Part shown: positions 1 through 64,000 of the stretch, one piece after another
Layout: each line of letters begins with the position of its first letter
How positions within the stretch are numbered: position 1 is the stretch's first letter
Assembly (NCBI RefSeq): GCF_006345805.1
Contig: NW_021832868.1
Coordinates: 28,793-92,792, forward strand
Reading direction: 5' to 3'
Length of the DNA stretch: 64,000 nucleotides
Source of the DNA: Octopus sinensis
Lineage: Eukaryota
The notes under the pieces: generated by a model
Database searches by the model: none
Told to the model about the DNA's origin: nothing
What the model saw: the letters and a program-made list of their open reading frames with translations, nothing else
Position numbers and translations under genes: made by a program

Positions 1-865
1 GCCGAACACTAGATGTAATTAGAGCTAATGGAGGATATAATGGATATTAAATAAATTTGTTCATTTTTTTGGGTTCTGAATTATCAATGAATGGAAAACC
101 GTATAAATATAATATTTTTTAGACAAACTAAAAAATAAAGCAAAACTTTATTTAATGTTTTAAATCGATAGAAGTTATTTTTTAAATATTGTTTCATAGT
201 AAATTCATGAGAAAATGCCTTTTCAATTTTTATTTTTGTTCACTGTATATATTTACTATTTTTTGGGATAATTTAGCTTAAGTAAATAAATTATATTGGA
301 CTAAAAAATATTTTGCCAATGATAGAATAACACAGTATTGCGATATTTTATTTATAATTACTTCTAAACGTTTATTCGTTAATTGTGTTTGAAATTATTT
401 TGAAATTCTTTAAAAAAACTTAACTGGTTGATCTATTGTATTTCGAAAACAATATTACAAAATAACAGCGCATTATTCAAATAATTAATTTAAAGTTAAG
501 AAGTTGGTTTAGGAGTTTCTGCAGTTTTGCGAATCATAAATCCACCAGATGAAATAATAGCTTTCTGAGTTAATTCTTTTAATTCGTCGTCATTTCCAAT
601 TGCAACGACAATGTGACGTGGTTTAATTCTTCTTTTTCCACATTTTACTGCTGTATTTCCAGCAAGTTCAAGCATTTCAGCCACAGCATATTCCAATACT
701 GCGCACATATATACTGCGGCAGGAATTCCTACTCGCATTCGGGTTTCATGACGGAGACACCGGTGAATGCGTCCAACTGGAAACTGTAACCCGGCCCGAA
801 CGGATTTGCTTTTAGCCTTTGACCGTACTTTTCCTCCTTTTCCTCTTGAAGACATTATACTCTGC
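1..865. repeat. Direct segmental duplication of 6002-6864 (Tc1 3' end + spacer + H2A)
   Basis: Near-identical to 6002-6864 (offset 6001, then 6000). Identity stops 10-11 nt upstream of the H2A ATG, where LINE A1 begins. Confidence 0.95.
496..855 (-). CDS. H2A: Histone H2A, divergent (119 aa)
   Basis: [50 protein letters not shown] are H2A signatures. True ATG at 855; the ORF-track extension MFFPQSI comes from the LINE tail. Confidence 0.95.
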
Positions 866-3800
866 GGAAAAAACATTATTAGTTAAGGGAGTTAAAAACT
901 AACTAAGTAGACCTTCGGCATCGCTGCCTTTTCAGTCTCCATCTCACACACGCCTCCCTACACACAACCACAGGTTAAGACTTACCGCCTTACCTGCCAT
1001 CCAGAAATAATCTTCTCTAGGACCTCAGAGAGGCCTTTGAGAGATGATTCCTGGGCGTCGGAGAGCTCAGTCCGGAATCCTAAGCCATAGGCTAGCCTTA
1101 TGGCTCGTCTTCTTACTTTTTTAAGCACGTCAACATGCTTATCCCTGTCCTCATAGAGGTACCAAGCGTGGACGCCATAGGTCAAGACGGGTAACACCAT
1201 GGCGTTAAACACGCGGAACCAGGCACCTCTGCTCAAGCGGAAAGCACGCAACGCACCTAATCGCTGCATTGCACGCATTTTCGTACGTGCAATGTGATCA
1301 TCAAACTTACCGGACGGCTTAAAGAGCACGCCCAAATAAGTCATCCGATCAACTGCAGCGATTGCTGACCCGCTCAGCAATAACCTAGGAACAAAATTAG
1401 TGTAACCCCTCGTCCTTTTACAGACTTTAAGGACACTGCACTTGTCCGCGCACATTCTCAGACCCCTACTCCCACACCAGTTTGCAAGTCCATCCACAGC
1501 AACCTGAAGCCTACGACACGCACACTCGGTTTCATTGAGTGATCCCAGAGGATAATGTCGTCTGCATAGATTACCATTTCAGTACGAGCATTGACTGGCA
1601 TAGGCGCAGTGGCCATAAACACATTGAATAGTGTCGGACTGAGCACAGAGCCCTGAGGGACCCCGCGAAGGACTGTTGCGACTTTAGAAAAGACCCCCTG
1701 ATGCCGCACGACCTGCCTGCGAGATTCAAGAAACCCCGACAGCCAGCGCCTTAGACACGGAGAAACCCCACACGTGGCAAGGGAACTCCGGAGGCCGTCG
1801 TGCCACACCGAGTCGAAGGCCTTTTCAATGTCGAGACTAACTAAAATACCGCATTCCCTTTTCTGGAGGGCGTTCTTCATACCAGACGACACCTTGTGAA
1901 GGCAGTCCCCGCATGAGCGGCCCTCCCTGAAGCCCCATTGGAACTCAGGGAGGGCGTCTGCAACCATCAGCTCCTCCAGGAGCCTTTGGTGCATAATTCT
2001 TTCTAGGATTTTAGATATTGCGGGGAGCAAGGAAATGGGCCTATATCCCCCGGGGACATCATGTGGCTTCCCGGGCTTTCCGATAAGGATTACCTCAGCC
2101 ACTTTCCACCTGGAGGGAATCATCCCAAGTCGCAAGCTCCCGTTAAATAAAACCTTTAGTGCAGTGATTAACCGCGGCGGGGCCTTCTTAAAGATGGCCA
2201 TCGGGATCCGATCCAAACCCGCCGCGGTGTTCTTACTTCGGGAGATTGCTGCCAGAATCTCCGCTTCAGTAATTTCGCCTGCATCGTTCCTTGATATGCC
2301 CAGCTGGCAGCGCTTGTCCCACGACAATATCTGCTGGACAGTATCAAAGGACGATGTCTCTACGAACTGACCTCCGTCAGTTCCCGAGATGCCATTGAGA
2401 TGGGCTGAAAGTATTTCAACCACCTCAACCGGGTCCGAAGCGAGGTTTCCATCAGAGCGTTTAAGGCGCACTGACTTAGCCCCCCTTCTCCCCGACAGGC
2501 TCTTCAACTGCTTCCAGAAGTCCGGAAAGCGAGGGTCCACCCTTCGGCAGGCCCTCTCCCACCGCGAACTTTCGAGTTCGCGGATTTCTCTTCGGATCTC
2601 CCTCTGAAGCCGGCTAATCCAGCCACGAAACCAAACACGGTTCTCCTCGTAAATGCATTTGTCCCGTAGTCTGGATAGCCGGCGCTTGAACCTAATTTTA
2701 TTTAAGATCCGGTGAGGGAGCGTGGAATGTGACTGACCCTGCACTGAGTTCTGTTTGAAATTATCTCGCATGTAATCAGTCAGGGCAGCATTGATTCCAT
2801 TATCAAGCGCCTCCAACTCACGTATGTTGGCGCAGGTATTCCCCACCAGAAGTGAGGGCAACCTGCTGGCCATGAAACTCTCCAGGTTAGCCCAGGAACC
2901 CACCCGGAGGTCAAAGTATCCTGGGACCCTTTGAGGAACTGGCTCACGGAGTTCGTGCAATAGAGGCAGATGGTCGCTCCCAATATCGGGCAATAAAATA
3001 GTTTTACTAACCCAATTTAGAAGACCGGGACTGACCAGAGCAAGCCCTAGCCAGTCACGTCCTCCCCTCGCGTCGACGTGGTTTGGCTCGCTCGAAGTCC
3101 GGATTTCCAGCCCGAGGTCTTCAACCAGCGTCTTCAGAGCCAAACCATGCGAGTTGGTTACCCTGAAACCAAGATCTTGATGCTTGGCATTCAGGTCCCC
3201 AACAACCATGGCCTTCGGATGCTTTTCAAAGAACTCCCGTACGTGCCAGGAGCACGCCGTAAAGTTCTTCGAGTACATCCCACCTAGGTAAAATGTTAAC
3301 TCGCCTATGCGAATTCTCACTTGGAGGAATTCACACAAGCTACATGAACATATACCTGGACTCTGCAAGGCAAGGTAGGGCTTGTAGAAGAGGCTAGTTC
3401 CTGTGCCACATATTGACCCCTGTTTCCAGGGTATGTGACGACAGTTGTAGCCATCAACTACGTACGGACCCCCCTTTACCTTCGTTTCGTTGACCACCAG
3501 AATGTCCGCACTCGTGGTGGCCAACATCCTCTGAACGGCGTCCCTTTTTCCTTCCAAGGAACGCGCGTTCACCGATATGATGTTGAGCATCATATCGGTT
3601 CTTCGCCAAGGATCTTCTTGGCCTCGGCAACGTTGCAGTGTAGCATTTCCTCTACACTGCAATTCATCTCCCTACAAAATTTTAATAGGGAAACGCATAA
3701 TTGCACCGCAGGACTAATACTGTCCTGCGGTACACGCTCGCCAGGGGCTGAGTGCAATGGCATCTCCACGTATGGAGGACGCCTTTTCAGCCCCAGGTTG

Positions 3801-5324
3801 TGCCGGACGGCGCCGCCGTTAGCCGCCTCAGAAGGCATTGCCGGCTTAGGCAACCAAGCGGACTCGGAAGCTTTCACCTGCTTTGCCAACTTTGTCGGCG
3901 AAGGCTGCACCGACCCACACGTAGCATGGCTCACAGGTTCCACTGTCTTCGCCACCCAAACGGATTTGGAAGGTTTGGCCAGTATCGCCTGCTTGCCAGG
4001 TTTTGGCGCAGGGTGCGCGACGCGACGCGGGCGACTTACTGTTGGGATTACATCCCCACCTACCTTTCGGGTTGCCTCCTTGAACTTGGGGCAACCTCTG
4101 AAGTTGGCAGTGTGTCCCAACTTACCACAGTTGACACACTGCCTCTCCTTGGATGGTGAGGGGCACGTCTTGCGACCATGCTCCCCACCGCAAATAAGGC
4201 ACTTCGCCTTATCCGGGCACTTTGTGGAGATGTGCCCGAACCCCTGACACCGAAAGCATTGGGTGGCTTTCGGGCGGGGCCAGGCAGCTCTCATCCTAAT
4301 GTAGCCGATCCTAGTACCCAGAAGTACTAGGCGCTCGGCTTCCGCAGGAGATCCCAGGATGACCTCCACCACTTCAAGAGGGCGGTTACCCTGCTTGAAG
4401 CGTGCAAGGGCAGAGGCACTGGGGTACTCCCGCTGTATGTGTCCTAAAAGGTCATTATCCTCGAAGTCCCGGGGGACCCCGAGGAGCAGGACTCTTACCT
4501 GCCTTACCTTTTGTTCAATCCTGACAAGCCGATGCATGCCAGGACCGAACGGGCTGGACTTCTCCAGCTCTCCTTTAAAGCTGAAGAAGTCCTCCTCCTT
4601 CTCCCACCCAAGCAGGAATTGGGTGGGCTCCCTCTTCAGGACTCTATACAGCTTTGAAGGCTGGATAGAGTCTAACGTACCTAAGATCTTTATGACCGAG
4701 GCCTTCCCACTTGTAGGGAGGACCTCAAGTCGTGCCACAGCACCGAAGGTAATTCTGCCCCCGGCGCCAGTGGTCTTCTTTGGGTGTGCATCCACCTGAT
4801 CGGACACACACCCAGTACCTAAAACATTAGGGGGGGTTGGACGGCCAGCCGCACGTTTGGGTTTCCCCACCGTGTACCAACCGTCCTCAAGGGCAACCTT
4901 ATTTCCTGCCGTACCCACCGGACGGCCTCAGGAGACGACACCCTGTTGGCATTAATTGACTTACCTAGGCTGGGTTTGGCACCACTAGACAAACCGCAAA
5001 CACGTGGCGAACCAGCATGCTGTGCGGTTGTCGTGGCTACCAAACAATTAGTACCTGTTGCAGCTGCTGCTCCCCCGACACCAGCCAAAGGGGCAGCAGA
5101 GGAGAAGAGTCTTCAGTGAGTGCTGAACCCATCTGGGAGGGTCCAGGCTTCGACCTCCTGCTTTGACCTAAAGAATTAAAAACACCACTAGAATAGCCGG
5201 AAGCACGTGGCGGTGAACCACGGCTCCGGCAGTTCATCGTAGTGGCACACTGAACCGTCTTGTCCTCCGGGGAGTGCGAAGCGGGAACGCCTCCACTTCT
5301 GCATAGTCTTCTTAGTGCAGACAG
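866..5324 (-). mobile_element. Non-LTR retrotransposon family A, copy A1 (full length; APE-RT with CCHC-knuckle ORF1, Jockey/I-like group)
   Basis: ORF1 with three CCHC-type knuckles, ORF2 with APE and RT, and a 3' UTR shared with the copy at 24434-24554. 3' end abuts H2A -10; 5' end is continuous with H3 codons 1-28. Confidence 0.95.
982..3593 (-). CDS. LINE A1 ORF2, APE endonuclease + reverse transcriptase (870 aa after repairing one 1-nt deletion near 1530)
   Basis: APE motifs NARSL, VVNETK, GDLNAKH, GSDHLP; RT motifs YRPISLL, FQWGFR, DIEKAFDSV, GVPQGSVLSP, YADD. 2612 nt versus 2613 for the intact B1 ORF2. Confidence 0.93.
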
Positions 5325-5408
5325 CTTGCGAGCAGATTTTGCAGACAACTGTTTCCTTGGTACTTTTGCACCAGTAGATTTTCGAGCCGTTTGTTTTGTT
5401 CTAGCCAT
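3590..5408 (-). CDS. LINE A1 ORF1 (gag-like nucleic-acid chaperone) initiating at a histone H3 ATG; ~606 aa in consensus
   Basis: CFRCQGFGHISTKC, CLICGGEHGRKTC, CVNCGKLGH knuckles. Two 1-nt C-run deletions (near 5100 and 4920) are intact in copy A2, giving one frame from MARTKQ to EEPI*. Confidence 0.85.
5325..5408 (-). other. H3: Histone H3 5' segment (codons 1-28) fused to LINE A
   Basis: MARTKQTARKSTGAKVPRKQLSAKSARK; H3 homology stops after K27. Confidence 0.95.
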
Positions 5409-5431
5409 ATTTTTTTTTTATTTCAGACAGG

Positions 5432-6051
5432 ACCTATGCCAAACATGCAATATGCTCTCGAAATATTTTGGGAGCGAGTTATTTTAAGTGATGAAAGTAA
5501 ATTTAATATGTAAAATAGTGATGTAAGAACTTTAGTATCGAGAAATCGCAAGGAAAAATATTTAACAAACAATCTTACAAAAACAGTAAAATTCGGTAAA
5601 GGAACTATCATGAACTATCATGCCATAATCAATATTGGATTTATTAATTTGGTTTTGATAAAAGAGAAGATTGGTGGAGCTTTGCATGTTAACATATTAA
5701 CGAATAATATGATCATTTCTGAACAAAATCAAACATAAAGATCCTAGTTTCCAACAAGACAATGATCTGAAACATACTTCGGCAATAGCAAAGAGCTTTT
5801 TTTCAAGTAAATAATATCGAATTACTACTATGGCCAACACAAAGCCCAGATTTAAACCCTATAGATAATGTTTGGGCCTTTATTAAAGAAAAAATCAAAA
5901 GAAGAGATTTTTGAAAAAAGAACATTTATTTGCAAAAATATCATCCATTTGGAATTAACTCAAAATAGAATACGCAAAAAGTCTTATTAATAGCATGCCA
6001 GGCCGAACACTAGATGTAATTAGAGCTAATGGAGGATATAATGGGTATTAA
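5432..6051 (+). pseudogene. Tc1/IS630-type transposase remnant
   Basis: WERVILSDESKFN, TVKFGKG, FQQDNDLKH, WPTQSPDLNPIDNVW, SMPGRTLDVIRANGGYNGY*, with stops and frameshifts; 5' part is replaced by the A1 junction. Confidence 0.88.
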
Positions 6052-6495
6052 ATAAATTTGTTCATTTTTTTGGGTTCTGAATTATCAATGAATGGAAAAC
6101 CGTATAAATATAATATTTTTTAGACAAACTAAAAAATAAAGCAAAACTTTATTTAATGTTTTAAATCGATAGAAGTTATTTTTTAAATATTGTTTCATAG
6201 TAAATTCATGAGAAAATGCCTTTTCAATTTTTATTTTTGTTCACTGTATATATTACTATTTTTTGGGATAATTTAGCTTAAGTAAATAAATTATATTGGA
6301 CTAAAAAATATTTTGCCAATGATAGAATAACACAGTATTGCGATATTTTATTTATAATTACTTCTAAACGTTTATTCGTTAATTGTGTTTGAAATTATTT
6401 TGAAATTCTTTAAAAAAACTTAACTGGTTGATCTATTGTATTTCGAAAACAATATTACAAAATAACAGCGCATTATTCAAATAATTAATTTAAAG

Positions 6496-6854
6496 TTAAG
6501 AAGTTGGTTTAGGAGTTTCTGCAGTTTTGCGAATCATAAATCCACCAGATGAAATAATAGCTTTCTGAGTTAATTCTTTTAATTCGTCGTCATTTCCAAT
6601 TGCAACGACAATGTGACGTGGTTTAATTCTTCTTTTTCCACATTTTACTGCTGTATTTCCAGCAAGTTCAAGCATTTCAGCCACAGCATATTCCAATACT
6701 GCGCACATATATACTGCGGCAGGAATTCCTACTCGCATTCGGGTTTCATGACGGAGACACGGTGAATGCGTCCAACTGGAAACTGTAACCCGGCCCGAAC
6801 GGATTTGCTTTTAGCCTTTGACCGTACTTTTCCTCCTTTTCCTCTTGAAGACAT
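6496..6854 (-). CDS. H2A: Histone H2A, second copy (1-nt deletion near 6750; pseudogene or assembly error)
   Basis: Identical to 496-855 except GACACCGG > GACACGG. Confidence 0.9.
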
Positions 6855-7022
6855 TATACTCTGCTAACTATTTTTTGTTTACATAATAAAAAAATGGCAT
6901 TCCGAAATTTCGTTGAAGATTTTTTTCGGAATGGTCCTTTTTTGCATCAGTCGAAAAAAATTTGGCAATGATACTTTTTTTGCATAGGTTGAAAATAGTG
7001 TTTATTTAGAGAATTTTTCCTA
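6855..7022. promoter_or_regulatory. Bidirectional H2A-H4 promoter (168 bp)
   Basis: Lies between divergent ATGs. Carries ATTCCG/CGGAAT and (G)CAATGATACTTTTTTTGCAT motifs that recur upstream of other histone genes. Confidence 0.75.
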
Positions 7023-7463
7023 ATGTCTGGACGTGGTAAAGGTGGCAAAGGAGGAAAGAGTGGTGCAAAACGATTTCGAAAGATATTAATTGACAATATA
7101 CAAGGAATTACTAAGCCAGCAATAAGAAGACTATGTCGAAGAGGAGGTGTTCGAAGAATTTCTGGAAAAATTCATGCAATTACAAGACTGTCTCGAGGAG
7201 GACCTCTTCCCAACGAAAAGGTTCCTGATGCGGACGGTTGGCATACCGTGGGGAAACCCAAACGTGTTGCCAGCCGTTTTTAATAGTTTAGGTACTGGGT
7301 GTGTGTCTGCGCAGGTAGATGCACACCCAAAGAAGACTGCTCGCGCCGGGGGTAGAATTACCTTCGGCGTGGTGGCTAGAGAGGTCTAGTGGCCTCGGGC
7401 AAAAAGGCCTCGGTCATAAAGATCCTGGGGACGCTTGACTCTATACAGCCATCTAGGCGGTAT
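7023..7463 (+). mobile_element. Histone H4 codons 1-50 (7023-7172) fused in frame to the 5' end of LINE family B ORF1 (7173-7463)
   Basis: H4 ...[10 protein letters not shown] continues as [21 protein letters not shown], homologous to A ORF1 DGWYTVGKPKR. 7426-7463 matches the B1 sequence at 14428-14464. Confidence 0.9.
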
Positions 7464-8455
7464 GACTCGAATGAAGTTCGTTTTATTGACTCGACAGAAA
7501 AATTCGGAAATTATAGCATTTCTTAAGGATGGTGAAATGCCAGATGAAGTGACTCAGAATCAGAATGAGTCAAATTTCAGGAGAACGGCATCATTATTCA
7601 GATTGTCGGACTCCAAAAATGACATTTTTTACTTCAAAACTTCGGGAATCTTACTACGTACCTTTGCTCTCGAGGAAGTAGAAGAAAAGAAACTTTTTAT
7701 TGAAAATCTCCATTTAAAAAATGGACATCCAGGTCAAGACAAGCTGCTTTTTCTCCTTAAAGATACTGTTTATGGGTCTTGTCGGAATGAGGTTATGTCA
7801 GTCCTCAAATCATGCTGCCAATGTCAGGCGAGAAAGCTTATGAACACCAGACCTGTAATTAAGCCAATAAGAGCCTATAGCGTGAGAGAAAGGTATCACT
7901 ATTCAGTCTAATGTTAGATATATTTTTGATCTAATCGATTTACGTCATTATGCTCATGAGAACGAAAATTACGCGTGGCTTTTGGTTGGCCTCGATTCAT
8001 TCTCAAAGTTTTGTTGGACGTCACCGTCATTGTCCAAATCAGCTATGGAAGTGTCTAAAGCAATAAATAAAATAATATTAATTTTTGGAAAACCATTAAT
8101 TCTTCATATGGACAATGGGAAGGAATTTGTCAACGAAAGGATTTCCCGATTGTGCGATGAGTACAAGATAAAGCACGTGAGAGGTCGTGCAAGGTGCCCT
8201 TGGGTGCAGGGGCAGATGGAAAGACTAAACCAATCTCTGAAATATATGTTGTCCTCCACCTGTTTGTCTGAAAACCTCTATTATAAATGGATTTCGATTA
8301 TAGACCGGATAACCAGTTCATATAACTCACCCATTTGGCAACTCGATGCAATAGAATGCATAATTCCGAGTAAACAAGGCGACATAACGAAATTGTTAAA
8401 TGCATACACATGCACCTATGCAGAAAATTTGGATTCAAAAAATCAAAAAGGTTAA
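7462..8455 (+). mobile_element. Gypsy-like integrase (Ginger/TDD-type transposase) with a 25-nt intron at 7893-7917; C-terminus truncated
   Basis: HHCC zinc finger (HLKNGH..CCQC) and core FDLIDL / LHMDNGKEF / QGQMERLNQSLK. GTATCA..TGTTAG splicing joins the two ORF-track frames (VRER/YIFDLIDL). Confidence 0.85.
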
Positions 8456-8661
8456 AGACTCACTCTATCCAAAGAGTTGACACTACTATCCTTAGTTAAT
8501 TTACTAAATAATTAAGATTAATTTATTCAAGTTTAATGCAACTTGGGTCACTCGTCTTCTGAAAAAGTTAAATTTGTTGACTTAAATAGCAATATCAAAA
8601 AAATGACAAATTGGGAAATTAATTATTTTAAAAATAAAATGAATAACAACGTCATTAAGAA

Positions 8662-9473
8662 ATGCCAAATCGCATAAAAAAAGCTCATTCGAAGCGTAAA
8701 GAAAAAAAGTAAATTTACAAAAAATAACACTTATAGATGAATTAAAACACAACACTGATCACCAACCCGTAATAGCGACCACTCCAATGCAGTTAAGCAT
8801 TATTGAACTCCAAAAACAAGCCCGTAAACAGATGACCGTACAGGAGAAACTTCTGGAAGTAGTGGACAGTTTTGACGTTCTGTCCCAATCAGAGGCCAAC
8901 TACTTAGTCCTAGACCAGAAATTACTTGACAGAGCTAAAATAATCGAAAATCCACCAACATATGCCCCTTCAGAACACAGCCTTAGTCTTGAATCTATCG
9001 AAGCTCCAATTCAAAGAAAGCCTTACAAACCTTATGTTAAACCACATTCAACAAGCGCGTTTATACTTTCCTCAATTATATTTAGTATAATTTGTATGTT
9101 TATATTTTAGCTGTAATCGCACTTTTGGTTCACCATAACGCATTCAGACCACAAATGAACGACATTAAGCCTATTGAACAGCTTTGTGAAAAAATGTCTC
9201 CACATATATTGATCACAAATAACCAAGTGAATGTCACATATATGAAGGCTCTGAATGTCGGATAATTGGAATATGAGACTTCAGATGTCAACGAACTTAG
9301 TTATTTTATTAAATATAAAAAATGTCGGAATATTTGGACCTGGATATTTTCTTGTTAATAGAAATGATAAAGAGGGAACAAACTACATAATGCATAGATT
9401 TATTGGAAAATATGAATATCCGATGGAATTTGTGGAAATAGTTTGCAACAAATATTTGTTGCCTTTTAAGTAA
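8662..9473 (+). CDS. Putative multi-exon gene for a small membrane protein, function unknown
   Basis: ORFs 8787-9110 and 9255-9473 can be joined through candidate 26- and 28-nt GT-AG introns; one hydrophobic segment (AFILSSIIF). The 5' exon frame is unresolved. Confidence 0.3.
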
Positions 9474-9569
9474 ATTACTTTTTGATGTAAAAATAAATTT
9501 ATCTGAAAAATTATCTTTTATAAATACAGATAAGCTGTTTTTAATCCAAATATTTTTTTTGACTTTAAA

Positions 9570-9800
9570 TCAGTTCGACTCTTTCGAGCAACCATCTTGT
9601 TGTATAGGCGTCAAAAATAATTCAGTACCAGTCTGTTCCATGCTCGTCCATGCCCCTCTGTTGCGGGCGAAATCCCGCAAAGATTTTAGGTCGTCCCAGT
9701 TTTTGAAACTTTTGTCATGAAGTTTGAGATCCCTTTCAAGAACTGTGTGTGATGACATGGGATGAACTGGTCACCAAATACCACAAGCGGTACTTAAGAC
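9570..9800 (-). pseudogene. RTE-like LINE 3' remnant downstream of H4
   Basis: LERDLK..LKSLRDFARNRGAW resembles the C-terminus of the RTE fragment at 30127-30669. Duplicated at ~19620-19790. Confidence 0.55.
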
Positions 9801-10390
9801 AGTTGGATGTAGATAAGTCTCTACAGGCTTATATACAGTCAGCCCTTTCCTGACGTTTAGTCAGCAAGAGGCGCTAGACTGCACCTTCTCGAAGGTCTAC
9901 AGTGCCAGAGAAGAAAAGGAAGAAAAAGAGGAGGTGCGTGGAGTGCCACCTTCTGCTCACTTCGAAGGCTCTGGACTTAGTAAAATTACTTAGTTTCTTT
10001 TTTTAATAAAGCTAGTTAGTATATTTATGAAATTGCTAATTTTTATCTGGTTAATTTGTAAGGAATATCAATGTATTTTATTAAAAAAATTATGTATAAT
10101 TTATCCACCAAATCCGTAAATTGTCCTACCTTGACGTTTCAAGGCATTAACAACGTCCATTGCGATAACAGTTTTTCTTTTGGCATGCTCAGTGTAAGAA
10201 ATACAATCACGAACAGTTTGCTCAATAAAAATCTTAAGGACAGAACGTGTCTCCTCGTAAATTTTTCCAGAAATTCTTCGAACACCCCCTCTTCGACATA
10301 GTCTTCTTATTGCTGGCTTAGTAATTCCTTGTATATTGTCAATTAATATCTTTCGAAATCGTTTTGCACCACTCTTTCCTCCTTTGCCCC
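9720..10390. repeat. Inverted segmental duplicate of ~19040-19790 (H4 + 3' flank + RTE remnant)
   Basis: Near-identical reverse complement. Confidence 0.9.
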
Positions 10391-10406
10391 TTACCACGTC
10401 CAGACT
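10101..10406 (-). CDS. H4: Histone H4 (start codon damaged, CCTAATGTCT > CCTAGTCT, plus small indels)
   Basis: [48 protein letters not shown]. Confidence 0.9.
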
Positions 10407-10551
10407 AGGAAAAATTCTCTAAATTGGAAAATTTTTATTTAATAATTAATTAGAGAGGCTGTTAGTGAGGTAACATAAGGAGACCTTCGGCATTCCTGCG
10501 TTTTCGGTCCAGCACACACGCTCGCCTCTCTACACAACCACAGGTTAGGAC

Positions 10552-13164
10552 TTACCGTCTTACCTGCCACCCAGTCATTATCTTCTCTAGGACCTCAGGG
10601 AGGCCTTTGAGGGACAATTTTTGGGCGTTGGAGAGCTCATCACGCCATCCTAAGCCATAGGCTAGCCGGATAGCTCGTCTTCTTACTTTCTTAAGCGCGT
10701 CAACGTGCTTCTCCCTGTCCTCGCAGAAGTGCCAAGCGTGCACGCCATAGGTTAACACGGGTAACACCATGGCGTTGAACACACGGAACCAGGCACCTCT
10801 CCTCAAGTGGAAAGCACGCAACGCGCCTAATCGCTGCATTGCACGCATTTTAGTGCGTGCAATGTGATCATCGAACTTACCTGACTGCTTGAAGACCACG
10901 CCCAAGTAGGTCGTCCGATCAACTATAGCGATCGCTGACCCGTCCAGCGATAACCTAGGGATAAAATTAGTGTAACCCCTCGTCCTTTTACAGACTTTAA
11001 GGACACTGCACTTGTCCGCACACATCTTTAGACCCCTACTCCCACACCAGTGTACAAGTTCATCCACAGCAACCTGTAGCCTACGACACGCACACTCTGG
11101 TTTCATCGACTGATTCCAGAGGATAATGTCGTCTGCATAGATCACCATTTCAGTACGAGCATTGACTGGCATAGGCGCAGAGGCCATAAAGATATTAAAC
11201 AGTGTGGGACTCAGCACAGAACACTGAGGGACCCCGCGAAGGACTGTTCCGACTTTAGAAAAGACCCCCTGGTGTCGCACGACCTGACCGCGAGATTCGA
11301 GGAACCCCGACAGCCAGCGCCTTAGACACGGAGAAACCCCACACGTGGCGAGGGAACTCCGCAGGCCGTCGTGCCACACCGAGTCGAAGGCCTTTTCTAT
11401 GTCAAGACTAACTAACATACCAAACTCACTTTTCTGGAGGGCGTTCTTCATTTCGGAAGACACCTTCCACAAGCAGTCTCCACATGAACGACCCTCCCTG
11501 AAGCCCCATTGGAACTCCGGGAGGGCGTCAACCACCGTCAGCTCCTCCAGGAGCCTTCGGTGCATGATCCTTTCTAGGATTTTAGATATAGCGGGAAGCA
11601 AGGAAATGGGCCTATATCCCCCGGGGACATCATGCTGCTTCCCAGGTTTTCCAATGAGGATTACCTCAGCCACTTTCCACCTGGAAGGAATCATCCCAAG
11701 TCGCAAGCTCCCGCTAAACAAAACCTGTAAGGCCGTGATCAACAACGGCGGGGCCTTTTTGAAGATGGACATAGGGATCCGATCTAGCCCCGCCGCGGTG
11801 TTCTTACTTCGGGAGATCGCTGCCAGGATCTCCCTTTCGGAAACTTCGCCTGCATCGACCCTTGATATGTCCAGCTGGCAGCGCTTGTCCCAAGACAATA
11901 CCTCCTGGATAGTAACAAAAGACGACGTCTCTACGAACTGACTTCCGTCAGTTCCCGAGATGTTGTTGAGGTGGGTTGAAAATATATCAGCCACCTCAAC
12001 CGGGTCCGAGGCGAGGGTTCCATCAGAGCGCTTAAGGCGCACTGACTTTGCCTCCCCTCTCCCCGACAGGCTCTTCAGTTGTTTCCAGAAGTCCGGAAAG
12101 CGCGGGTCCACTCTTTGGCAGGCCCGCTCCCACCGTGAACTTTCGTGTTCACGGATTTCCCTCCGGATCTCCCTCTGAAGCCGGCTGATCCAGCCGCGAA
12201 ACCAGACACGGTTCTCCTGGTAGACGCATTTGTCCCGCAGTCTGGACAGCCGGCGCTTGAATCTAATTTTATTTAGCACCCGGTACGGGAGCGTGGAATG
12301 TGCCTGGCCCTGTACTGGGTTCTGTTTGAAATTATCTCGCATATAATCAGACAGGGCAGCATTGATTCCATTATCTAACGCCTCCAACTCTCGTATGTTG
12401 GCGCAGGTATTCCCCACCAGGAGTGAGGGCAACCTGCTGGCCATGAACCTCTCCAGGTTGGCCCAGGAACCGGACCGGAGGTCAAAGTATCCTGGGGCCC
12501 TTTGAGGAACTGGCTCACGGAGTTCGTGCAATAGAGGCAGATGGTCGCTCCCAATATCAGGCAATAAAATTGTGTTACTAACCCAATTTAGCATCCCGGG
12601 GCTGACCAGAGCAAGGCCTAGCCAGTCTTGTCCTCCCCGCGAATCGATGTGGTTTGGCTCGCTTGAAGATCTGATTTCCAACCCGAGGTCTTCAACCAGC
12701 GTCTTTAGAGCCAAACCATGCGCGTTGGTTACCCTGAAACTGAGCTCTTGGTGCTTGGCATTCAGGTCCCCAACGACCATCGCCTTCGGATGCTTTCCAA
12801 AGAACTCCCGTACGTGCCAAGAACACGCCGTAAAGTTCTTCGAATACATCGCCCCTAGGTAAAAGTTTAAATTACCTATGCGAATCCTCACTTGGAGGAA
12901 TTCACATAGGCTACAAGAACATATACCTGAGCTCCGGAGAGCAAGGTACGGCTTGTAGAAGAGGCTAGTTCCAGTGCCACATGTTGACCCCTGTTTCCAG
13001 GGTATGTGACAGCAGTTGTAGCCATCAACTACGTACCGATCCTGCTTTAACTTTGTTTCGTTGACCACCAGGATGTCCGCACTAGTGGTGGCCAACATCC
13101 TCCGAATCGCGTCTCCTTTGCCTGACAAGGAGCGCGCGTTCACCGATATGATGTTGAGCATCAT
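10552..13164 (-). CDS. LINE B1 ORF2, uninterrupted APE-RT (870 aa)
   Basis: Single ORF with all APE and RT motifs (YADD). No RNase H or C-terminal CCHC seen. Confidence 0.95.
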   Translation of the reverse strand: MMLNIISVNARSLSGKGDAIRRMLATTSADILVVNETKLKQDRYVVDGYNCCHIPWKQGSTCGTGTSLFYKPYLALRSSGICSCSLCEFLQVRIRIGNLNFYLGAMYSKNFTACSWHVREFFGKHPKAMVVGDLNAKHQELSFRVTNAHGLALKTLVEDLGLEIRSSSEPNHIDSRGGQDWLGLALVSPGMLNWVSNTILLPDIGSDHLPLLHELREPVPQRAPGYFDLRSGSWANLERFMASRLPSLLVGNTCANIRELEALDNGINAALSDYMRDNFKQNPVQGQAHSTLPYRVLNKIRFKRRLSRLRDKCVYQENRVWFRGWISRLQREIRREIREHESSRWERACQRVDPRFPDFWKQLKSLSGRGEAKSVRLKRSDGTLASDPVEVADIFSTHLNNISGTDGSQFVETSSFVTIQEVLSWDKRCQLDISRVDAGEVSEREILAAISRSKNTAAGLDRIPMSIFKKAPPLLITALQVLFSGSLRLGMIPSRWKVAEVILIGKPGKQHDVPGGYRPISLLPAISKILERIMHRRLLEELTVVDALPEFQWGFREGRSCGDCLWKVSSEMKNALQKSEFGMLVSLDIEKAFDSVWHDGLRSSLATCGVSPCLRRWLSGFLESRGQVVRHQGVFSKVGTVLRGVPQCSVLSPTLFNIFMASAPMPVNARTEMVIYADDIILWNQSMKPECACRRLQVAVDELVHWCGSRGLKMCADKCSVLKVCKRTRGYTNFIPRLSLDGSAIAIVDRTTYLGVVFKQSGKFDDHIARTKMRAMQRLGALRAFHLRRGAWFRVFNAMVLPVLTYGVHAWHFCEDREKHVDALKKVRRRAIRLAYGLGWRDELSNAQKLSLKGLPEVLEKIMTGWQVRR

Positions 13165-14464
13165 ATCGGCTCCTCACCAAGAAACTTCTTGGCCTCGGCA
13201 TAGTTGCGGCGTAGCATATCCGCTACGCTGCACTTCATCTCCCTACAAAGTGTTATCAGGCGTATACATAACTCCACCGCAGGACTAACACTGTCCTGCG
13301 GCTCACGCTCGCAAGGGGGTGAGTGCAATGGCATCTCCACGTATGGAGGAAGCCTTTTCGCCCCCAGGTTTTGCTGGGTGGTGTCACCTGTAGCCGATTC
13401 GGAGGGCATCGCAGGCTTCGGCATCCGAGCTGACTCGGATGCTTCCACCCGCTTTGCCGGCTTTGTCGGCGACGGCGGAACCGACCCGCTAGCAATGTGG
13501 CTAGCAGGCTTCGCCACCCAAGCGGACTTGGGAGGTTTGGCCTGCTTTGCCTGTTTGCCAGGTTGTGGAGCGGGGGCCGCGACGCTGGGGGTGCGGTGGC
13601 TTGCAGGCATCACAGGCTTCGCCACGCAAGCGGACTTGGGAGGTTTGGCCTGCTTTGCTTGTTTGCCAGGTTTTGGCGCTGGGGCCGCGACGCTAGGGGT
13701 GCGGTGGCTTGCAGGCTTCACAGGCCTCGCCACCCAAGCGGACTTGGGAGGTTTGGCCTGCTTTACCTGTTTGCCGGTTGGTTGCGCGGGGGCCGCGACG
13801 CTAGGGGGGCGACTTACCTTCGGGATTACATCCCCACCAACCTGTCGGGTTGCCTCCTTGAACTTACGACAACCCTTGAAGTTGGCAGTGTGTCCTAACT
13901 TACCACAGTTGACACACTGCCTCACCATAGGTGGTGAGGGGCATGTCTTGCGATCATGCTTCCCACCGCAGATTAGGCATTTCGCCTTCTCCGGACACTT
14001 CGTGCTTATGTGTCCGAACCCCTGACACCGAAAGCATTGGGTGGCTTTCGGGCGGGGCCGGACAGCACGAAGCCTGACGTAGCCGATCCTAGTACCCAGA
14101 AGTACTAGGCGCTCGGCTTCCGCAGGAGATCCCAGGATGACCTCCACCACTTCAAGAGGGCGGTTACCCTGCTTGAAGCGTGCAAGGGCAGAGGCACTGG
14201 GGTACTCCCGCTGTATGTGTCCTAAAAGGTCATTATCCTCGAAGTCCCGGGGGACCCCGAGGAGCAGGACTCTTACCTGCCTTACCTTTCGTTCAATCCT
14301 GACAAGCCGATGCATGCCAGGACCGAACGGGCTGGACTTCTCCAGCTCTCCTTTAAAGCTGAAGAAGTCCTCCTCCTTCTCCCACCCAAGCAGGAATTGG
14401 GTGGGCTCCCTCTTCAGGACTCTATACCGCCTAGATGGCTGTATAGAGTCAAGCGTCCCCAGGA
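13161..14464 (-). CDS. LINE B1 ORF1, 5'-truncated; CCHC knuckles and Ala/Lys/Pro-rich repeats
   Basis: CFRCQGFGH, CLICGGKH, CVNCGKLGH; ends EEPI* overlapping the ORF2 ATG. Confidence 0.9.
13507..13810. repeat. Three tandem 108-bp (36-aa) units in B ORF1
   Basis: Unit starts at 13507, 13615 and 13723; also present in B2 (~18070-18370). Confidence 0.9.
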
Positions 14465-14469
14465 GTTTA

Positions 14470-14820
14470 AAAACAGTTTAGAAAAAAAATATAACAAAAA
14501 TAATTAAAATTTGGTAGAAATTGATCATTTTAGATTTTAGGGCGCTAAAATACAAGATCGCCGAATCCGGGAACAAATAAATAAAAGTTTGCCATAAGAA
14601 TATAAAGAATAGAACTTTCTATCAAAAAATAAGGTAAAATTCAATGAATAAAGATAAATGAGAATATTTCAAATAAGCGATATAAACAAATTGAAAGAAT
14701 AAACTCGCAAATATTACACAAATGAAATTTCAGATAATTTATTAATTAAAAGAAACTACATCGCAAAATATTCCTTCTAATCCAAATAAATAAAAAAATA
14801 AAGATTGACCAAATAATGGC
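14470..14820 (-). repeat. Dispersed AT-rich repeat of unknown origin (also ~28897-29330 and ~38694-39225)
   Basis: Shared blocks such as ATTATTTGGTCAATCTTTATTTTTT and GGATTAGAAGGAATATTTTGCGATGTAG. Confidence 0.8.
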
Positions 14821-14907
14821 AAATTGTGAAACAGAATTGCGAGCAGATTGTTTCCTTGGAAATTTTGCTCCAGTAGATTTTTGAGCAGTTTGTTGTGTTC
14901 TAGCCAT
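14820..14907 (-). pseudogene. H3: H3-like 5' stub (MARTQQTAQKSTGAKFPRKQSAR)
   Basis: Degenerate H3 N-tail with the same upstream region as the stub at 28844. Confidence 0.8.
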
Positions 14908-14988
14908 ATTTTTGTTATTTCAGACAGAACCGATTCAGACAAGTTATTTTTGATTTATATTATTCCGAATTTTTAAACAACGTTATTA

Positions 14989-17900
14989 GGAGGAGGAAAA
15001 TTTTTATTTAATAATTAATTAGAGAGGCTGTTAGTGAGGTAACATAAGGAGACCTTCGGCATTCCTGCCTTTTCGGTCCAGCACACACGCTCGCCTCTCT
15101 ACACAACCACAGGTTAGGACTTACCGTCTTACCTGCCACCCAGTCATTATCTTCTCTAGGACCTCAGGGAGGCCTTTGAGGGACAATTCCTGGGCGTTGG
15201 AGAGCTCATCACGCCATCCTAAGCCATAGGCTAGCCGGATAGCTTGTCTTCTTACTTTCTTAAGCGCGTCAACGTGCTTCTCCCTGTCCTCGCAGAAGTG
15301 CCAAGCGTGCACGCCATAGGTTAACACGGGTAACACCATGGCGTTGAACACACGGAACCAGGCACCTCTCCTCAAGTGGAAAGCACGCAACGCGCCTAAT
15401 CGCTGCATTGCACGCATTTTAGTGCGTGCAATGTGATCATCGTACTTACCTGACTGCTTGAAGACCACGCCCAAGTAGGTCGTCCGATCAACTATAGCGA
15501 TCGCTGACCCGTCCAGCGATAACCTAGGGATAAAATTAGTGTAACCCCTCGTCCTTTTACAGACTTTAAGGACACTGCACTTGTCCGCACACATCTTTAG
15601 ACCCCTACTCCCACACCAGTGTACAAGTTCATCCACAGCAACCTGTAGCCTACGACACGCACACTCTGGTTTCATCGACTGATTCCAGAGGATAATGTCG
15701 TCTGCATAGATCACCATTTCAGTACGAGCATTGACTGGCATAGGCGCAGAGGCCATATAGATATTAAACAGTGTGGGACTCAGCACAGAACACTGAGGGA
15801 CCCCGCGAAGGACTGTTCCGACTTTAGAAAAGACCCCCTGGTGTCGCACGACCTGACCGCGAGATTCGAGGAACCCCGACAGCCAGCGCCTTAGACACGG
15901 AGAAACCCCACACGTGGCGAGGGAACTCCGCAGGCCGTCGTGCCACACCGAGTCGAAGGCCTTTTCTATGTCAAGACTAACTAACATACCAAACTCACTT
16001 TTCTGGAGGGCGTTCTTCATTTCGGAAGACACCTTCCACAAGCAGTCTCCACATGAACGACCCTCCCTGAAGCCCCATTGGAACTCCGGGAGGGCGTCAA
16101 CCACCGTCAGCTCCTCCAGGAGCCTTCGGTGCATGATCCTTTCTAGGATTTTAGATATAGCGGGAAGCAAGGAAATGGGCCTATATCCCCCGGGGACATC
16201 ATGCTGCTTCCCAGGTTTTCCAATGAGGATTACCTCAGCCACTTTCCACCTGGAAGGAATCATCCCAAGTCGCAAGCTCCCGCTAAACAAAACCTGTAAG
16301 GCCGTGATCAACAACGGCGGGGCCTTTTTGAAGATGGACATAGGGATCCGATCTAGCCCCGCCGCGGTGTTCTTACTTCGGGAGATCGCTGCCAGGATCT
16401 CCCTTTCGGAAACTTCGCCTGCATCGACCCTTGATATGTCCAGCTGGCAGCGCTTGTCCCAAGACAATACCTCCTGGATAGTAACAAAAGACGACGTCTC
16501 TACGAACTGACTTCCGTCAGTTCCCGAGATGTTGTTGAGGTGGGTTGAAAATATATCAGCCACCTCAACCGGGTCCGAGGCGAGGGTTCCATCAGAGCGC
16601 TTAAGGCGCACTGACTTTGCCTCCCCTCTCCCCGACAGGCTCTTCAGTTGTTTCCAGAAGTCCGGAAAGCGCGGGTCCACTCTTTGGCAGGCCCGCTCCC
16701 ACCGTGAACTTTCGTGTTCACGGATTTCCCTCCGGATCTCCCTCTGAAGCCGGCTGATCCAGCCGCGAAACCAGACACGGTTCTCCTGGTAGACGCATTT
16801 GTCCCGCAGTCTGGACAGCCGCGCTTGAATCTAATTTTATTTAGCACCCGGTACGGGAGCGTGGAATGTGCCTGGCCCTGTACTGGGTTCTGTTTGAAAT
16901 TATCTCGCATATAATCAGACAGGGCAGCATTGATTCCATTATCTAACGCCTCCAACTCTCGTATGTTGGCGCAGGTATTCCCCACCAGGAGTGAGGGCAA
17001 CCTGCTGGCCATGAACCTCTCCAGGTTGGCCCAGGAACCGGACCGGAGGTCAAAGTATCCTGGGGCCCTTTGAGGAACTGGCTCACGGAGTTCGTGCAAT
17101 AGAGGCAGATGGTCGCTCCCAATATCAGGCAATAAAATTGTGTTACTAACCCAATTTAGCATCCGGGGCTGACCAGAGCAAGGCCTAGCCAGCCTTGTCC
17201 TCCCCGCGAATCGATGTGGTTTGGCTCGCTTGAAGATCTGATTTCCAACCCGAGGTCTTCAACCAGCGTCTTTAGAGCCAACCATGCGCGTTGGTTACCC
17301 TGAAACCGAGCTCTTGGTGCTTGGCATTCAGGTCCCCAACGACCATCGCCTTCGGATGCTTTCCAAAGAACTCCCGTACGTGCCAAGAACACGCCGTAAA
17401 GTTCTTCGAATACATCGCCCCTAGGTAAAAAGTTAAATTACCTATGCGAATCCTCACTTGGAGGAATTCACATAGGCTACAAGAACATATACCTGAGCTC
17501 CGGAGAGCAAGGTACGGCTTGTAGAAGAGGCTAGTTCCAGTGCCACATGTTGACCCCTGTTTCCAGGGTATGTGACAGCAGTTGTAGCCATCAACTACGT
17601 ACCGATCCTGCTTTAACTTTGTTTCGTTGACCACCAGGATGTCCGCACTAGTGGTGGCCAACATCCTCCGAATCGCGTCTCCTTTGCCTGACAAGGAGCG
17701 CGCGTTCACCGATATGATGTTGAGCATCATATCGGCTCCTCACCAAGGAACTTCTTGGCCTCGGCATAGTTGCGGCGTAGCATATCTGCTACGCTGCACT
17801 TCATCTCCTCACAAAGTGTTATCAGGCGTATACATAACTCCACCGCAGGACTAACACTGTCCTGCGGCTCACGCTCGCAAGGGGGTGAATGCAGTGGCAT

Positions 17901-18928
17901 CTCCACGTATGGAGGAAGCCTTTTCGCCCCCAGGTTTTGCTGGGCGGTGTCACCTGTAGCCGACTCGGAAGGCATCGCAGGCTTCGGCATCCGAGCTGAC
18001 TCGGATGCTTTCACCCGCTTTGCCGGCTTTGTCGGCGACGGCGGTACCGACCCGCTAGCAATGTGGCTCGCAGGCTTCGCCACCCAAGCGGACTTGGGAG
18101 GTTTGGCCTGCTTTGCCTGTTTGCTAGGTTGTGGAGCGGGGGCCGCGATGCTGGGGGTGCGGTGGCTTGCAGGCATCACAGGCTTCGCCACGCAAGCGGA
18201 CTTGGGAGGTTTGGCCTGCTTTGCTTGTTTGCCAGGTTTTTGCGCTTGGGCCGCGACGCTAGGGGTGCGGTGGCTTGCAGGCTTCACAGGCCTCGCCACC
18301 CAAGCGGACTTGGGAGGTTTGGCCTGATTTACCTGTTTGCCGGTTGGTTGCGCGGGGGCCGCGACGCTAGGGGGGCGACTTACCTTCGGGATTACATCCC
18401 CACCAACCTGTCGGGTTGCCTCCTTGAACTTACGACAACCCTTGAAGTTGGCAGTGTGTCCTAACTTACCACAGTTGACACACTGCCTCACCATAGGTTG
18501 TGAGGGGCATGTCTTGCGACCATGCTACCCACCGCAGATTAGGCATTTCGCCTTCTCCGGACACTTCGTGCTTATGTGTCCGAACCCCTGACACCGAAAG
18601 CATTGGGTGGCTTTCGGGCGGGGCCGGACAGCACGTCAAGAGGGCGGTTACCCTGCTTAAAGCGTGCTAGGGCAGAGGCACTGGGGTACTCCCGCTGTAT
18701 GTGTCCTAAAAGGTCATTATCCTCGAAGTCCCGGGGGACCCCGAGGAGCAGGACTCTTACCTGCCTTACCTTTCGTTCAATCCTGACAAGCCGATGCATG
18801 CCAGGACCGAACGGGCTTGACTTCTCCAGCTCTCCTTTAAAGTTAAAGAAGTCCTCCTCCTTCTCCCACCCAAGCAGGAATTGGGTGGGCTCCCTCTTCA
18901 GGACTCTATACCGCCTAGATGGCTGTAT
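14989..18928 (-). mobile_element. LINE family B, copy B2 (5'-truncated, frameshifted, ~80-bp ORF1 deletion near 18633)
   Basis: Near-identical to B1. Ends in a (TCC)3 tail 80 nt upstream of the H3-like ATG; 5' break joins the H4 promoter. Confidence 0.95.
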
Positions 18929-19018
18929 GGTCCTTTTTTGCATCAGTCGAAAAAAATTTGGCAATGATACTTTTTTTGCATAGGTTGAAAATAGTGTTTA
19001 TTTAGAGAATTTTTCCTA

Positions 19019-19326
19019 ATGTCTGGACGTGGTAAAGGTGGCAAAGGAGGAAAGAGTGGTGCAAAACGATTTCGAAAGATATTAATTGACAATATACAGG
19101 AATTACTAAGCCAGCAATAAGAAGACTATGTCGAAGAGGGGGTGTTCGAAAAATTTCTGGAAAAATTTACGAGGAGACACGTTCTGTCCTTAAGATTTTT
19201 ATTGAGCAAACTGTTCGTGATTGTATTTCTTACACTGAGCATGCCAAAAGAAAAACTGTTATCGCAATGGACGTTGTTAATGCCTTGAAACGTCAAGGTA
19301 GGACAATTTACGGATTTGGTGGATAA
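19019..19326 (+). CDS. H4: Histone H4 (102 aa after repairing a 1-nt deletion near 19098), with half of its promoter at 18929-19018
   Basis: Complete [24 protein letters not shown] sequence; AATAAA just downstream. Confidence 0.92.
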
Positions 19327-20014
19327 ATTATACATAATTTTTTTAATAAAATACATTGATATTCCTTACAAATTAACCAGATAAAAATTAGCAATTTCAT
19401 AAATATACTAACTAGCTTTATTAAAAAAAGAAACTAAGTAATTTTACTAAGTCCAGAGCCTTCGAAGTGAGCAGAAGGTGGCACTCCACGCACCTCCTCT
19501 TTTTCTTCCTTTTCTTCTCTGGCACTGTAGACCTTCGAGAAGGTGCAGTCTAGCGCCTCTTGCTGACTAAACGTCAGGAAAGGGCTGACTGTATATAAGC
19601 CTGTAGAGACTTATCTACATCCAACTGTCTTAAGTACCGCTTGTGGTATTTGGTGACCAGTTCATCCCATGTCATCACACACAGTTCTTGAAAGGGATCT
19701 CAAACTTCATGGCAAAAGTTTCAAAAACTGGGACGACCTAAAATCTTTGCGGGATTTCGCCCGCAACAGAGGGGCATGGACGAGCAAGGAACAGAAGATT
19801 GTTTTGCTTGTGACACGTGTCGGATTATAACTTTGTTAATGTTCCTACGGAATGTATTATAATAATAATTTCCTCATGACATTAACTAATTTATAACTTT
19901 CCGTTTACTTATTGTTTTATTTATTAAGAAATATTTTAATTATCTACTATTACAAATTATCCTCTCAAAAAATTCGGAATGCTACTTTTAAAAAAATTTT
20001 GGAAATAAAAAAAA

Positions 20015-23000
20015 ATGGCTAGAACAAAACAAACGGCTCGAAATCTACTGGTGCAAAAGTACCAAGGAAACAGTTGTCTGCAAAATCTGCTCGCAAGCTG
20101 TCTGCACTAAGAAGACTATGCAGAAGTGGAGGCGTTCCCGCTTCGCACTCCCCGGAGGACAAGACGGTTCAGTGTGCCACTACGATGAACTGCCGGAGCC
20201 GTGGTTCACCGCCACGTGCTTCCGGCTATTATGTGGTGTTTAATTCTTTAGGTCAAAGCAGGAGGTCGAAGCCTGGACCCTCCCAGATGGGTTCAGCACT
20301 CACTGAAGACTCTTCTCCCTCTGCTCCCCCTTTGGCTGGTGTCGGGGGAGCAGCAGCTGCAACAGGTACTAATTGTTTGGTAGCACGACAACCGCACAGC
20401 ATGCTGGTTCGCCACGTGTTTGCGGTTTGTCTAGTGGTGCCAAACCCAGCCTAGGTAAGTCAATTAATGCCAACAGGGTGTCGTCTCCTGAGGCCGTCCC
20501 GGTGGGTACGGCAGGAAATAAGGTTGCCCTTGAGGACGGTTGGTACACGGTGGGGAAACCCAAACGTGCGGCTGGCCGTCCAACCCCCCCTAATGTTTTA
20601 GGTACTGGGTGTGTGTCCGATCAGGTGGATGCACACCCAAAGAAGACCACTGGCGCCGGGGGCAGAATTACCTTCGGTGCTGTGGCACGACTTGAGGTCC
20701 TCCCTACAAGTGGGAAGGCCTCGGTCATAAAGATCTTAGGTACGTTAGACTCTATCCAGCCTTCAAAGCTGTATAGAGTCCTGAAGAGGGAGCCCACCCA
20801 ATTCCTGCTTGGGTGGGAGAAGGAGGAGGACTTCTTCAGCTTTAAAGGAGAGCTGGAGAACAGCCCGTTCGGTCCTGGCATGCATCGGCTTGTCAGGATT
20901 GAACAAAGGTAAGGCAGGTAAGAGTCCTGCTCCTCGGGGTCCCCCGGGACTTCGAGGATAATGACCTTTTAGGACACATACAGCGGGAGTACCCCAGTGC
21001 CTCTGCCCTTGCACGCTTCAAGCAGGGTAACCGCCCTCTTGAAGTGGTGGAGGTCATCCTGGGATCTCCTGCGGAAGCCGAGCGCCTAGTACTTCTGGTA
21101 CTAGGATCGGCTACATTAGGATGAGAGCTGCCTGGCCCCGCCCGAAAGCCACCCAATGCTTTCGGTGTCAGGGGTTCGGGCACATCTCCACAAAGTGCCC
21201 GGATAAGGCGAAGTGCCTTATTTGCGGTGGGGAGCATGGTCGCAAGACGTGCCCCTCACCATCCAAGGAGAGGCAGTGTGTCAACTGTGGTAAGTTGGGA
21301 CACACTGCCAACTTCAGAGGTTGCCCCAAGTTCAAGGAGGCAACCCGAAAGGTAGGTGGGGATGTAATCCCAACAGTAAGTCGCCCGCGTCGCGTCGCGC
21401 GCCCTGCGCCAAAACCTGGCAAGCAGGCGATACTGGCCAAACCTTCCAAATCCGTTGGGTGGCGAAGACAGTGGAACCGTGAGCCATGCTACGTGTGGGT
21501 CGGTGCAGCCTTCGCCGACAAAGTTGGCAAAGCAGGTGAAAGCTTCCGAGTCCGCTTGGTTGCCTAAGCCGGCAATGCCTTCTGAGGCGGCTAACGGCGG
21601 CGCCGTCCGGCACACCTGGGGCTGAAAAGGCGTCCTCCATACGTGGAGATGCCATTGCACTCAGCCCCTGGCGAGCGTGTACCGCAGGACAGTATTAGTC
21701 CTGCGGTGCAATTATGCGTTTCCCTATTAAAATTTTGTAGGGAGATGAATTGCAGTGTAGAGGAAATGCTACACTGCAACGTTGCCGAGGCCAAGAAGAT
21801 CCTTGGCGAAGAACCGATATGATGCTCAACATCATATCGGTGAACGCGCGTTCCTTGGAAGGAAAAAGGGACGCCGTTCAGAGGATGTTGGCCACCACGA
21901 GTGCGGACATTCTGGTGGTCAACGAAACGAAGGTAAAGGGGGGTCCGTACGTAGTTGATGGCTACAACTGTCGTCACATACCCTGGAAACAGGGGTCAAT
22001 ATGTGGCACAGGAACTAGCCTCTTCTACAAGCCCTACCTTGCCTTGCAGAGTCCAGGTATATGTTCATGTAGCTTGTGTGAATTCCTCCAAGTGAGAATT
22101 CGCATAGGCGAGTTAACATTTTACCTAGGTGGGATGTACTCGAAGAACTTTACGGCGTGCTCCTGGCACGTACGGGAGTTCTTTGAAAAGCATCCGAAGG
22201 CCATGGTTGTTGGGGACCTGAATGCCAAGCATCAAGATCTTGGTTTCAGGGTAACCAACTCGCATGGTTTGGCTCTGAAGCGCTGGTTGAAGACCTCGGG
22301 CTGGAAATCCGGACTTCGAGCGAGCCAAACCACGTCGACGAGGGGGAGGGGACGTGACTGGCTAGGGCTTGCTCTGGTCAGTCCCGGTCTTCTAAATTGG
22401 GTTAGTAAAACTATTTTATTGTCCGATATTGGGAGCGACCATCTGCCTCTATTGCACGAACTCCGTGAGCCAGTTCCTCAAAGGGTCCCAGGATACTTTG
22501 ACCTCCGGGTGGGTTCCTGGGCTAACCTGGAGAGTTTCATGGCCAGCAGGTTGCCCTCACTTCTGGTGGGGAATACCTGCGCCAACATACGTGAGTTGGA
22601 GGCGCTTGATAATGGAATCAATGCTGCCCTGACTGATTACATGCGAGATAATTTCAAACAAACTCAGTGCAGGGTCAGGCACATTCCACGCTCCCTCACC
22701 GGATCTTAAATAAAATTAGGTTCAAGCGCCGGCTATCCAGACTACGGGACAAATGCGTTTACGAGGAGAACCGTGTTTGGTTTCGTGGCTGGATTAGCCG
22801 GCTTCAGAGGGAGATCCGAAGAGAAATCCGCGAACTCGAAAGTTCGCGGTGGGAGAGGGCCTGCCGAAGGGTGGACCCTCGCTTTCCGGACTTCTGGAAG
22901 CAGTTGAAGAGCCTGTCGGGGAGAAGGGGGGCTAAGTCAGTGCGCCTTAAACGCTCTGATGGAACCCTCGCTTCGGACCCGGTTGAGGTGGTTGAAATAC

Positions 23001-24554
23001 TTTCAGCCCATCTCAATGGCATCTCGGGAACTGACGGAAGTCAGTTCGTAGAGACATCGTCCTTTGATACTGTCCAGCAGATATTGTCGTGGGACAAGCG
23101 CTGCCAGCTGGGCATATCAAGGAACGATGCATGCAGGCGAAATTACTGAAGCGGAGATTCTGGCAGCAATCTCCCGAAGTAAGAACACCGCGGCGGGTTT
23201 GGATCGGATCCCGATGGCCATCTTTAAGAAGGCCCCGCCGCGGTTAATCACTGCACTAAAGGTTTTATTTAACGGGAGCTTGCGACTTGGGATGATTCCC
23301 TCCAGGTGGAAAGTGGCTGAGGTAATCCTTATCGGAAAGCCCGGGAAGCCACATGATGTCCCCGGGGGATATAGGCCCATTTCCTTGCTCCCCGCAATAT
23401 CTAAAATCCTAGAAAGAATTATGCACCAAAGGCTCCTGGAGGAGCTGATGGTTGCAGACGCCCTCCCTGAGTTCCAATGGGGCTTCAGGGAGGGCCGCTC
23501 ATGCGGGGACTGCCTTCACAAGGTGTCGTCTGGTATGAAGAACGCCCTCCAGAAAAGGGAATGCGGTATTTTAGTTAGTCTCGACATTGAAAAGGCCTTT
23601 GACTCGGTGTGGCACGACGGCCTCCGGAGTTCCCTTGCCACGTGTGGGGTTTCTCCGTGTCTAAGGCGCTGGCTGTCGGGTTTCTTGAATCTCGCAGGCA
23701 GGTCGTGCGGCATCAGGGGGTCTTTTCTAAAGTCGCAACAGTCCTTCGCGGGGTCCCTCAGGGCTCTGTGCTCAGTCCGACACTATTCAATGTGTTTATG
23801 GCCACTGCGCCTATGCCAGTCAATGCTCGTACTGAAATGGTAATCTATGCAGACGACATTATCCTCTGGGATCACTCAATGAAACCGGAGTGTGCGTGTC
23901 GTAGGCTTCAGGTTGCTGTGGATGGACTTGCAAACTGGTGTGGGAGTAGGGGTCTGAGAATGTGCGCGGACAAGTGCAGTGTCCTTAAAGTCTGTAAAAG
24001 GACGAGGGGTTACACTAATTTTGTTCCTAGGTTATTGCTGAGCGGGTCAGCAATCGCTGCAGTTGATCGGATGACTTATTTGGGCGTGCTCTTTAAGCCG
24101 TCCGGTAAGTTTGATGATCACATTGCACGTACGAAAATGCGTGCAATGCAGCGATTAGGTGCGTTGCGTGCTTTCCGCTTGAGCAGAGGTGCCTGGTTCC
24201 GCGTGTTTAACGCCATGGTGTTACCCGTCTTGACCTATGGCGTCCACGCTTGGTACCTCTATGAGGACAGGGATAAGCATGTTGACGTGCTTAAAAAAGT
24301 AAGAAGACGAGCCATAAGGCTAGCCTATGGCTTAGGATTCCGGACTGAGCTCTCCGACGCCCAGGAATCATCTCTCAAAGGCCTCTCTGAGGTCCTAGAG
24401 AAGATTATTTCTGGATGGCAGGTAAGGCGGTAAGTCTTAACCTGTGGTTGTGTGTAGGGAGGCGTGTGTGAGATGGAGACTGAAAAGGCAGCGATGCCGA
24501 AGGTCTACTTAGTTAGTTTTTAACTCCCTTAACTTATAATGTTTTTTTTTCCCC
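20015..24554 (+). mobile_element. LINE family A, copy A2, starting at H3 ATG (H3 codons 1-28 at 20015-20097; ORF1 to 21822; ORF2 21819-24433)
   Basis: Near-identical to A1 in opposite orientation, with many 1-nt indels. CGGAAT histone-type motif at 19975 upstream. Confidence 0.95.
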
Positions 24555-27500
24555 CACCAATTTGGACAATTTGGACACACGTCCAATTTGGACACACGTC
24601 CCATAAGTGCACCGAAAAAGTTCGTTGCTTGGTCTGTGGTGGCGAACACCGACACAATAGGTGTCCGAACTCAGACCCCAGACCAAATGACCCTGCTGTC
24701 AAGACCTGCATAAACTGCAACAGTCCTGGACACTGGGCATGTTACGGTGGATGCCCACTCGCCAAAGCCGCGTCTGCAGCCTTACGGGCTGTGAGAAATC
24801 CGCCGGCCAGCAACCCAGCTCGCTGGGTGAAAGCCGAACGCACAGAGTCGATCTGGACAAAGAGGCCAGTTGTGAATCCGATCAAGACTGATGTCTGCAT
24901 TCAGACATCGGCGGACTCCGACTTTGATTTTAAACTCGACCCGAAGCCGACGGCTGACTCTTGTTCCAGTACCAGAGCTGGCCGCACGGCTGCTGCTCGC
25001 AAGAAGACAAACACCCCTCCAGACAATATCTCATCGCAAAGAGGTGCCCTCTCGGACGAAGACCTGCACAACAGAGACTCCCTTATGGAATTCTTTCATC
25101 GTTGTGTGGGAGCTCTAACCAAACTTGGTGTGGAACCTGAGGTGCTGCAACGGCTCCTATTAGAGGGGAGCACGCCAGCAAAATAGCCCCAGTCAAAATC
25201 ATCGCTGTGAATGCCCGATCTATCAAGAGACGGCACCAGGACTTCGTTGAGATGGTAAACAGCGGCCATCCAGACATTATTGTCGTCAACGAGTCTAAGC
25301 TCAAAGAAAACCACTCGTACGAACTTCCGGGCTACCGGTCAGTGGACCTAAAATGGGGAAGCTGCTCTACGCCAGGGACTGGCTCGAGCATCTTCTACGC
25401 CGAAAACCTCCAAATCCGTAACCTCACCATCATCGAGAGCACGGTGTGCGAATTCCTCTCTCTTGAGGTGAAAACTGATTCCTTCTGGATAAAGGTCGGT
25501 GGAATATATTGCAAATATCTCCCCCCCTGCATCAGATTGATTGACGAATTCTTCTCAAGCACAGCTCATTGCTTCTTATCGGAGACTTAAACTCGAAGCA
25601 CACGGCGTTTGGATGTCGGTTAACCAACCAAGATGGTCGAACACTGAAGAAGGTCACTGACAAGCTTGGTATTTTCGTCAGGACATCCGAAGACCCGAAC
25701 CACCACTCGCCCTTTGGCGGGGACAACCTGTGCCTGTGCATCTGTTCTCACTCTGTCGCTAACCTTATGGAAAAGCCTACAGTCCTTGACGATATCGGAA
25801 GTGACCACCTACCAATGGAGATCAAAATTCACACTAGCATTGTTAGACAAGAACACATTTCCTCTCACTACAATCTCTCAAAGATCAACTGGCCACACTA
25901 CAGGAGCTCCATAAGTGCATTCCTGCATGACAACGGTCGCCCTGTTGGGTATAACTCAGCCCTCGACATCGACTCCGCAAGCGATAAGCTAAGCAAATTC
26001 ATGCTTCAGTATCTAACGTCGTACGGAGAATTGTCAAGTGCAGACCGCGCACGGAGGACCACTCTGAGCGTGAAAGTGAAGATCATCCTCAACGAAAGGA
26101 AGCGGCTGAGAAATAAACTCAAACGCTGTGTGGACCCAGCTGACAGGGGAAGACTTAGGAACATGATCTCGGAAATTGGTTATAAGGTCCACGTCGCGAC
26201 AAAGCTGGAAGCAGCCAGGAAATGGCAGAAGGCTTGTCAAAACCGACTACAGAAACCCAAATTTCTGGGACTGTTTCCACAAAGTGGCTAACCTCGAAGG
26301 AAAATCCTCACCCCGAGGTTGTGCAACCAGTCTGGTATGCCCGCCTCGCCACAAGAGATGCCAACATATTTGCAGAACACCTGGCCACTATCCAGGAGGC
26401 CAATCCGGAAACGTCGCAAAACCGGGAGTCGGAGCCACTGCCGCGCCCACTGTCGCCGGACCATCACCCGATCACCATTGCAGAGGTGACCTGGGCCATC
26501 CGTTCGTCAAAAGGCAACGCACCGGGCCATGACAAAATACCGATGCGATTGTTTAAGGAAGCACCCGAAGACCTACATGTGTTCCTCGCGGATCTGTTTA
26601 CGGCAAGTCTCAAATGGGGCCATGTGCCGGAAAAATGGAAAATCTCAGAGGTCCGGATGATCAAAAAGCCTGCGAAACCGGTGAATCTCGCTAGCAGCTA
26701 CCGTCCCATAAGCCTAATCCCAACTATCTCAAGGCTGATGGAGAAAATTATGGCCAAGCGCCTCGACTTCCACGCCGAAGAGAAGAAAGTGCTGCTCCCG
26801 CAGCAATGGGGTTTTCGCTCTGGACGTAGCTGCGGTGACTGTTTCATTACGGTACAGTCCACCATCTCGAGAGCAACGGAGTTTAAAGAAACTTTATCTC
26901 TTGTATGTCTGGACATCTCAAAGGCTTTTGACAGCGTCTGGCACAGAGACCTCCTGGAAAGGATCGAACTCTGTGAGCCAACAGCGGAAGTCTTCCTCTG
27001 GATGCGCTGCTTCCTCTCAAATCGCTACTCTTTTATCTCTGAGTCGGGCTTCTTCTCAAGATATATTTCGCTCCGAAGGGGGGTTCCGCAGGGGTCCTGT
27101 CTCAGCCCAATCTTTTTCAATTTGGTAATGAGCAGTTTCCCCACACCCTCCGATCCCAGGACATCCCTACTCCTCTACGCGGACGATGTTCTCGTTCTGG
27201 ACACCTCGATGGACACCAATGCCTCGGAGAAACGACTTGCCGGCTACATTGAGGAGATAAAGAATTGGTGCATTGGTAAGCGACTCTCGCTGGCCATGGA
27301 CAAATCTGCATATCTCCAAATTAACCCAAGAAAGTCGCAAGATCGCAAACCCGGCTCTTTGGTGGAAATTGCTCGCCCTGAGAGCATACGTTACCTGGGG
27401 CTCACAATCGACGCAAACTCGAGATACCATTTGCATTTCAAACGGAGAAAAGGGAAAGCCATCGCCGCTCTCCGACTCCTAAGAAGCATGCACTTGAATA

Positions 27501-27924
27501 CAAATACCTTCCTATTTGTATACCATGCAACAATCTTGCCCAGCCTACTGTATGGTATGGAAGCTTGGTTCTACTCGAAACAATATGAGAAAATTCTGCG
27601 AAAATGCGAAAAAATACGGAGATACGCTCTAAAACTAGCCTATATGCTAAATCCATGGGAGCCTGTCCCAAGCTGGGCGGAGAGCAAGTCTCCAGAGCTA
27701 CGGCAGGCCATCGAGGCTTCTATCCGAACTTTTCGGAAACGCTCTAAAGTAACTGACCTATTCATCGATCGTGGAGAATAGCAGGTGTCCCTGCTCATAG
27801 ACAGACAAAGCGGACGAACCATGGAAGAGCTCGAATGCCCAAAGCAATCGTCTCGTCAAAATTACTTTCCGCACTAATTTTCTGTCTCGCTCTTCTTTCT
27901 TACAATAAAATTCTTCGTTCGTTC
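24555..27924 (+). mobile_element. LINE family C, copy C1 (5'-truncated in ORF1; ORF2 APE-RT ~25186-27781 with frameshifts)
   Basis: CLVCGGEH and CINCNSPGH knuckles; NARSIK, GDLNSKH, GSDHLP, YRPISL, GVPQGSCLSP, YADD. Ends AATAAAATTCTTC(GTTC)2 just upstream of H2B. Confidence 0.93.
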
Positions 27925-27945
27925 GAATATACAAATTTTGTTAAT

Positions 27946-28310
27946 ATTGGCACCTAAAGTTAGCACAAAAGGACAAAAAAGAGCTCCCATTAAAACAAAA
28001 AAATGTTTCCGTCGCTACAAAGAAAAAAAAGAAAAGGAAAACTTTTTCGATATATCTTATGAAAATTTTAAAGACAGTACATAATCAACTTGGGATGTCA
28101 AAGAGGCTATGATGGCTATGGACAGTTTACATTCGATGTTTATGACAAAATAAAAACCGAGGCTTCAAATTTAGTCTATCAGAATTCGAAGGCTACCATT
28201 ACCTCACGTGAAATACAGACTGCAGTTCGTCTGATTCTTCGGGTGAATTGGCAAAACATGCTATTACAGAAGGGTGCAAGGCAGTTACTAAGTACACAAA
28301 TACAAAATAA
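27946..28310 (+). CDS. H2B: Histone H2B, divergent, with several indels (pseudogene or error-prone copy)
   Basis: (M)[60 protein letters not shown]. Confidence 0.88.
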
Positions 28311-28710
28311 CACTTTAAAATAATTTTTATTCATTTGTTCTCTAAATAACTATTGCAACAATCGAAATCTAACTAGTAATTGTTCCTTTGCCATTCGAGA
28401 CCTCCGCAGCCTTCTCAAACATCCAAGTTCTTAAAAGATGTCGGCCTCCTTATAGCTCGGAGAAACATGTATGCACGCGAATCTTCTGGCTGAAACAGAG
28501 GATCTCGGTTACAATCATGCGCGACAACTTGCAAGCTATTCTCTTTGACCGGGATCTGATCGTTCTCTGCTTTTTGTTTAATTGATTAACTAGTAATTTA
28601 GTCTGTAATCTCGCAAAATTCATCAATTTAAGCAATAGTTACAATTATTTGATGGTGCTAATAAAATATTATTTTAAAAATATTTAATTTTTAAAAATGA
28701 TGAGTGAATT

Positions 28711-28800
28711 AACCAAAAAATTTTCGGAATGATACTTTTTTGCATTACTCCAAAAAATTTCGGAATAACGTTGTTTAAAAATTCGGAATAATATAAAACA
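28711..28800 (+). promoter_or_regulatory. Histone-type promoter with three AAATT(T)CGGAAT motifs
   Basis: CGGAAT at 28725, 28761 and 28784, upstream of the H3-like ATG at 28844. Confidence 0.65.
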
Positions 28801-28843
28801 AAAATAACTTGTCTGAATCGGTTCTGTCTGAAATAACAAAAAT

Positions 28844-28891
28844 ATGGCTAGAACACAACAAACTGCTCGAAAATCTACTGGAGCAAAATTT
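28844..28891 (+). pseudogene. H3: H3-like 5' stub (MARTQQTARKSTGAKF)
   Basis: 16 H3-like codons, then joined to the AT-rich repeat. Confidence 0.8.
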
Positions 28892-30126
28892 CTTTGCCAT
28901 CATTGAGATATCCTTTCTGGTATTTACACTGTTTATAAGCTACTAGGTAGAATTGTGTTTTAATTAAAATTATCTTGATTCTTAGTTACCCAATTATTAA
29001 TAGAAAACATAATAAATTGTGGCACGTGTGAGCACTCTTTTTGACCAACCTTGTTGTCCTGTTGCATTATTTGGTCAATCTTTATTTTTTAATTTAATTG
29101 GATTAGAAGGAATATTTTGCGATGTAGTTTCTTTTAATTAATAAATTGTCTGAAATTTCATCATTTTGTAATATTTGCAAGTTTATTCTTTCAATCTGTT
29201 TATTCCACTTATTTTGACATCTGCTTTATCTTTATTTATTGAATTCTACGTTTTTTTTTTGATAGAAAGTTTTATTTTATATATTCTTATAGCAGATTTT
29301 TATTTTTTTAAATTTTGAAAATATTCTTTTATTTTAAAATTGAATGATAATTTGTGACATGGGTTCCTGTTCATTTCTCTTCTTTAACATATTTTATCCG
29401 TTAAATAAAGTTGATTGATTTACCTCGTCTCGATTATTTGATAAAATGTTAATTATTTCAGCGGCCTGATAGAATGGAGATTCGAATTTATCCAATCACA
29501 ACGAAGGGTTTGTTTCATAGTCTTTTTAACTCGAACCTATCTATAATTTTTTTATCTAAACTTATTTCCGACACTAAATTCGTATTTACTATTCTGTCAT
29601 TTATTTTCCTATTCATTGCCTTATAGTAGGCTAAGTTTCCATCAATCGGATTTAAATTTGAATTTTTTGGAATTGGACAATTATTATAGCACTATCGGAA
29701 AAACAAAATTTGGCTAAGGTTGTCGTCAATTATGGTTGTCGCCAATTATGAGTGTGCTCGCTCTACGGAATGGGATTTATAAACAAAATATTAAAACAGC
29801 AATACATAAGAAATTATTTCAAGTACAATGGGCCTTGTTTATCACTTGGTAGTTTTGTAACTCCTCCTTTGTCATCTCTCTCGATCAACCGTGGAGGTCG
29901 ACAACAAAATTGGTATAGAAAGTGTGATCATTGATGTAATGCTCGAACCTCTCATAATAACTATTGAATACTGCAGTGATCTAATAAATATAAACGTTCA
30001 GATCAAATTACTTGAAAAAATTCTTTTAAATTCAGGATGGTCAATGAAATGGCGATAATCAGAATCATATGGATTTATGATTGTTTTGTATTATTATTAT
30101 TTGCAACATACGTAGAATCATATTAG

Positions 30127-30669
30127 TTATAATTTTACTCGTGCAGCATTAAAAACAATCCTTTGAACCAGCCTCCTCCAACCTCCTCTGTCGTGAGCGA
30201 GTTTCCTCAGCTCGTCCAGATCCTCACCACTCCTTAGCCTTTTCTTCACACATTTCAGGTCTCCGTCAAGTGTTTCCGGCAGCGTAACACGTGGACGTCC
30301 ACGGAAGCTCGATCCCTCTTTCAGGAAGTAGCCCTCCATTGCTATGTTAGCTGGGGCAAGCATGTCCATTCGTAGAATATGGCCAAATAACCTCCACCGC
30401 ATATTGACGATTTCCACACTCAGAGGGCCAGTTCTGCATCTATTGTATAGCGATTCCTGGTTGATTCTTATAGGCCAGTTCAATCCCAGTAGGGATCTAA
30501 GTTGCCTGCGGTGAAAAGAATCGAGTCCACGTTGTTCAGTACTAGACATTCCCCAGGTCGCCGAATTATATGTCAGGATTGGTTTGACAAAGGCTTCATA
30601 CATCCTCAGACGAAGTGACGTACACGAAGTGTTTTGTATTAAGTTTTCTAAAAATTTGTTCTTGGGCAA
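30127..30669 (-). mobile_element. RTE-clade LINE 3' fragment
   Basis: RLRMYEAFVKPILTY, RWRLFGHILRM, RGRPR, DRGGWRRLV. Confidence 0.85.
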
Positions 30670-31189
30670 ATTTAAATCAGTTGTTAAGAAAAGAAAATTT
30701 TATTAAAAATATACAAGTGTCCCAAGACTAATTTGACCCACTGTAAATAATTACAAGGAGGACGCGACACTATAAACATCCTCTGGCTCACTCAATTCGT
30801 CCACACTACTATCAAAATGGGTAATGTGGGCTACAAATAAGGGGACAAAGGAAACGTTTGCTAAAGAAATAGTTATCTTCCAAGTCAGAATCGTCTTCTT
30901 CTGATTCCGAATCCACAAACCTCTCGGGATCCACAGCCAACCAGTTCAACTGAACATTACAACAGCACATACTCGACTACGAGTGGACACACACTTCCAG
31001 CGCCCAGGCCAGAACACTTTCAAGTGGGTGATCGAACCCACTTAAATCAGTTGATTCAAAATATTCACCACCATAAACAGGAAGCATTGATTGCATCGCT
31101 CTTTATTTATTAAATATTAAATAACATCCGACATAACCCGATCTTATTAACAAATTTAAATACTTTAAAAAATATACCTTTATTTTATT

Positions 31190-31400
31190 ACTTTTAAAGC
31201 ATTTAACAGTGCTTGCACGGTGTTAGTCGGTATAATGAATAACCAAAAATCAAAACAACGATACCTCCCAAACGGGGTCCCACAAGGATTTTCCTTATAA
31301 CCAATCCTGTTCAATTTATTTACAAGAGATCTCCCAAATCCAAACGACGAAGATACAATCCTTTTATCATACGCTGACAATCTAATTATTGCAGCTCCGA
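31190..31400 (+). pseudogene. Degenerate LINE RT fragment
   Basis: LPNGVPQGFSL*PILFNLF..LLSYADN. Confidence 0.7.
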
Positions 31401-32407
31401 TGCATGTTTATGCCAAAACCAAATTCTTCCAAAAAAATTTTATAAGCTAAAAAAATGTTTTATGTAAATTCAATTTCAAAAAATAATCTGAAATCCCTTT
31501 CCACTAAGTTGAGTTTAAGTAGTCCCGTGACGAAGTTACGCACAACATTCCCATTTGAGTTGATAAGGACATTACTCTTCTCCACAACGTCCAAATAGCA
31601 CATGTTGTTAGAGTACTAGTGTCCTTCAAGAGACGGAATCTCTCACGGAGGTGGAGACTTTAGTAATCCGAGGCTTATGGACAATCAACGACTGGAATTT
31701 TGAAATTGGTTTTATAGAAGGATCCCGGGGTCAGTGATTTGGGGGATCCCTAACGAGTTCCTCTATTAGTTCATATATCAATTGGCAGTTGTCAATTTCG
31801 GGAATTCAGGTAAAATCACAGAAATATTGTTAGAATACACATATTATAGGAATTCAAAGCACTGTATTTGTGTTGGTGTGGATGAGAACGACAACTAGAG
31901 GTGATATTATCACAATAAAATAATAATTATTGTTTTTTATATATAAATAATATATGTCCTCGTCTACGAATATGGGAGAATTGTGTCCTTCCTTGTCGAA
32001 CAGTAAAAGGTGGAATGATCTGATGGACTTTGGGGATATATTGGGGATGTATTAAAGACATATTAGTGGCTAGAGAAGGTTTGGTTACACATTATGGTTA
32101 CACTTTTTTTATATTCAATTATTAATACATTATTTTTACTTTCTTTATTAAGGTTTTCGGGATCAAAAAAACAAAAAAATTAATATTAATGTTATACTCC
32201 TTTGTGTATTTGAACCCACGACGTCTGAGAACTGTTCTCGTTGTCTGAATGATTCATCACAACTTAAAATGAGTTTTCTTAGTTGCCTGTTACTACAACA
32301 GATCTACATTTTAAAAGTAATGTAACATTAAAAAATTATTTGTAATAACTTTAAACATTTATCAATGTTTAATAAAAATTAATTATGTAAATTCTATCTT
32401 AAATTAT

Positions 32408-34605
32408 TTAAGAATCCAGATCGTCAGTGATTTCTCTTCTTCGTTTGGAAGAAGAGTTTGCAACAAAATTCTCATCATTTTCCATTTCTGCGTCAAAGTA
32501 ATTGTTCAACTGAGTGTCCTCACGACATGCCAGCTCCGCAAGTTGATTGGCGGCAGAGGCGTACTCCTCGTTGTCTACCTTCATCCCATGTCTGTGTTCA
32601 ATAAGCATACTCTCTAGAGTCCTCTTCAGCACAACCGACTGGATGTATGTCCTCGTTCCTTCTTCAATGGATAACTTGTCCATATGACTTTTAAAGAACT
32701 TTGAGACAACTCCATCCCATGTCAAGACAATTGGAATAATCTTCACTTTTGCTTCATAGAGAACTGACAGTTCGTTTGCAAGCAGGTCATATTTGTGAAA
32801 TTTCTCCACTTCAACTTGCTTTAAACGGTCTTGCGAGGTAACTCCCACTTCGATTAAATGAATTTCTCTTTTCCTCTTGTCATAAACGAAGATATCAGGT
32901 TTATTGAATTGAACCTTTGTTTCAGTCATAATTGAAGTGTCAACTCTGATTTCGACATTTTGGGTCGACATTGTTGACACGACTGAATGTCCTTTCAATT
33001 TCCTGCTTCGTTTTATTCCATACATTCGACACAAGTGGAGATGAATACACTTTACCACTTCGTTGTGTCTTCGGAGATAATCACTGTTTAGCATCCTACC
33101 ACACCGCGTGGCTAGATGGTCAACAGTCTGCCTGCTTTTTTTGAAGTGGACGCATAGTGATCCCGTGTATGCAAAGAACAAATTCCTATCTTGCAAAAGA
33201 CAGTACAATGCTTCGCTTCGTGGACCATTGTTCCCTTTCGATAGCCATTGCGAAGAAGTAGATATGTCGACATCTGATTCCTCCATACATTTGAACATCA
33301 CCGAGTGTAGTGATTTACTGTTAATTCGGTTAAGCAAGAGTTTCCTTTGTGCGTCCTTCAGTAACTCAATGGTCAGATTTTCCCTGCCGACAGCTGCATA
33401 TTTGGAGACAAGAAATTCTGCGATTGTGGCTAAGTGCCATTTTTTTCCTTTTATTACTCGCAGAATACCCGACCTCCGCAGACAGGTAGTCGACTGTTTT
33501 TCCAAACTTTTAAGAAACTGGAAGAGCATTAATTCGCTTTTGAAAGAAATTGAGGCAAGTCCTCTTCCAATGGTCTTGCGGTCCAAATACAACCTCTCCT
33601 TATTTGCAGGCTGGAGGTGTAACTTGAGAGTCGTAAGTAATCGGCGTATTTGTTGGTCAATCTCATCAAATTCGTAAGGTTCGATATTGATTAGCCCAAT
33701 ATAATAATTATATAGGGATAATGCATATTCATTGATTCCACGAAACAAATTTACAGCATTCAGGTTTGTTTTTGACAACATAGTTATCCTCTTCTTGACA
33801 TTCTCCAATATGGAGTCCATAACTTTATTCTTGAGAACATTACTTCCGCCATCTTCAAGTACACCCAAGTAGCGATATCCGTTGATTCCATCGACAGTCT
33901 CACAGCATGATAAAGATTCCACATTAGATGCTGATTTTTCGGAATTCATCTCTAGGCCGACACTTTCAAAAAATCCATTAACAGCCTCCATCATTTTGAC
34001 TAACACATCTTCTTTGAGGGCAACTATTTTCAGATCGTCAATAAAGAAGAAATGATTGGTGGAGTATGTCAAAATATTGGGATCTTCCCGACTAATTTCG
34101 AGTTTGGGAAACATGGAGTTAAGCATCCTGCTTAGGGGATCCATCGCCATAACGAATAGCAGCGGGGACAATGAATCTCCTTGGAGTATTCCCCGGCTTA
34201 ACTTTACTTTCCCAATTCTTTTCCCATCGATATGTAAGTTTACTGTCCACTTCTTGACTATATTCTTTACAAAGCTGACAATCCAATGTGGTATTCCAGA
34301 GCAATCCAATACGTGGAACAAGAACTCGTGATCAACTGAGTCAAATGCCTTCTTCACATCGACCCAAGCAGAATAGAGGCCATTTCCATACTCCTTATTT
34401 AAGCATTGGTTAATGAGGGCTTGCTCTTTGGCGCCTTGACATTGCTTCCTCGTCCAAAGCTGATTATCTGAGATTAAGCCAAATGCCTCGATGAAATCGG
34501 CCAGTTTGGCATTAACACATTTGGTGACAAGTTTATACAAAGTTGGCATACACGTTATAGGGCGTAAGTCCTTCGGGGTCTCACACTCACTTTTTTTAGG
34601 AAATC
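32408..34605 (-). mobile_element. 5'-truncated RLE-type non-LTR retrotransposon (R4/NeSL-like), RT + restriction-like endonuclease
   Basis: [64 protein letters not shown]. Confidence 0.9.
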
Positions 34606-34612
34606 GTATATT

Positions 34613-34701
34613 GTAATTCCTTGTATATTGTCAATTAATATCTTTCGAAATCGTTTTGCACCACTCTTTCCTCCTTTGCCACCTTTACCACGTCCAGACA
34701 T
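34613..34701 (-). pseudogene. H4: Histone H4 5' fragment (codons 1-30) between LINE B3 and the RLE element
   Basis: [30 protein letters not shown]; identical to the other H4 5' ends. Confidence 0.92.
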
Positions 34702-34721
34702 TAGGAAAAATTCTCTAAATT

Positions 34722-37700
34722 GGAAATTTTTTATTTAATAATTAATTAGAGAGGCTGTTAGTGAGGTAACATAAGGAGACCTTCGGCATTCCTGCCTTTT
34801 CGGTCCAGCACACACGCTCGCCTCTCTACACAACCACAGGTTAGGACTTACCGTCTTACCTGCCACCCAGTCATTATCTTCTCTAGGACCTCAGGGAGGC
34901 CTTTGAGGGACAATTCCTGGGCGTTGGAGAGCTCATCACGCCATCCTAAGCCATAGGCTAGCCGGATGGCTCGTCTTCTTACTTTCTTAAGCGCGTCAAC
35001 GTACTTCTCCCTGTCCTCGCAGAAGTGCCAAGCGTGCACGCCATAGGTTAACACGGGTAACACCATGGCGTTGAACACACGGAACCAGGCACCTCTCCTC
35101 AAGTGGAAAGCACGCAACGCGCCTAATCGCTGCATTGCACGCATTTTAGTGCGACCCCCTGGTGTCGCACGACCTGACCGCGAGATTCGAGGAACCCCGA
35201 CAGCCAGCGCCTTAGACACGGAGAAACCCCACACGTGGCGAGGGAACTCCGCAGGCCGTCGTGCCACACCGAGTCGAAGGCCTTTTCTATGTCAAGACTA
35301 ACTAACATACCAAACTCACTTTTCTGGAGGGCGTTTTTCATTTCGGAAGACACCTTCCACAAGCAGTCTCCACATGAACGACCCTCCCTGAAGCCCCATT
35401 GGAACTCCGGGAGGGCGTCAACCACCGTCAGCTCCTCCAGGAGCCTTCGGTGCATGATCCTTTCTAGGATTTTAGATATAGCGGGAAGCAAGGAAATGGG
35501 CCTATATCCCCCGGGGACATCATGAGGCTTCCCAGGTTTTCCAATGAGGATTACCTCAGCCACTTTCCACCTGGAAGGAATCATCCCAAGTCGCAAGCTC
35601 CCGCTAAACAAAACCTGTAAGGCCGTGATCAACAACGGCGGGGCCTTTTTGAAGATGGACATAGGGATCCGATCTAGCCCCGCCGCGGTGTTCTTACTTC
35701 GGGAGATCGCTGCCAGGATCTCCCTTTCGGAAACTTCGCCTGCATCGCCCCTTGTTATGTCCAGCTGGCAGCGCTTGTCCCAAGACAATACCTCCTGGAT
35801 AGTAACAAAAGACGACGTCTCTACGAACTGACTTCCGTCAGTTCCCGAGATGTTGTTGAGGTGGGTTGAAAATATATCAGCCACCTCAACCGGGTCCGAG
35901 GCGAGGGTTCCATCAGAGCGCTTAAGGCGCACTGACTTTGCCTCCCCTCTCCCCGACAGGCTCTTCAGTTGTTTCCAGAAGTCCGGAAAGCGCGGGTCCA
36001 CTCTTTGACAGGCCCGCTCCCACCGTGAACTTTCGTGTTCACGGATTTCCCTCCGGATCTCCCTCTGAAGCCGGCTGATCCAGCCGCGAAACCAGACACG
36101 GTTCTCCTGGTACACGCATTTGTCCCGCAGTCTGGACAGCCGGCGCTTGAATCTAATTTTATTTAGCACCCGGTACGGGAGCGTGGAATGTGCCTGGCCC
36201 TGTACTGGGTTCTGTTTGAAATTATCTCGCATATAATCAGACAGGGCAGCATTGATTCCATTATCTAACGCCTCCAACTCTCGTATGTTGGCGCAGGTAT
36301 TCCCCACCAGAAGTGAGGGCAACCTGCTGGCCATGAAACTCTCCAGGTTAGCCCAGGAACCCACCCGGAGGTCAAAGTATCCTGGGACCCTTTGAGGAAC
36401 TGGCTCACGAAGTTCGTGCAATAGAGGCAGATGGTCGCTCCCAATATCGGGCAATAAAATAGTTTTACTAACCCAATTTAGAAGACCGGGACTGACCAGA
36501 GCAAGCCCTAGCCAGTCACGTCCTCCCCTCGTGTCGACGTGGTTTGGCTCGCTCGAAGTCCGGATTTCCAGCCCGAGGTCTTCAACCAGCGTCTTCAGAG
36601 CCAAACCATGCGAGTTGGTTACCCTGAAACCAAGATCTTGATGCTTGGCATTCAGGTCCCCAACAACCATGGCCTTCGGATGCTTTTCAAAGAACTCCCG
36701 TACGTGCCAGGAGCACGCCGTAAAGTTCTTCGAGTACATCCCACCTAGGTAAAATGTTAACTCGCCTATGCGAATTCTCACTTGGAGGAATTCACACAAG
36801 CTACATGAACATATACCTGGACTCTGCAAGGCAAGGTAGGGCTTGTAGAAGAGGCTAGTTCCTGTGCCACATATTGACCCCTGTTTCCAGGGTATGTGAC
36901 GACAGTTGTAGCCATCAACTACGTACGGACCCCCCTTTACCTTCGTTTCGTTGACCACCAGAATGTCCGCACTCGTGGTGGCCAACATCCTCTGAACGGC
37001 GTCCCTTTTTCCTTCCAAGGAACGCGCGTTCACCGATATGATGTTGAGCATCATATCGGTTCTTCGCCAAGGATCTTCTTGGCCTCGGCAACGTTGCAGT
37101 GTAGCATTTCCTCTACACTGCAATTCATCTCCCTACAAAATTTTAATAGGGAAACGCATAATTGCACCGCAGGACTAATACTGTCCTGCGGTACACGCTC
37201 GCCAGGGGCTGAGTGCAATGGCATCTCCACGTATGGAGGACGCCTTTTCAGCCCCAGGTTGTGCCGGACGGCGCCGCCGTTAGCCGCCTCAGAAGGCATT
37301 GCCGGCTTAGGCAACCAAGCGGACTCGGAAGCTTTCACCTGCTTTGCCAACTTTGTCGGCGAAGGCTGCACCGACCCACACGTAGCATGGCTCACAGGTT
37401 CCACTGTCTTCGCCACCCAAACGGATTTGGAAGGTTTGGCCAGTATCGCCTGCTTGCCAGGTTTTGGCGCAGGGCGCGCGACGCGACGCGGGCGACTTAC
37501 TGTTGGGATTACATCCCCACCTACCTTTCGGGTTGCCTCCTTGAACTTGGGGCAACCTCTGAAGTTGGCAGTGTGTCCCAACTTACCACAGTTGACACAC
37601 TGCCTCTCCTTGGATGGTGAGGGGCACGTCTTGCGACCATGCTCCCCACCGCAAATAAGGCACTTCGCCTTATCCGGGCACTTTGTGGAGATGTGCCCGA

Positions 37701-38541
37701 ACCCCTGACACCGAAAGCATTGGGTGGCTTTCGGGCGGGGCCAGGCAGCTCTCATCCTAATGTAGCCGATCCTGGTACCAAGAAGTACCAGACGCTCGGC
37801 TTCTGCAGGAGATCCCAGTGTAATCTCCACCACTTCAAGAGGGCGATTACCCTGCTTGAAGCGTGCAATGGCAGAGGCACTGGGGTACTCCTGCTGCAGA
37901 TGACCTAGGAGGTCATTATCCTCGAAGTCCCGAGGAACCCCGAGGAGGAGGACACTTACCTTACTTACCTTACGTTCGATCCTGACAAGGCGATGCATGC
38001 CAGGACCGAACGGATTTGACTTCTCCAGCTCCCCTTTGAAGTTGGAGAAGTCATCCTCCTTCTCCCACCCAAGCAGGAATTGGGTGGGCTCCCTCTTCAG
38101 GACTCTATACAGCTTTGAAGGCTGGATAGAGTCTAACGTACCTAAGATCTTTATGACCGAGGCCTTCCCACTTGTAGGGAGGACCTCAAGTCGTGCCACA
38201 GCACCGAAGGTAATTCTGCCCCCGGCGCCAGTGGTCTTCTTTGGGTGTGCATCCACCTGATCGGACACACACCCAGTACCTAAAACATTAGGGGGGGTTG
38301 GACGGCCAGCCGCACGTTTGGGTTTCCCCACCGTGTACCAACCGTCCTCAAGGGCAACCTTATTTCCTGCCGTACCCACCGGGACGGCCTCAGGAGACGA
38401 CACCCTGTTGGCATTAATTGACTTACCTAGGCTGGGTTTGGTACCACTAGACAAACCGCAAACACGTGGCGAACCAGCATGCTGTGCGGTTGTGGTGGAT
38501 ACCAAACGATCAGAACCAGTTGCACCTGCAGCTCCTATCAT
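34722..38541 (-). mobile_element. Chimeric LINE: family B 3' half and family A 5' half, with a ~0.4-kb RT deletion at 35153
   Basis: Diagnostic SNPs switch from B to A between 36282 and 36311; third-variant patch at ~37770-38050. 3' junction is the same as B1. Confidence 0.9.
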
Positions 38542-39269
38542 AAATTGATTTGTATAGATTTTTTGTTAAAAAAATTTGGCACGTGGAAATTTCAGAAATA
38601 CAATCTCCTTGCAAATTAATTGTCGATTCTCTATGAAACAGAAATAAATATTATTATCGCAGTCTTTATTTCAGATATCTGGACCATCATTGAGATATCC
38701 GCTCTGGTATTTACACTGCTTATAAGCTACTAGGTGAAATTGTGTTTTAATTAAAATTATCTTAATTTTTAGTTACCCAATTATTAATAGAAAACATAAT
38801 AAATTGTGGCACGTGTGAGCACACTTTTGACATACCTTGTTGTCCTGTTACATTATTTGGTCAATCTTTATTTTTTTATTTAATTGGATTAGAAGGAATA
38901 TTTTGCGATGTAGTTTCTTTTAATGAATAAATTATCTGAAATTTCATCATTTTGTAATATTTGCGAGTTTATTCTTTCAATCTGTTTATATCGCTTATTT
39001 GAAATCTTCTCATTTATCTTTGTTCATTGAATTTCATCTTATTTTTTGATAGAAAGTTCTTTTATTTATATTCTTATGGCAAACTTTTATTTATTTGTTC
39101 CTGGATTTGGCGATCCTATATTTTAGCGTCCTAAAATCTAAAATGATCAATTTCTACCAAATTTTAATCATTATTGTTATATTTTTTAAACTTTTTTTTT
39201 TTTTTCTAAACTATTTTAGTATTTACAGTCAAATTAATTAAAAGAGAATTAATGTCGTGAACTTGAGGG

Positions 39270-39701
39270 TTAGTCCGACGACGATGCACTGCGGATAGAG
39301 AGGCAGTTCCCGCGAAGAATTGCAACCGAGATGCGCTGGAAAAGCCAGCTCGTCTCCCTCCGGTCATTTGTATTCTGTGAGATTCTTCCTCCCACAACCC
39401 GTAACAGATTTTCTACCTTCTTTCCAACCACACCGGAGGTCTCAAAGGCTAGGGGGACAAACTCAACGACGTTCGGAAGCACAGCGTACTTCGTCAACTT
39501 CCTTTCTTCTGCCAGCGCACATGCGTAGCCTGGTGTACTGGCTGTTCCTGTGAGCACAGTATCTGAAAAGGAGTCGACGCAAGTTACATCCCAAACAAGA
39601 GACCTTCCTCCTCTAAAGGGGAATATAGTCATCCCGTCAGGACGCTTTCCGTCACTGCGGCCGATCTCAAATGGGAAAAGGGTCATCCCGTCAACTTCCA
39701 A
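39270..39701 (-). mobile_element. CRE-like RLE non-LTR 3' fragment
   Basis: DGKRPDGMT..GRSLVWDVTCVD..AEERKLTKY..PLAFETSG..FQRISVAILRGN. Confidence 0.85.
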
Positions 39702-39719
39702 AATTTGCTTTTTGGATTT

Positions 39720-39800
39720 GTATTACTCAACAAAATTTCGGAATGATACTTTTCGATTACTCAACAAATCAACAAAATTTCGGAATGATACTTTTTGGAT
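39720..39800 (+). promoter_or_regulatory. Duplicated histone-promoter motif forming the left flank of LINE C2
   Basis: AAAATTTCGGAATGATACTTTT twice (CGGAAT at 39739 and 39781). Confidence 0.65.
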
Positions 39801-42800
39801 TACTGGCCGGCGGGTTTTTCACAGCCCGTAAGGCTGCTTACGCGGCTTTGGCGAATGGGCATCCACCCTAACATGCCCAGTGTCCAGGACTGTTGCAGTT
39901 TATGCAGGTCTTGACAGCAGGGTCGTTAGGTCTGGGGTCTGAGTTCGGACAGCTCTTGTGTCGGTGTTCGCCTCCACAGAGCAAGCAACGAACTTTTTCG
40001 GTGCACTTATGGGACGTGTGCCCAAATTGGTGACACCGGAAGCATCTGACAGCCGGGGGCTTGTGCCATTTACATCGGATATGGCTGAAACCCGCAGTAA
40101 TCCCGAAGCGGATGAGGGTGTTGGCCTCAGCTCGGGAGTCCAGCGTAAGCTTTCCGACTGGAATGTCGGTTCCATTCCGAGAGTATCTCTCGAACTTGAA
40201 GTCCGAATCGAGAGTTTCCCGGAGGTGGAGGTCAAGGTCGTTAGTCGACATCCAACGGGGGATTCCCTTTAGGATCAGGACGGAAGCTTTCTCAGGTATT
40301 GAAGCAAGTTTGTGGCCGCCTTCGCCAAACAATTTAGTATGAGTTAACTCCGCCTTGAATGCGGCTGCATCCTCGGCGCACCGGAATTGTAGTAGGAAAG
40401 ACCCGGACTTCTGTAGAGTAATCCGAGCTTTCGACGCATTTGGGGATTTTGACAGGAGATTAAACCTCTTGATTTTCCCCAGTGCTGGGTTGTCAATCGT
40501 GAGGGTAAACAACAGGCTCGAGTTATCGCACTCCATCGCCAACTGAGGAGGCTCCTCGTCACTGAGTTTTCCTCCAGTAGATTCGCGAGCTCTTTGTTTG
40601 ATTGCGGTGTCAGTTTGTTTCTCTTTAATAACTTTGGATTAGTTTTTTTTTAATAACTTTGTTTCAATTTGTTTCTCTTTGATAACTTTAGGTGCCATCT
40701 GTTTTTCTTTAATAACTTTGTTTCAAAATTCAGGCTCTTTTTTGTCCTGGTTTCTCTGACCAGGACCTGCACAACAGAGATGCCCTTATGGAATTCTTTC
40801 GTCGTTGTGTGGGAGCTCTAACCAAACTTGGTGTGGAACCTGAGATGCTGCAACGGCTCCTATTAGAGGGGAGCACGCCAGCAACATAGCCCCAGTCAAA
40901 ATCATCGCTGTGAATGCCCGATCTGTCAAGAGACGGCACCAGGACTTTGTTGAGATGGTAAACAGCGGCCATCCAGACATTATTGTCGTCAACGAGTCTA
41001 AGCTCAAAGAAAACCACTCGTACGAACTTCCGGGCTACCGGTCAGTGGATCTAAAATGGGGAAGCTGCTCTACGCCAGGGACTGGCTCGAGCATCTTCTA
41101 CGCTGAAAAACTCCAAGTCCGTAACCTCACCATCATCGAGAGCACGGTGTGTGAATTCCTCTCTCTTGAGGTGAAAACTGATTCCTTCTGGATAAAGGTC
41201 GGTGGAATATATTGCAAATATCTCCCCCCCTGCATCAGATTGATTGACGAATTCTTTTCAAGCACAGCTCATTGCTTTCTTATCGGAGACTTAAACTCGA
41301 AGCACACGGCGTTTGGATGTCGGTTAACCAACCAAGATAATCGAACACTGAAGAAGTACACTGACAAGCTTGGTGTTTTCGTCAGAACATCCGAAGACCC
41401 GAACCACCACTCGCCCTTTGGCGGGGACAACCTGTGCCTGTGCATCTGTTCTCACTCTGTCGGTAACCTTATGGAAAAGCCTACAATGCTTGACGATATC
41501 GGAAGTGACCACCTACCAATGGAGATCAAAATTCACACTAGCATTGTTAGACAAGAACGCATTTTCTCTCACTACAATCTCTCAAAGATCAACTGGCCAC
41601 ACTACAGGAGCTCCACAAGTGCATTCCTGCACGACAACGGTCGCTCTGTTGGGTATAACTCAGCCCTCGACATCGACTCCGTAAGCGATAAGTTAAGCAA
41701 ATTCATGCTTCAGTATCTAACGTCGTACGGAGAATTGCCAAGTGCAGACCGCGCACGGAGGACCACTCCGAGCGTGAAAGTGAAGATCATCCTCAACGAA
41801 AGGAAGCGGCTGAGAAATAAACTCAAACGCTGTGTGGACCCAGCTGACAGGGGAAGACTTAGGAACATAATCTCGGAAATTGGTTATAAGGTCCACGTCG
41901 CGACAAAGCTGGAAGCAGCCAGGAAATGGCAGAAGGTTTGTCAAAACCTGGACTACAGAAACCCAAATTTCTGGGACTGTTTCCACAAAGTGGCTACCTC
42001 GAAGGAAAATCCTCACCCCCGAGGTTGTGCAACCAGTCTGGTATGCCCGCCTCGCCACAAGAGATGCCAAACATATTCGCAGAACACCTGGCCACTATCC
42101 AGGAGGCCAATCCGGAAACGTCGCAAAACCGGGAGTCGGAGCCACTGCCGCGCCGACTGTCGTCGGACCATCACCCGATCACCATTGCAGAGGTGACCTG
42201 GGCCATCCGTTCGTCAAAAGGCAACGCATTGGGCCATGACAAAATAGCGATGCGATTGTTTAAGGAAGCACCCGAAGACCTACATGTGTTCTTCGCGGAT
42301 TTGTTTACGGCAAGTCTCAAGTGGGGCCATGTGCCGGGAAAATGGAAAATCTCAGAGGTCCGGATGATCAAAAAGCCTACGAAACCGGTGAATCTCGCTA
42401 GCAGCTACCGTCCCATAAGCCTAATCCCAACTATCTCAATGCTGATGGAGAAAATTATGGCCAAGCGCCTCGACTTCCACGCCGAAGAGAAGAAAGTACT
42501 TCTCCCGCAGCAATGGGGTTTTCGCTCTGGACGTAGCTGCGGTGACTGTTTCATTATGGTACAGTCCACCATCTCGAGAGCAATGGAGTTTAAAGAAACT
42601 TTATCTCTTGTATGTCTGGACATCTCAAAAGCTTTTGACAGCGTCTGGCACAGAGACCTACTGGAAAGGATCGAACTCTGTGAGCCAACAGCGGAAGTCT
42701 TTTTCTGGATGCGCTGCTTCCTCTCAAATCGTTACTCTTTTATCTCTGAGTCGGGCTTCTTCTCAAGATATATTTCGCTCCGAAGGGGGGTTCCGCAGGG

Positions 42801-43630
42801 GTCCTGTCTCAGCCCAATCTTTTTCAATTTGGTAATGAGCAGTTTCCCCACACCCTCCGATCCCAGGACATCCCTACTCCTCTACGCGGACGATGTTCTC
42901 GTTCTGGACACCTCGATGGACACCAATGCCTCGGAGAAACGACTTGCCGGCTACATTGAGGAGATAAAGAATTGGTGCATTGGTAAGCGACTCTCGCTGG
43001 CCATGGACAAATCTGCATATCTCAAAATCAACCCAAGAAAGTCGCAAGATCGCAAACCCGGCTCTTTGATGGAAATCGCTCGCCCTGAGAGCATACGTTA
43101 CCTGGGGCTTACAATCGACGCAAACTCGAGATACCATTTGCATTTCAAACGGAGAAAAGGGAAAGCCATCGCCGCTTTCCGACTCCTAAGAAGCATGCAC
43201 TTGAATCCAAATACCTTCCTATTTGTATACCATGCAACAATCTTGCCCAGCCTACTGTATGGTATGGAAGCTTGGTTCTACTCGAAACAATATTAGAAAA
43301 TTCTGCGAAAATGCGAAAAAATACGGAGATACGCTCTAAAACTAGCCTATATGCTAAATCCATGGGACCCTGTCCCAAGCTGGGCGGAGAGCAAGTCTCC
43401 AGAGCTACGGCAGGCCATCGAGGATTCTATCCGAACTTTTCGGAAACGTTCTAAAGTGGCTGACCTATTCATCGATCGTGGAGAATAGCAGGTGTCCCTG
43501 CTCATAGACAGACAAAGCGGACGAACCATGGAAGAGCTCGAATGCCCAAAGCAATCGTCTCGTCAAAATTATTTTCCGCACTAAGCTTCTGTCTCGCTCT
43601 TCTTTCTTACAATAAAATTCTTCATTCATT
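39797..43630 (+). mobile_element. LINE family C, copy C2, with inverted 5' segment (39797-40748, minus) and direct 3' segment (~40749-43630); ORF2 has a premature stop at 43294
   Basis: ORF1 N-terminal two-thirds on minus; ORF1 end and ORF2 on plus; ends AATAAAATTCTTC(ATTC)2. Confidence 0.92.
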
Positions 43631-43644
43631 CAACTTGCAAAAGG

Positions 43645-43920
43645 AGCTCTTGCAGCATATTCATATCCACTCCAAGTTGACTTCGCGCTTGTGAGAGTGC
43701 TGGGGGTCGGCAACGTCTAAATAGAGACATCGACTTTGGACGGACTTGGGGGAGACCCTTTTGTCCAGACTGATTCTATCGGTTCGGCTTTTACCCAGCG
43801 TACTGGGCTTTTAGTCTGTGGGCTCTTCGCAACCCTTGAGGCTGCTGTTGCTGCTTTGGCAGACGGACATCCACCGTAGCACGCCAAGTGCCCAATGTTC
43901 TTGCAGTTGCAAAAGTGATT
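43645..43920 (-). pseudogene. Divergent family-C-like ORF1 fragment
   Basis: NCKNIGHLACYGGCPSAKAA..RWVKAE aligns with C1 NCNSPGHWACYGGCPLAKAA..RWVKAE. Confidence 0.75.
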
Positions 43921-44895
43921 GAACTTGCAAAAGGGTCTGTGTTCTCGAGCAAAGGTGCCAACCTCCATCTTAACATTCATGTTAAGAAGGATTGGCCCCC
44001 CGCTCATGTATATTTTCTGGTAGTTTGGGTTGTCCCAGTCCTCGTCCTAAGGTTGTGAGAATTCCCCGAGAGGAATTGTGCGAGGCTTTACCTCATCTCC
44101 TTCTTTCAATCCATGTACCTTCTCTATTTGTTCGTACTCATTTTCCCCAATCGAGTCTTTCACGAAATCAGCAATATTTTTCATATATGTTTACACAGTG
44201 ACTATGTAAGCTCAGTATGATTGTAGTATCTTTTTTTGTAATCAGCAAAATTTCATATGGTTCGATGTGTCAGAGAGTTCTCTTTGTCTCACAGATTCAG
44301 CATCTCCCGATAATAACTTATACGTTACACATATAATTTGGTTATCTCCTTGTGCGAGCATCTTCATCTTTATGTTTCTCCTTAATTGTGCCTTTTCTTT
44401 CTCTGTTAATTACAATTACAACTTGCAAAAGGATCACTCAACATTTGTCAAGAATCTCTCAGTTCCAAGATAGCCATATAAATTCTTAAGGGCATTCACT
44501 CCAATATTTTGGAAAGGCTCTCGGATGCTCGCTGAATCACGGTGTCGAAGCAGCTCTTGAGCCAGTTCCTGTTTCTGCTTGTTGGACATACCAAGATATC
44601 GACCCGCCATCATCAGGTTCTTAGCTGACCTGAAGGCACCGACCCCACGGCGTATGGATTGCTTGCCATCGTTGAGTATTTCAACAAAGGCATTGACAAG
44701 GTCGCTCACACGCACATCTAAGGTCCTCCACTCTCCATCGTCCTGCCTCCTCCAGATGGAAGGGAAAGCCATTATGTCGCGGTACGGGTCAGCTTCCATC
44801 TCCTTCAGTGGCTGTTAGTCTTGATGGAAAGCTGACCAGACCGTTGCATAACTTCCCTCAGCCTTAGCGATGTCCTTTCCCTTTTCCCATTTGAA

Positions 44896-47395
44896 GTTGG
44901 AACACTAAGTGTTCCAAAAACTGAGGTTTTGTCAAAAAAATTAATATCAATATAAATTTAATAATTTAATTAATGCAAAAAAGTCTTAAATATTATTATT
45001 TATTGAAAAATAGTCATCGATCCTTTTTCCATAACCATAATTTTTCTTCAAACTACTGAACAAATTTTGTCTGAAGCAGTAAAAATCATTTAACAAAATT
45101 GGAGCTATATCTAGAACTGATTCTTCCAATTCATTCACTTTTGCTACTACTTCTTTGACCGTAGTCTGTTTATTTTGCATACCACTGTAAAAAATTTCTT
45201 CATTATCGCTGCTTTCCGTATTTTCCAACACTTCGTCTACAACTTGTTCTATAACATCATCCGTCAGATTATCAGAAACAACAAATATTTCATTGCCGAA
45301 AGTATTATCCCAACAATTTGTAATTATTTCGGAGGATACATTTTGCCACGATTTCGATACTATTATCAATGATTGGCGTAAATTAATTTTTTTAAGTAAG
45401 TCGCAGTAAAAATCTTCTTCATCTATACAACAAATAAATTCAATTAACGCCTTCGAATAATTATCTTTAAAAGCTTTGATTATCCCATTATCCAATGGTT
45501 GGAGAATCGGAGTTGTATTTTTGGGTAAAAACAGCAATTCGATATTTGAGAGCGATTTATTTTCATGACACGAAGCGTTATCAAGAATTATTAAAATTTT
45601 TCTCTTTTCCATTTTAATTCGTTCATTCACTAAGAATAACCATTGAATAAAAATATCTCTTGTCATCCAGGCATTTTTGGAAGATGAGTACATAGCACCA
45701 TAATCCTCAGGGTTAAAATTTCTGAAACATCTGGGATTTTTAAATTTCCCGATTATTAAAGGATCAAATTTTTGACCTGAATAACTGCAGCAAAAGAGCA
45801 AAGAAATTTTTTCCTTATTTATTTTAGACCCTAACGCTTTTTTATTTTTTTGTACGAATGATTTTTTTGGGGTCTTTTTTATAAAAAGACAAGTTTCATC
45901 AATGTTAAAGATATTATTTTTTCCAAATTGATCAATTTTTTCATGGAAAACTTTTAAAAATGATTGAATTCCATCACGATTACATGAGTTTTTTTCGCCG
46001 CTAAGGATTTTGAATTTGAGTTCATGTCTTTTTTTAAAATTCATTAACCAACCATTCGATGTTTTAAAGCTTGTAATGTTCAATTTACCCGCAATTTTCA
46101 AACCTTAAAACAATGTGAGAAAAAGTAAAATTACCAATTTTTTTGATAAGAGGACCTGAAACTGGAATATTTTGGAGCCGTAATCTTTGACACATCTTAC
46201 CACATTAACCCAGTTTATAATGGAAGGTTTTGCAACTAGACCTCATCTCAAATCAATTGTATGCTCACTCGATCTTCAGAAGGCCTTTGATTCGGTCTCT
46301 AGAAAGATACTGACTCGAAAAATATTTGACCTATCGATCGACTCGAACATAAAACTCTGGCTTTCGAATTACCTCAGCGGAAGGAGAGGGCGTGTATGCC
46401 TGAATGGAATCAATTAAATCTCGAGATTACTTCCAAACGGAGTTCCCCAAGGCTCCCCCCTCTCTCCTGCTCTATTCAATTTATACCTATCCGACATTCC
46501 TAACCCTGAAATGGAAGACTCAATCTTTCTCGCCTACGCTGACACCTACTCATTGGATCACGTAACCAAGACCTCTCGAAAGCTTTCAAAAGAACACAAG
46601 ATCTCTTATTACAAATTCGAACTTGGCTATATCAAAACAGGATGAACATCTCCCCCGACAAATCGTCCAATACCCTATTTACGTCGGAAAAGAGACTTGG
46701 AAGCCTTACTATTGATCTTTTTCTGGACAACGAAAAGATCTCATTCACGAAGAACCCTAAAATTCTGGGGGTCATTTTTGACACCCACATGTGTTTTACT
46801 TCCCATTTAAAGAAGGCCATCGGATCCAGTCAGAGAAGGATTGGACTAATCAAATCGATTTTTGGTGAACTAAAGACACCGTTCCCGGCTCTCGGCACTC
46901 TCTACAAACAATTCATCGAACCAACAATTGGCTATGCCTGCGCCGCTTGGGGTTCTAATCTCTCATGGTCTAACCGCCTTAAAATTGAGACTACACTATG
47001 CCGAGCCGCGGCTAGCATAACGAAAATTTCCAAACTGAACAACATTACCCCAACTCCGCTTGACCAACTTATTAAGAAAGATGGAAAGGGTTTCTTAGCC
47101 ATCCAACAAGACCACCTGCCAAAAGACTCTAACAACCAGAAGCACATCACCCCAATTCAATTCCTCACAAAAACTGCTCCCCGCCCATCCCGCACTTGCG
47201 TTGGGTCCAGAGTCCAACATCGGGAAAAGCTGAGAAAGATTTTGAGGGTTGTTGGAATCACCTAATTAATTACCCTAATTAACTGTTGGTGATTCTTGGG
47301 TTAAAATAATAATAATAGGCAGAGATCCTACAAAGTGTTCCAAAAACTGAGGTGTTCCAGTTCCGAGGTATGTTCCAAATCGAGGTCGGACTGTA
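44896..47395 (-). mobile_element. pogo/Tigger DNA transposon (transposase ~46180-44986, 31-nt intron at 46104-46134), interrupted by a LINE
   Basis: NIPVSGPLI, SNGWLMNFKKRH, NIDET, ILDNASCH, LPKNTT.ILQPLD. One end reads TA|CAGTCCGACCTCG at ~47395, with repeated TGTTCCA..GAGG subterminal boxes. Confidence 0.85.
46187..47317 (+). mobile_element. 5'-truncated Jockey-like LINE RT fragment with (AAT)n tail
   Basis: LDLQKAFDSV, NGVPQGSPLSP, YAD, KNPKILGVIFD; AATAATAATA at ~47305-47317. Confidence 0.8.
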
Positions 47396-47453
47396 TCAAA
47401 CAACGCTTTATGGATTACCTCCCCAGATGGAAAATTAGAAGGGTTGTATAGGC

Positions 47454-48240
47454 CAGGGGTCGGCAAAAGCAGGCTCGCGAGCCTTTGAAGGCTCTTCAAC
47501 TCTTACGGTAGGCTCTTTCAATTTTTAACTATTTTTTTATAAATGATTTCAATTTTTAACTATTTTTTTTGTTTTGTTAATAACAAAAAATCTTTGCACG
47601 TTTAACATTAATTTTTTGTAGTACATCGATATATGCCTAGCAAGAAAAATTAATAAAAAATCGATAATGCGCGACATTTTCAATCAAAATGGACTGAAAC
47701 TTTTGCATTCACGTCTAATTCAGAACAACTACCGAAATGTCTCATTTGCCAAGAAACATTGAATCAAAATAAAAAGTCAAATTTAGAGAGACACTTTAAC
47801 ACAAAACACTTAAATTTCGCTAAAAAATATCCAATTGGTGATTCCCGAAAGAAAGCTGTAGAAGAATTTACAAAGAATATTCAATTCGAGAATTCTGCTT
47901 TTAAATGTTGGTCTGACAATGCCAGGACTGCGTATATTGCAAGTTTTTTGATAAGCCACGAGATCGCAAAAAGGGGAAAACCATTTACCGATGGGGAATT
48001 TATAAAGGCATGTTTCATTAAAACCTCTGAAGAACTTTTTCACGATTTTTCAAATAAGGCAGAAATCGTGAGTAAGATAATGAATATACCTTTATCTGCG
48101 AAAATAGTAGCCGACAGGACTTTTAAGATGTCTTCGAATGTATCTGTTCAACAAGTTTCTGACGTGAAATTGTCTAATTCAATTTCAATAAATGACATTG
48201 CACAAGTATCATTGTTCATGTCATACTTAGGTGTCTCTGT
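47454..48240 (+). mobile_element. hAT (Buster/SPIN, GTF2IRD2-like) left end and transposase N-terminal fragment
   Basis: CAGGGGTCGGCAA terminus after GTATAGGC; CLICQETL..NLERHF..KH, IAKRGKPFTDGEFIK, IPLSA. Confidence 0.8.
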
Positions 48241-48504
48241 TTGTTCGTTATGTGTTTCGAGGTTTCCTGAGGCAAGAACTTTTGGCATTACTAACAGTTA
48301 GTAATCAGTAGGGCAACCAAAAGTCATATAAGTCATATTATTTTTTATTGGTCATATTGATGTTATTTCTATAATTAATAAACTATTATTATATTTTTTA
48401 ATAGTTTTATTAATTTTTTTAGGTCTTATAGGTCATATTTTATGCCGTTAGGTCATATTTTTTTTGTTAGGTCATATTTATATTTATTAAATCATATATT
48501 TTTA

Positions 48505-48965
48505 TTAATCTTTGTTTAAACAGAGTTCTTCAGAAACAATTTTCAAATTTTTCACTCTCAAAGTTGATTTGTAAAATATAGAAGTCCCCGTTCCAGCTAT
48601 CGAACCCGACTTCCATTTGATATCAAGGGAGTAATAGCCATTCAGATAATAATACACCATACACAATTGCAAACATTTATATCCCTCCCCCATCGAGCTG
48701 CTCTAGAGGCTACATTCCTTCCCTCGCCGCTATCATGTCTATCAAAAATATTATAATCTGCGGAGATCTAAATGCTAAAAATCCAGTCTGGCTGTCTAAT
48801 CAATGCCTTGACCAGCGAGGCCTTCATCTAATGTCGCAACTGGAAGATCTAGTCATACTGAACGACCCTCATACAAACACAAGGTGTGCTCTGAGAGCAA
48901 ACGACACTAATACATCTCCAGATCTCTCCCTCTGCTCCCCATCAATCTCCTCCCGCATACGTTGT
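48505..48965. pseudogene. Two APE endonuclease fragments (48505-48690 minus, C-like; 48735-48965 plus)
   Basis: GTGTSIFYKS; IICGDLNAKN..TSPDLSL. Confidence 0.7.
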
Positions 48966-49229
48966 TTTTGAAATAAAAATATCACATTTGTAGTTGAACA
49001 CAGATATCATTTGTCGATTTTTAGAACCTTCATGTAAAGTGGCACTAAATAATACTTATTTTGTTGTAGTCACCACTAGATTGTGTTGAACGACTAAGAA
49101 TTTATTTTGCTCATTAAATATTTACGTGGAATGCCTTTAAAACACCCAATTATGACAGTCTGTGTCTGGTAGTTGCCCTACTTCTATCGTTGCATATGTA
49201 CATTTTATCATTACTCACAAGTTGGTGTT

Positions 49230-49540
49230 GGTTGGAGACGGAGGCCAGGGCTTCGCAAGTCGCCTGACAATAGAGATCTGCCGTTGAATAGATGGAGAAT
49301 TGGGCAGCCTCGGACCAAACCGGGCAGCCAAGTAATCTTCAGTCTGAGAGAGAATGGGAAGCAGAGTGAGCGGATAGGAATGCCGGAAGGACCAGATCGG
49401 AATAAGATCTCATGCCAAGGCCGCCACAGCGCACATGCATTAAACGGTTGGACAGGTTGCCACTCACTGAGCTTTGGACAAAAGGCAAGCTTTCGACTCC
49501 TACGACCATGGAAGACCTCTTAAATGTATGAACGGACAAA
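49230..49540 (-). pseudogene. CRE-like RT fragment
   Basis: GGLGMRSYSDLVLPAFLSA. Confidence 0.6.
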
Positions 49541-50111
49541 ATGTTGACCTATCCACGTCCTTAAAGTGGTTAGACTAAAGGAAAATTAAGATAATGAAAC
49601 AACTTTGAAGCATTATATTATTTAGGAAACAGTTAAATCTTAACGTTTTAATTTAACACATATAATTTATAGAGGGATTGGCGTCTTCCTCCCGGAAAAC
49701 AGGATTAATTGCCAACAAATCTCTATTATTTGTCGTAAGTTATAATGTCTAGGCCCGTTCTAAGTGTCCGGAGTGATAAATCGGATTTATCACTCCAAAT
49801 CATCTAAATTCTTTGTTTAAGATCTGAAATTCTTAATGATTACTTTTGTTAATTCAATAATTTTTTAAATTATTAAAATTTGAAAAAAGTAACTCAGTTA
49901 ACAAGAACGCGGAAATTAAACAAAGAAATTTTCATCAATCAGGTGATTGAGCGTCATAGTAACGAACATAAAAATGTAAGATTAGGAATAGGAATAGGAA
50001 GTTTTATTGGAAACAGAGAAGGGTTAAAGGTTAGGGGGGAGTTTGTATAATGAAACAATAGGACTACCCTATCGACTTCTTCCCAGAAAAAAAAAAGAGA
50101 CCCCCTCAAGT

Positions 50112-50143
<32 letters not shown>

Positions 50144-50903
50144 CTTTTCTACCTCTGCAGGTACGTCCCAGTGACAATTGAGTTGGATTTATAACCACTT
50201 ATAGCTTTTTCGACATAAAAATGTAAGATTACTCTATGCGAATTTTTTTTTACAATTAACCTCAATTAATTCAATTCAAATCCTTTAGTTTTATAACTAT
50301 TTGTTGATTGCTAAAAAGACTATAAAATATAGATATTGACTAAATCGAAAACCGAAACTAAACATAAAAATAGATAATAAAATTTACAAACATTGTCCCA
50401 AACAGTCTCGTATAATATAAATTCAGTTTTCAACAGAGTCTGTATTTAACCGCTACATATGATTCTGTGCAAACTCTTCCGGTCCTTATTTATGTGACGA
50501 AAAGGGTTTAGACGAGATGACCTTCTTCCAGTATAGAAGCAACGTCTCCTATGTCGAATAAAACAAAGCAAAAGTTCACTTATATTATGAAACAATTTTT
50601 AAAAAACATTACAAATTGATTGAATATAAAATGAAAATGTAATTTTTTAAAAGTTAATTTTTTAATCATTGACTTTGGAATTGTCTTCCTTTCACCAGAT
50701 GTGCAATTCTCAACGAGAACGGAATGCAGAGAAACTTCTTCCACTACTAGAAATTGTTCCTTGCTAAAAAAACTAGTGAGTGGATATTTTCTTGTTTTTA
50801 TATTTTTATCGAAATCAATTTTAATTGTAACATTATCTCCAATTGTGATATCTTTTTTTCGAAAATTTTTATTTGCGTCTTCTGTAACTTTTCTTTTATA
50901 CTT

Positions 50904-51400
50904 TTAATTATGAGTTTTTACTTCTAAGGATAATTCCGTTTCTTCCGATTCTGAGTTAATCTCTTCTTCTTCGCCTCCACATGGCAAAATATTAAAACCC
51001 GTTATTCCGTAAAATAGACTGGGTAAATAAAAAGAGACTAACCAAAATGGTGACTTTCCAGTTCCGCGATGACAAGTTATGTTGTATTTATACACCACTT
51101 TCTGTAGAATTTCTCTCCACCTTATATATTCTGTTGCGAACAAAGTCTTCCCCCACCAACGTTTGAGAGTTTGGTTATATCTTTCTATTTGTCCTTGAGA
51201 TTGTGGGTGCCTTGGTCTTCCATATATCGGAGTTATTTTCCAATCATCAAAAAGTTTTGAAACTTCTTTGTTGCGGAATTCCTTTCCATTGTCCGAATGA
51301 AAATAAATTGGAGGACCGACAGTCTGGAATAAACTCTCAATTGCATTATAGATGCTTTGTGATGTTTTATTCTCTAACGCGAACTTTAAAATATAGACAT
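50904..51400 (-). pseudogene. Ginger-like integrase fragment with a probable 24-nt intron
   Basis: HSDNGKEF, PRHPQSQGQIERYNQTLK, YNITCHRGTGKSPF. Confidence 0.75.
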
Positions 51401-51999
51401 TTTATCCCCAATTCGACCCATTTCCTATCTAATTCAACAAAAATAAAATTTCAATTTTTTTGCCTACCAGAAAAACATGCGGGTACATTTTACCAATAAT
51501 TTCATCCGTATCCCCGTATAGGACGTTATTTAACCAAAATTAGGCGACACAAATAAAATTTATTCCCAAGTCAGGCCCGCCCGCTAGACGTGACCAATCA
51601 AATTTACTCAATGTCAAAAATACCAAATTAACTTATTTTATTGCTAAGATGCTTGCTCATCTTCTCGCTGGCTGTTCTACGCGGGAATTGTCTTTCAATC
51701 CTGCTGTCGGTACTTTATAACTAGCCTATTCGTTTTCCATTTAGTTATAAATAAAAAAAACTTATTTTATTATGCACTCACATCTTCCTGTTTATTCTCT
51801 TATAATACGGAGAATCCAAACTAATTTCTAGAAACCTGAATTCGAATTTATCTTTAGTTGATTAAAAGCATTTACTGATATTTTCGGGAGTGTATTAAAG
51901 TTTAGCTGCATCTACATCAGTATTTCCTAAAACAGTATTGAATCCAGAAATTCCACGATATCTCTCAAAGGGTCAAACACCTGCAAAAAATTTAAGTTA

Positions 52000-52700
52000 A
52001 GACAGATAATTCTCCTGTAGATGAGTGAGGTGTTTAATTGTACAAAACACGACCTTTCTTATGTATTTTATCCGCTCTTTGTTGTCATCCAAAATTATAA
52101 TCTTTTAAAGGCTCCTGGTGATCGTCTGATTGAATCGTTTAACAATTCCCTGACTCTGAAGATTGTTTGTTCTTCCATGTACTTGTTGGACACAAAACTC
52201 TTCACATATTTTTGCCACATAAAAATTTTTGAATTCTGTACAATTGTCTAATTGGAGAAACTTGCAGGGACCAAGATCCATAAAAATGTCATTTAAACTA
52301 GTCGCCACGTCTACTTTTATTTTCAAGATTCCTTGTAAACGCATATGCTGAATATACGTCTATTGTAGACACTCATTTTTAAATCTAGAAAATGAGCTAA
52401 ATTTATACAGTTTAAAATCAATTAAATTTACTTGAAACCTTTCATTAGGTAAATCAGCGACAATATTAATTGAATCATCATATTGTTTTAGTGGAACTGA
52501 AAATTTGCACATATTGCATTCTTTAACAACTTGCGAATGATCAGTCTTTTCAATATGAACAATCTTCGTCTACATAAGGCCTCATAAATTTCACTTGCAA
52601 TTATTTTCATCTCTTCTAAGCTCGTGGAAGCAATTACGAGCGTAGTATGCCGTTTACATTTTTAGGATATAGTTTCCCCTCTCTAATTAGAAATTTTTCT
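52000..52700 (-). pseudogene. Ginger-like integrase fragment
   Basis: PNERFQVNLID, LQLDNCTEF, QSQGIVKRFNQTI. Confidence 0.75.
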
Positions 52701-53613
52701 GCATTCTTTTTGATTCGATACTTCTTGTATTTTGGAAGATCGATTTTTCCATTATTGATTATAGATCTGGGAAATTATATTCATCTTGATCTTTTACAAA
52801 CAAACGCTGGACCGACATGACAAAGTAAAGACAAAGTTATACTTGCGTAAATAATATTTTATCTGGGTGAGTACAGTATGCCGGCAAAAAATTATTTACA
52901 TCTTTTATGAAATAAATGATAAATGAAAATAACGTCAAGAGTAATTCAAATTTATAAAAAATATGATGATGCTTTTTTATATTCATCAATTAAACTGACA
53001 GGTGATTGACAAATTGATGATAAGTCGCTTTCTGGGCTCGCAACAGAAAACAACGATTAAATACTGCAACCTTAGTTAAATTTTGTTTTTCAATAATTTG
53101 ATAGGATATAAATGTCGATATTTATGTGCGTCATTAATGGAAATACGATGATCTAAACCAACCTGAGAGAATACCGCAAAATATATTCATACGAAATTTT
53201 GATGAAAAATACTTCTATCTAAGTAATAATTTTCGAAAAGAGTAAATCAATTTTGCTAGTAATGTCCAGATTGAGCTGGGGCTCGATTTGTTTAAAAATG
53301 GAAAATTCACAATTTAATTAAAAATAACTTAAGGGCGGTTCTAGACCGCAAAAATATTTCTTTAATCAATTTAATTGTATTTTCATTAGCTGTTTTTTGA
53401 CTAAAAAATAAATATAACAAAGTGATTTATGATATATTTTTAACGCTCAATGAATAAATAAATTTTAATTTGTTTTTATTATATCAAAATTAATATAAAA
53501 GATCAAATATAGTAATTTTTTTCTACTGGTAAACAAGAATTTAACTACATTATTCATGAGATTGAAAACTATCTCGCATTAGTTGATATATAATAAGTAT
53601 ATTCTAGTTTTGG

Positions 53614-56386
53614 ATGGCTGAAGCATACAATTTGGTCGGAGTGAGCTTTGAGATTACCCCTGACGGGTTCGACTGGAAATTCAACTTTAACGTTTTCGGA
53701 CAAATATTTCGTTCCATCCTCAGATCATGGAAGCGCAGATATGGTCGCTTTAAGGTGATAAATTTTACTTTTAAACGATTGACGTCATCTTGTCAGAGTT
53801 TAATGTAGTATAGAATCGGCTAATAAACAACGTCTATCCGCTCTCGTATAAATCTCTGCTCGTCTGTGTTAGTTTATCGTGTCTAACTTTCCTGTTGAAA
53901 GTTCCAAAACTTTATTCGCTGCAAAAAAGTGTGGCGCAAATACTGAAAAAGTATTTTTTTTCATTTCAGCTCAAGGTTTCTATGGATGGAAGACACTGGG
54001 GTGTTCATAATATGTCTCAACGGTCTCCTCTTGTGGATTGTTAATATATTTATCTTCAAATACAGCCTCCGTGCTCTGCTTAAATACCAAGGATGGGTAT
54101 TCGAAGAACGAAAAAATATTACATGGCGAACCAAAATATGGATGGCATTTAATTTTCATAATTAATTAAATAGTTTACATTAACCTGGTTTGTCGGAGAT
54201 AAGAATTTGAGGAGCTACCAGTCCTGCCTCCCTCGACTTCCTCTTCCAAGACTAGAGGACACAGTCAGTCGGGTACATTAGGAAGGTCATTTTAGTATCT
54301 GGAATCTGCAAAGTGCATATACCAGAATGAGCAGTTGGAGGAACTAAGGACTAATGCCTCCAGGTTTCTTACAACCCTGGGCCCAAAACTGCAAAAATAT
54401 CTCATACTCAAATCATGGTGGGCTTCAAATTATGTTTTGTTTGTTTTTTGAATTTCAAGGTCTCCGATTGGTGGGAGGAGTTTATTTACTTGGTCGACAG
54501 GTCTTCCATTGTAATAAACAGCAATTACTACAGTCTGGGGTTGGCAGGGTACTCGAGGACCATGTCTTGTCGTCAGGCATCACGTGCCGCTGGGTTTGTC
54601 TCAAGTTTATTGGCTTTTCGTCGAAGCATCAACACCGAGAATCTCAAGCCTGTATTCTACGTTTTTTGACTTACAGTTGATGGTTTCGAAGTCAGTTCCA
54701 CTTTGCACGGGTCAGTATGACAGGTTGTTCAACACGTCCCGAATTGCCTATACACTCAAGGGTCAAAAAAAGCCTCATTTGTAGATAAGTTGGAACATTT
54801 TGACGTGAGTAATCACATTACCGTCTATCACAAAGGAAAGTACTTCAAAGTCTATATTTATTGCGATTCACAACTGGCCAGTCCCTCAGAACTGGAAAGG
54901 TTTTAGCATTTTAATGGTTTTTAGAGTCTTTGACATTATCATCAACGATACTTCCCAGCCAAAGGAAGGAGAGGAGTTTTTCGGAGTTGTTACTGCTGTC
55001 GACCGAGAGACCTCAGCCTCTCTTAGAGGGGAACATTTCTCGGACGGAGTAAACAAGGATTCGATTCAAGCCGTTGACAGAGTAATTTTTATTTTCTATC
55101 ACAGGCTGCTTTTCATTTGGTTCTTGAGAACTTCCCAGCAGAGTTGGAAGTGGACTCGGACAGTGAACAACTCAGTCACATCTCCAAACGTCTATTTCAT
55201 GGAAAAGGATACGACCGGTGGTTTGAAAAGTCCTTTAACCTCGTCGTCTTCTCGGACGGACACGTTGGTTATACTCCTGACTGTGTTTAGGTTGCAACCA
55301 TAGCGGAACACTCCTGGTAAAGTTAACATGATTGTCTTAGGGGGGACGCCCTTGTTTTATCTCACATGATTGAAATGACCACTTTGTACGAAATACAAAA
55401 TATTCGGTCAGTTTATTGATGATCATAGAATAAACAGATATCAAGAAAACGGTAGGATCGTTTGTACAAACTTGTCCAATTGTTCTTTAATAGATCCGAT
55501 CAGACTGACATTTGACTTTGACGATTATGTAAGGAGAAATGACTCAGCTGTAGTTCGTCAAAGTTTTGGCCGATCATTCAAAGAGAATTTTGTCGGAGGT
55601 GGAGAATTTAGATCTTCGAGTTTTCCATTTTAGTCAGTTCGGAAAAGGTTTTGGCCGAGTAAATAAACTGAGCACGGATTCCCTGATTCAGCTGGCTCTA
55701 CAACTTGCCTACTATAGGGTTAGCTGCTCTAGGCCACGTTAGGAGACGGAATCATTTGTTAATACTTACGAATCGGCCAGTACAAGATTTTTTCTAGAAG
55801 GACGAACTGAAACTATTCGCTCATGTACAGCCGAATCCTGTAGATTCGTTAGAGCTTTGGTGGACGAGACTGATTCTGTACAGTCATCTAGAGTATTCCT
55901 AGAATGAAAGTCTAAAAAGACTGGCATATGAAGCAATAAACTCACATCAACGAGTTACCAAAATGGCTTGCACTGGAATGGGGATTGACCGTCATTTATT
56001 CGCTCTTTTCATTGTTTCGAGATTTTTGGTGGAAAAATCGGAATTTTTGGAATGCGTTCTTCAAGAGACATGGGGAATGTCTACTAGTCAAGTAAAACAA
56101 ATATCTTTTGTCACAATCAGACTCCAGTTTCTCAGACTTCTGATCCCGCGTTTTTGCACCTGACAAAGACTGCATTTGGTGGAGGGTTTGGACCGACTTG
56201 CTCCCGTGGATACGGAATTGCTTATTTCCCAGACGAGGACAGTATTTCGTTCCACGTATCGTGTTTAAAGGATTCTGAATGTCGGGTTTTTTCGATTTAA
56301 ATCACGCTTAGAATTCTACAATATTCGGAGAAAGAATACAGACTGCATTGATAGATATCGCACGAGTAATTCAACAGGACATATAA
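53614..56386 (+). CDS. CPT1: Carnitine O-palmitoyltransferase 1 (772 aa, 18 exons)
   Basis: [19 protein letters not shown]-terminus, SLPRLP-like SCLPRLP, SDWWEE, catalytic [35 protein letters not shown]. Removing 17 introns (454 nt) leaves 2319 nt = 772 codons + stop. Confidence 0.95.
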
Positions 56387-57329
56387 TCTAACCTCTTTAA
56401 TCAAAACTATAATTTAAATTTGAGCAATTATGTTAATTGGCACTATTCTAATGATCTTAAAATGACACCAATTACTTAGTTCTTTTTAACAATTCATGAG
56501 GCCAAAAGATTAATTGGCCGGAACCCTTTACCAACACCCTAAAAGCAGTTATCATAAAAAGGCAACAAAAAATGGTGAAGACAGCCTCTATTCCTGCGAA
56601 TCCCCTATACGAACTTTTGTTTAACTACCTCAAAAATTGTCCCCGTTTCGAGCTATCAACATGCCCTTTCTGGAGAATTGTCTAGGACTCTCGTTCACGT
56701 CAGACAAAACCTCTATTGCTATGGTCTAGGATCACTTAGTTAGTTAGGACTCCTCTTTTTTTCCTTATAACCCGGTGATCCTGGGGTAACAATAAATAAA
56801 TAAAATATTGACAACACACAGCTAACGCACCGCAAAACCAAATAGTTGTTTCCCTGATGACCTCCATCGAGAAACCCCGAAACAACCACCGGTCTCACGA
56901 GGGTCTTTAGTGCACACAGAGATTAACAACAAACCAATCCTTCTGACGAAAGGGAAAGTGGATAGTCCAAAAATTCCAGAAGTTACCACGATTTTTCCAG
57001 TTCTCTGTTTCTCTCTGGGAACTTAACTACATTGTATAAAAAAAGATGGCGAAATCAGACTAATCTTAGTGGTAATGTATTTAAAAAGCCTGCCGCAAAA
57101 ATTGGGTGTGCAAGATCATCTATTCTCGTTCTACGAATTTTTCAAAACATTCAGCTGAGCATTGAAATTAAGGCTGGCTATAAAGCTTCCGTCCACGTTG
57201 TAATGAACTATTGAGTTTGCCCACATATCTTATTCGATTTGCATCCTGATAAAACTTGAGATGAAGAACGCATTTAATTGTATTAACCATACATGTTTCC
57301 TGAACAAATGTTGGCTCAACATGCCTGAC

Positions 57330-58830
57330 TTATTGCTTCTGGCGAACATTTGTTATAGGAGTTGCTCTGATCTCCTTATTGGAGGAAGAACGATTTAATC
57401 GTCAATTGGAGTTCAACACGGTGACCCTCTCGGGTCATTATCGTTCTCTTTAGGAGCCAATTAAATCTCTCTCAATGTCAGTTCTCCGTTTAACATCTGG
57501 TTCCACGACGAAATCACTGTCGGGTATCCATCAGATCAGGTGATAAGAGACATGAATTTGATTTCAGTGACGCTGGAAAAAGTTGCCATTGCAATTAACA
57601 CGCAAAAATGTAAGATCACCAATTTAAATGCCAATCAAGCCGATTTTTTGTTTATCACTAATGAGCTTTATACACACATTCAGGAGATTAAAATAACTTG
57701 CGAGGAGATCTAAAAATATCTGGATCACTACTATTAAAATCCCCGATCTGGAATTTTTTGAAAAAAAATTTCCGTTTTAGAATTCGCAACAAATCGTCTT
57801 ACCCTACTAAACGCATACGACGGAAAAAGTTTTGGCCAAGTAAATAAAAGGTTTTGGCCGACGGATTGTTCTTCCTGAAAAATTTCTGCCTAGGCCTCTG
57901 TATGTTCTACGCTCTGCCCCATGTTTCCAATGCCAATTTGAATTATCCAAACTCAAATTGATAGTCCGAGTCTGTTCCGAAAGTAACATTCATTTTGACG
58001 ATATATTCTGGAAGCAAGCTATTTTCCCGGTCCGATTTGGAAAAATCGGATACGCTCACCTGCGGATGTTGCTTTACCCATGTATTTATGCTCCCAAAAT
58101 ATGTGTGCTTCGCTCGTTGACGTCGTTCTCCTAGTTTCTTTCAAACTTAGTACGTTTACTTGGCTGCGCATGGGTCTCAAAATTTGACAAGACAGAGGAC
58201 TAAAGATTTCGGTTCTTACCTCTTTTTAAAAACACTGGGACAACATTTTCTGCAAGTCTTTTCACGGATCTGTGGAAATTTCTCTGAACTAGAACAAACT
58301 TGCTTGTTTAAGGAGTGTTGCCCAGTCACAGTCTGAAGCCTGGCTTAATGCCTGCCAACTTCCATCGGTTGGTTGGAAGCTTGGTAACGAGAGTTTACGT
58401 GTTGGTTTATACCTACGTATATGTCTGAGAATATGCTCTCCACATTTATCCAAATGTGGTTCGACTATGAATGAACTGGCAGACATGCTCTCTCATGTAG
58501 GCGCAGTACCGCCTGTTTTCCGAGACATAAAGCACTCAACGGAATTATTAAGAACGCCTTAGCCTTTCCCGACATTCCAGCTCGACTGGAACCACCTTGG
58601 CTTTTTCGTGAAGATGGACACGCCAAGATGGAGTTACGTTCTTCCCTTTCCTGAAGGGTAAATGTCTAGCATGGGACTGAGTCTGTATCGACACTTTCTC
58701 CCAGTCCAATCTGGTTGGTTAACTTGGCATCTGACGCGGAGTCAGCAGCAAGAGCATACGAAGAATCAAAGGTAAAACTCTGCGAGGACTTTATCGGCCA
58801 ACCGAAACATTCGGGAACTTCTGACCATCC
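57330..58830 (+). pseudogene. Degenerate CRE-like non-LTR element (RT to RLE)
   Basis: GVQHGDPLG, AWLNA.QLP..G.KL, and the PDG/WD-region remnant, with many stops. Confidence 0.65.
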
Positions 58831-59083
58831 ATTTTATCTTTTGTCAGACGGCTCAGATCGCTGATCTCTGTGTGCACGAAAGACCCTTGTGAGACCTAAT
58901 GGCTGTTTCAGCGTTTCTCATTGGCGGTCATCCGGGAGAACAGCCAAGCAATCCTCTGGGGCTATTTGACCTCTTCCATGCTTTTTTTAAATGCAATAAC
59001 TATTATCGCCTGTACGTTTCATTGTCTATCTTAAGCGGCGCTAAGAGATTTAAGAAAACTAGTGAAAACTGTCAATAACTGAA

Positions 59084-59400
59084 GTGATATACTTTTTGTC
59101 TCATGATAAATTGACACTCAAAAAACGGCTCAAAATTCCTCCTCATAAACTTGAAAAATGGTTCTTGAAAGTGAACACGGACAAAACGGAGTATGTAACA
59201 ATCAACCGAGCAAGTCCATACTTTTGTATAACGGAGGAATATGGGAGTGCATCTGAGTCTCAACCAAAATATCTCAATGCGTTCTACAGAAGACAGTTAA
59301 GACTTCTTATTGGCATCAGAACCTAAAACAGTAGGCCCGCCACTGTGGACATTACTAAAACTCTCTGGGGCCTATTCGGGCACATACTAAGGCTCGAGAC
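59084..59400 (+). pseudogene. RTE-like LINE fragment
   Basis: LKVNTDKTE, FYRRQLR, LFGHILRL. Confidence 0.6.
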
Positions 59401-59912
59401 AGATGCTTACGCTTTTTACCTCAAGTTATTCCATGTCACATGTGCCGTTCATTTATTACACAATTGTTGTGAGAAAATAAAAGACTCTTATCCTGAAACT
59501 GATTTAATGATAGCTACTGTACAAGCTGCAATTGACAAAAACTAATATTCAAAGACAGAAACATCGCCATTCCACCTAGTGTGCATTTGACAAGATGGTG
59601 GTCCTGGCTTAAAATCACTACATGCTATTTAGAATATCTGATCTGAGTTCAAAATATTTTCGAACCATTCGCGGGTGATGGATATCTATTCGAACAGCTA
59701 AAGAAAGTGTCAAAAACCACGTGTTAGTTAGCAGTCTATGTGACCTTGAAGATTCCAGGTTTCCAAATAATGTCGCTATTGCAGATATTATTACGAAATT
59801 TGAAAGTACGGGTCTTACAGTTGAACAAGCATATGATGGTTTAGAATCGTTGGAATTTGGAAATGACAAAAAATTTATTAAAGAATACATAAATAAAAGG
59901 CTTCAAAAATGA
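59400..59912 (+). pseudogene. hAT-like DDE transposase fragment
   Basis: HVTCAVHLLHNCCE resembles the hAT CxxH motif. Confidence 0.45.
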
Positions 59913-60394
59913 TATTTTAAACATAATTAAAATGGACAATTCACACATATCTCCTGCCGAGTATTCATTATTTCTGAATTCAGTCAACTTTGTGCTCGGT
60001 TGAATGATGTTTCTTTAAAATAAAGACTTTTTTAAGATCCAACAGAAATTTTCTCCCAGAAAATTTAGAAAATTATGTAATTTGTATGTGTAACAGAACA
60101 GAAAGGTTTATTTTCTAAATTACAAACTCGTCATTAACTAATTCAAAGAGAAAATGAAAGAACCAAAAAGAAGCCAAGGAAAAAGAACCGAGATTGTTTG
60201 GCTGATTGGGGCAGACTGAAATGAGACACCACATGTCCCTTTAACTAAAGAAAAATTGTCCCAATTATCACTATTTGCTTATTTGATGCAATAGTTTACC
60301 AATGGATCGGACAGATCCTTTCAATTTTGTGGTTAATTTAGATTTTAAATCCAAACTATACGCCAATTTGATTGCAAATCTCCGTGTACTAAGG

Positions 60395-60460
60395 CAGGTG
60401 TTCTCAACCGGAGGCGAATCGCCCCCCTAGGGGCGAAAATTTTGTACAGGGGGGCGATAA
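60395..60460 (+). mobile_element. hAT-type left terminus
   Basis: CAGGTGTTCTCAACC followed by GC-rich GGGGGCGA subterminal repeats. Confidence 0.55.
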
Positions 60461-60896
60461 TATATTTAATAAAAAATAAAATTTATATTTATTAAAAATT
60501 GTTTAATTAGAATATTTTTAATGGAAAGCCTAATAATTTAGAGCACGCTATACACGTAGTTTAGTTTTTTGTCGTTTTTATGTTTTTCTATATTGGTTTA
60601 TTTCAATTGATTATGAAGGAATAATTCTTATGAACTTTAATTTTGTCATTATACAGTTTTAAATTTAATCATTTTTATATTTTATTTCGATTTATTCCTT
60701 TCAAGTCAATTTCTATTAAAATTTATTAATATTTGCCTTTTTATATTTTAATATGTCACATGCACAACGCGCCCTGAGCGCACATTATTGATTCGCTAAT
60801 AAATAATGATTGATAACCATATAAGTGTATACAAAAGATCAGCACCAGAGGAAAAAATTCTGCCAAAACTTTTATACTGAAATAATAAAATATAAT

Positions 60897-62059
60897 AGTC
60901 ACAGACCAGACGTGAGTCACGCCGGACGTGAGTCACTTGGTCAGATTTTGGATATTTTTATATTTTCTATATAATAAAATCATTCAAAAATCACAATTTC
61001 TTAATTAATATTATATATTATTGTATTTTATTTTTAAATTTTGCACGTTATCAAATGTTTCTAATTACACTATCACAAGAGGATTTATTGAAAATAAACT
61101 TTTAAACAATTTAGATCATTTGATGACGGAATCAGTAGAAGAGAACGTTTTAGATTACGTAGGATGTTTTAGATTACGTAAAGAATTACGTAGAATTAGC
61201 GACCTAAAAACTTTTGAACATTTGAAGGATATTGCAGTTGATTCGAAAGAGAATGAATATCCGAACTATTGGATTCATTTCTTAAAATAGATTTGAAACA
61301 TGTAAATTTATTTTTGTAAGCTGAACACGGCTAACTTAAATTGAATGATACACTATTGCTCGTACAAAAATCTATGCAGACATATGTTAGCTCTATTTAA
61401 ACACACAATGAGGTTAATCAATTGTATCTAGGGTTAGGGTAAGAATTAGGGTTAGAGTTAGGGTTGGCGTTAGGGTTAGGGTTGGCGTTAGGGTTGGGGT
61501 TAGGGTTGGCGTTAGGGTTGGCGTTAGGGTTGGGGTTAGGGTTAGGGTTGGCGTGCGGGCGAAAAAATGAAAAAAAGGAGAAGATGGAGATTTGATGAAG
61601 AGGAAATATCATTTGGAGATTACGCACTTTTACGGATGGATCAAGATATAAATGAAAACACGAGAAAATATCCTCTGTATGATCAGATAGATACATCTGC
61701 ATACAGAGTGATAAAACAGGACGGAGGCACATTAGACTTAGAAAATGAGGAGGGTGATATTATTGAGAAAGTACATTTTAGTCGGCTAAGGAAATTAAAA
61801 AAATAATTTTTTATATTTTAAAATTGTTTCTAAATAAAAAAAATTTAAGTTAATCGATAAAACGTTATGTCGGGTCAAAAATGCGTTATGTTTGTTTTTT
61901 GTGGGGGAATAATATGAACTTTTATCCAAAAAAAGACATAAAAAACACTAATATGGTATAATTGGAGTAAGGTATATCTATTTAGTTATTTTTTATTTAT
62001 TTTTATAAATTTTTAAAAAGTGACTCACGTCCGGCGTGACGCACGTCTGGACTGTGACA
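60897..62059 (+). mobile_element. Inner non-autonomous Ginger-like TIR element
   Basis: ~41-bp TIR GTCACAG(A/T)CCAGACGTG(A/C)GTCACGCCGGACGTGAGTCACTT; TAAT(A) on both sides; integrase-type C-terminal remnant 61567-61806. Confidence 0.85.
61428..61553 (+). repeat. Interstitial TTAGGG-like array (21 hexamers; 11 perfect, with TTGGCG, TTGGGG and TTAGAG variants)
   Basis: Direct reading of the sequence. Confidence 0.9.
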
Positions 62060-63439
62060 TAATATAAGGTTAAAATTAGTTTATAAATTTAATATTGTAG
62101 TTATTTTTAATTTTATTATCTATTATCTGTTTTTATGTCATTTAATACAAATACAAAAAAGATGATTCGTTATGCTACTGGAACTTGAATTTTTATTAAG
62201 TTCTTACCTTTTTTACAAAAAGTTTCACACTGCGATATCGGTGTTTAACTCTCAAATTGAAACAAATTTTTATTAAAAATTCAAAAAATTAATTAATTTT
62301 CTTTTTAAGCCGATGAATTTGAATTTTATCTTTTGAGCCATCTTTTTTCTCAATCTCAGCATAGTTATTTGAAAAAATCTGAACAATTTTAACCGGAGAA
62401 TCATATGGACTTTCAAATTTATTTAATTATAGTGAAGGATTCGTTCCAAAATCCTTTTTTATTCGGACCTATATTTATAAATTTTTATACAAAACCATAT
62501 CTCCCAATTTAAAATCATTTTTATTTCGATGAACAGACATTTTTTTATTCATTCTACGATAATAAGGTGAGTTGATATCGATTGGTCTGAAATTTATTTT
62601 AAATTTCGACGATTCAATGTTATTAGACGTTTTTAAACTTGTTTCATCAAAAAATTTGACGATTATTTAATACCTTGGGTTGCACAAATTTTGCTAAACT
62701 CTTCTTCGAATTGTTGGAATCGTTCATGTTCGGCATTTTCTAAATCAGTTCGGCATTTTCTAGAAATTCTGTATCATGGTCCTTTAAAGGTCCAGAAAAG
62801 CGGCAAATGTCACATTTGATAACAACATCACGGACGATTTCACGTTTAATAAAAAAAATCTTTGCCTACACAATCTCTCAAGTTTATTTTGACAGGAATG
62901 GCTAACTTCGTGAATTCTTTGACAAAGTCTTCTCATTTTTTAATGATCATCAGAAGTAATAACTAATTTGTGACTCCCGTTTTCAACACGATAATAAAGG
63001 CAGTCATTTAATAGTATAAAAGATTTTGACTTGGTCAAAAGCCTTCTTTCCTGATATCTATTTCTTGTCTTTACATTGATCCCTTGGAGAATCGACTTGA
63101 TTTGATCATATTCGTTGTTATTTCTTATATAACTTTTTTTGTTTTGGAAAACCAAACGTGAACAATCCATAGTATATAGCGTGCGTAATATTTAATTAAA
63201 ATTTGATGAAAAAAAGATATTAACAAATTAATAAATATATTATAATATTTTTAAAGTGCCATTTGTGTCATTATATTCAATAATTTCGAAAAAATTTATA
63301 AAAATTACAATATGACTAATCAATAATGTGCGCTCGGGGCGTAGTGCGCGTTGTGCATGCGACATAATATGACTTGATAATCATAATATTTATGAAACTC
63401 GAAATTTTCAGAACACGTCAACATAATTTTTTGTTATTA

Positions 63440-64000
63440 AGTTCGTTTTATTGACCAGTATGAAAGACAACTAGAATCGTTGTTAAAGGAATTTCAAGAA
63501 AGATTTAATGATTTTTCGTCTTTTGAACAACAATTTTCATTATTCGCATCATCATTCTCTTTTAATGTTACCAATGCAGATGAAAGTTTACAAATGGAAC
63601 TATTGGAAATCCAATCAGAAGAGATAATTTCACCAAAAAATGATATATTCTATTTGAATTGGATTTTTACAAAATTTAATGAAATTACTATTCTTCTTCA
63701 AGGAAATTTTGTCAACATGATTGATTGCAAAAGAATAATGAAAACATTTGCAAAAAAATTATTGCTTTATTGACATAATTTTTCTATAAATCAGTTTGGA
63801 AACATTTCACAACTATCTGAGATAAGTAAATATTTTAGTCAAAACAATATTATGACATATTGTCAACATTTGACGGAACTAGAAGCGGATATATCTCTTA
63901 GATTCAAAGATTTGTTTGATTTGGAATTTGAAGCATGGATGATTGATCCGTTTTCATGTGTGCCAGAAGATATGAACGAAACAATCCAAGAAGAGATAAT
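63440..64000 (+). pseudogene. hAT Buster-type (ZBED5/SCAND3-like) transposase C-terminal fragments
   Basis: EFQERFNDF, FTKFNEITILLQG, YCQHL..L..D...RFKDL, W..DPF, IQEEI. Confidence 0.7.

What the first reader, a model, noticed from the sequence alone, without database searches (positions are those of the whole stretch)
856..34722. LINE 3' ends cluster immediately upstream of histone start codons
Seen 3' junctions: A1 at H2A -10 (865/866); B1 at H4 -19 (10424/10426); B3 at H4 -19 (34720/34722); B2 at H3-like -80, cutting a CGG|AAT promoter motif (14988); C1 at about H2B -22 to -30 (27916-27924). All are co-oriented with the histone gene. The sites share little primary sequence, which suggests recognition of a promoter-bound factor or chromatin state rather than a fixed DNA motif. 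Caveat: B1 and B3 share an identical junction and may be one duplicated event.
Basis: partly seen in the sequence, partly recalled or inferred. Interest (0 to 1): 0.8.

Follow-up and report, generated by a model that had tools for sequence, protein, structure and literature searches.

The report
LINEs that target histone gene promoters
Several families of jumping genes (LINEs) in an octopus genome have inserted repeatedly at the same few nucleotides just upstream of the start codons of a divergent set of histone genes, and they carry pieces of histone genes at their own front ends, which points to a kind of target-specific retrotransposon I could not find described.

Summary
B1 and B3 are one duplicated event.

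The window matches an Octopus sinensis contig. Sixteen more loci from that assembly gave 262 kb of non-redundant sequence. These hold 33 distinct LINE-tail/flank junction strings. Of these, 23 lie within about 135-160 nt upstream of, and co-oriented with, a histone-type start (1.8% expected for a 135-nt window, binomial P about 6e-33).

Independent events with different tails and families (A/B/B', C/C'/C'') hit the same nucleotides:
- H2A -9/-10
- H4 -19
- H2B -21 to -25
- H3 -31 and -17
- a CGG|AAT boundary in the H3 promoter

These are genuine genomic insertions:
- A1 (866-5433) is flanked by a 1.43-kb target-site duplication.
- A2+C1 sits in one H2B promoter with at most 3 nt lost.
- One locus shows a twin-priming-like structure.

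Families A and C/C' carry 5' leaders built from H3, H4 and H2B gene fragments. For A and C' these are in frame with ORF1.

Most hot spots lie 22-24 nt after a T-run/TATA-like box. How the site is chosen remains unresolved. I found no published histone-targeting LINE.

The parts
1..865 (-). Right-hand copy of the A1 target-site duplication: H2A -10, the H2A gene (496-855, intact 119 codons) and its 3' flank. It continues beyond the window start.
   Evidence: 99.58% identical over 1,436 bp to 5434-6864. The H2A protein is encoded identically on 5 O. sinensis contigs.
866..5433 (-). LINE A1, a complete 4,568-bp element. It comprises a histone-derived leader (5325-5433; H3 ATG at 5408), ORF1 with CCHC knuckles, ORF2 with APE and RT (frame broken once), a 3' UTR, and the tail TTTTTTCC.
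   Evidence: Both termini are defined by the flanking duplication. Pfam domains. The leader is 100% identical over 89 nt to the variant H3 gene, from -5 to codon 28.
5434..6864 (-). Left-hand copy of the A1 target-site duplication (H2A with a broken reading frame, stop after 41 codons, plus 1.07 kb of 3' spacer).
   Evidence: it ends at ...GGCATAG|, where uninterrupted units continue with CTTTAATC. Reading frame.
6865..7022 (.). Unoccupied divergent H2A/H4 promoter (the empty site). Hot spots are at 6864|6865 (H2A -10) and 7003|7004 (H4 -19).
7023..7187 (+). H4 5' part, cut off at about codon 56 by another insertion.
10104..10424 (-). H4 pseudogene (ATG lost) starting at -19. This is the 3' flank of B1.
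10425..14477 (-). LINE B1, with an intact 870-codon ORF2 (APE+RT) and a 384-codon ORF1. Its 5' junction lies in the AT-rich stretch of the H3 pseudogene module.
14478..14987 (-). H3 pseudogene module (promoter, about 34 codons, 355-bp AT-rich stretch). The CGG|AAT hot spot is at its upstream end.
14988..18928 (-). LINE B2, 5'-truncated within ORF1, with tail TTTTCCTCCTCCT.
18929..19330 (+). H4 promoter remnant (-92 to -1) and a frameshifted H4 gene.
19905..20000 (+). H2B promoter up to about -25. This is the 5' flank of the A2+C1 composite insertion.
   Evidence: Aligned with native H2B promoters of L016 and L017.
20001..24554 (+). LINE A2, full length, with its leader starting at H3 -14. It is 99.1% identical to A1.
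24555..27924 (+). LINE C1, 5'-truncated in ORF1. It is joined to the A2 tail through a stuttered junction and ends in the tail (GTTC)n.
27925..28307 (+). H2B pseudogene from -22 (start codon TTG at 27947). This is the 3' flank of C1.
28764..29309 (+). Second H3 pseudogene module with an intact upstream promoter. It serves as the empty site for the B2 junction.
34613..34720 (-). H4 fragment from -19 (108 bp). This is the 3' flank of B3.
34721..38541 (-). LINE B3, with a B-type 3' end and an A-type body (switch at 35153). It is the same junction event as B1.
39796..43631 (+). LINE C2 with an inverted 5' segment (39796-40760). That segment carries an H2B-derived start (ATG at 40698 on the minus strand) and an H3-like peptide. 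The 3' flank begins AACTTGCA.

Best explanation
Several related APE-type non-LTR retrotransposon families integrate by target-primed reverse transcription into the core promoter/5' UTR region of a divergent, multi-copy histone gene family of Octopus sinensis. The families are A/B/B' and C/C'/C''. Their ORF2 proteins are about 30-35% identical between the A/B and C groups. Integration is always in the sense orientation.

The first nick falls on the histone template strand at a handful of nucleotide-precise hot spots:
- H2A -9/-10
- H4 -19
- H2B -21 to -25
- H3 -31 and -17
- the CGG|AAT boundary of a repeated promoter module

Second-strand cleavage is imprecise. The outcomes seen are a 1.43-kb duplication, losses of about 3 and about 20 bp, and a 150-bp loss with inverted cDNAs.

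My inference on site choice: the nick is placed by a ruler anchored on a T-run/TATA-like box about 23 bp upstream. The box would be read either directly by a LINE protein or through a host factor bound there. Local sequence at the nick is not what is read.

Families A and C/C' begin with leaders assembled from histone gene 5' parts. For A and C' the leader is in frame with ORF1. My inference is that this records repeated capture of histone 5' ends. It would also mean an element landing between a histone promoter and its ATG is transcribed from that promoter. Each insertion separates the histone gene from its promoter.
For: Shown:
- The five window junctions.
- Recurrent, independent junctions at the same nucleotides with different tails and families in 16 further O. 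sinensis loci.
- Enrichment with P = 6e-33 after collapsing duplicates.
- A1 is flanked by a 1,431-1,436-bp duplication that starts exactly at H2A -10.
- The A2+C1 composite has contiguous H2B promoter flanks at -25 and -22.
- 5' truncations go down to 16-33 nt of tail. One example is an 18-nt tail lying between the H2B TATA box and -21.
- In L003, inverted LINE pieces with the same unusual tail (TTTTTCCTCCAGGA) abut H4 -19 and H2A -9, with the whole intergenic promoter lost and a GGGAGG/CCTCCC microhomology joint.
- APE, RT and CCHC domains are present.
- The consensus of five A-type 5' regions is one open frame from the H3 ATG into ORF1.
- Leader composition: A has 89 nt 100% identical to variant H3 plus an H4-like segment. 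C' has an H2B start, 26 nt of H3 at 92%, and 33 and 23 nt of H4 at 88-91%. C' reads in frame into ORF1.
- Hot spots lie 22-24 nt after a T>=6 run in 6 of 8 sites, against 0.65% of background positions.
Against: - Sampling is biased. Every extra locus was retrieved through a histone protein, so copies elsewhere in the genome were not counted.
- A few junctions have no histone gene in the flank: 24547, L005:15831, and 43631 and L006:3905. The flanks of the last two begin with the H2B-leader-like AACTTGCA.
- The spacing rule is post hoc. The promoter modules are paralogues, so the sites are not independent. The two type-1 H3 sites have no T run; the -31 site lies 23 nt after a TATA box, and the -17 site fits neither.
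- No transcript data exist, so use of histone promoters and the position of the start sites are inferred.
- Most copies have broken reading frames. The assembly is PacBio-based, so some frameshifts may be sequencing errors.
- The variant histone genes have no recognisable histone 3' stem-loop, so they may not be replication-dependent genes at all.
Confidence: 0.75

Rival explanations
1. The junctions are chimeric retrocopies. Reverse transcriptase copies a histone mRNA to its capped 5' end, jumps to the 3' end of a LINE RNA, and the product is inserted as LINE plus histone cDNA.
For: - Junctions lie close to the transcription start sites predicted from TATA-like boxes.
- Extra G, GG or GGA sits between many A tails and the flank. 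This resembles the extra G seen at capped 5' ends in L1 insertions (from my own knowledge).
- Stuttered or stacked LINE-LINE joints (24548-24600; L004:18352) show that template jumping does happen.
Against: - The A1 flank runs 1.43 kb, far beyond any H2A mRNA, and is duplicated on the other side of the element.
- The A2+C1 5' flank is the same H2B promoter.
- LINE-flanked H3 and H2A genes keep their normal genomic neighbours.
- The CGG|AAT sites lie upstream of the TATA box.
Confidence: 0.05
2. One or a few chance insertions in a tandem histone array were multiplied by unequal crossing-over and segmental duplication, giving a false impression of targeting.
For: - B1 and B3, the C1/H2B junction (window, L003, L012), and L001:5931/18218 are clearly duplicated events.
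- The arrays are rearranged and contain recombinant elements.
Against: After collapsing duplicates there remain at least 14 family-by-site combinations with different tails. For example, H4 -19 carries the tails TTTTCCA, AAATTTCC, T7C7GGA, T5CCTCCAGGA and T5CCTCC. H2A -9/-10 was hit by A (two tails) and C'.
Confidence: 0.03
3. The breaks are made by the host, for example at open promoter complexes or R-loop edges of highly transcribed histone genes. Any LINE RNA nearby then uses the free 3' end, so the specificity belongs to the target and not to the elements.
For: - Different families converge on the same nucleotides.
- The same positions are also breakpoints of non-insertion events. One is a 14-nt deletion spanning H3 -31 to -17 (L001:15758, L017:5544). 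Another is a truncated unrelated LINE fragment joined at H3 -31.
Against: - Inserted copies have complete 3' ends with family-typical tails, and A1 has a target-site duplication. Both are typical of endonuclease-dependent TPRT.
- Other LINE and TE families in the same loci are not found with true 3' ends at these positions.
- A/B and C are related and could share one specificity.
Confidence: 0.12
4. The endonuclease itself reads a degenerate local DNA sequence or shape at each nick, with no upstream anchor.
For: - Two H3 hot spots both precede (T)CTGAAA.
- Three events cut before AAT(A/G)A.
- Several H2B-type flanks start with AACTTGCA.
Against: No common motif spans all the hot spots (H2A, H4, H2B, the two H3 sites and CGG|AAT). 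The best shared feature is the spacing from the T-run box.
Confidence: 0.3

Closest known systems
R1 and R2 elements of 28S rDNA, and other site-specific non-LTR retrotransposons of multicopy genes (Mutsu in 5S rDNA, Keno/Utopia in U2 snRNA genes, Dewa in tRNA arrays) (from my own knowledge)
   Same: - Many independent copies at the same nucleotide of a tandemly repeated host gene family.
- Fixed orientation.
- 5' truncations.
- Imprecise 5' junctions.
- No obvious promoter of their own.
   Different: - The target is a protein-coding Pol II gene family.
- There are several hot spots with unlike sequences rather than one site.
- Insertion is upstream of the coding region rather than inside the gene product.
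- The endonuclease is APE-type (like R1, unlike R2).
SLACS, CZAR and CRE of trypanosomatid spliced-leader genes, and NeSL-1 of C. elegans (from my own knowledge)
   Same: Insertion a few nucleotides downstream of the start site of a multicopy gene, in the sense orientation. The host promoter is thought to drive the element, and the element RNA starts with host leader nucleotides.
   Different: Those elements have a restriction-like endonuclease and a single site in a small-RNA gene. Here the endonuclease is APE-type, the leaders are 100-300 nt mosaics of histone coding sequence fused to ORF1, and promoter use is only inferred.
Dictyostelium TRE5-A (a non-LTR element about 48 bp upstream of tRNA genes) and yeast Ty3 (at Pol III start sites via TFIIIB) (from my own knowledge)
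   Same: Position-specific rather than sequence-specific integration, at a fixed distance from a promoter-bound complex of one gene class.
   Different: Those target Pol III genes, and the tethering factor is known. Here the genes are Pol II histone genes and tethering is only suggested by a 22-24-nt spacing.
L1 twin priming and U6/L1-type template-switch chimeras (from my own knowledge)
   Same: - Inverted 5' segments (C2).
- Inverted cDNA pieces joined at microhomology (L003).
- Stuttered LINE-LINE joints.
   Different: In L1 these are by-products at unspecific AT-rich sites. Here both primers of the twin event sit at histone hot spots on opposite strands.

Membership tests
APE-type non-LTR retrotransposon (LINE) | ORF2 with an apurinic-endonuclease-like domain followed by reverse transcriptase | tested here: met
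   Pfam matches to Exo_endo_phos, Exo_endo_phos_2 and RVT_1 in B1 ORF2 and in the C ORFs. The best PDB match is the L1 ORF2p RT region, E about 1e-13.
APE-type non-LTR retrotransposon (LINE) | Hallmarks of target-primed reverse transcription: complete 3' ends, variable 5' truncation, target-site duplication or deletion | tested here: met
   - 5' truncations from full length down to 16-33 nt.
- 1.43-kb duplication around A1.
- Losses of about 3, 20 and 150 bp at other insertions.
Site-specific non-LTR retrotransposon | Independent copies at the same nucleotide of a repeated target, in constant orientation | tested here: met
Site-specific non-LTR retrotransposon | Copies largely confined to the target genome-wide | not testable with these tools
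   Only histone-bearing contigs could be fetched. LINE ORFs are not on record as gene products.
R2 / NeSL / SLACS group | Restriction-like endonuclease C-terminal to the RT, and no APE domain | tested here: not met
   An N-terminal APE domain is present. ORF2 ends shortly after the RT.
R1 clade (or any named LINE clade) | Placement in an RT phylogeny with reference elements | not tested
   No reference library was at hand. The nearest database proteins are at most 29% identical. The endonuclease domain alone found no LINE endonuclease structure.
Factor-tethered integrators (Ty3, TRE5-A type) | Integration at a fixed distance from a promoter element, whatever the local sequence | tested here: inconclusive
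   A 22-24-nt spacing from a T-run box holds at 6 of 8 hot spots. The rule is post hoc and the promoter modules are paralogous.
Factor-tethered integrators (Ty3, TRE5-A type) | Physical interaction of an element protein with a host transcription factor | not testable with these tools
   Needs biochemistry.
Template-switch chimeric retrocopies (U6/L1 type) | The partner sequence is limited to the transcript and lacks its genomic neighbours | tested here: not met
   Histone flanks continue into genomic spacers and neighbouring genes.

The most novel reading that the evidence does not exclude
These would be the first non-LTR retrotransposons tethered to a Pol II core promoter. The element RNP docks on the complex bound to the T-run/TATA-like box of variant histone genes and nicks the template strand about 23 bp downstream, at or next to the start site. 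Every new copy is thereby handed a histone promoter. In addition, ORF1p carries a genuine H3 N-terminal tail (residues 1-28) plus an H4 segment. It would act as a histone mimic that uses histone import or chaperone routes, or histone-locus factors, to reach its target.
Probability: 0.2. Interest if true: 0.9.

Novelty: new variant of a known kind. Interest (0 to 1): 0.72.

Why it matters
Site-specific LINEs are the main natural models for programmable, RNA-templated insertion. Their known targets are rDNA, small-RNA genes, telomeres and microsatellites.

A group of LINE families homing to the promoters of protein-coding histone genes would add a new target class. They use several hot spots whose sequences differ but which sit at a constant distance from a promoter box. 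That gives a tractable case for asking how an APE-type element can be positioned without a fixed nick sequence.

The histone-derived leaders show how a promoter-less element can keep borrowing host 5' ends. They also produce an ORF1 protein that begins with an H3 tail.

The system also shows how a multigene family can be taken apart by its own specialised parasites. About 40% of the sampled histone-type starts have a LINE tail within 100 bp upstream (my own tally).

Tried and rejected
- **ORF2 homologue search.** Nothing closer than 29% identity, so no clade or census came from it.
- **Exact-product look-ups of four LINE ORFs.** None is on record.
- **PDB sequence searches with ORF2 and with the endonuclease domain.** Only generic L1/R2 RT and ExoIII matches, so no help with the clade.
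- **Rfam.** No histone 3' stem-loop and no other family. I therefore dropped the idea that the LINE 3' UTR mimics a histone stem-loop, and I weakened the S-phase argument.
- **Fourth LINE family (E) ending at H3 -31.** Rejected as a true 3' end. The fragment lacks its stop codon and 3' UTR, and it is a fixed part of the H4-H3 spacer.
- **Foreign sequence at H4 -19 in L001:1672 and L006:7898.** This is a microhomology rearrangement with the H2A spacer, so I did not count it.
- **B2-B1 as a head-to-tail LINE tandem with an H3 leader.** Corrected. The 524 bp between them is a stand-alone H3 pseudogene module.
- **A common nick motif.** None spans all sites.
- **Literature searches for histone-targeting LINEs.** Nothing relevant found.
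Full report
**What is in the window.** The window is AT-rich DNA (about 30% GC) carrying GC-rich LINEs. tblastn with canonical histones finds divergent H2A, H4, H2B and H3-like pieces. A self-comparison defines the LINE copies as follows.
- A1 (minus strand) and A2 (plus strand) are 99.1% identical.
- B1 and B2 are 99.1% identical, and about 87% identical to A.
- B3 has a B-type 3' end on an A-type body.
- C1 and C2 are 97% identical and have no nucleotide similarity to A or B.

ORF2 carries APE and RT domains, and ORF1 carries CCHC knuckles. An unoccupied divergent H2A/H4 promoter at 6865-7022 serves as the empty site for the A1 and B1 junctions.

**Origin and extra material.** The 119-residue H2A of the window is encoded identically on five contigs of GCA_006345805.1. 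Papers identify that assembly as Octopus sinensis. Locus L005 is the window in reverse and extends past its start. A variant H3 from these loci is named 'histone H3.2-like [Octopus sinensis]' and lies on eight contigs. Together with the window this gives 262 kb of non-redundant sequence. The LINE ORFs themselves are not on record as gene products, and the nearest ORF2 relatives are at most 29% identical. A genome-wide census was therefore not possible.

**The elements' true ends.** A1 is flanked by a direct duplication of 1,431-1,436 bp at 99.58% identity. The duplication begins exactly at H2A -10 and ends at ...GGCATAG|, where uninterrupted units continue with CTTTAATC. This is a target-site duplication. 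It fixes A1 as 866-5433 and shows that the 'H3-like' start at 5408 belongs to the element.

The first 89 nt of homology are 100% identical to the variant H3 gene, from -5 to codon 28. An H4-like segment follows (LSALRRLCRSGGV against H4 [12 protein letters not shown]). The majority consensus of five A-type 5' regions reads as one open frame from the H3 ATG into ORF1.

The C' family starts with an H2B-type ATG (MAPKK...). It then has 26 nt of H3 (KVPRKQLS) and two H4-like segments (IRNLCRSGG), in frame with ORF1. C2 has an H2B start and an H3-like KQRARESTGGK.

The B 'leader' is different. The 524 bp upstream of B1 form an H3 pseudogene module that also occurs without any LINE. B2 therefore sits in a pseudogene promoter.

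**A second clean insertion.** The 5' flank of A2 aligns with native H2B promoters up to about -25. The 3' flank of C1 resumes at H2B -22. A2 plus C1 (about 7.9 kb) thus occupies one H2B promoter with at most 3 nt lost. The joint between them is stuttered, which suggests template jumping or stacking.

In L004 an 18-nt A tail lies between the H2B TATA box and -21, replacing about 20 bp. In L003 a 1.1-kb A fragment abuts H4 -19, and an inverted 33-nt A tail abuts H2A -9. Both carry the same unusual tail, they are joined at a GGGAGG/CCTCCC microhomology, and the whole intergenic promoter is lost. This is a twin-priming-like product with both primers at hot spots.

**Census.** Distinct tail/flank combinations:

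| Site | Independent hits |
|---|---|
| H2A -9/-10 | A (two tails), C' |
| H4 -19 | B, B', A (three tails) |
| H2B -21 to -25 | C1, A (at least four tails) |
| H3 -31 | C', C'' |
| H3 -17 to -21 | A (two tails), C1 |
| CGG\|AAT boundary in H3 promoters | B, C', A |
| 5' ends of C'-type or similar AACTTGCA-type leaders | A, C', C'', C2 |

An automated count gives 33 distinct junction strings. Of these, 23 lie within about 135-160 nt upstream of, and co-oriented with, one of 70 histone-type starts. The expectation for a 135-nt window is 1.8%, and the binomial P is 6e-33. Several of the 10 'misses' are in fact histone flanks with mutated starts.

By my own tally, about 40% of sampled histone-type starts have a LINE tail within 100 bp upstream. 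Many downstream ORFs are still intact: 10 of 11 H2A copies, 7 of 16 H4 copies and 8 H3 copies. No H2B copy is scored intact, but two have 121-codon ORFs.

**How the site may be chosen.** Sequences at the nicks differ. Six of eight hot spots lie 22-24 nt after the end of a run of six or more T. These runs belong to boxes such as TTTTTTTGCAT and TTTTTTATTAT. The H3 -31 site lies 23 nt after a TATA box. Only 0.65% of background positions meet the T-run rule.

The rule was found after the fact, and the promoter modules are paralogues, so it is a lead and not proof. I infer a ruler anchored on that box. The box could be read by a LINE protein or by a host factor.

The full-length A1 leader starts at H3 -25, which is 28-29 nt after the TATA box. 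The hot spots therefore bracket the likely start site. No transcript data were available to check this.

**Rivals.**
- Chimeras with histone mRNA are contradicted by the A1 duplication, the A2+C1 flanks and the preserved genomic neighbours.
- Amplification of a few events is contradicted by the diversity of tails at identical flanks.
- Host-made breaks remain possible. The same positions are also breakpoints of a 14-nt deletion and of a truncated LINE fragment. However, the complete 3' ends and the duplication fit endonuclease-dependent insertion better.

**Comparison and novelty.** In behaviour these elements resemble R1/R2, the spliced-leader-gene elements and, for positional targeting, TRE5-A and Ty3. 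They differ in four ways: the target class, the several unlike hot spots, insertion upstream of a coding region, and histone-derived leaders fused to ORF1. Searches of the paper library found no description of histone-targeting LINEs. That is an absence of evidence within that library only. The clade was not determined.

**Caveats.**
- All data come from one PacBio-based assembly and from mostly small contigs.
- The loci were ascertained through histone genes.
- The frameshifts seen may include sequencing errors.
- The variant histone genes lack a detectable histone 3' stem-loop, so their biology is unknown.

Noticed in passing
L007 (1-2975), L008, L009; compare window 496-855, 10104-10391: The window's histones belong to a divergent family. 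H4 is about 77% and H2A about 58% identical to canonical histones. Intact, very compact quartets (H3, H4, H2B, H2A in 2.3-3 kb, 30-34% GC) occur in two unidentified sequencing runs and on a 2,255-bp contig of the Vollenhovia emeryi (ant) assembly. L007 and L008 look like a roughly 3-kb tandem unit. What this family is, and why an ant assembly holds it, is unexplained.
   Followed up: partly
window 1-1100; L007, L009, L017 whole: No histone 3' stem-loop (Rfam RF00032) was detected downstream of any variant histone gene, not even in the intact clusters. These genes may therefore not be replication-dependent histone genes.
   Followed up: partly
window 9632-9746 (-) and 19681-19804 (+); L015 365-564, 13476-13675 and more than 10 other loci: A roughly 200-bp 3' fragment of an unrelated LINE (ORF end ...DLARNRRAWTRMVQKIVS, about 50% identical to the ORF at window 30127-30669) is a fixed part of the spacer between H4 and H3. 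In several loci it is joined, without a stop codon, exactly at H3 -31.
   Followed up: partly
L001:15758, L017:5544 (H3 upstream): A 14-nt deletion removes exactly the stretch between the two H3 hot spots (-31 and -17) and leaves one extra G. This could be a footprint of an aborted insertion.
   Followed up: no
window 6865-7022, 28700-28843; promoters in L004, L012, L016, L017: The variant histone promoters are built from a repeated module of about 38 nt: CGG|AATGRYAC, a T run, GCAT or ATTAT, and about 20 nt. Related GCTTCCG...AAAAA motifs occur in the L007 and L009 promoters. The C-family tails (CCATTC)n are the reverse complement of the GGAATG core, and many A tails end in CCGGA.
   Followed up: no
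window 39796-40760 versus 40753-43631: C2 has its 5' part (leader and ORF1) inverted relative to ORF2, as in twin priming.
   Followed up: partly
window 34722-38541 (switch at 35153): B3 is a recombinant. It has a B-type 3' end (99% to B1) joined to an A-type body (about 94-95% to A1/A2), with a roughly 410-bp deletion relative to A.
   Followed up: partly
window 900-960, 10470-10530 (3' UTRs of A and B): A conserved short hairpin lies in the 3' UTR: GGCA-GCGA-TGCC in A and GGCA-GGAA-TGCC in B, with GNRA-type loops. It may be the element's RT recognition signal.
   Followed up: no
window 7188-9631 (ORFs 7435-7911, 7982-8455) and 32408-34612: Two other elements cut H4 genes. An integrase-like ORF pair follows H4 codon 56, and a 713-codon RT ORF follows the 108-bp H4 fragment at 34613.
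   Followed up: no
window 9632-10424 versus 19000-19795: The B2 / H3 pseudogene module / B1 block is flanked by inverted copies of H4 plus its 3' flank (99% identical). This rearrangement is not explained by a simple insertion.
   Followed up: no
window 44986-46101, 47759-48301, 61418-61732: The window also holds a pogo/Tc5-like DDE transposase ORF, further transposon-like ORFs, and a (CCN)-type microsatellite that reads as PNPNAN repeats.
   Followed up: no

Follow-up and report, generated by a model that had tools for sequence, protein, structure and literature searches.

APE-type LINEs at the 5′ leaders of divergent histone genes in Octopus sinensis, with histone-derived heads before ORF1

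A cluster of divergent H2A, H2B, H3 and H4 genes in Octopus sinensis is invaded by APE-RT LINEs whose 3′ ends recur in sense orientation just upstream of histone start codons, and whose 5′ ends carry the leader, ATG and N-terminal codons of histone genes. The best explanation, which we hold to be probable, is that these are target-specific APE LINEs at histone leaders that have captured a host head as the start of ORF1. The window analysed here is the last 64 kb of contig VCDQ01007429.1 (Table 1).

Results

The ORF2 products of elements A, B and C match Pfam Exo_endo_phos/Exo_endo_phos_2 and RVT_1, giving APE then RT, and ORF1 is a CCHC protein. Among solved structures ORF2 best matched L1 ORF2p and the R2 RT; comparison of the APE domain with solved LINE endonucleases gave no significant match, and the nearest database proteins are unnamed and at most 29% identical. 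Copies have a constant 3′ end followed by a tail, of type T(n)C(n)[GG(A)], TTTTCC(TCC)n or (TTCN)n, begin at many element positions and are without LTRs, while near-identical copies (A1/A2, 99.1%; B1/B2, 99.1%) have different flanks. The elements are APE-type non-LTR retrotransposons (LINEs). An initial annotation of the window had described three families; the APE-RT LINEs in the histone cluster are as described, but A and B are subfamilies (87.5% nucleotide identity) and the deep lineages are two, A/B and C, with amino acid identities between them of 39% in RT and 29% in APE. They are best read as one lineage of A, B and an H4-headed relative and a second of the subfamilies C, C′ and C″. Two loci not anchored on histones contain related but distinct families (47-73% amino acid identity in ORF1), with no histone heads and no histone neighbours.

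Table 1 Histone genes, promoters and retroelements in the 64-kb window
Feature	Position	Strand	Remarks
Divergent H2A, 119 aa, intact	499-865	-	10-nt leader; A1 target; NCBI name histone H2A-beta, sperm-like
LINE A1, full length	868-5437	-	Tail T(n)CC at 868; head and ORF1 frames both broken
A1 ORF2, APE-RT	1461-3671	-	
A1 ORF1 (CCHC)	3593-4927	-	
A1 head	5325-5437	-	H3 leader and H3 codons 1-28, then H4-like remnant LSALRRLCRSGGV
1.43-kb direct duplication flanking A1, upstream copy	5435-6864	-	H2A -10 through mariner-like remnant; contains frameshifted H2A copy 2 (6499-6854); downstream copy takes in 1-865 and extends to the left of the window
Native divergent H2A/H4 promoter region	6865-7003	.	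TTCGGAATG-type motif
H4 leader and codons 1-50, in-frame to LINE ORF1 N-terminal fragment	7004-7463	+	Lies behind its native promoter; LINE part interrupted by LTR-retrotransposon integrase fragment
H4 pseudogene (ATG lost)	10104-10424	-	19-nt leader; B1 target
LINE B1	10426-14463	-	ORF2 intact, 870 aa (10555-13164)
Truncated H3 variant	14819-14987	-	Promoter-proximal 80 nt and codons 1-33; B2 target; joined to AT-rich repeat D (14469-14818)
LINE B2, 5′-truncated	14995-18928	-	99.1% identical to B1
H4 promoter, leader, gene	18929-19326	+	Frameshifted copy
Native H2B promoter	19930-20001	+	Ends at usual nick position; abuts A2 head
LINE A2, full length	20002-24555	+	H3 head (ATG 20015); tail T(n)C(5); several frameshifts
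LINE C1, 5′-truncated inside ORF1	24556-27924	+	Tail (TTCG)n; RT ORF 26186-27778
H2B leader (22 nt) and degenerate H2B	27925-28307	+	ATG to ATT, frameshifts; target of C1, earlier of A2
RT element F, unrelated, 5′-truncated	about 30100-34612		
H4 leader and codons 1-34	34613-34720	-	Cut by RT element F
B element 3′ fragment, 432 nt	34722-35153	-	At H4 -19; piled onto A3
LINE A3, truncated 5′ short of head	35153-38565	-	94.7% identical to A1; ORF1 intact, 504 aa (37054-38565); ORF2 cut; last ~825 nt missing
C2 inverted 5′ segment	39796-40752	-	H2B-like head MAPKV, ATG 40701
C2 3′ segment	40753-43631	+	APE 40844-42193, RT 41890-43293; tail (TTCA)n
Further C-like element	43632-44432	+	Antisense ORF1 piece and C″-type tail ending ~44419; 13-bp direct repeat AACTTGCAAAAGG at 43632-43644 and 44420-44432

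As first annotated, and with coordinates now confirmed, a histone ATG in sense follows five of the seven 3′ ends in the window, at a distance of 10-80 nt (binomial P ~9e-9 against a background of 1.35%). A1 ends at -10 of the H2A ATG, B1 and the B fragment at -19 of H4 and C1 at -22 of H2B; the tail of B2, TTTTCC(TCC)2, sits between TTCGGAA and TAA of the promoter motif, ~80 nt upstream of the ATG of the truncated H3. The remaining two (A2 and C2) are pile-ups at an H2B promoter or leader, A2 lying between the native H2B promoter and C1, which itself adjoins the H2B leader.

The 3′ flanks were tabulated on 267 kb from 10 contigs, with histone-cluster loci fetched via histone proteins. Across these, a histone-type ATG in the same orientation follows within 120 nt at 25 of 33 non-redundant 3′ ends (P ~2e-40 for uniform placement at the same background). 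One B copy is followed by non-histone sequence. The independent events number fewer than 33, since many copies were co-amplified with higher-order repeats (for example with a 13.1-kb period on contig VCDQ01009797.1), and there are at least ~20 distinct junction sequences. By blastx, 24 were sense and none antisense. Different subfamilies share the insertion nucleotide to within ±3, and both deep lineages use H4 -19, H3 -16 and -30, H2A -10/-8 and H2B -23. Junctions also occur at a promoter-motif site, and breakpoints relative to a LINE-free reference unit cluster at four coordinates. Independent copies at the same target nucleotide and in one orientation are the mark of a target-specific LINE, and the targeting of the histone cluster claimed from the window alone proves nucleotide-precise, orientation-specific and recurrent across diverged subfamilies. 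When the four histone leaders were compared as targets no obvious common motif was seen, so that an endonuclease specificity is not evident from them.

At the other end of the elements, histone heads begin 10-30 nt upstream of a histone ATG. In A1 and A2 they start 13-29 nt 5′ of the H3 ATG and run through codon 28, and the junction of H3(1-28) with LSALRRL is identical in six flank contexts, which shows that the head belongs to the transposed unit. In C2 the H2B-like MAPKV is followed by H3-like KQRARESTGGK and then by ORF1 with three CCHC knuckles. Histone sequence at the 5′ end, initially proposed for all three families, is therefore present in A1/A2 (H3) and C2 (H2B-like), but B1 and B2 are 5′-truncated and headless; in B1, ORF1 (13164-14477) stays open right up to the 5′ end, which marks the copy as truncated. 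Nor does the window hold the H4-headed B element once assigned to it, as the LINE part of 7004-7463 is only ~270 nt of ORF1 N-terminus, 75% identical to A. Read in frame from the sequence, this piece has the remnant AITRLSRGG at the H4/LINE fusion, and an H4-derived remnant is common to the A, C′ and 7004 lineages. The H4 head and the local H4 agree at every position (100%) over ~160 nt.

The proposal that ORF1 is a histone-tail fusion is borne out at the level of the reading frame by two intact ORFs on L001, a contig other than the window's, but every head-ORF1 frame in the window is broken. The first (L001:1672-3213, 513 aa) joins H4 amino acids 1-53 to ORF1, and the second (L001:7121-8494, 457 aa) joins pieces of H2B, H3 and H4 to ORF1; an H3-headed copy is one 1-nt indel short of a ~640-aa ORF.

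In contrast to the fixed 3′ junctions, 5′ junctions are variable, with upstream deletions of ~0.25-1 kb at some insertions. The join of A2 to the H2B promoter is exact. By-products of TPRT type comprise one 13-bp TSD, the 1.43-kb duplication at A1 and the inversion in C2, where a 232-nt gap relative to C1 at the inversion point gives a twin-priming signature; a solo-tail footprint was also found between a native H2B promoter and the H2B leader. Most copies sit in pile-ups and their TSDs are unreadable, the 13-bp repeat being the one clean case. A host promoter lies directly 5′ of A2 (H2B, at the nick position) and of the 7004 fragment (H4, contiguous), an architecture that fits promoter borrowing, as initially suggested; in other copies the 5′ flank is deleted or rearranged, and that of the whole C2 element (39700-39795) contains two H2B-type promoter motifs. 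S-phase control, which had been added to this suggestion, is unlikely: the histones are divergent, AATAAA signals were read by eye downstream of them, and Rfam found no histone 3′ stem-loop even at E≤5, leaving such control unsupported.

Discussion

We propose that the LINEs integrate by TPRT into the short 5′ leaders of a quartet of divergent histone genes present in many copies, in sense and 8-30 nt upstream of the ATG. This would be at or near the presumed TSS, as deduced from the TATA-like spacing and the points at which heads begin, with a secondary site within the TTCGGAAT promoter motif. With the 3′ junction fixed, presumably by the nicking specificity of the element, and the 5′ junction sloppy, some insertions would join promoter, leader, ATG and the first 20-55 codons in-frame to the element. 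The head may derive from an upstream deletion reaching the preceding histone gene or from a long target duplication. If the histone promoter drives a headed copy, the head becomes part of the element RNA and would travel to new sites, where another histone promoter again lies directly upstream, so that ORF1 could be translated from the histone start codon as a fusion to a histone N-terminus. Serial replacement of heads would then leave layered remnants.

A variant of this explanation differs in how the site is chosen: the RNP might, in the manner of Dictyostelium TRE5-A or yeast Ty3, be tethered to a factor at the TTCGGAAT-type promoter motif or to the initiation complex and insert within a few tens of bases. 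That two deep lineages use four leaders of unrelated sequence speaks for such position-specific targeting, as do sites 16-33 nt downstream of the motif and secondary sites within it (cggaa/taa and cgg/aat, the slash marking the junction). However, motif spacing is inconstant, being 16 nt in one H2B promoter variant and 28 nt in another with the same junction, and a precision of ±0-3 nt is tighter than is typical of tethered integration; we regard this variant as possible but rather unlikely. We give still less weight to chimeras formed at the RNA level, in which RT switches template, with capped histone mRNA (or the RNA of a head-bearing element) on one side and the 3′ end of a different element RNA on the other, yielding junctions of tail, extra nucleotides and leader that recombination through histone homology then puts into the cluster. 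Such an origin would suit the match of the junctions to the inferred RNA 5′ end of histone genes and to the 5′ ends of heads, the additional C(n)GG(A) that separates tail from leader at many A-type junctions, and the head-to-tail arrays (tail then head) at L002 ~18452, L003 ~8855 and L001 ~7085. Yet histone copies downstream of tails run on into the native unit well past the point where an mRNA would stop (for >1.4 kb beyond H2A, and in 3.3-kb blocks), and H2A leaders are struck although no element has an H2A head, which argues that head homology did not give rise to the junctions. The native H2B promoter directly before A2 is likewise unfavourable to RNA chimeras, and ordinary TPRT fits the 13-bp TSD, the solo-tail footprint and the twin-priming inversion.

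Passive pile-up of transposons in a decaying, repeat-rich histone cluster, co-amplified with its units, is strongly disfavoured. Unrelated elements (RT element F, the LTR-retrotransposon integrase fragment, mariner remnants and pogo) are indeed also present, many of the histone copies are pseudogenes, and LINE-bearing units have been amplified as higher-order repeats. Against this, subfamilies with different tails occur at the same nucleotide, always sense and never antisense; the right-hand 20 kb of the window, which is non-histone DNA, is free of A, B and C copies; and the departure from uniform placement persists when only 15/25 events are counted (P ~3e-22). Targeting of histone leaders by APE LINEs, with capture of a host head, thus remains our preferred reading.

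Comparison with known systems

The initial annotation had recognised no equivalent system, and the papers searched likewise yielded no LINEs that target histone genes or capture start codons; the word "histone" is absent from the target-specificity papers of Kojima among them. The known LINE targets are rRNA, snRNA and tRNA genes, spliced-leader exons, transposons, microsatellites and telomeric repeats (PMC4640811).

R1 and R2, the 28S rDNA LINEs of arthropods and other animals, resemble the octopus elements in their precise, orientation-specific insertion into a multicopy gene and in their 5′-truncated copies and variable 5′ junctions. R2 is transcribed only within the RNA of its host gene (PMC8789037). 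The octopus target is instead a Pol II protein-coding gene family, where insertion is into the 5′ leader and not into the part that encodes the product, with several distinct target sequences. The start codon and N-terminus of ORF1 also come from host coding sequence, and the endonuclease is an APE whereas that of R2 is restriction-like. SLACS/CZAR/CRE and NeSL-1 enter a small multicopy gene just a few bases inside its transcribed part, and thus lie directly behind the host promoter and begin with the gene's first nucleotides. Spliced-leader exons are among the listed LINE targets (PMC4640811). These elements differ in their restriction-like endonucleases and non-coding exon target, and are not known to show either fusion of host protein-coding sequence to an element ORF or serial head replacement.

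Strict choice of a multicopy target is shared with the Tx1 group and other APE-type LINEs (Keno/U2 snRNA, Mutsu/5S rRNA, TRAS/SART telomeric repeats), for which no protein-coding head has been described. In Mutsu, different families correspond to the maternal and the somatic types of 5S gene (PMC5340908), a parallel to the specificity of the octopus LINEs for a variant histone cluster. Dictyostelium TRE5-A/TRE3 and yeast Ty3 insert at a constant distance from genes of one class, which is defined by its transcription machinery (PMC5006619, PMC5911963), and so resemble the octopus LINEs in that the site follows gene class rather than one target sequence. Their targets are Pol III genes, in contrast to the Pol II histone promoter and leader, where tethering is hypothetical. 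The head itself recalls L1 5′ transduction, in which upstream host sequence joins the retrotransposed unit when a host promoter starts transcription, and the 5′ modules derived from host genes that form SINE "heads" (PMC4494074). In the octopus LINEs, however, the module is a protein-coding 5′ end that forms an in-frame start of ORF1, is repeatedly renewed, and matches the element's own target genes.

LINE copies in the histone cluster

The copies of lineages A, B and C, APE-RT LINEs residing in a divergent histone cluster, were delimited by self-comparison of the window (table below). Pfam searches placed APE and RT domains in the long ORFs (ORF2) and CCHC knuckles in the upstream ORFs (ORF1). 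With 87.5% identity in ORF2, A and B count as subfamilies. C is a deep sister lineage, its RT sharing 39% and its APE 29% amino acid identity with A/B. The B ORF2 is intact (870 aa) and has no exact database match. The nearest database proteins to the LINE ORFs are unnamed and at most 29% identical; word-index searches returned no close relatives of ORF2 or ORF1, searches of solved structures gave no clade placement, and Rfam and tRNA scans had no hits.

Two other delimitations were considered and discarded. For A3 and the adjoining B sequence, a 432-nt B insertion that landed on A3 and was accompanied by a deletion is a better reading than a recombinant element, and the LINE part of a supposed 2.4-kb LINE, 'E', covers only ~270 nt, the remainder being an integrase-bearing fragment. 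The window also contains a 5'-truncated RT element unrelated to A, B or C (27% identity to A/B over the RT core), with a 740-aa ORF beginning inside the RT domain; it joins H4 codon 34 out of frame.

Coordinates of LINE copies, with their 3' junctions, and of other features (window positions unless a fetched O. sinensis locus, L, is named; negative numbers are nt upstream of the histone ATG)
Feature	Position	Strand	Description	3' junction
A1	868-5437	-	full length	tail ...TTTTTTCC meets leader GCAGAGTATA-ATG, H2A -10
A2	20002-24555	+	99.1% identity to A1	
A3	35153-38565	-	5'-truncated	
B1	10426-14463	-	5'-truncated	tail ...TTTTCC(A) meets ATTTAGAGAATTTTTCCTA-(ATG), H4 -19
B2	14995-18928	-	99.1% identity to B1	...TTTTCCTCCTCC meets TAATAACG..., ~80 nt upstream of truncated H3 ATG
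B fragment	34722-35153	-	432 nt	identical to B1, H4 -19
C1	24556-27924	+	5'-truncated	tail ...(TTCG)n meets GAATATACAAATTTTGTTAAT-ATT, H2B -22
C2	40753-43631	+	5' part inverted at 39796-40752	
A1-flanking duplication	1-865 (extends before window start) and 5435-6864; L005 9991-11426			
Quartet histone genes	499-855, 6499-6854, 10104-10400, 19019-19326, 27947-28307; also L016, L007, L017			
Shared promoter motif	6900-7003, 19930-20001, 28700-28830		example sites	
Repeat D	14469-14818	-	AT-rich; also in L001, L003, L004	
Repeat D	28893-29320	+		
Repeat D	38684-39198	+		
Unrelated RT element	~30100-34612	-	5'-truncated	
ORF	30127-30669		possible 3' part of the unrelated RT element	
LTR-retrotransposon fragment	7420-9107	+	ORFs with Integrase_H2C2 and rve domains; truncates H4-headed LINE fragment	
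DDE transposase ORF	44989-46104	-	pogo/Tc5-type; LINE-free right part	
Zinc-finger ORF	47657-48298	+	BED/C2H2; LINE-free right part	
Carnitine acyltransferase-like fragment	54809-55300	+	weak; LINE-free right part	
Head-less relatives	L018 10001-10831; L019 790-5145			

Most sampled LINE 3' ends lie at or near histone leaders

The initial annotation had placed five of seven 3' ends just upstream of histone ATGs in sense orientation, and direct reading of the window sequence bears this out for A1, B1, the B fragment, B2 and C1, all sense; the B2 end falls within the promoter motif, between TTCGGAA and TAA. The remaining two ends, of A2 and C2, also fit histone targeting. A2 is preceded by a native H2B promoter, which ends within one base of the usual junction, and is directly followed by the 5'-truncated C1, which then adjoins the H2B leader: a single leader was hit twice in succession, by A2 and by C1. 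The 5' flank of C2 holds two H2B-type promoter motifs, and AACTTGCAAAAGG, directly 3' of C2, is found again at 44420, forming the 13-bp target duplication around a further C-like element.

Fifteen loci fetched via H2A and H3 proteins were merged with the window, giving 267 kb of non-redundant sequence on 10 contigs, every cluster locus having been reached through histone proteins. In these 267 kb, probes for five tail types (LINE 3' terminal repeats) located 33 distinct 3' ends, 25 of which have a histone-type ATG at most 120 nt downstream in sense orientation. By background, 1.35% of strand positions qualify (binomial P~2e-40; ~3e-22 when only 15 of the 25 events are treated as independent), and blastx oriented 24 ends as sense and none as antisense. 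The others comprise one end on VCDQ01006206.1 at an H2B leader with the gene deleted, one B end on VCDQ01013488.1 within H3-type promoter sequence, four flanks starting with the first H2B leader bases (AACTTGCA...), the A2-on-C1 pile-up and one B copy with a non-histone flank. The AACTTGCA... flanks, initially considered non-histone targets, are the start of the H2B leader (AAAACTTGCAAATTTTGTGGATA-ATG), and form the 13-bp target-site duplication (TSD) within the window. Histone copies behind LINE tails were likewise rejected as processed retrocopies, since homology runs kilobases into the native unit.

Junction positions recur within 0-3 nt, even between families as distant as A and C. On the leader side they start with ATTTAGAG at H4, TCTGAAAT (-16) and TGAAACTG (-30) at H3, GCAGAG (-10) and AGAG (-8) at H2A, and AAAACTTGC (-23) at H2B. 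When all contigs were aligned to a LINE-free unit, the breaks in homology fell into four clusters (reference positions 109-128, 993, 3738/9 and 3868/70), which are the four histone leaders. All four histone promoters have a TTCGGAATG-type motif and a TATA-like sequence upstream of the junction; comparison of promoters and leaders found no motif common to the four leaders themselves. Judged from the spacing to these elements and from where captured histone sequences begin, the junctions probably lie at or near the transcription start.

Locus L014 (VCDQ01009797.1) contains a higher-order repeat with a period of ~13.1 kb, present in two copies, in the order H3-headed A element, H2B, C' element (a C subfamily), then H3, H2A and H4. 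LINE-bearing units have thus been amplified together with histone genes, and copy counts are inflated. In locus L013 (1413-2069, 17247-20411), an NCBI gene model splices a LINE ORF2 C-terminus onto a downstream H4 gene, and an H4-like piece is also joined to an innexin gene; these models may be prediction artefacts or hints of element-to-histone read-through transcription.

Histone heads fused to ORF1

At their 5' ends several of the elements carry heads, consisting of a histone leader, ATG and N-terminal codons. The 5' ends of A1 and A2 lie 13-29 nt ahead of an H3 ATG, and both copies take in H3 codons 1-28, whose DNA matches one local H3 type exactly. Next comes LSALRRLCRSGGV, a diverged version of H4 residues ~34-46, with GC-rich element sequence after it. 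This same H3/LSALRRL junction is found behind six different flanks (an H2B promoter, DNA downstream of H2A, the spacer that follows H4, DNA downstream of H2B, an A tail and an inverted H3 promoter), so the head moves with the element. Heads as mere TSDs were rejected as a general account because of these same six flanks; target-site duplication may be one way in which new heads arise.

Several heads are continuous with ORF1. In an A/B-related copy on VCDQ01007076.1 (L001:1672-3213), H4 residues 1-53 lead in frame into ORF1 and the resulting 513-aa ORF is intact; the H4 portion matches the DNA of the local H4 gene at 100%, and ORF2 of this copy carries one frameshift. The same contig bears a C'-type copy (L001:7121-8494) with an intact 457-aa ORF reading MAPKKNSKENAKANTEGQKR (H2B), TKVPRKQLS (H3), TIRNLCRSGSV...LSAIRNLCRSGGA (H4-like, twice) and then ORF1. 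One H3-headed copy is open for 200 aa from the H3 ATG into ORF1, one 1-nt indel short of a ~640-aa ORF. In the window, a fragment at 7004, lying behind the native H4 promoter, has H4 codons 1-50 in frame with the LINE ORF1 N-terminus AITRLSRGG..., interrupted by the integrase-bearing fragment, and C2 begins MAPKV + KQRARESTGGK. An H4-derived remnant common to A, to C' and to the 7004 fragment points to an association with histone genes older than the lineage split, the alternative being independent capture.

Depending on the unit, the AT-rich repeat D meets H3 5' fragments that end at codon 7, 16 or 33, and at 38684-39722 it runs on into a 150-aa antisense ORF for which Pfam gave no match.

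5' junctions and a model for head capture

The 5' junctions differ from copy to copy, as target-primed reverse transcription would predict. The A2 5' join is exact, while some joins have upstream deletions of ~0.25-1 kb: an H4-headed copy is joined, with microhomology, to a mariner-like remnant, and a 776-nt A fragment is flanked by H4 codon ~80 on its 5' side and an H2B-type leader on its 3' side. A1 is flanked by a 1.43-kb direct duplication (99.4-99.7% identity), which extends from H2A -10 through the mariner-like remnant and looks like an unusually long TSD. C2 has a 5' inversion with a 232-nt gap, and on VCDQ01010311.1 (L004 ~2300-2345, minus strand) a solo A-type tail of ~17 nt (ATGTTTTTCCCCTCCGG) sits between a native H2B promoter and the H2B leader, left either as a footprint or by an insertion with extreme 5' truncation.

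The anatomy of the 3' and 5' junctions supports a model in which the element would nick the antisense strand within a histone leader, its variable tail would prime reverse transcription, and the 5' end would be joined imprecisely. The histone promoter, now directly upstream, may then drive an RNA starting with the histone leader, and an in-frame 5' join inside the first 20-55 histone codons would create a new head. Such a join could come from a deletion into the preceding sense-oriented gene or from a long target duplication. The gene order (H4, then H2B, then H3, with H2A on the opposite strand) is consistent with the deletion route, which would explain why there are H4, H2B and H3 heads but no H2A heads.

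In the sampled loci, the nucleotide precision of the sites and the strand bias make it very unlikely that the LINEs built up passively in a decaying cluster. Template jumping at the RNA level followed by recombination would account for extra C(n)GG(A) nucleotides and for head-to-tail arrays, but leaves unexplained the kilobases of native flank, the exact promoter join, the TSD and the H2A junctions. H2A leaders bear insertions of three distinct forms, and no element in the sample carries an H2A head, so the junctions are not by-products of recombination via head homology. Leader-directed insertion is the most likely reading; for the choice of site, tethering to a promoter-bound factor is a live alternative to sequence-specific nicking.

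We consider it unlikely, though worth stating, that the captured histone N-terminus or histone-derived 5' RNA is part of the homing mechanism beyond lending a start codon. In one version, ORF1 with H4/H3 tail and helix-1 segments would travel alongside new histones and so reach the histone locus or its chromatin; in another, the head RNA would pair with the histone gene and mark the leader for nicking. Were this so, target choice and head identity would co-evolve through serial head replacement, and a retrotransposon would be taking its targeting module from its own target genes.

The target histone quartet

Several contigs of GCA_006345805.1 encode the exact H2A protein of the window, named by NCBI 'histone H2A-beta, sperm-like [Octopus sinensis]', and intact H3, H4 and H2A copies are present on contigs outside the window. 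A fetched locus that overlaps the window at 100% identity shows the window to be bases 28793-92792, the final 64 kb, of contig VCDQ01007429.1. The quartet is strongly divergent, H4 being ~77% and H2A ~58% identical to canonical vertebrate-type query sequences. Read from the sequences, all five substitutions between two H3 gene types in the first 84 nt are synonymous, which argues that the histone genes are under selection now or were recently. The Rfam histone 3' stem-loop was not found even at E<=5 and AATAAA signals were seen by eye downstream of the genes; the quartet therefore differs from ordinary replication-dependent histone genes. A LINE-free unit of ~4.3 kb on VCDQ01010301.1 gives the native order H2B> H3> <H2A H4>.

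The shared promoter motif, (T)TTCGGAATGAT, is partly palindromic and is followed by a T-run and the TATA-like sequence upstream of all four genes; it is a candidate site for a histone-cluster-specific factor and a candidate secondary insertion hot spot. The only close relatives of the quartet found were on two Logan contigs (ERR12370323 and ERR12408770), with a compact LINE-free quartet (H2A 76%, H4 92%), and on a 2.2-kb contig of the ant Vollenhovia emeryi assembly (DF945167.1; H2A 73%, H4 93%). This patchy distribution could reflect contamination or a rare old paralogue set.

Relation to other target-specific LINEs

A profile-free search of 1.8 billion representatives found ORF1 relatives, two of them in O. 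sinensis away from histone genes, with non-histone ORF1 N-termini and no histone head. One has a C-like ORF1 (73% amino acid identity to C) near a kinase gene, and the ORF1 of the other is 47% identical to C. They are different families and show that head-less, non-histone relatives exist; possibly they are non-specific sister lineages.

The elements draw attention to the unusual, fast-evolving octopus histone quartet. An element whose first protein would be built from its target's start codon and N-terminal tail offers a testable case of how a promoter-less element gains expression at each new site, and raises the question of what role a histone tail has on a LINE RNA-binding protein. The layered H2B, H3 and H4 pieces form a readable fossil record of successive host-sequence captures.

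A search confined to full-text literature found no histone-targeting LINE, and histones are unmentioned in the retrieved Kojima papers on target specificity.

Target-specific LINEs are natural models for safe-harbour gene insertion. To our knowledge, every described target is an RNA gene, a repeat or another transposon; homing to leaders of Pol II protein-coding genes, at several unrelated sequences, would widen the known repertoire. What appears to be new here is the target class, namely the leaders of Pol II protein-coding genes, together with the several targets per element and the repeated in-frame acquisition of start codon and N-terminus from the target genes.

What the first reader, a model, noticed from the sequence alone, without database searches (positions are those of the whole stretch)
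5285..5318. A decayed H4 fragment is stacked directly behind the H3 tail in family A (possible record of target switching)
Seen: GCACTAAGAAGACTATGCAGAAGTGGAGGCGTTC ([11 protein letters not shown]) matches H4 7119-7152 ([11 protein letters not shown]) at 29/34 nt and is in frame. Family B has a more decayed equivalent ([10 protein letters not shown]) right after its intact H4 part. Inferred: the A/B ancestor targeted H4 and absorbed target sequence into its 5' end; A later moved to H3, keeping the older layer.
Basis: partly seen in the sequence, partly recalled or inferred. Interest (0 to 1): 0.76.

Follow-up and report, generated by a model that had tools for sequence, protein, structure and literature searches.

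The report
Layered histone fragments heading an octopus LINE
A 34-base decayed piece of a histone H4 gene really does sit in frame behind a fresh histone H3 start in an octopus jumping gene, and it is one layer of a stack left by repeated capture of histone gene starts, which these elements use as the beginning of their own first protein.

Summary
The minus strand of 5285-5318 matches host H4 codons 33-44 at 28-29 of 34 bases, in frame; 0 of 5000 shuffles reach this score.

The host is Octopus sinensis. The element is an endonuclease plus reverse-transcriptase LINE living in a cluster of divergent histone genes. Its ORF1 starts at a captured histone ATG. The consensus of five family A copies is open from the H3 ATG through the relic into ORF1. 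A related copy carries an intact 513-aa H4(1-53)-ORF1 fusion.

The H3 head travels with the element: four A copies have four unrelated 5' flanks.

Stacking is general:
- A: H3 codons 1-28, then H3 21-23, then H4 33-44.
- B: H4 1-50, then H4 33-41.
- E1: H2B, then H3 14-24, then H4 33-44, with the H4 piece repeated.
- E2: H2B, then H3 5-15.

"Target switching" is only partly supported. The 3' ends of these elements lie 10-90 bases upstream of the ATG of H2A, H2B, H3 and H4 alike. The H3|H4 junction is shared with family E, whose ORF2 is only 37-45% identical. So what changes is the head, and heads seem to be exchanged between families.

I found no description of this in the literature searched.

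The parts
5285..5318 (-). Decayed H4 fragment (codons 33-44, [11 protein letters not shown]), in frame inside the ORF1 leader of element A1.
   Evidence: It matches host H4 at 28-29/34, and 0 of 5000 shuffles reach the score.
5316..5324 (-). CTGTCTGCA, a relic of H3 codons 21-23 (LSA). It is an intermediate layer, and its GCA is shared with the first codon of the H4 relic.
   Evidence: In the alignment with family E1, a 30-base H3 piece (codons 14-24) runs straight into the H4 relic. Family A differs from E1 by a 24-base insertion.
5325..5408 (-). Fresh H3 head: the ATG plus codons 1-28.
   Evidence: It is 84/84 identical to host H3 in L003. It is also identical between A sublineages that differ by 5-9% in every other segment.
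5409..5432 (-). Leader derived from the H3 5'UTR. This is the 5' end of element A1.
   Evidence: Homology to native H3 upstream sequence ends about 24 bases before the ATG, and a mariner-like fragment lies beyond it.
5160..5284 (-). A-specific coding linker behind the relic. Its origin is unknown.
   Evidence: It is found only in A copies. It shows no significant similarity to the leaders of other families.
868..5424 (-). Element A1, a LINE with the order head, leader, ORF1 (three CCHC knuckles), ORF2 (APE endonuclease plus reverse transcriptase), and a 3' tail ending ...TTTTTTCC. It carries frameshifts.
   Evidence: Self-comparison of the window, Pfam hits on the near-identical family C, and the translation.
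856..919 (-). The 3' end of A1 and its junction. The tail abuts GCAGAGTATA, 10 bases upstream of the H2A ATG at 855.
20002..24547 (+). Element A2, 99% identical to A1 and carrying the same relic at 20104-20137. Both its 5' and 3' flanks differ from those of A1.
7023..7172 (+). Family B head: H4 ATG plus codons 1-50, sitting behind the native H2A-H4 divergent promoter.
   Evidence: It is 149/150 identical to host H4. The promoter block 6931-7172 is 98.8% identical to 18927-19167.
7176..7201 (+). Family B's older H4 relic (codons 33-41, AITRLSRGG).
   Evidence: It matches at 21/26, in frame, and 2 of 5000 shuffles reach the score. The collinear reading as a continuation of H4 is rejected.
7202..7463 (+). 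The rest of the family B leader ([11 protein letters not shown]..., LGTGCVSAQVDAHPKKT...). It is homologous to the A leader and is cut off by another transposon.
35153..38541 (-). Element A3, a 5'-truncated A copy with an intact 496-aa ORF1 that starts at a non-histone ATG.
40567..40698 (-). Family E2 head: H2B codons 1-11 (40668-40698) stacked on an H3 relic of codons 5-15 (40567-40599).
   Evidence: blastn-short against the host histone coding sequences; both pieces are in frame.
10426..14459 (-). Element C1 (87% identical to A), 5'-truncated, with an intact ORF1 of 384 aa and ORF2 of 870 aa. Its 3' tail abuts H4 22 bases upstream of the ATG position; that ATG itself is lost in this copy.
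14995..18928 (-). Element C2, 99% identical to C1. Its 3' tail lies 87 bases upstream of an H3 ATG. Its 5' end lies in the H2A-H4 promoter block.
10101..10391 (-). A host H4 copy with its ATG lost. It shows the source sequence of the relic.

Best explanation
The segment is a real, partly decayed piece of the host's own divergent H4 gene (codons 33-44). It now forms part of the coding leader of a LINE.

In this group of LINEs, ORF1 is not translated from an ATG of its own. It starts at a captured histone gene start: a few bases of 5'UTR, the ATG, and the first 11 to 53 codons. That head is transcribed and retrotransposed as part of the element.

Heads are replaced repeatedly. A copy that has lost the front of its old head becomes joined, in frame, to the 5' part of another histone sequence. 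Whatever was left of the earlier head stays behind the new one as an internal relic and drifts.

Family A therefore reads, from front to back: H3 codons 1-28 (top layer), H3 codons 21-23 (middle), H4 codons 33-44 (bottom).

Shown here:
- the histone origin, reading frame and order of the layers;
- the open H3-relic-ORF1 frame;
- mobility of the head;
- stacking in four lineages.

Inferred:
- the way layers are joined, either 5'-end joining inside a histone gene or inside another element's head, or a template switch by the reverse transcriptase onto a histone mRNA;
- what the head provides, namely a translation start and possibly a promoter.
For: - H4 origin: 28-29/34 identity, 0 of 5000 shuffles reach the score, in frame. 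The relic has Cys at the position where this host's H4 differs from canonical H4.
- Translated head: the majority consensus of five A copies is one open frame from the H3 ATG through the relic into ORF1. The genomic copy at L001:1672 has an intact 513-aa H4(1-53)-ORF1 reading frame. An E1 copy has an intact 463-aa ORF1 that starts in its head.
- Head carried by the element: A1, A2, A_L002 and A_L004 have four unrelated 5' flanks. Homology to H3 starts 10-24 bases upstream of the ATG.
- Repeated replacement: the bodies of A and H4A are 96% identical but carry an H3 head and an H4 head respectively.
- Layer maps, all in frame: A is H3/H3/H4; B is H4/H4; E1 is H2B/H3/H4 plus a repeat; E2 is H2B/H3.
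- Older layers are more diverged: the heads are 99-100% identical to the host genes and the relics 81-90%.
- Distant relatives without histone association have no such motif at their ORF1 N-termini.
Against: - No copy was found that still sits in an H3 gene with the rest of H3 following it, so the capture step itself was not observed.
- Every head with an open frame except E2 contains an H4 33-44-like stretch, which leaves room for a functional motif rather than a passive relic.
- The relic is far more similar between A and E than their bodies are. That requires either exchange of 5' modules between families or selection.
- The identity of the H3 head to the host gene may reflect gene conversion rather than recent capture, so percent identity is an unreliable clock.
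- Only about 170 kb from one assembly was examined, and some copies show single-base indels that may be assembly errors.
Confidence: 0.7

Rival explanations
1. Literal target switching. An H4-specific element absorbed target sequence, and its descendant A changed insertion specificity to H3. On this view the H3 piece is target flank, or was recently derived from it.
For: The order of layers, fresh H3 in front of decayed H4, fits this. Family B lies in a native H4 promoter context.
Against: No A copy is followed by the remainder of H3. A1's 3' end abuts H2A, and A2's abuts a truncated E element. A-type 3' tails are found upstream of H4, H3, H2A and H2B-type leaders, and C-type tails upstream of H4 and H3. 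The four A copies have unrelated 5' flanks. H4A, which nests within A diversity, carries an H4 head again.
Confidence: 0.15
2. The H4-like stretch is a functional module and not a fossil. It was taken from H4 once and has been kept by selection in ORF1, for example to engage histone chaperones or import factors, or to bind nucleic acid. This would explain why it is shared across families.
For: It is in frame in A, B and E1, where it occurs twice. In A1, 4 of the 6 differences from H4 are synonymous (my count on the sequences). Heads made of native H4 (B, H4A) also contain this stretch. A and E keep it although their bodies share only 30-45% amino-acid identity.
Against: Most changes in E1a and B alter the peptide, and B has lost a codon. 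E2 lacks the stretch. A3 has an intact ORF1 without any head. C1's ORF1 of 384 aa starts at an internal ATG. There are too few sites for a real dN/dS test.
Confidence: 0.12
3. The similarity is due to chance or convergence. On this view an arginine- and glycine-rich basic stretch merely resembles H4.
For: The match is short, only 34 bases.
Against: 0 of 5000 shuffles reach the score. Identity extends to synonymous positions. The same H4 codons recur in B and E1. In E1 the stretch is directly preceded by a 30-base H3 match at 27/30.
Confidence: 0.01

Closest known systems
Target-specific non-LTR retrotransposons of multicopy genes: R1 and R2 in 28S rDNA, the Tx1-clade elements Keno and Mutsu in snRNA and 5S genes, and SLACS/CZAR/NeSL in spliced-leader genes.
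   Same: The elements live inside a tandem multigene cluster. They have a fixed orientation and recurrent junction positions relative to the host gene. The element begins with host-gene sequence, and transcription from the host promoter is likely.
   Different: The host genes here are protein-coding Pol II histone genes. The 3' junctions lie upstream of the coding sequence and leave it intact. Several different histone genes are used. The host coding sequence is fused in frame to ORF1. Flanks are usually not contiguous, so these are not simple insertions. Membership of the RT in any of those clades was not tested; the best database hits are at most 29% identical.
Serial replacement of 5' ends in mammalian L1 (my knowledge: Khan, Smit and Boissinot 2006), and L1 chimeras with U6 and other RNAs formed by template switching (PMC4476161; bioRxiv 10.1101/2025.02.02.635956, listed).
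   Same: Closely related bodies carry unrelated 5' modules. New 5' ends are recruited repeatedly. Chimeras form at the 5' end of the cDNA.
   Different: Here the recruited modules are coding, in frame and translated. They come from one gene family, the histones. Remnants of earlier modules persist as a readable stack.
Capture of host protein domains by retrotransposons, for example the methyl-CpG-binding domain in an arthropod family (de Mendoza et al. 2019, cited within PMC9476566).
   Same: Host coding sequence becomes part of a transposon protein.
   Different: Here the event is repeated and layered, and what is captured is a gene start (5'UTR, ATG and N-terminal tail) and not a folded domain.

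Membership tests
APE-type non-LTR retrotransposon (LINE) | ORF2 carries an N-terminal apurinic-type endonuclease followed by a reverse transcriptase. | tested here: met
   Pfam hits Exo_endo_phos (1e-6), Exo_endo_phos_2 (8e-9) and RVT_1 (1e-35) on the 870-aa ORF2 of C1, which is 89% identical to A.
APE-type non-LTR retrotransposon (LINE) | ORF1 is a nucleic-acid-binding protein with CCHC knuckles. | tested here: met
   A zf-CCHC Pfam hit, and three CCHC motifs visible in the ORF1 translations.
APE-type non-LTR retrotransposon (LINE) | No terminal repeats, and variable 5' truncation with a common 3' end. | tested here: met
   Copies start at positions 1, 514, 1404, 1651, 3471, 3639, 3780 and 4137 of A1, and all end at the same 3' tail.
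Target-specific non-LTR retrotransposon | Independent copies join the host gene at the same nucleotide and in one orientation. | tested here: inconclusive
   In the de-duplicated count, 9 of 13 distinct 3' ends have a histone-type ATG within 100 bases downstream on the same strand, against about 0.013 expected per site. That count covers four A-/C-type tails at AATTTAGAG, 22 bases upstream of the H4 ATG; a fifth, in L008, is visible, where the junction reads CC|ATTTAGAG. However, the junctions are spread over four different histone genes and over positions 9 to 87 bases upstream.
Target-specific non-LTR retrotransposon | Simple insertion: the two flanks are contiguous in the empty site, with a short target duplication. 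| tested here: not met
   A1 has a mariner fragment on its 5' side and H2A on its 3' side. H4A in L001 implies a target deletion of roughly 940 bases. Tandem element-element junctions are common. No clean target duplication was found.
Target-specific non-LTR retrotransposon | The RT falls in a known site-specific clade (R1, R2/NeSL or Tx1). | not tested
   No reference RT set was available. The best database relatives are unnamed metagenome proteins at 26-29% identity.
5'-end replacement (L1-like mosaic 5' ends) | Closely related bodies carry unrelated 5' modules. | tested here: met
   The A and H4A bodies are 96% identical. Their heads are H3(1-28)+relic and H4(1-53) respectively.
5'-end replacement (L1-like mosaic 5' ends) | Older 5' sequence is retained downstream of the newer one. 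| tested here: met
   Layer maps for A, B, E1 and E2, with identity to the host genes falling from the front layer to the back.
Template-switch chimeric retrocopies (U6-L1 type) | The chimera junction lies at the exact 5' end of one RNA, with untemplated bases at the join. | tested here: inconclusive
   Heads and downstream histone genes begin 10-25 bases upstream of the ATG, and extra C-run plus GG bases often follow the upstream tail. However, the transcription start sites are not mapped. The histone genes downstream of the tails keep at least 170 bases of native 3' flank, which argues that they are genomic copies and not retrocopies.

The most novel reading that the evidence does not exclude
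A guild of at least two deeply diverged LINE families in Octopus sinensis has turned histone gene starts into exchangeable, translated heads.
- Their ORF1 proteins carry genuine histone N-terminal tails: H3 1-28, H4 1-53 and H2B 1-12.
- The head brings the translation start and possibly a core promoter.
- Because the head reproduces a histone 5' end, it is itself a landing site. Elements therefore pile up head-to-tail at the 5' ends of histone genes and swap heads, also between families.
- The stacked relics are the fossil record of that process.
Probability: 0.4. Interest if true: 0.85.

Novelty: new variant of a known kind. Interest (0 to 1): 0.68.

Why it matters
LINEs must solve two problems at every jump: how to be transcribed and how to start translation. 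They also need somewhere harmless to land.

This locus suggests one solution to all three. The elements live at the 5' ends of a multicopy histone gene set. They borrow its 5'UTR, ATG and N-terminal codons, and they re-borrow whenever the front is lost.

The stacked, in-frame relics give a readable order of events, which is rare for the 5' ends of LINEs. The conflict between shared relics and diverged bodies points to exchange of modules between families.

If the fusion proteins are made, a transposon protein carrying real H3 or H4 tails raises direct questions about nuclear import, chaperone binding and tail-modifying enzymes.

For genome annotation, it also explains why gene models here fuse LINE ORF2 ends to H4, as in the 175-aa "histone H4-like" model.

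Tried and rejected
1. B's KIHAITRLS as a diverged continuation of H4 (KIYEETRSV). Rejected: the collinear identity is 7/30, against 21/26 to codons 33-41.
2. The 125-150 bases behind A's relic as a decayed second copy of the element leader (the DGW...NVLGTG region). Only an 18-base local match appeared, reached by 5 of 3000 shuffles. The global alignment was no better than shuffles, and nhmmer with a leader profile scored no better than decoys. Not supported.
3. A ribozyme or other known RNA family in the leader. Rfam gave no match at gathering thresholds anywhere in the window.
4. Close relatives in protein databases. ORF2 hits are at most 29% identical. The ORF1 fusion query found nothing relevant. 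Exact look-ups of ORF2 and ORF1 were not on record.
5. Histone genes downstream of element tails as retrocopies of mRNAs. This is weakened because they share at least 170 bases of native 3' flank.
6. Literature searches for histone-targeting or histone-fused LINEs found nothing specific.

Full report
**What is at the coordinates.** On the minus strand an ATG at 5408 opens the frame [50 protein letters not shown].... The 34 bases at 5285-5318 match the H4 head at 7119-7152 at 29/34 and an intact H4 allele from another contig at 28/34. I aligned the 325 bases behind the H3 part against the 309-base H4 coding sequence. The observed local score was 19.0, against a shuffle mean of 8.3 and maximum of 15.5, and 0 of 5000 shuffles of either partner reached it. 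The remaining 4.1 kb of the element scores at most 13. The match keeps the H4 reading frame.

**Setting.** The window is eukaryotic: AT-rich DNA with GC-rich inserts. It holds H2A, H3 and H4 genes or gene starts, an H2B pseudogene, and several copies of a LINE. The LINE's ORF1 has CCHC knuckles, and its 870-aa ORF2 has an APE endonuclease and a reverse transcriptase. An exact look-up of the H2A protein placed the window on contig VCDQ01007429.1 of assembly GCA_006345805.1 and returned five further histone loci. The H4 protein is annotated as "histone H4-like [Octopus sinensis]". These histones are unusual. H4 is only about 77% identical to canonical H4, and a polyadenylation-type signal follows the genes.

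**The head is translated.** The majority consensus of five family A copies, taken over the 5' 1.1 kb only, is a single open frame. It runs from the H3 ATG through the relic and a roughly 250-codon leader into the known ORF1. Individual A copies carry frameshifts. A closely related subfamily, which I call H4A, gives direct evidence. L001:1672 has an uninterrupted 513-aa frame in which H4 codons 1-53 continue into RKKKPGPSHVGS...[12 protein letters not shown]... and on to the ORF1 stop. A second family, E, has an intact 463-aa ORF1 that starts in its head.

**The head is part of the mobile unit.** Four A copies have four unrelated 5' flanks: window 5408 and 20015, L002:18478 and L004:1667. Similarity to native H3 upstream sequence starts 24, 16, 19 and 10 bases before the ATG respectively. 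No A copy is followed by the rest of H3. A1's tail abuts GCAGAGTATA, 10 bases before an H2A ATG. A2's tail abuts a truncated E element.

**Stacking is general.** I matched each leader against the host histone coding sequences. All pieces listed are in frame.

| Lineage | Front layer | Behind it |
|---|---|---|
| A | H3 codons 1-28 (84/84) | CTGTCTGCA (H3 codons 21-23), then H4 33-44 (28-29/34) |
| B | H4 1-50 (149/150) | H4 33-41 (21/26; 2 of 5000 shuffles reach the score) |
| H4A | H4 1-53 (158/158) | none |
| E1 (L001:7121) | H2B 1-12 | H3 14-24 (27/30), H4 33-44 (29/33), then a second H3 19-23 + H4 33-43 |
| E2 (window 40698, minus strand) | H2B 1-11 | H3 5-15 (27/33) |

Front layers are 99-100% identical to host genes for the H3 and H4 heads (the H2B heads of E1/E2 only about 81%), and buried layers 81-90%. 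My own first reading of B, as a diverged continuation of H4, was wrong: the collinear identity is 7/30.

**An extra layer, and a link between families.** Aligning A with E1 shows that E1 reads ...CCAAGGAAACAATTGTCTACAA|TAAGAAAC... Here H3 codon 23 joins H4 codon 33 through the shared bases GCAA. Family A has 24 additional bases at that point: H3 codons 24-28 followed by a repeat of codons 21-23. The simplest order of events has three steps:
1. An H4 head.
2. A fusion of H3(1-23) to H4(33-...).
3. In the A lineage, truncation to H3 codon 21 and fusion behind codon 28 of a new H3 start.

A and E also share the AGA-to-AGT change (CRSGG where the host has CRRGG) and an 11-base match about 25 bases downstream. 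Yet the ORF2s of A and E are only 37-45% identical (RT part) and their ORF1s 30-37%. A relic that is 82-88% identical to the present host gene cannot be as old as that split. Either 5' modules pass between families, or the stretch is under selection.

**Where the elements sit.** In the de-duplicated count of 13 distinct 3' ends, 9 have a histone-type ATG within 100 bases downstream on the same strand. The expectation is about 0.013 per site. That count covers four A-/C-type tails at AATTTAGAG, 22 bases before the H4 ATG, and a fifth case (L008) appears, with CC|ATTTAGAG at the junction. Other tails lie 19-87 bases before H3, 10 bases before H2A, and at H2B-type leaders. Tails also abut the heads of other elements at those same positions, which produces tandem arrays. 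The downstream histone genes keep at least 170 bases of native 3' flank, so they are genomic genes and not retrocopies. Family A is therefore not H3-specific. Head identity and insertion site are separate matters. That these junctions coincide with transcription start sites is my inference; the start sites have not been mapped.

**Caveat on dating.** The two A sublineages differ by 5-9% in every segment. They differ at 0 of 84 bases in the H3 head, which is also identical to a host H3 gene. About 5 differences would be expected. Gene conversion by neighbouring H3 genes, or selection, may keep the top layer fresh while buried relics drift. "Fresh" therefore need not mean "recent".

**Relatives without histone association.** Two distant relatives from metagenomes, with ORF2 about 29% identical, have ORF1 N-termini without any histone-like stretch.

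**Verdict.** The relic is real and is best read as the bottom layer of a repeatedly rebuilt, translated histone head. It is not supported for the insertion target. The history is both deeper, with three layers, and less tree-like, with sharing between families, than proposed. I found no description of histone-headed or histone-cluster LINEs in the library searched.

**Limits.**
- Nine loci (about 170 kb) from one assembly were examined.
- There are no RNA data.
- The capture step itself was not observed.

Noticed in passing
L010 (scaffold DF945167.1 of the Vollenhovia emeryi ant assembly), 1-2255: A 2.2-kb ant scaffold carries a compact unit of H2A, H2B, H4 and H3 of the same divergent histone type, and it has no LINEs. 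Its H4 is 92% identical in amino acids and 78% in nucleotides to the octopus H4, so purifying selection is evident. It may be cephalopod contamination of the ant assembly, but this is untested. It would serve as an empty-site reference.
   Followed up: partly
L007:10001-10657 (protein P0065): An NCBI gene model of 175 aa, named "histone H4-like", joins the C-terminus of the LINE ORF2 to a full H4. This hints at read-through transcripts from the element into the downstream histone gene.
   Followed up: no
L004:3015-3155 (minus strand) compared with L001:1672-1830: An orphan 3' half of H4 starts at codon 54 and is joined directly to the H3-H2A spacer. The H4A head ends at codon 53. The breakpoints are complementary, yet no element lies between them.
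   Followed up: partly
window 5325-5408, L002:18478-18561 and L004:1584-1667: The H3 head is identical (0 differences in 84 bases) between A sublineages that differ by 5-9% in every other segment, and it is identical to a host H3 gene. This suggests gene conversion or selection acting on the top layer.
   Followed up: partly
window 14818-14907 (minus strand) and 28844-28900 (plus strand): Two further H3 starts (about 15 and 30 codons) are cut off by an AT-rich repeat. That repeat recurs at window 14469-14818, 28897-29309 and 38684-39198, and in other loci. It appears to be another, uncharacterised insertion into H3.
   Followed up: no
window 27966-28307; L003:3900-4290; L004:5990-6390: H2B copies at these three places are frameshifted pseudogenes, whereas H2A, H3 and H4 are often intact. 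An apparently intact H2B start (first 110 codons read) is at L008:13868.
   Followed up: partly
window 856-866, 10426-10440 and 34722-34735, and the element tails in other loci: The element 3' tail, ...AAATTTTTCC(C)n and often GG, resembles the native H4 5'UTR (GAATTTTTCCTAATG). This may reflect pairing between the RNA 3' end and the target, or a tail derived from the target.
   Followed up: no
window 5424-6000, 7435-8455, 32408-34549 and 44986-46101: Other mobile elements lie in the window: a Tc1/mariner-like fragment next to A1's 5' end, an integrase-like ORF that cuts off family B, a separate RT ORF of 713 aa, and a pogo/Tc5-type DDE transposase.
   Followed up: no
window 35153: Copy A3 is A-type on the 5' side of 35153 and C-type on the 3' side (98-99% identical to C1/C2). 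It is either a recombinant or a nested junction between the two subfamilies.
   Followed up: no

Follow-up and report, generated by a model that had tools for sequence, protein, structure and literature searches.

Can a retrotransposon that has no start codon of its own for its first protein begin this protein within the coding sequence of a host histone gene? This question is raised by a junction in the genome of Octopus sinensis, at which the 5' part of a histone H4-like gene, with its start codon at position 7023, passes into a LINE fragment that ends at position 7463. Unless another locus is named, all positions refer to the stretch of 64,000 nucleotides that was analyzed as a whole (the window). 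A preliminary description of this stretch had proposed that ORF1 of an element family termed B is fused in frame to H4 codons 1-50, and that this represents an independent second case next to a family A, in which the histone is H3.

The host locus is an array of variant histone genes

The intact H4 protein of the window, encoded outside the junction copy, is identical to "histone H4-like [Octopus sinensis]", and the window represents an array of variant histone genes of this species. Exact-protein look-ups led to eight loci in the assembly GCA_006345805.1, one of which (L007) is the window itself, taken from the same assembly. The locus L001 represents the native array with a unit of ~5.1 kb carrying H3-like, H2A-like, and H4-like genes; an H2B gene was not found in this unit. 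The histones encoded in the array are unusually divergent, the H4-like protein being only ~79% identical to canonical H4 (499-855, 7023, 10101-10397, and 19019-19330 in the window; L001), while the H2A-like and H3-like proteins are rich in Cys. Rfam returned no histone 3' stem-loop, and the H4 stop codon is followed by AATAAA. Small deletions are present, as assembled, in two of the H4 copies in the window, with the start codon lost in the 10397 region and 1 nt deleted in the 19019 region; these copies may be either pseudogenes or assembly errors. A comparable gene set was encountered in the assembly of the ant Vollenhovia emeryi (L009; GCA_000949405.1, DF945167.1, 2255 bp), comprising H2A-like, H2B-like, and H4-like genes with 70-78% nucleotide identity to the octopus variant set (92% for the H4 protein) and no LINE nearby. 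This is probably either foreign DNA in the ant assembly or an indication of a variant histone set that is widely shared.

The array hosts several further rearrangements and mobile elements. A mariner/Tc1-like transposase remnant (window 5434-6002) is a fixed component of the array unit, and a Tc5/pogo-type DDE transposase ORF is located further along the window (44989-46101). In L006 (3015-3155, minus strand), the H2A 3' flank stands directly before H4 codons 54-100, representing the join of a ~690-bp deletion; its H4 breakpoint (+159/160) coincides with the join of the LINE family F described below. An AT-rich noncoding repeat, termed D, is joined to H3 5' pieces at two positions (~+48 and ~+100), with D entered at differing points. 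In L003, H3 codons 15-136 stand behind a D segment, an arrangement that annotators treated as an intron-containing H3. We rejected the interpretation of this repeat as an H3 intron, since the native H3 gene in L001 is intronless.

The junction joins a native H4 5' end to a truncated element

The sequence upstream of the H4 piece (6856-7003) shows 98.8% identity to the sequence preceding the intact H4, at 18927-19019, and is collinear with the array in L001, placing the H4 piece of the junction in its native upstream context. The piece itself is 96-100% identical to other H4 copies, with the window genes at ~19019 and 10397 and the gene in L001 serving as intact references, and the homology ends sharply at 7172, i.e., at codon 50. 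Congruently, H4 chains deposited in the PDB match residues 1-55 of the gene starting at 7023 with an E-value of about 1e-20. From 7173 onward the sequence is GC-rich and shows 75% identity over 246 nt to the 5' region of family A; as a leader (7173-7463), it is 75-78% identical to the leaders of families A and F. The last 41 nt of the fragment are 100% identical to the 5' end of another family-B copy of the window (B1), and the last 21 nt overlap the 5' end of a further one (B2; Table 1).

Reading of the frame bore out several details that had been noticed at this junction. The H4 frame does cross the join after GKI into the conserved block, no Met occurs in it between the join and this block, and the matching motif in family A (DGWYTVGKPKR) is in the frame of ORF1; furthermore, the linker is much shorter in B than in A (~45 nt vs ~440 nt). 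The proposed fusion of B ORF1 to H4 codons 1-50 stood with respect to junction and phase, but the frame is closed and ORF1 is absent at this locus. Four stops are found in the H4 frame within 7023-7463, so that the H4-started ORF does not span the entire interval as had been described. Compared with the intact leader of family F, the B fragment shows two frame-shifting length differences and a third one that is in frame. The element ends at 7463 and an unrelated integrase-like ORF begins ~9 nt later, while at its distal end the fragment has returned to the phase of B1 ORF1. As assembled, this copy is a broken, truncated fragment and not an expressible H4-ORF1 fusion. Neither the fusion ORF of 86 aa, nor ORF2 of B1, nor a GTG-started H4 ORF was on record in an exact-protein look-up.

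Two considerations determine how such a junction is to be read. First, a single in-phase junction is a 1-in-3 event by chance and can gain significance only from a pattern seen across the whole family. Second, the assembly carries indel noise, recognized by 18 indel events (10 of them in homopolymers) vs 16 mismatches between the copies A1 and A2; with 1-nt indels being this frequent, open or closed frames of single copies are unreliable. The interval itself is a decayed example, and its value lies in the LINE family to which it led.

The element is a LINE with an AP-type endonuclease

ORF2 of B1 contains the domains PF03372/PF14529 (Exo_endo_phos, AP-like endonuclease) and PF00078 (RVT_1), with the LINE-1 ORF2p and R2 proteins as best PDB matches, and ORF1 carries CCHC knuckles (PF00098, Pfam). 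Self-comparison of the window revealed no LTRs. The copies B1, B2, and A3 are 5'-truncated at different points, and the 3' tails read ...AAATTTTCC or T(n)C(n)(GG). Based on these sequence features, we classify the element as a non-LTR (LINE) retrotransposon with an AP-type endonuclease. The closest database relatives of ORF2 are unnamed proteins with at most 29% identity and are too distant to name the LINE clade; the ORF2 endonuclease gave no match to solved R1/TRAS endonucleases. A ribozyme at the join was considered and rejected, since Rfam returned nothing relevant in either 5' region at E<=10 and no match at gathering score in the whole window.

Table 1. Features of the octopus histone array discussed in the text (window positions unless a locus is given).
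Feature	Position	Strand	Description
Family-A copy A1	868-5430	-	H3 -22 to +84 (codons 1-28, start codon 5408), H4 relic, ~400 nt, ORF1 extension
H2A-H4 divergent intergenic/promoter region, native	6856-7003		carries the TTCGGAAT motif common to the local histone promoters
H4-like gene, 5' part	7004-7172	+	5'UTR from -19 and codons 1-50, start codon 7023
Family-B LINE 5' fragment, 291 nt	7173-7463	+	~35-nt older H4 relic, then ORF1 N-terminal extension; 3' side cut off
41-nt stretch, duplicated inverted	7423-7463 and 14424-14464 (5' end of B1)	opposite strands	100% identity
Integrase-like coding region of an unrelated element	7473-8455	+	H2C2 zinc domain (PF17921) and rve core (PF00665); abuts the cut end of the B fragment
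H4 copy behind the B1 tail	10101-10424	-	starts at -20; native 3' flank; two small deletions as assembled, one removing the start codon
Family-B copy B1	10426-14464	-	ORF1 13161-14315 open from the internal Met; ORF2 10552-13164 open, 870 aa; tail end 10426
H3 5' pieces with repeat D	14820-14995, 28764-28892, 38684-39198; L003 12689-12851		
Family-B copy B2	14995-18928	-	5'-truncated 20 nt further in than B1; both ORFs interrupted several times
Family-A copy A2	20002-24547	+	99.1% identical to A1; H3 piece from -14; other flanks on both sides
H4 5' piece (-19 to +88) with an unrelated 5'-truncated reverse-transcriptase element	34613-34720	-	join out of phase; contrast case, not selected
Copy A3/X	34722-38541	-	A-like body with a 3' end of the B type; 5' truncation within the leader; tail next to H4 at -20

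The copies differ in their state of preservation and in their surroundings. In B1, the frame upstream of the internal Met of ORF1 is open to the 5' end of the copy and agrees in phase with the H4 start codon to which the fragment is joined. The tail of B2 abuts H3 at about -80, and its 5' end is located in an H4 promoter in inverse orientation. A1 changes frame, as assembled, between the H3 start codon and ORF1, and its tail directly adjoins H2A at -10. A3 shows an open frame from the truncation point in the leader to the ORF1 stop (496 aa). This copy is a recombinant, with a body 94-95% identical to A and the last ~430 nt 98-99% identical to B, and a hybrid of the same type was also found in L002, there beside H4 at -138 rather than -20.

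Two unrelated elements accompany these copies. The L001 counterpart of the integrase-like region (12309 to 11451) has a different flank and is situated inside a unit bounded by 75-nt inverted repeats. This unit (L001 8859-12600) comprises 3.7 kb with H2C2 and rve domains and no reverse transcriptase, and resembles a DNA transposon equipped with an integrase of the retroviral type; its counterpart in the window is interrupted ~9 nt ahead of the ATG. A second LINE family, C, coding for endonuclease and reverse transcriptase, is represented at window positions 25050-27924 and 40753-43631 and in L001 (1-414), where its 3' end abuts H3 at -22, the base at which the leader of family A begins.

The leader of ORF1 is coding sequence without a start of its own

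All copies share an internal Met of ORF1 (MHRLVRIE...), and the frame is open far upstream of this residue. The conserved N-terminal extension thus delimited comprises ~145 codons and contains no start codon of its own. Comparisons of leaders, among them the B fragment against A and F, gave mismatches at codon positions 1/2/3 of 15/9/24, 4/5/12, 3/7/13, 4/8/17, 7/6/18, and 1/5/9, the third position being the most frequently altered each time, with these comparisons sharing lineages and not being independent of each other. A full HMMER scan with ORF1 returned 9019 ORF1-like hits at E<=1e-3; a word-indexed homology search with the same protein returned no matches. Several distant ORF1 proteins align over 50-150 residues upstream of the internal Met, which is itself not conserved in them, and a W-x-x-V...(K/R)R motif is shared by two distant ORF1 homologues. 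In combination, the third-position bias and the upstream homology indicate that the region following the histone piece is the ancestral N-terminal part of ORF1.

A segment of 126 nt that directly precedes the internal Met (4412-4537, 14316-14441, and equivalents) is 97% identical between A and B, compared with 87-90% for the ORF bodies, a level of conservation that points to extra constraint or gene conversion in this segment. The internal Met and ~150 nt upstream of it are kept in the truncated copies B1 and B2; ORF1 might therefore also be made without a histone start.

Histone 5' ends are joined to the leader in phase in every family

The most complete example was found in L003, where an uninterrupted ORF of 513 aa (1672-3213) leads from the H4 start codon through H4 codons 1-53 and the leader to the ORF1 stop, with no internal Met before residue 199 and with ORF2 following with one break. 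This copy represents a family, F, carrying H4 from -20 to +159, for which three contigs show an identical join at H4 +159 and two different upstream flanks. Family A carries H3 from -22 to +84, corresponding to 28 codons that are identical to native H3 and read in phase with ORF1, and in an A-type copy in L004 the frame of the H3 start codon stays free of stops over most of the leader. In family B, the H4 piece extends to +150, a join that was seen in one copy only; a recurrence of this join, by which the fusion could have gained support in B itself, was not found in ~190 kb of related loci. A frame running uninterrupted from the host AUG to the stop is thus present in L003 and absent, as assembled, in the B fragment and in every single A copy.

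The element parts of A and B both begin with a diverged relic of H4, which starts at the same H4 nucleotide in both and is read in the H4 frame. In shuffle tests of the relic against H4, 1/2000 and 0/2000 shuffles reached the observed score, with 1/2000 for the relic of the B fragment. This shared relic argues for a common ancestor of A and B that was already equipped with a histone leader. As a consequence, the proposed independence of the two cases applies to their outer joins, to H3 in A and to H4 in B, which are separate events; it does not extend to the older leader that they have in common.

In total, 4/4 separate histone joins are in phase, for which the chance expectation is about 1/81, while an unrelated reverse-transcriptase element joined to H4 +88 is out of phase. 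At the level of sequence comparison, these data strongly support a repeated capture of the first histone codons, together with their start signal, as the in-frame start of ORF1 in this LINE family. The idea of a histone start, which had been raised for the decayed B junction, is hereby upheld for the family on the basis of the intact ORF in L003, the coding-like character of the leader, and its homology to distant ORF1 N-termini.

The histone piece travels with the element in families A and F

The H3 piece is attached to A1 and A2 as well as to the copies in L004 and L006 beside different flanks, and the H4 piece is attached to F in L003/L008 and in L005, again beside different flanks; both represent the pattern by which 5' transduction is recognized. 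For B, the segment was found at one locus only. The H3 piece of A1 is inverted with respect to native H3 and adjoins non-H3 sequence (window 5434 onward matches L001 6848 onward), a foreign context showing that it moved along with the element. The upstream flank of F is either a mariner-like remnant, joined at an 11-12-nt microhomology, or the tail of another element. In full-length leaders, the first base is placed no more than a few nt from H4 -20 or H3 -22 and adjoins unrelated flanking sequence, from which we infer that the start of the leader corresponds to the RNA's 5' end, i.e., to the start of histone transcription.

At the other end of the element, tails abut histone genes of the same orientation at H4 -20 (several loci, two tail types), H3 -21/-22, and H2A -10. 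Further tail sites are H3 -63 and -80, H4 -138, an H2B-like start, and non-histone sites; since histone genes served as the entry to every locus sampled, this survey is biased with regard to site-specificity. Candidate explanations for the coincidence between the base behind the tails and the base at which leaders start are a preference of the endonuclease, head-to-tail template switching with later recombination, and read-through RNA with terminal redundancy.

Proposed mechanism and alternative explanations

Considering all copies together, the explanation that we regard as likely is that a histone 5' segment supplies the element with a 5'UTR, an AUG, and the first 28-53 codons of ORF1, in phase with its remainder. 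Source copies would be positioned behind a histone promoter, the RNA of the element would begin at the histone transcription start, and ribosomes would initiate at the histone AUG, giving rise to an ORF1 protein with a histone-tail N-terminus. A new leader would be created when a fresh insertion becomes joined by its 5' end, in sense orientation, to a point within the initial ~160 nt of a histone gene. The N-terminal domain of ORF1 would remain translatable only after a join in phase, and only copies with such a join, by presumed selection, would become source copies. From then on, the histone piece would travel with the element, as seen for A and F.

For the B junction itself, a quite plausible alternative, if somewhat short of probable, is that B was inserted in situ with its 3' end at H4 -20 and its 5' end at +150, thereby duplicating ~170 nt and leaving an intact H4 behind, in which case the H4 piece would be target DNA that is not yet mobile. 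In line with this, the H4 piece retains its native upstream context, and the tail of B1 is followed by H4 from -20 with its native 3' flank. The fragment and B1 overlap inversely by 41 nt, which forms the basis for regarding them as one element split by an inversion: B1, situated ~7 kb away on the opposite strand, is probably the remaining part of the B copy, and undoing the inversion restores the order of L001, with H4, its flank, and the reversed integrase. This arrangement suggests that a single full-length B stood between duplicated H4 stretches of ~170 nt and was subsequently broken up by a ~7-kb inversion. The F copy in L003 is likewise trailed by an H4 gene from -20. The comparison with L001 left the second inversion breakpoint unconfirmed, with no similarity between window 14465 onward and the sequence predicted from L001. 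Furthermore, the two H4 pieces that would flank B are just 96.4% identical, their difference of 3.5% exceeding that between B1 and B2, and the 5' sides of A1 and of F in L003 correspond to a site 1-3.7 kb away and not to the matching histone gene. A simple long target duplication was accordingly rejected as a general rule: it fails for A1, with a 5' flank at L001 position 6848 and ~3.7 kb of the array missing, and for F in L003, with a 5' join at an 11-12-nt microhomology ~970 bp upstream. An insertion in situ would at the same time fit the preferred reading of a captured histone start, within which it would mark the initial stage of a new leader.

Template switching, in which the enzyme would jump from the 5' end of the element RNA to a histone mRNA and copy it to the cap, with the native context of the B junction restored by later recombination, appears unlikely to us. 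It would account for histone pieces with a constant first nucleotide (~-20 or -22) and a variable internal end point, and for the head-to-tail pairs in L004 and L005, where a few additional nt separate a tail from the initial base of a leader. Short microhomologies at the joins and the existence of a recombinant A/B copy point in the same direction. The B piece, however, is contiguous with the native promoter and H2A, and the H4 genes behind the tails retain >400 nt of native flank past the poly(A) signal, on which grounds they were rejected as processed cDNA copies. The recurring "GG" before leaders, considered as possible cap-derived bases, fits equally well as the end of a T(n)C(n)GG tail and does not support this mechanism.

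Similarly improbable is a dead-on-arrival insertion or join of B in an H4 copy that is in phase by chance and never served as a translational start. One junction in three would be in phase anyway, the frame at this locus is closed, and ORF1 is absent. The 5' region of H4 is also joined, out of phase, to the unrelated 5'-truncated reverse-transcriptase element, and H3 5' pieces are joined to the AT-rich repeat at two positions; these joins to unrelated sequences indicate that histone 5' ends gather junctions generally. What argues against coincidence is the layout that B shares with the family (a histone piece, a relic in the H4 frame, and an ORF1 extension without AUG), the return of the distal end of the fragment into the phase of ORF1, and the occurrence of all four family joins in phase, with a fully open frame in one copy.

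An assembly artefact, with the H4/B join or the closed frame resulting from a mis-join or an indel error in a repetitive long-read assembly, is very unlikely: the indel noise seen between A1 and A2, the small deletions in H4 copies, the odd inverted 41-nt overlap, and the restriction of the B join to one assembly stand against an analogous F join on three contigs, an A join on several, and a clean switch from 98-100% H4 identity to a leader with a relic shared by A, and indel errors could account for the closed frame but not for the join.

Going beyond the preferred reading of a histone-supplied start, we tentatively consider an extension that is rather doubtful at present. Lacking a terminator, read-through RNA of the element would bear the same histone 5' segment at both ends, and this redundancy would guide a homology-primed, gene-preserving insertion. 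Such terminal redundancy would explain why tails meet a histone 5'UTR at its first base, why head-to-tail pairs occur, and why the histone gene behind the element is intact. The H3(1-28) or H4(1-50/53) peptide would in addition be functional, with the particle using the import and deposition route of new histones. The tails of histones H3 and H4 carry nuclear import signals, and helix 1 of H4 is a chaperone-binding site; the old H4 relic kept in A and B corresponds exactly to this helix.

Implications and comparison with known systems

LINEs depending on a host promoter are known for RNA genes, namely rDNA, spliced-leader, and snRNA genes. Full-text search of the literature (with Repbase outside its scope) revealed no histone-associated LINE and none with a first protein starting in host histone codons. 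Histone gene expression is generally tied to S phase. If confirmed, the octopus family would represent a retrotransposon that has lost its own ORF1 start and promoter and survives by repeated capture of the 5' end of a highly expressed gene family. It would further provide a natural example of selection on reading phase at joins between transposons and genes, and might connect retrotransposon particles with the pathway of histone supply. For annotation, it follows as a warning that an N-terminus labelled "H4-like" or "H3-like" in a cephalopod genome can be that of a transposon protein.

Among known elements, LINEs of the R1/R2 type in rDNA share with the octopus family a tandem multicopy host gene array, an apparent dependence on the host promoter, junctions recurring at fixed nucleotides (octopus tails at H4 -20, H3 -22, and H2A -10), and common 5' truncation. 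In contrast, the octopus hosts are Pol II protein-coding histone genes that also supply the AUG and N-terminal codons in frame, and the insertion sites are not strictly confined to one nucleotide (-63, -80, -138, and non-histone sites being used as well). Compared with R2 in particular, the octopus endonuclease is of the AP type, and an HDV-like ribozyme was not detected in the octopus element.

SLACS, CZAR, and CRE1 of trypanosomatids reside a few nt inside the small, highly transcribed multicopy spliced-leader gene; they encode a restriction-like endonuclease, and their host piece is noncoding with a length of 11 nt. As proposed for the octopus family, their element RNA starts with the first nucleotides of the host gene and uses the host promoter, yet they are not known to involve a translational fusion or a repeated turnover of leaders. 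In the bdelloid rotifer element R9, an exceptionally long target duplication of 126 bp is known. Provided that the B fragment and B1 belong to a single element, the latter would be flanked in a similar way by ~170 nt of duplicated target, with the difference that this putative duplication would also create a translational leader and regenerate an intact host gene.

Chimeric retrocopies of the U6-L1 type arise by template switching and are, as far as known, dead ends. They resemble the octopus joins in that the complete 5' end of a cellular RNA is fused to a LINE at a variable point, with microhomology or extra bases, whereas the octopus chimeras are propagating lineages with at least one join in a native gene context. 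Mammalian L1 is known for 5' transduction, and its successive lineages have gained unrelated 5'UTRs. Both systems carry upstream host sequence from an outside promoter to new loci; in the octopus family, however, this piece is coding, derives each time from histone genes, is in phase with ORF1, and replaces the start of ORF1.

Follow-up and report, generated by a model that had tools for sequence, protein, structure and literature searches.

Anatomy of C2 and its flanks

In a histone-gene cluster of Octopus sinensis, C2 occupies positions 39804-43631 of the window, which is the whole stretch of 64,000 nucleotides that was analyzed, and is a decayed LINE whose 5′ part, consisting of ORF1 and its leader, is inverted. 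The element is of the APE/RT type, and its ORF1 has a zinc knuckle (CCHC). The inverted 5′ segment (39804..40748, minus strand) runs from the ORF1 position that matches 24809 of the comparison copy, C1, back to the leader and head, and contains the ORF1 core (39868-40536), which has a stop mutation at 39868-70; C2 ORF1 shows 76% identity to Octopus sinensis LOC115231492. The direct 3′ segment (40753..43631, plus strand) carries the end of ORF1, a frameshifted ORF2 made up of APE endonuclease and reverse transcriptase (RT), the 3′UTR and a (TTCA)n tail. C1 itself (24548..27924, plus strand) is 5′-truncated in the zinc-knuckle region of ORF1, has a stuttered 5′ junction and terminates at its 3′ end ~21 nt upstream of an H2B start.

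To its left, C2 is flanked by the distal repeat units of an H2B-type histone promoter (AAAATTTCGGAATGATACTTTT..GATTACT; 39730..39803, plus strand), and the same promoter was found in locus L007. To its right is a 10-nt remnant of the H2B 5′UTR, AACTTGCAAA (43632..43641, plus strand), which represents the bottom-strand nick site, and directly at this remnant begins an antisense LINE fragment, designated E (43642..44010, minus strand), which belongs to family F2, comprises a C-terminal ORF1 region and matches L007 18514-18953 at 92%. The resemblance of CAAAAGGAGCTC in this 3′ flank to the H2B residues GQKRAP is a coincidence, as the stretch is the antisense ORF1 end (..LQELLL) of another LINE.

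Inversions of the 5′ end arise in the ordinary course of LINE insertion. Self-BLAST of the window aligned the direct arm of C2 (40753-43631) with C1 25050-27924 at 97.2% identity and the inverted arm (40030-39796) with C1 24583-24817 at 93.6%, and the 232 bp of C1 between them (24818-25049) have no counterpart in C2. This is an internal deletion at the inversion point, and it bears out a preliminary description of the sequence in which the 5′ part was said to be inverted with ~0.23 kb missing relative to C1. Upstream ORF1 and leader sequence that is absent from the 5′-truncated C1 makes up C2 40031-40752. The two arms differ in their divergence from C1, which amounts to 13 of 218 positions (6.0%) in the inverted arm vs 2.8% in the direct arm, where 226-nt intervals contain a mean of 5.9 differences and a maximum of 10 relative to C1 as the single reference copy. 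Our own Poisson estimate for this inequality, again with C1 as the sole reference, is ~0.01, and judging from the sequences the two arms of C2 may derive from different RNAs.

Junctions and target site

The last 8 nt of the left flank, GGATTACT (39796-39803, plus strand), are the presumed top-strand primer, and they are assigned to the target because they recur in the promoter repeat at 39757-39763. This target end is complementary to the ORF1 region of the C RNA at 7 of 9 positions, and both mismatched positions carry the bases of the target; at the left junction C2 reads AATCCA vs A(A/G)CCCAG in relatives of C. The GATTACT microhomology that had been reported here is present in the promoter repeat, but the target end has no exact 7-mer in common with the C RNA, the pairing being limited to the 7/9 above.

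The internal junction (40749..40752) consists of GGTT, in which GGT is either a 3-nt microhomology with the GGT of C1 at 25037-39 or filler. An 8-bp inverted repeat lies across the junction (40744..40766), its arms GTCCTGGT (40744-40751) and ACCAGGAC (40759-40766) being separated by a 7-nt spacer, in agreement with the preliminary description. The right arm belongs natively to ORF1 (codons S-D-Q-D), and the closest sister family has GATCAGGAC at this position. Two nucleotides in one codon of this arm differ from C1, and the possibility that the arm was written by the junction process was considered and rejected, as the sister family has CAGGAC natively.

No target-site duplication (TSD) bounds C2, the left flank being distal promoter repeat and the right one 10 nt of H2B 5′UTR followed by another LINE. 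At the equivalent of the C2 nick site, the native H2B gene of L007 reads ..ttcacttcaa|aacttgcaaattttgtggataATGG, and compared with this intact paralogue ~51 bp of proximal promoter are absent at C2. The nick site at the C2 3′ end (^AACTTGCAA) is also used, twice, by A-type copies in L004 and by a TTCCA-tailed LINE in L009. Twin priming is the best structural explanation for C2. As a reading of the locus it accounts for the inversion, the internal deletion and the 7/9 pairing at the outer junction, but the lack of a TSD, with the loss of ~51 bp of promoter in its place, and the unequal divergence of the arms do not fit it.

H2B- and H3-like sequence in the C2 head

Furthest 5′ in the inverted arm lies the 15-mer AGGACAAAAAAGAGC (40734..40748, minus strand), which equals H2B +24..+38. 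The exact 15-nt H2B match previously claimed for the internal junction is therefore real, and the two copies involved, at 40748-40734 (minus) and 27970-27984 (plus), are the only exact ones in the window; three further H2B copies retrieved from this genome all have the 15-mer as well. At a distance of 36 nt downstream of it lies ATGGCACCTAAAGTTA (40683..40698, minus strand), which comprises the H2B start codon and codons 2-5 (M-A-P-K-V) in frame with ORF1 and matches intact-start H2B copies at 16/16 positions. Within it, TGGCACCTAAAGTTA (40697-40683) is identical to 27948-27962 of the H2B gene in the window and constitutes a second exact block, of higher complexity, which like the 15-mer falls within H2B +1..+38. 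The H2B gene that contains the counterparts of the two blocks (27948-27962 and 27970-27984) is a pseudogene (27947..28310, plus strand) with frameshifts and a start codon mutated to TTG. An exact match of at least 15 nt to any histone 5′ region occurred in 1.1% of 20,000 A-rich heads simulated with a Markov model, and a chance origin of the H2B matches was rejected in view of the two blocks inside the same 38 nt.

The H2B pieces are permuted in C2 vs the gene, since in the sense order +24..+38 comes first and +1..+16 follows. The 15-mer does not share the reading frame of the ORF1 downstream and is followed by TGA, and the base upstream of it is C in C2 vs A in H2B. The start-codon block falls within a tandem array (40610..40726, minus strand) with a 30-nt period repeated 3.7 times or a 59-nt period repeated 2.1 times, whose KVIKEKQ units come from H2B +1..+31; the unit ATGGCACCTAAAGTTATCAAAGAGAAACAAA matches this H2B segment at 26/31 positions. 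Sub-blocks of the array are 95-96% identical to each other, and the array copies have diverged by 4-26%, so that at least part of the array is older than the insertion. The 15-mer lies outside the array, aligns poorly with its units and matches present-day H2B at 15/15 positions while the neighboring units have diverged, and on these sequence grounds it looks fresher than the rest of the C2 head. In the N-terminal region of ORF1 there is, in addition, an H3-like block, GCTCGCGAATCTACTGGAGGAAAA (A-R-E-S-T-G-G-K; 40567..40590, minus strand), which matches H3 at 28/33 nt, has H3 N-termini as its sole other matches and shares a GCTC with the last H2B-like unit at the joint between the two.

The inversion of C2 gives access to the 5′ end of family C, for which the sequence covered here provided no other full-length copy. 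When the C2 head was compared by BLAST with six histone-cluster loci, no full-length C copy was returned and H2B genes alone were matched, and searches with the C ORF1 protein gave relatives at 76% and 50% only. An ORF2 search at the strict cut-off of E<=1e-60, exact-protein look-ups of the C ORFs and of the family A head ORF, and a metagenome scan for the C2 head each gave no match. Literature searches for LINEs that target histone genes found nothing relevant.

Insertion sites and related families

The family C insertions, which are C1 in the window, a copy in L006 and C2, all lie ~21-27 nt upstream of the H2B ATG. The copy in L006, at the equivalent site of the H2B 5′UTR, is flanked by a clean TSD (GAACATACAAATTTT) that is at least 15 bp long, and family C is therefore a normal element of target-primed reverse transcription (TPRT). 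Positions in other histone genes are likewise used repeatedly, such as an H4 site (^AATTTAGAGAATTTTTC) with A-type (L004, L006) and B-type (window) copies and an H3 site (^CTGAAACTGT) used by two families. Every one of the 3′ junctions adjoining histone genes is sense-oriented, and this orientation, together with the sites beside histone starts, provides good support for the use of histone promoters by LINEs of this group. A full-length copy of F2 lies 20-25 nt downstream of a TATA-like box in an H2B-type promoter. The related ORF1 copies in L001 and L002 are located away from histone genes visible in the fetched flanks. The sequence attatataatgtttttt in L006 might be taken for what is left of an A-type 3′ end, but comparison with L007 identified it as the native H2B TATA region.

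Histone-derived heads were also found in sister families from other Octopus sinensis histone clusters. Family G is represented by three copies on three contigs, with different flanks, and its 5′ order is ATGGCACCTAAG (the H2B start), 35 nt, AGGACAAAAAAGAAC, an H3 piece and an H4 piece. Here AGGACAAAAAAGAAC is a 14/15 version of the C2 15-mer that is internal, in frame and at a place equivalent to that in C2, and the histone pieces, which include H3 codons 13-23 (31/33) and H4 codons ~34-45 (29/33), form one open frame with ORF1. Family G and C2 are parallel in that the 15-mer, or near-15-mer, precedes a KV(P/I)(R/K)..KQ unit. Family A, whose ORF1 is homologous to that of C, includes three copies with the H3 5′UTR and codons 1-28, identical to intact H3 at 84/84 nt, and its head in L005 is open into ORF1 for 200 aa. 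F2, the family closest to C (77%), has a non-histone leader without the 15-mer. The joints in the mosaic heads are at microhomologies such as GCTC and AAAGTTA. The same heads occur in several copies with different flanks, and the histone-derived heads of the sister families are stable, inherited parts of ORF1.

Discussion

Our overall interpretation, which we regard as having about an even chance of being correct in full, is that C2 was inserted by twin priming and that the 15-mer at its inner junction came from the element's own histone-derived head. The H2B sequence at the inversion point is most likely part of such a head, shared by the clade, and not of a one-off read-through from an H2B gene; that the 15-mer is heritable in family C itself is suggested by the likeness to families G and A. 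Under this scheme, C2 would have been inserted by TPRT at the usual nick in the H2B 5′UTR (^AACTTGCAAA), and during synthesis of the first cDNA a second 3′ end, located ~51 bp upstream in the promoter (..GGATTACT), would have annealed at 7/9 positions to ORF1 of the C RNA and primed an antisense cDNA towards the 5′ end of that RNA. Once the two cDNAs were joined, 232 nt of ORF1 would have remained uncopied and the stretch of promoter separating the target ends would have been lost, and the 15-mer would represent the 5′-most copied portion of the RNA, within the head of the element. The start of ORF1 in this clade would have been assembled from pieces of histone 5′UTRs and of the sequences coding for N-terminal tails, and in family C the result would be a head in which tandem H2B-derived units precede an H3-derived block. 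The template RNA would then have held H2B-derived sequence as an inherited part of the element, and read-through from an H2B gene is not necessarily needed. Since the sister families have inherited heads of this kind, the presence of H2B sequence at the 5′ end does not require a co-transcript for the insertion of C2.

The 15-mer could also be filler. The C RNA would have ended at about CTGAATTTTG, and the RT after a template switch, or a repair polymerase, would then have added 15 nt, with either an abundant H2B mRNA or the H2B gene located ~50 bp downstream as the template. We consider this unlikely, although the insertion site is in the H2B 5′UTR, so that H2B +24..+38 was within ~60 bp of the break, and filler DNA has been documented at twin-priming junctions (PMC2837659). 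The mosaic H2B/H3/H4 heads with their microhomology joints suggest that the RT frequently switches onto histone RNAs, the RT stuttered at the C1 5′ junction, and the 8-bp inverted repeat is typical of snap-back or templated repair and would by our own estimate arise by chance in less than ~1% of junctions. However, neither edge of the 15-mer has a clear microhomology, the inverted repeat may be incidental in view of its native right arm, and the parallel in family G is left unexplained. Full-length C copies that start at about CTGAATTTTGAAAC, without the 15-mer and with unrelated flanks, would favor filler or the 5′ transduction considered next.

In the preliminary description the 15-mer was taken as evidence for co-transcription of H2B and the LINE. 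Such a model would have a source copy of C inside an H2B coding region, just after +38, transcribed from the H2B promoter; the resulting RNA would have had the H2B 5′UTR and +1..+38 in front of the C leader (CTGAATTTTG..), and the second cDNA would have run 15 nt into H2B. What stands is that the region of the RNA copied last holds H2B-derived sequence, and the exact match is bounded by the junction and by the start of a histone-like 35-nt leader with its ATG. Moreover, the 15-mer looks younger than the adjacent array units, and the 84/84 head of the family A type is the leftover expected from such events, which plausibly happened in the clade. For C2, co-transcription is nevertheless doubtful to a considerable degree. 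All three C 3′ junctions are upstream of the H2B ATG and none is inside the gene, and a transcript from the H2B promoter would therefore carry no H2B codons before C; among the four H2B copies examined (~170 kb of sequence), none has a LINE at +38. The sequence upstream is colinear with the presumed source for 15 nt only, the next base upstream being C in place of the A of H2B, and the blocks are permuted, which does not correspond to a simple read-through of +1..+38. Family G has a near-identical motif inside ORF1, and the sister heads are inherited.

It is very unlikely that C2 is not a product of twin priming at all and arose by a later DNA inversion and deletion or by two head-to-head C insertions, with the 15-mer marking the 5′ end of the first, since in spite of the absent TSD, the 6.0% vs 2.8% divergence of the arms and a heavily rearranged region (the antisense ORF1 fragment at 43642 and, in L006, a head-to-head C junction at 19334), a separate LINE fragment would need a missing 3′ end, which TPRT does not make, the 7/9 complementarity is exactly at the left junction, and, apart from the 232 missing nt, the arms represent neighboring portions of a single element.

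Twin priming in L1 elements produces a 5′ inversion with an internal deletion (Ostertag and Kazazian, 2001, summarized in PMC2837659). A twin-primed C2 with its own histone-derived head resembles these insertions in having an inverted 5′ and a direct 3′ arm from one element with the 232-nt deletion between them, a target 3′ end with microhomology to an internal site of the RNA, and the most 5′ copied base at the inner junction. It differs in lacking a TSD, in the inferred loss of ~51 bp of target and in the unequal divergence of its arms, and also in having a (TTCA)n tail in place of poly(A) and in coming from a cephalopod clade whose ORF1 is of the CCHC type. Host sequence can be acquired at the 5′ end of L1 by transduction or in chimeric retrocopies formed by template switching or RNA ligation, as in U6/L1 chimeras (PMC6789731). 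The octopus elements are similar in that host RNA sequence is found at the LINE 5′ end with joints at short microhomologies. In contrast to those one-off, dead chimeras, however, the host-derived pieces in octopus are short (15-110 nt), mosaic (H2B, H3 and H4), in frame with ORF1 and inherited by whole families.

The follow-up of C2 has led to LINE families that reside in histone clusters, beside histone starts, and whose ORF1 carries N-terminal histone tails. We tentatively propose, with somewhat less than even confidence in the proposal as a whole, that these form a clade of histone-array LINEs that insert in the sense orientation at the start or 5′UTR of H2A, H2B, H3 and H4 and are driven by histone promoters, that their ORF1 begins with genuine histone tails (H3 1-28 in family A, an H2B-H3-H4 mosaic in family G), that the heads are repeatedly renewed by 5′ transduction or template switching onto histone mRNAs, and that the 15-mer at the C2 junction is a snapshot of such renewal. 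The heads could serve as tail mimics, or they could supply a histone-type 5′UTR and start codon for S-phase expression. If confirmed, this would provide a natural example of a LINE whose 5′ end has captured host exons repeatedly and would raise the possibility of a transposon protein that mimics histone tails.

Target-specific non-LTR elements that use a host promoter include R1 and R2 in rDNA, SLACS, CRE and CZAR in spliced-leader genes, and Keno, Mutsu and Utopia in snRNA and 5S genes. Like them, the octopus families reuse the same nucleotide positions in tandemly repeated genes, always in the sense orientation, at sites that would place the element under the control of the host promoter. 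Unlike them, their targets are histone genes, at several sites and in all four core histones, and protein-coding, cell-cycle-regulated Pol II genes would, if this is confirmed, join the known targets of site-specific retrotransposons. The octopus LINEs also differ from all of these elements in carrying host-derived coding sequence fused to ORF1, and in that some related copies are found outside histone clusters (L001).

Arrangement and Junctions of the Inverted LINE Copy

The family C LINE copy C2 (39804-43631) consists of an inverted 5' arm (39804-40748) and a direct arm (40753-43631), and its arrangement relative to C1 (24548-27924), a 5'-truncated copy of the same family, was checked by self-BLAST and pairwise alignment. 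The direct arm is colinear with C1 25050-27924 (97.2%), C2 39796-40030 corresponds in inverted orientation to C1 24817-24583, and the 232 nt of C1 between the two matched blocks are missing from C2, which bears out the preliminary description of an inverted 5' part with a loss of ~0.23 kb. The rest of the inverted arm (40031-40752) comprises the upstream part of ORF1 and the leader, which are missing from C1 owing to its 5' truncation. The 5' junction of C1 is stuttered, and the duplication there (24548-24600, caatttggacaatttggacacacgtccaatttggacacacgtcc) suggests that the reverse transcriptase slipped or jumped between templates.

The 15-nt sequence AGGACAAAAAAGAGC, described earlier as an exact match to H2B, is indeed present at 40748-40734 (-) and at H2B 27970-27984 (+), with no further exact copy within the window. 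The 8-bp inverted repeat noted at this junction is also real (40744-51/40759-66), and its right arm is ordinary ORF1, since the closest sister family has GATCAGGAC there. The microhomology proposed for the left junction holds in part. C2 reads AATCCA where C relatives read A(A/G)CCCAG, and GGATTACT is therefore target sequence; acting as a primer, this target end can pair with C RNA, but at only 7 of 9 positions.

Probable Twin Priming at the H2B Target Site

In twin priming (PMC2837659), one element is split into two fragments of opposite orientation, part of its interior is deleted, TSDs flank the whole, and there is microhomology where the top-strand end annealed within the RNA. The inversion in C2 resembles L1 twin priming and shows three of these four features; the exception is the TSDs, of which C2 has none. 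TSDs are normal for family C, as judged from a C copy in another locus of the genome (L006), inserted at the corresponding site of a different H2B gene and flanked by a clean TSD of 15 bp or more. Directly 3' of C2 is AACTTGCAAA, with which the 5'UTR of an intact H2B paralogue begins (locus L007, ..ttcacttcaa followed by aacttgcaaattttgtggataATGG). A-type copies in L004 terminate at this very position, as does another LINE in L009, so that it is a regular nick site. The left flank of C2 is a distal promoter repeat, the proximal promoter is short of ~51 bp compared with L007, and a piece of ORF1 from a different LINE, in antisense, sets in just 10 nt past the right end. The best explanation for C2 is twin priming accompanied by a target deletion, although it is not proven. 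The inverted arm, with 13 differences from C1 in 218 nt, is about twice as diverged as direct-arm windows of like size (mean 5.9, maximum 10 per 226 nt), and a second RNA molecule was possibly used as template.

Two further arrangements were also observed. In 43632-44010, the antisense ORF1 fragment (E), from an F2-family LINE, begins right after 10 nt of H2B 5'UTR. It may be another inverted junction resembling those of twin priming, formed at the target site of C2; to its right, no direct arm was seen. At L006 18488-19567, two C-family fragments stand head to head and meet at 19334, but C1 positions 2809-3058 in antisense adjoin 710-942 in sense, and this arrangement is not of the twin-priming type.

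Histone-Derived Heads and the Origin of the 15-mer

Read in the sense direction, the inverted arm starts with AACC, AGGACAAAAAAGAGC (H2B +24..+38) and CTGAATT, after which 30-nt (59-nt) units that encode KVIKEKQ are repeated in tandem. Within the array, ATGGCACCTAAAGTTA is identical to the H2B start (16/16) and in frame with ORF1, and the unit after its ATG matches H2B +1..+31 at 26 of 31 positions. At a shared GCTC, the last unit is joined to GCTCGCGAATCTACTGGAGGAAAA, a match to H3 codons 7-14 (28/33 with context). The head of family C, that is, its 5' leader and start of ORF1, is therefore made of histone tail-coding sequence. The earlier proposal that the template RNA itself contained H2B sequence survives to the extent that the head holds two exact H2B blocks, but their order is permuted relative to the gene and does not fit a transcript that simply ran from H2B +1..+38 into C.

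An exact-protein look-up with the H2A of the window led to five further histone-cluster regions of the same genome, and these contain the heads of sister families. Copies of family G, which is 69% to C in ORF1, were found on three contigs with differing flanks (L004 7120-7500; L007 16540-16910 (-); L009 5115-5480), and its ORF1, which starts MAPKKNSKENAKANTEGQKRTKVPRKQLSTIRNLCRSG.., has an identical N-terminus in all three, a mosaic of the H2B start, H2B GQKR, H3 KVPRKQLS and H4 IRNLCRSG, the last present twice. Its nucleotides run ATGGCACCTAAG, 35 nt, then AGGACAAAAAAGAAC, which equals the 15-mer at 14 of 15 positions, and include H3 codons 13-23 (31/33) and H4 codons ~34-45 (29/33), the whole head forming a single open frame with the ORF1 core. 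Family A, whose ORF1 is homologous to that of C (33% amino-acid identity), starts with H3 5'UTR and codons 1-28, identical over 84/84 nt to an intact H3 in L006, followed by an H4-like block (..LRRLCRSGGV, 28/34 nt), in three copies with different flanks (5325-5424 (-) and 20002-20100 (+) in the window; L005 18461-18561). In L005, a frame of 200 codons stays open from the head into ORF1, and the ORF1 protein would thus start with a genuine H3 tail. The family closest to C, F2 (77%), has a single, more diverged unit (MVKNKQNLASIKA.. versus KVIKEKQTDTAIKQ in C) and a leader that is not histone-like. Histone-derived heads are accordingly inherited in these families and reshuffled between them.

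On this comparison, there is about an even chance that the 15-mer would be a piece of the inherited head of family C: G has the near-identical motif directly before a KV..KQ unit, just as C2 does, although in C2 the 15-mer is outside the array, out of frame and fresher-looking than its neighbors. Considerably less probable is a template switch to, or templated filler from, H2B mRNA or the H2B gene ~50 bp from the insertion site, which is made plausible by the mosaic heads, the microhomology joints, the stuttering of the reverse transcriptase in C1 and the inverted repeat at the junction. Transduction from a source C copy embedded in H2B at +38, as first suggested, accords with the exact match and its sharp edges but is less probable still, as no such source copy was seen and every C insertion site seen is upstream of the ATG. 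The C2 head, compared with six histone-cluster loci of the genome, matched H2B genes alone, and no full-length C copy was found there. What little weight is left goes to rearrangements other than twin priming or to chance.

Insertion Upstream of Histone Genes

The 3' ends of the LINEs cluster at a few set points, 12-90 nt ahead of histone start codons; the orientation is always that of the gene, and several families have sites in common (868, 10426, 14995, 24547, 27924, 34722 and 43631 in the window; L004 5929, 7087, 17207 and 18220; L006 4313, 8853 and 12520). The sites are ^AATTTAGAGAATTTTTC for H4 (five cases, two subfamilies), ^AACTTGCAA and ^GAACATACAAATTTTG for H2B, position -12 for H2A and ^CTGAAACTGT at -32 for H3 (two families). 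In L007, the TATA-like box of an H2B-type promoter is followed after ~20-25 nt by the start of a full-length F2 copy. The placement of the LINEs at histone starts supports the general idea, already put forward, that histone promoters drive them. With C sites upstream of the H2B ATG, however, an H2B-promoter transcript through a typical C would have no H2B codons before C. Family A ends in ~15 nt (..ataatgtttttt plus a C-run; 868-900 and 24520-24547) that resemble the region around the TATA box in a native H2B promoter (..tatataatgtttttcccc; L007 2330-2400 (-)). This may be coincidence, or the displaced histone gene may receive promoter-like sequence from the LINE 3' end.

R1/R2 and SLACS/CRE are target-specific LINEs that depend on the promoter of the host gene, and the lifestyle of the histone-cluster LINEs is similar. 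Their heads are comparable to 5' transductions or to chimeras made by template switching (PMC6789731). What appears to be new is the use of histone genes as target, the capture of host coding sequence that is inherited and shares the frame of ORF1, and, in family A, the identity of the first 28 ORF1 codons with those of the cluster's own H3. No description of such histone-targeting LINEs was found in the full-text literature searched, a weak sign of novelty because many journals are outside its coverage.

The Decayed Histone Cluster

The window, placed by an ORF that it encodes as the last 64 kb of Octopus sinensis contig VCDQ01007429.1 (GCA_006345805.1), is a decayed histone-gene cluster with fragments and pseudogenes of H2A, H2B, H3 and H4, interspersed with many non-LTR retrotransposon copies with APE endonuclease and reverse-transcriptase domains. 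In addition to C1 and C2, these include family A (868-5424 (-), 20002-24547 (+)), the related families B and D, and E (43642-44010), the antisense fragment next to C2. Other mobile-element remnants are an ORF fragment (39270-39701 (-)) with a counterpart ahead of the same promoter in L007, a pogo/Tc5-type DDE transposase (44986-46101 (-)) and a further reverse-transcriptase ORF (32408-34549 (-)). The histones are unusually divergent for an animal, identity to human being 76-79% for intact H3, 77-80% for H4 and 59% for H2A (535-855, 10104-10400, 19015-19323, 27947-28310; L006 12053-12457). Frameshifts or the loss of the start codon affect all H2B copies and many others, and the array may be one of variant histones or one in decay. 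H3 is broken after its first 6-22 codons by an AT-rich repeat of ~200-400 bp (28893-29309, 14469-14818 (-), 38684-39198; L004 12640-12850 (-)), which in L004 has intron-like GT..AG borders (..AAACAAG, then gttttaatt...ttttgcag, then AAAAGTTCC).
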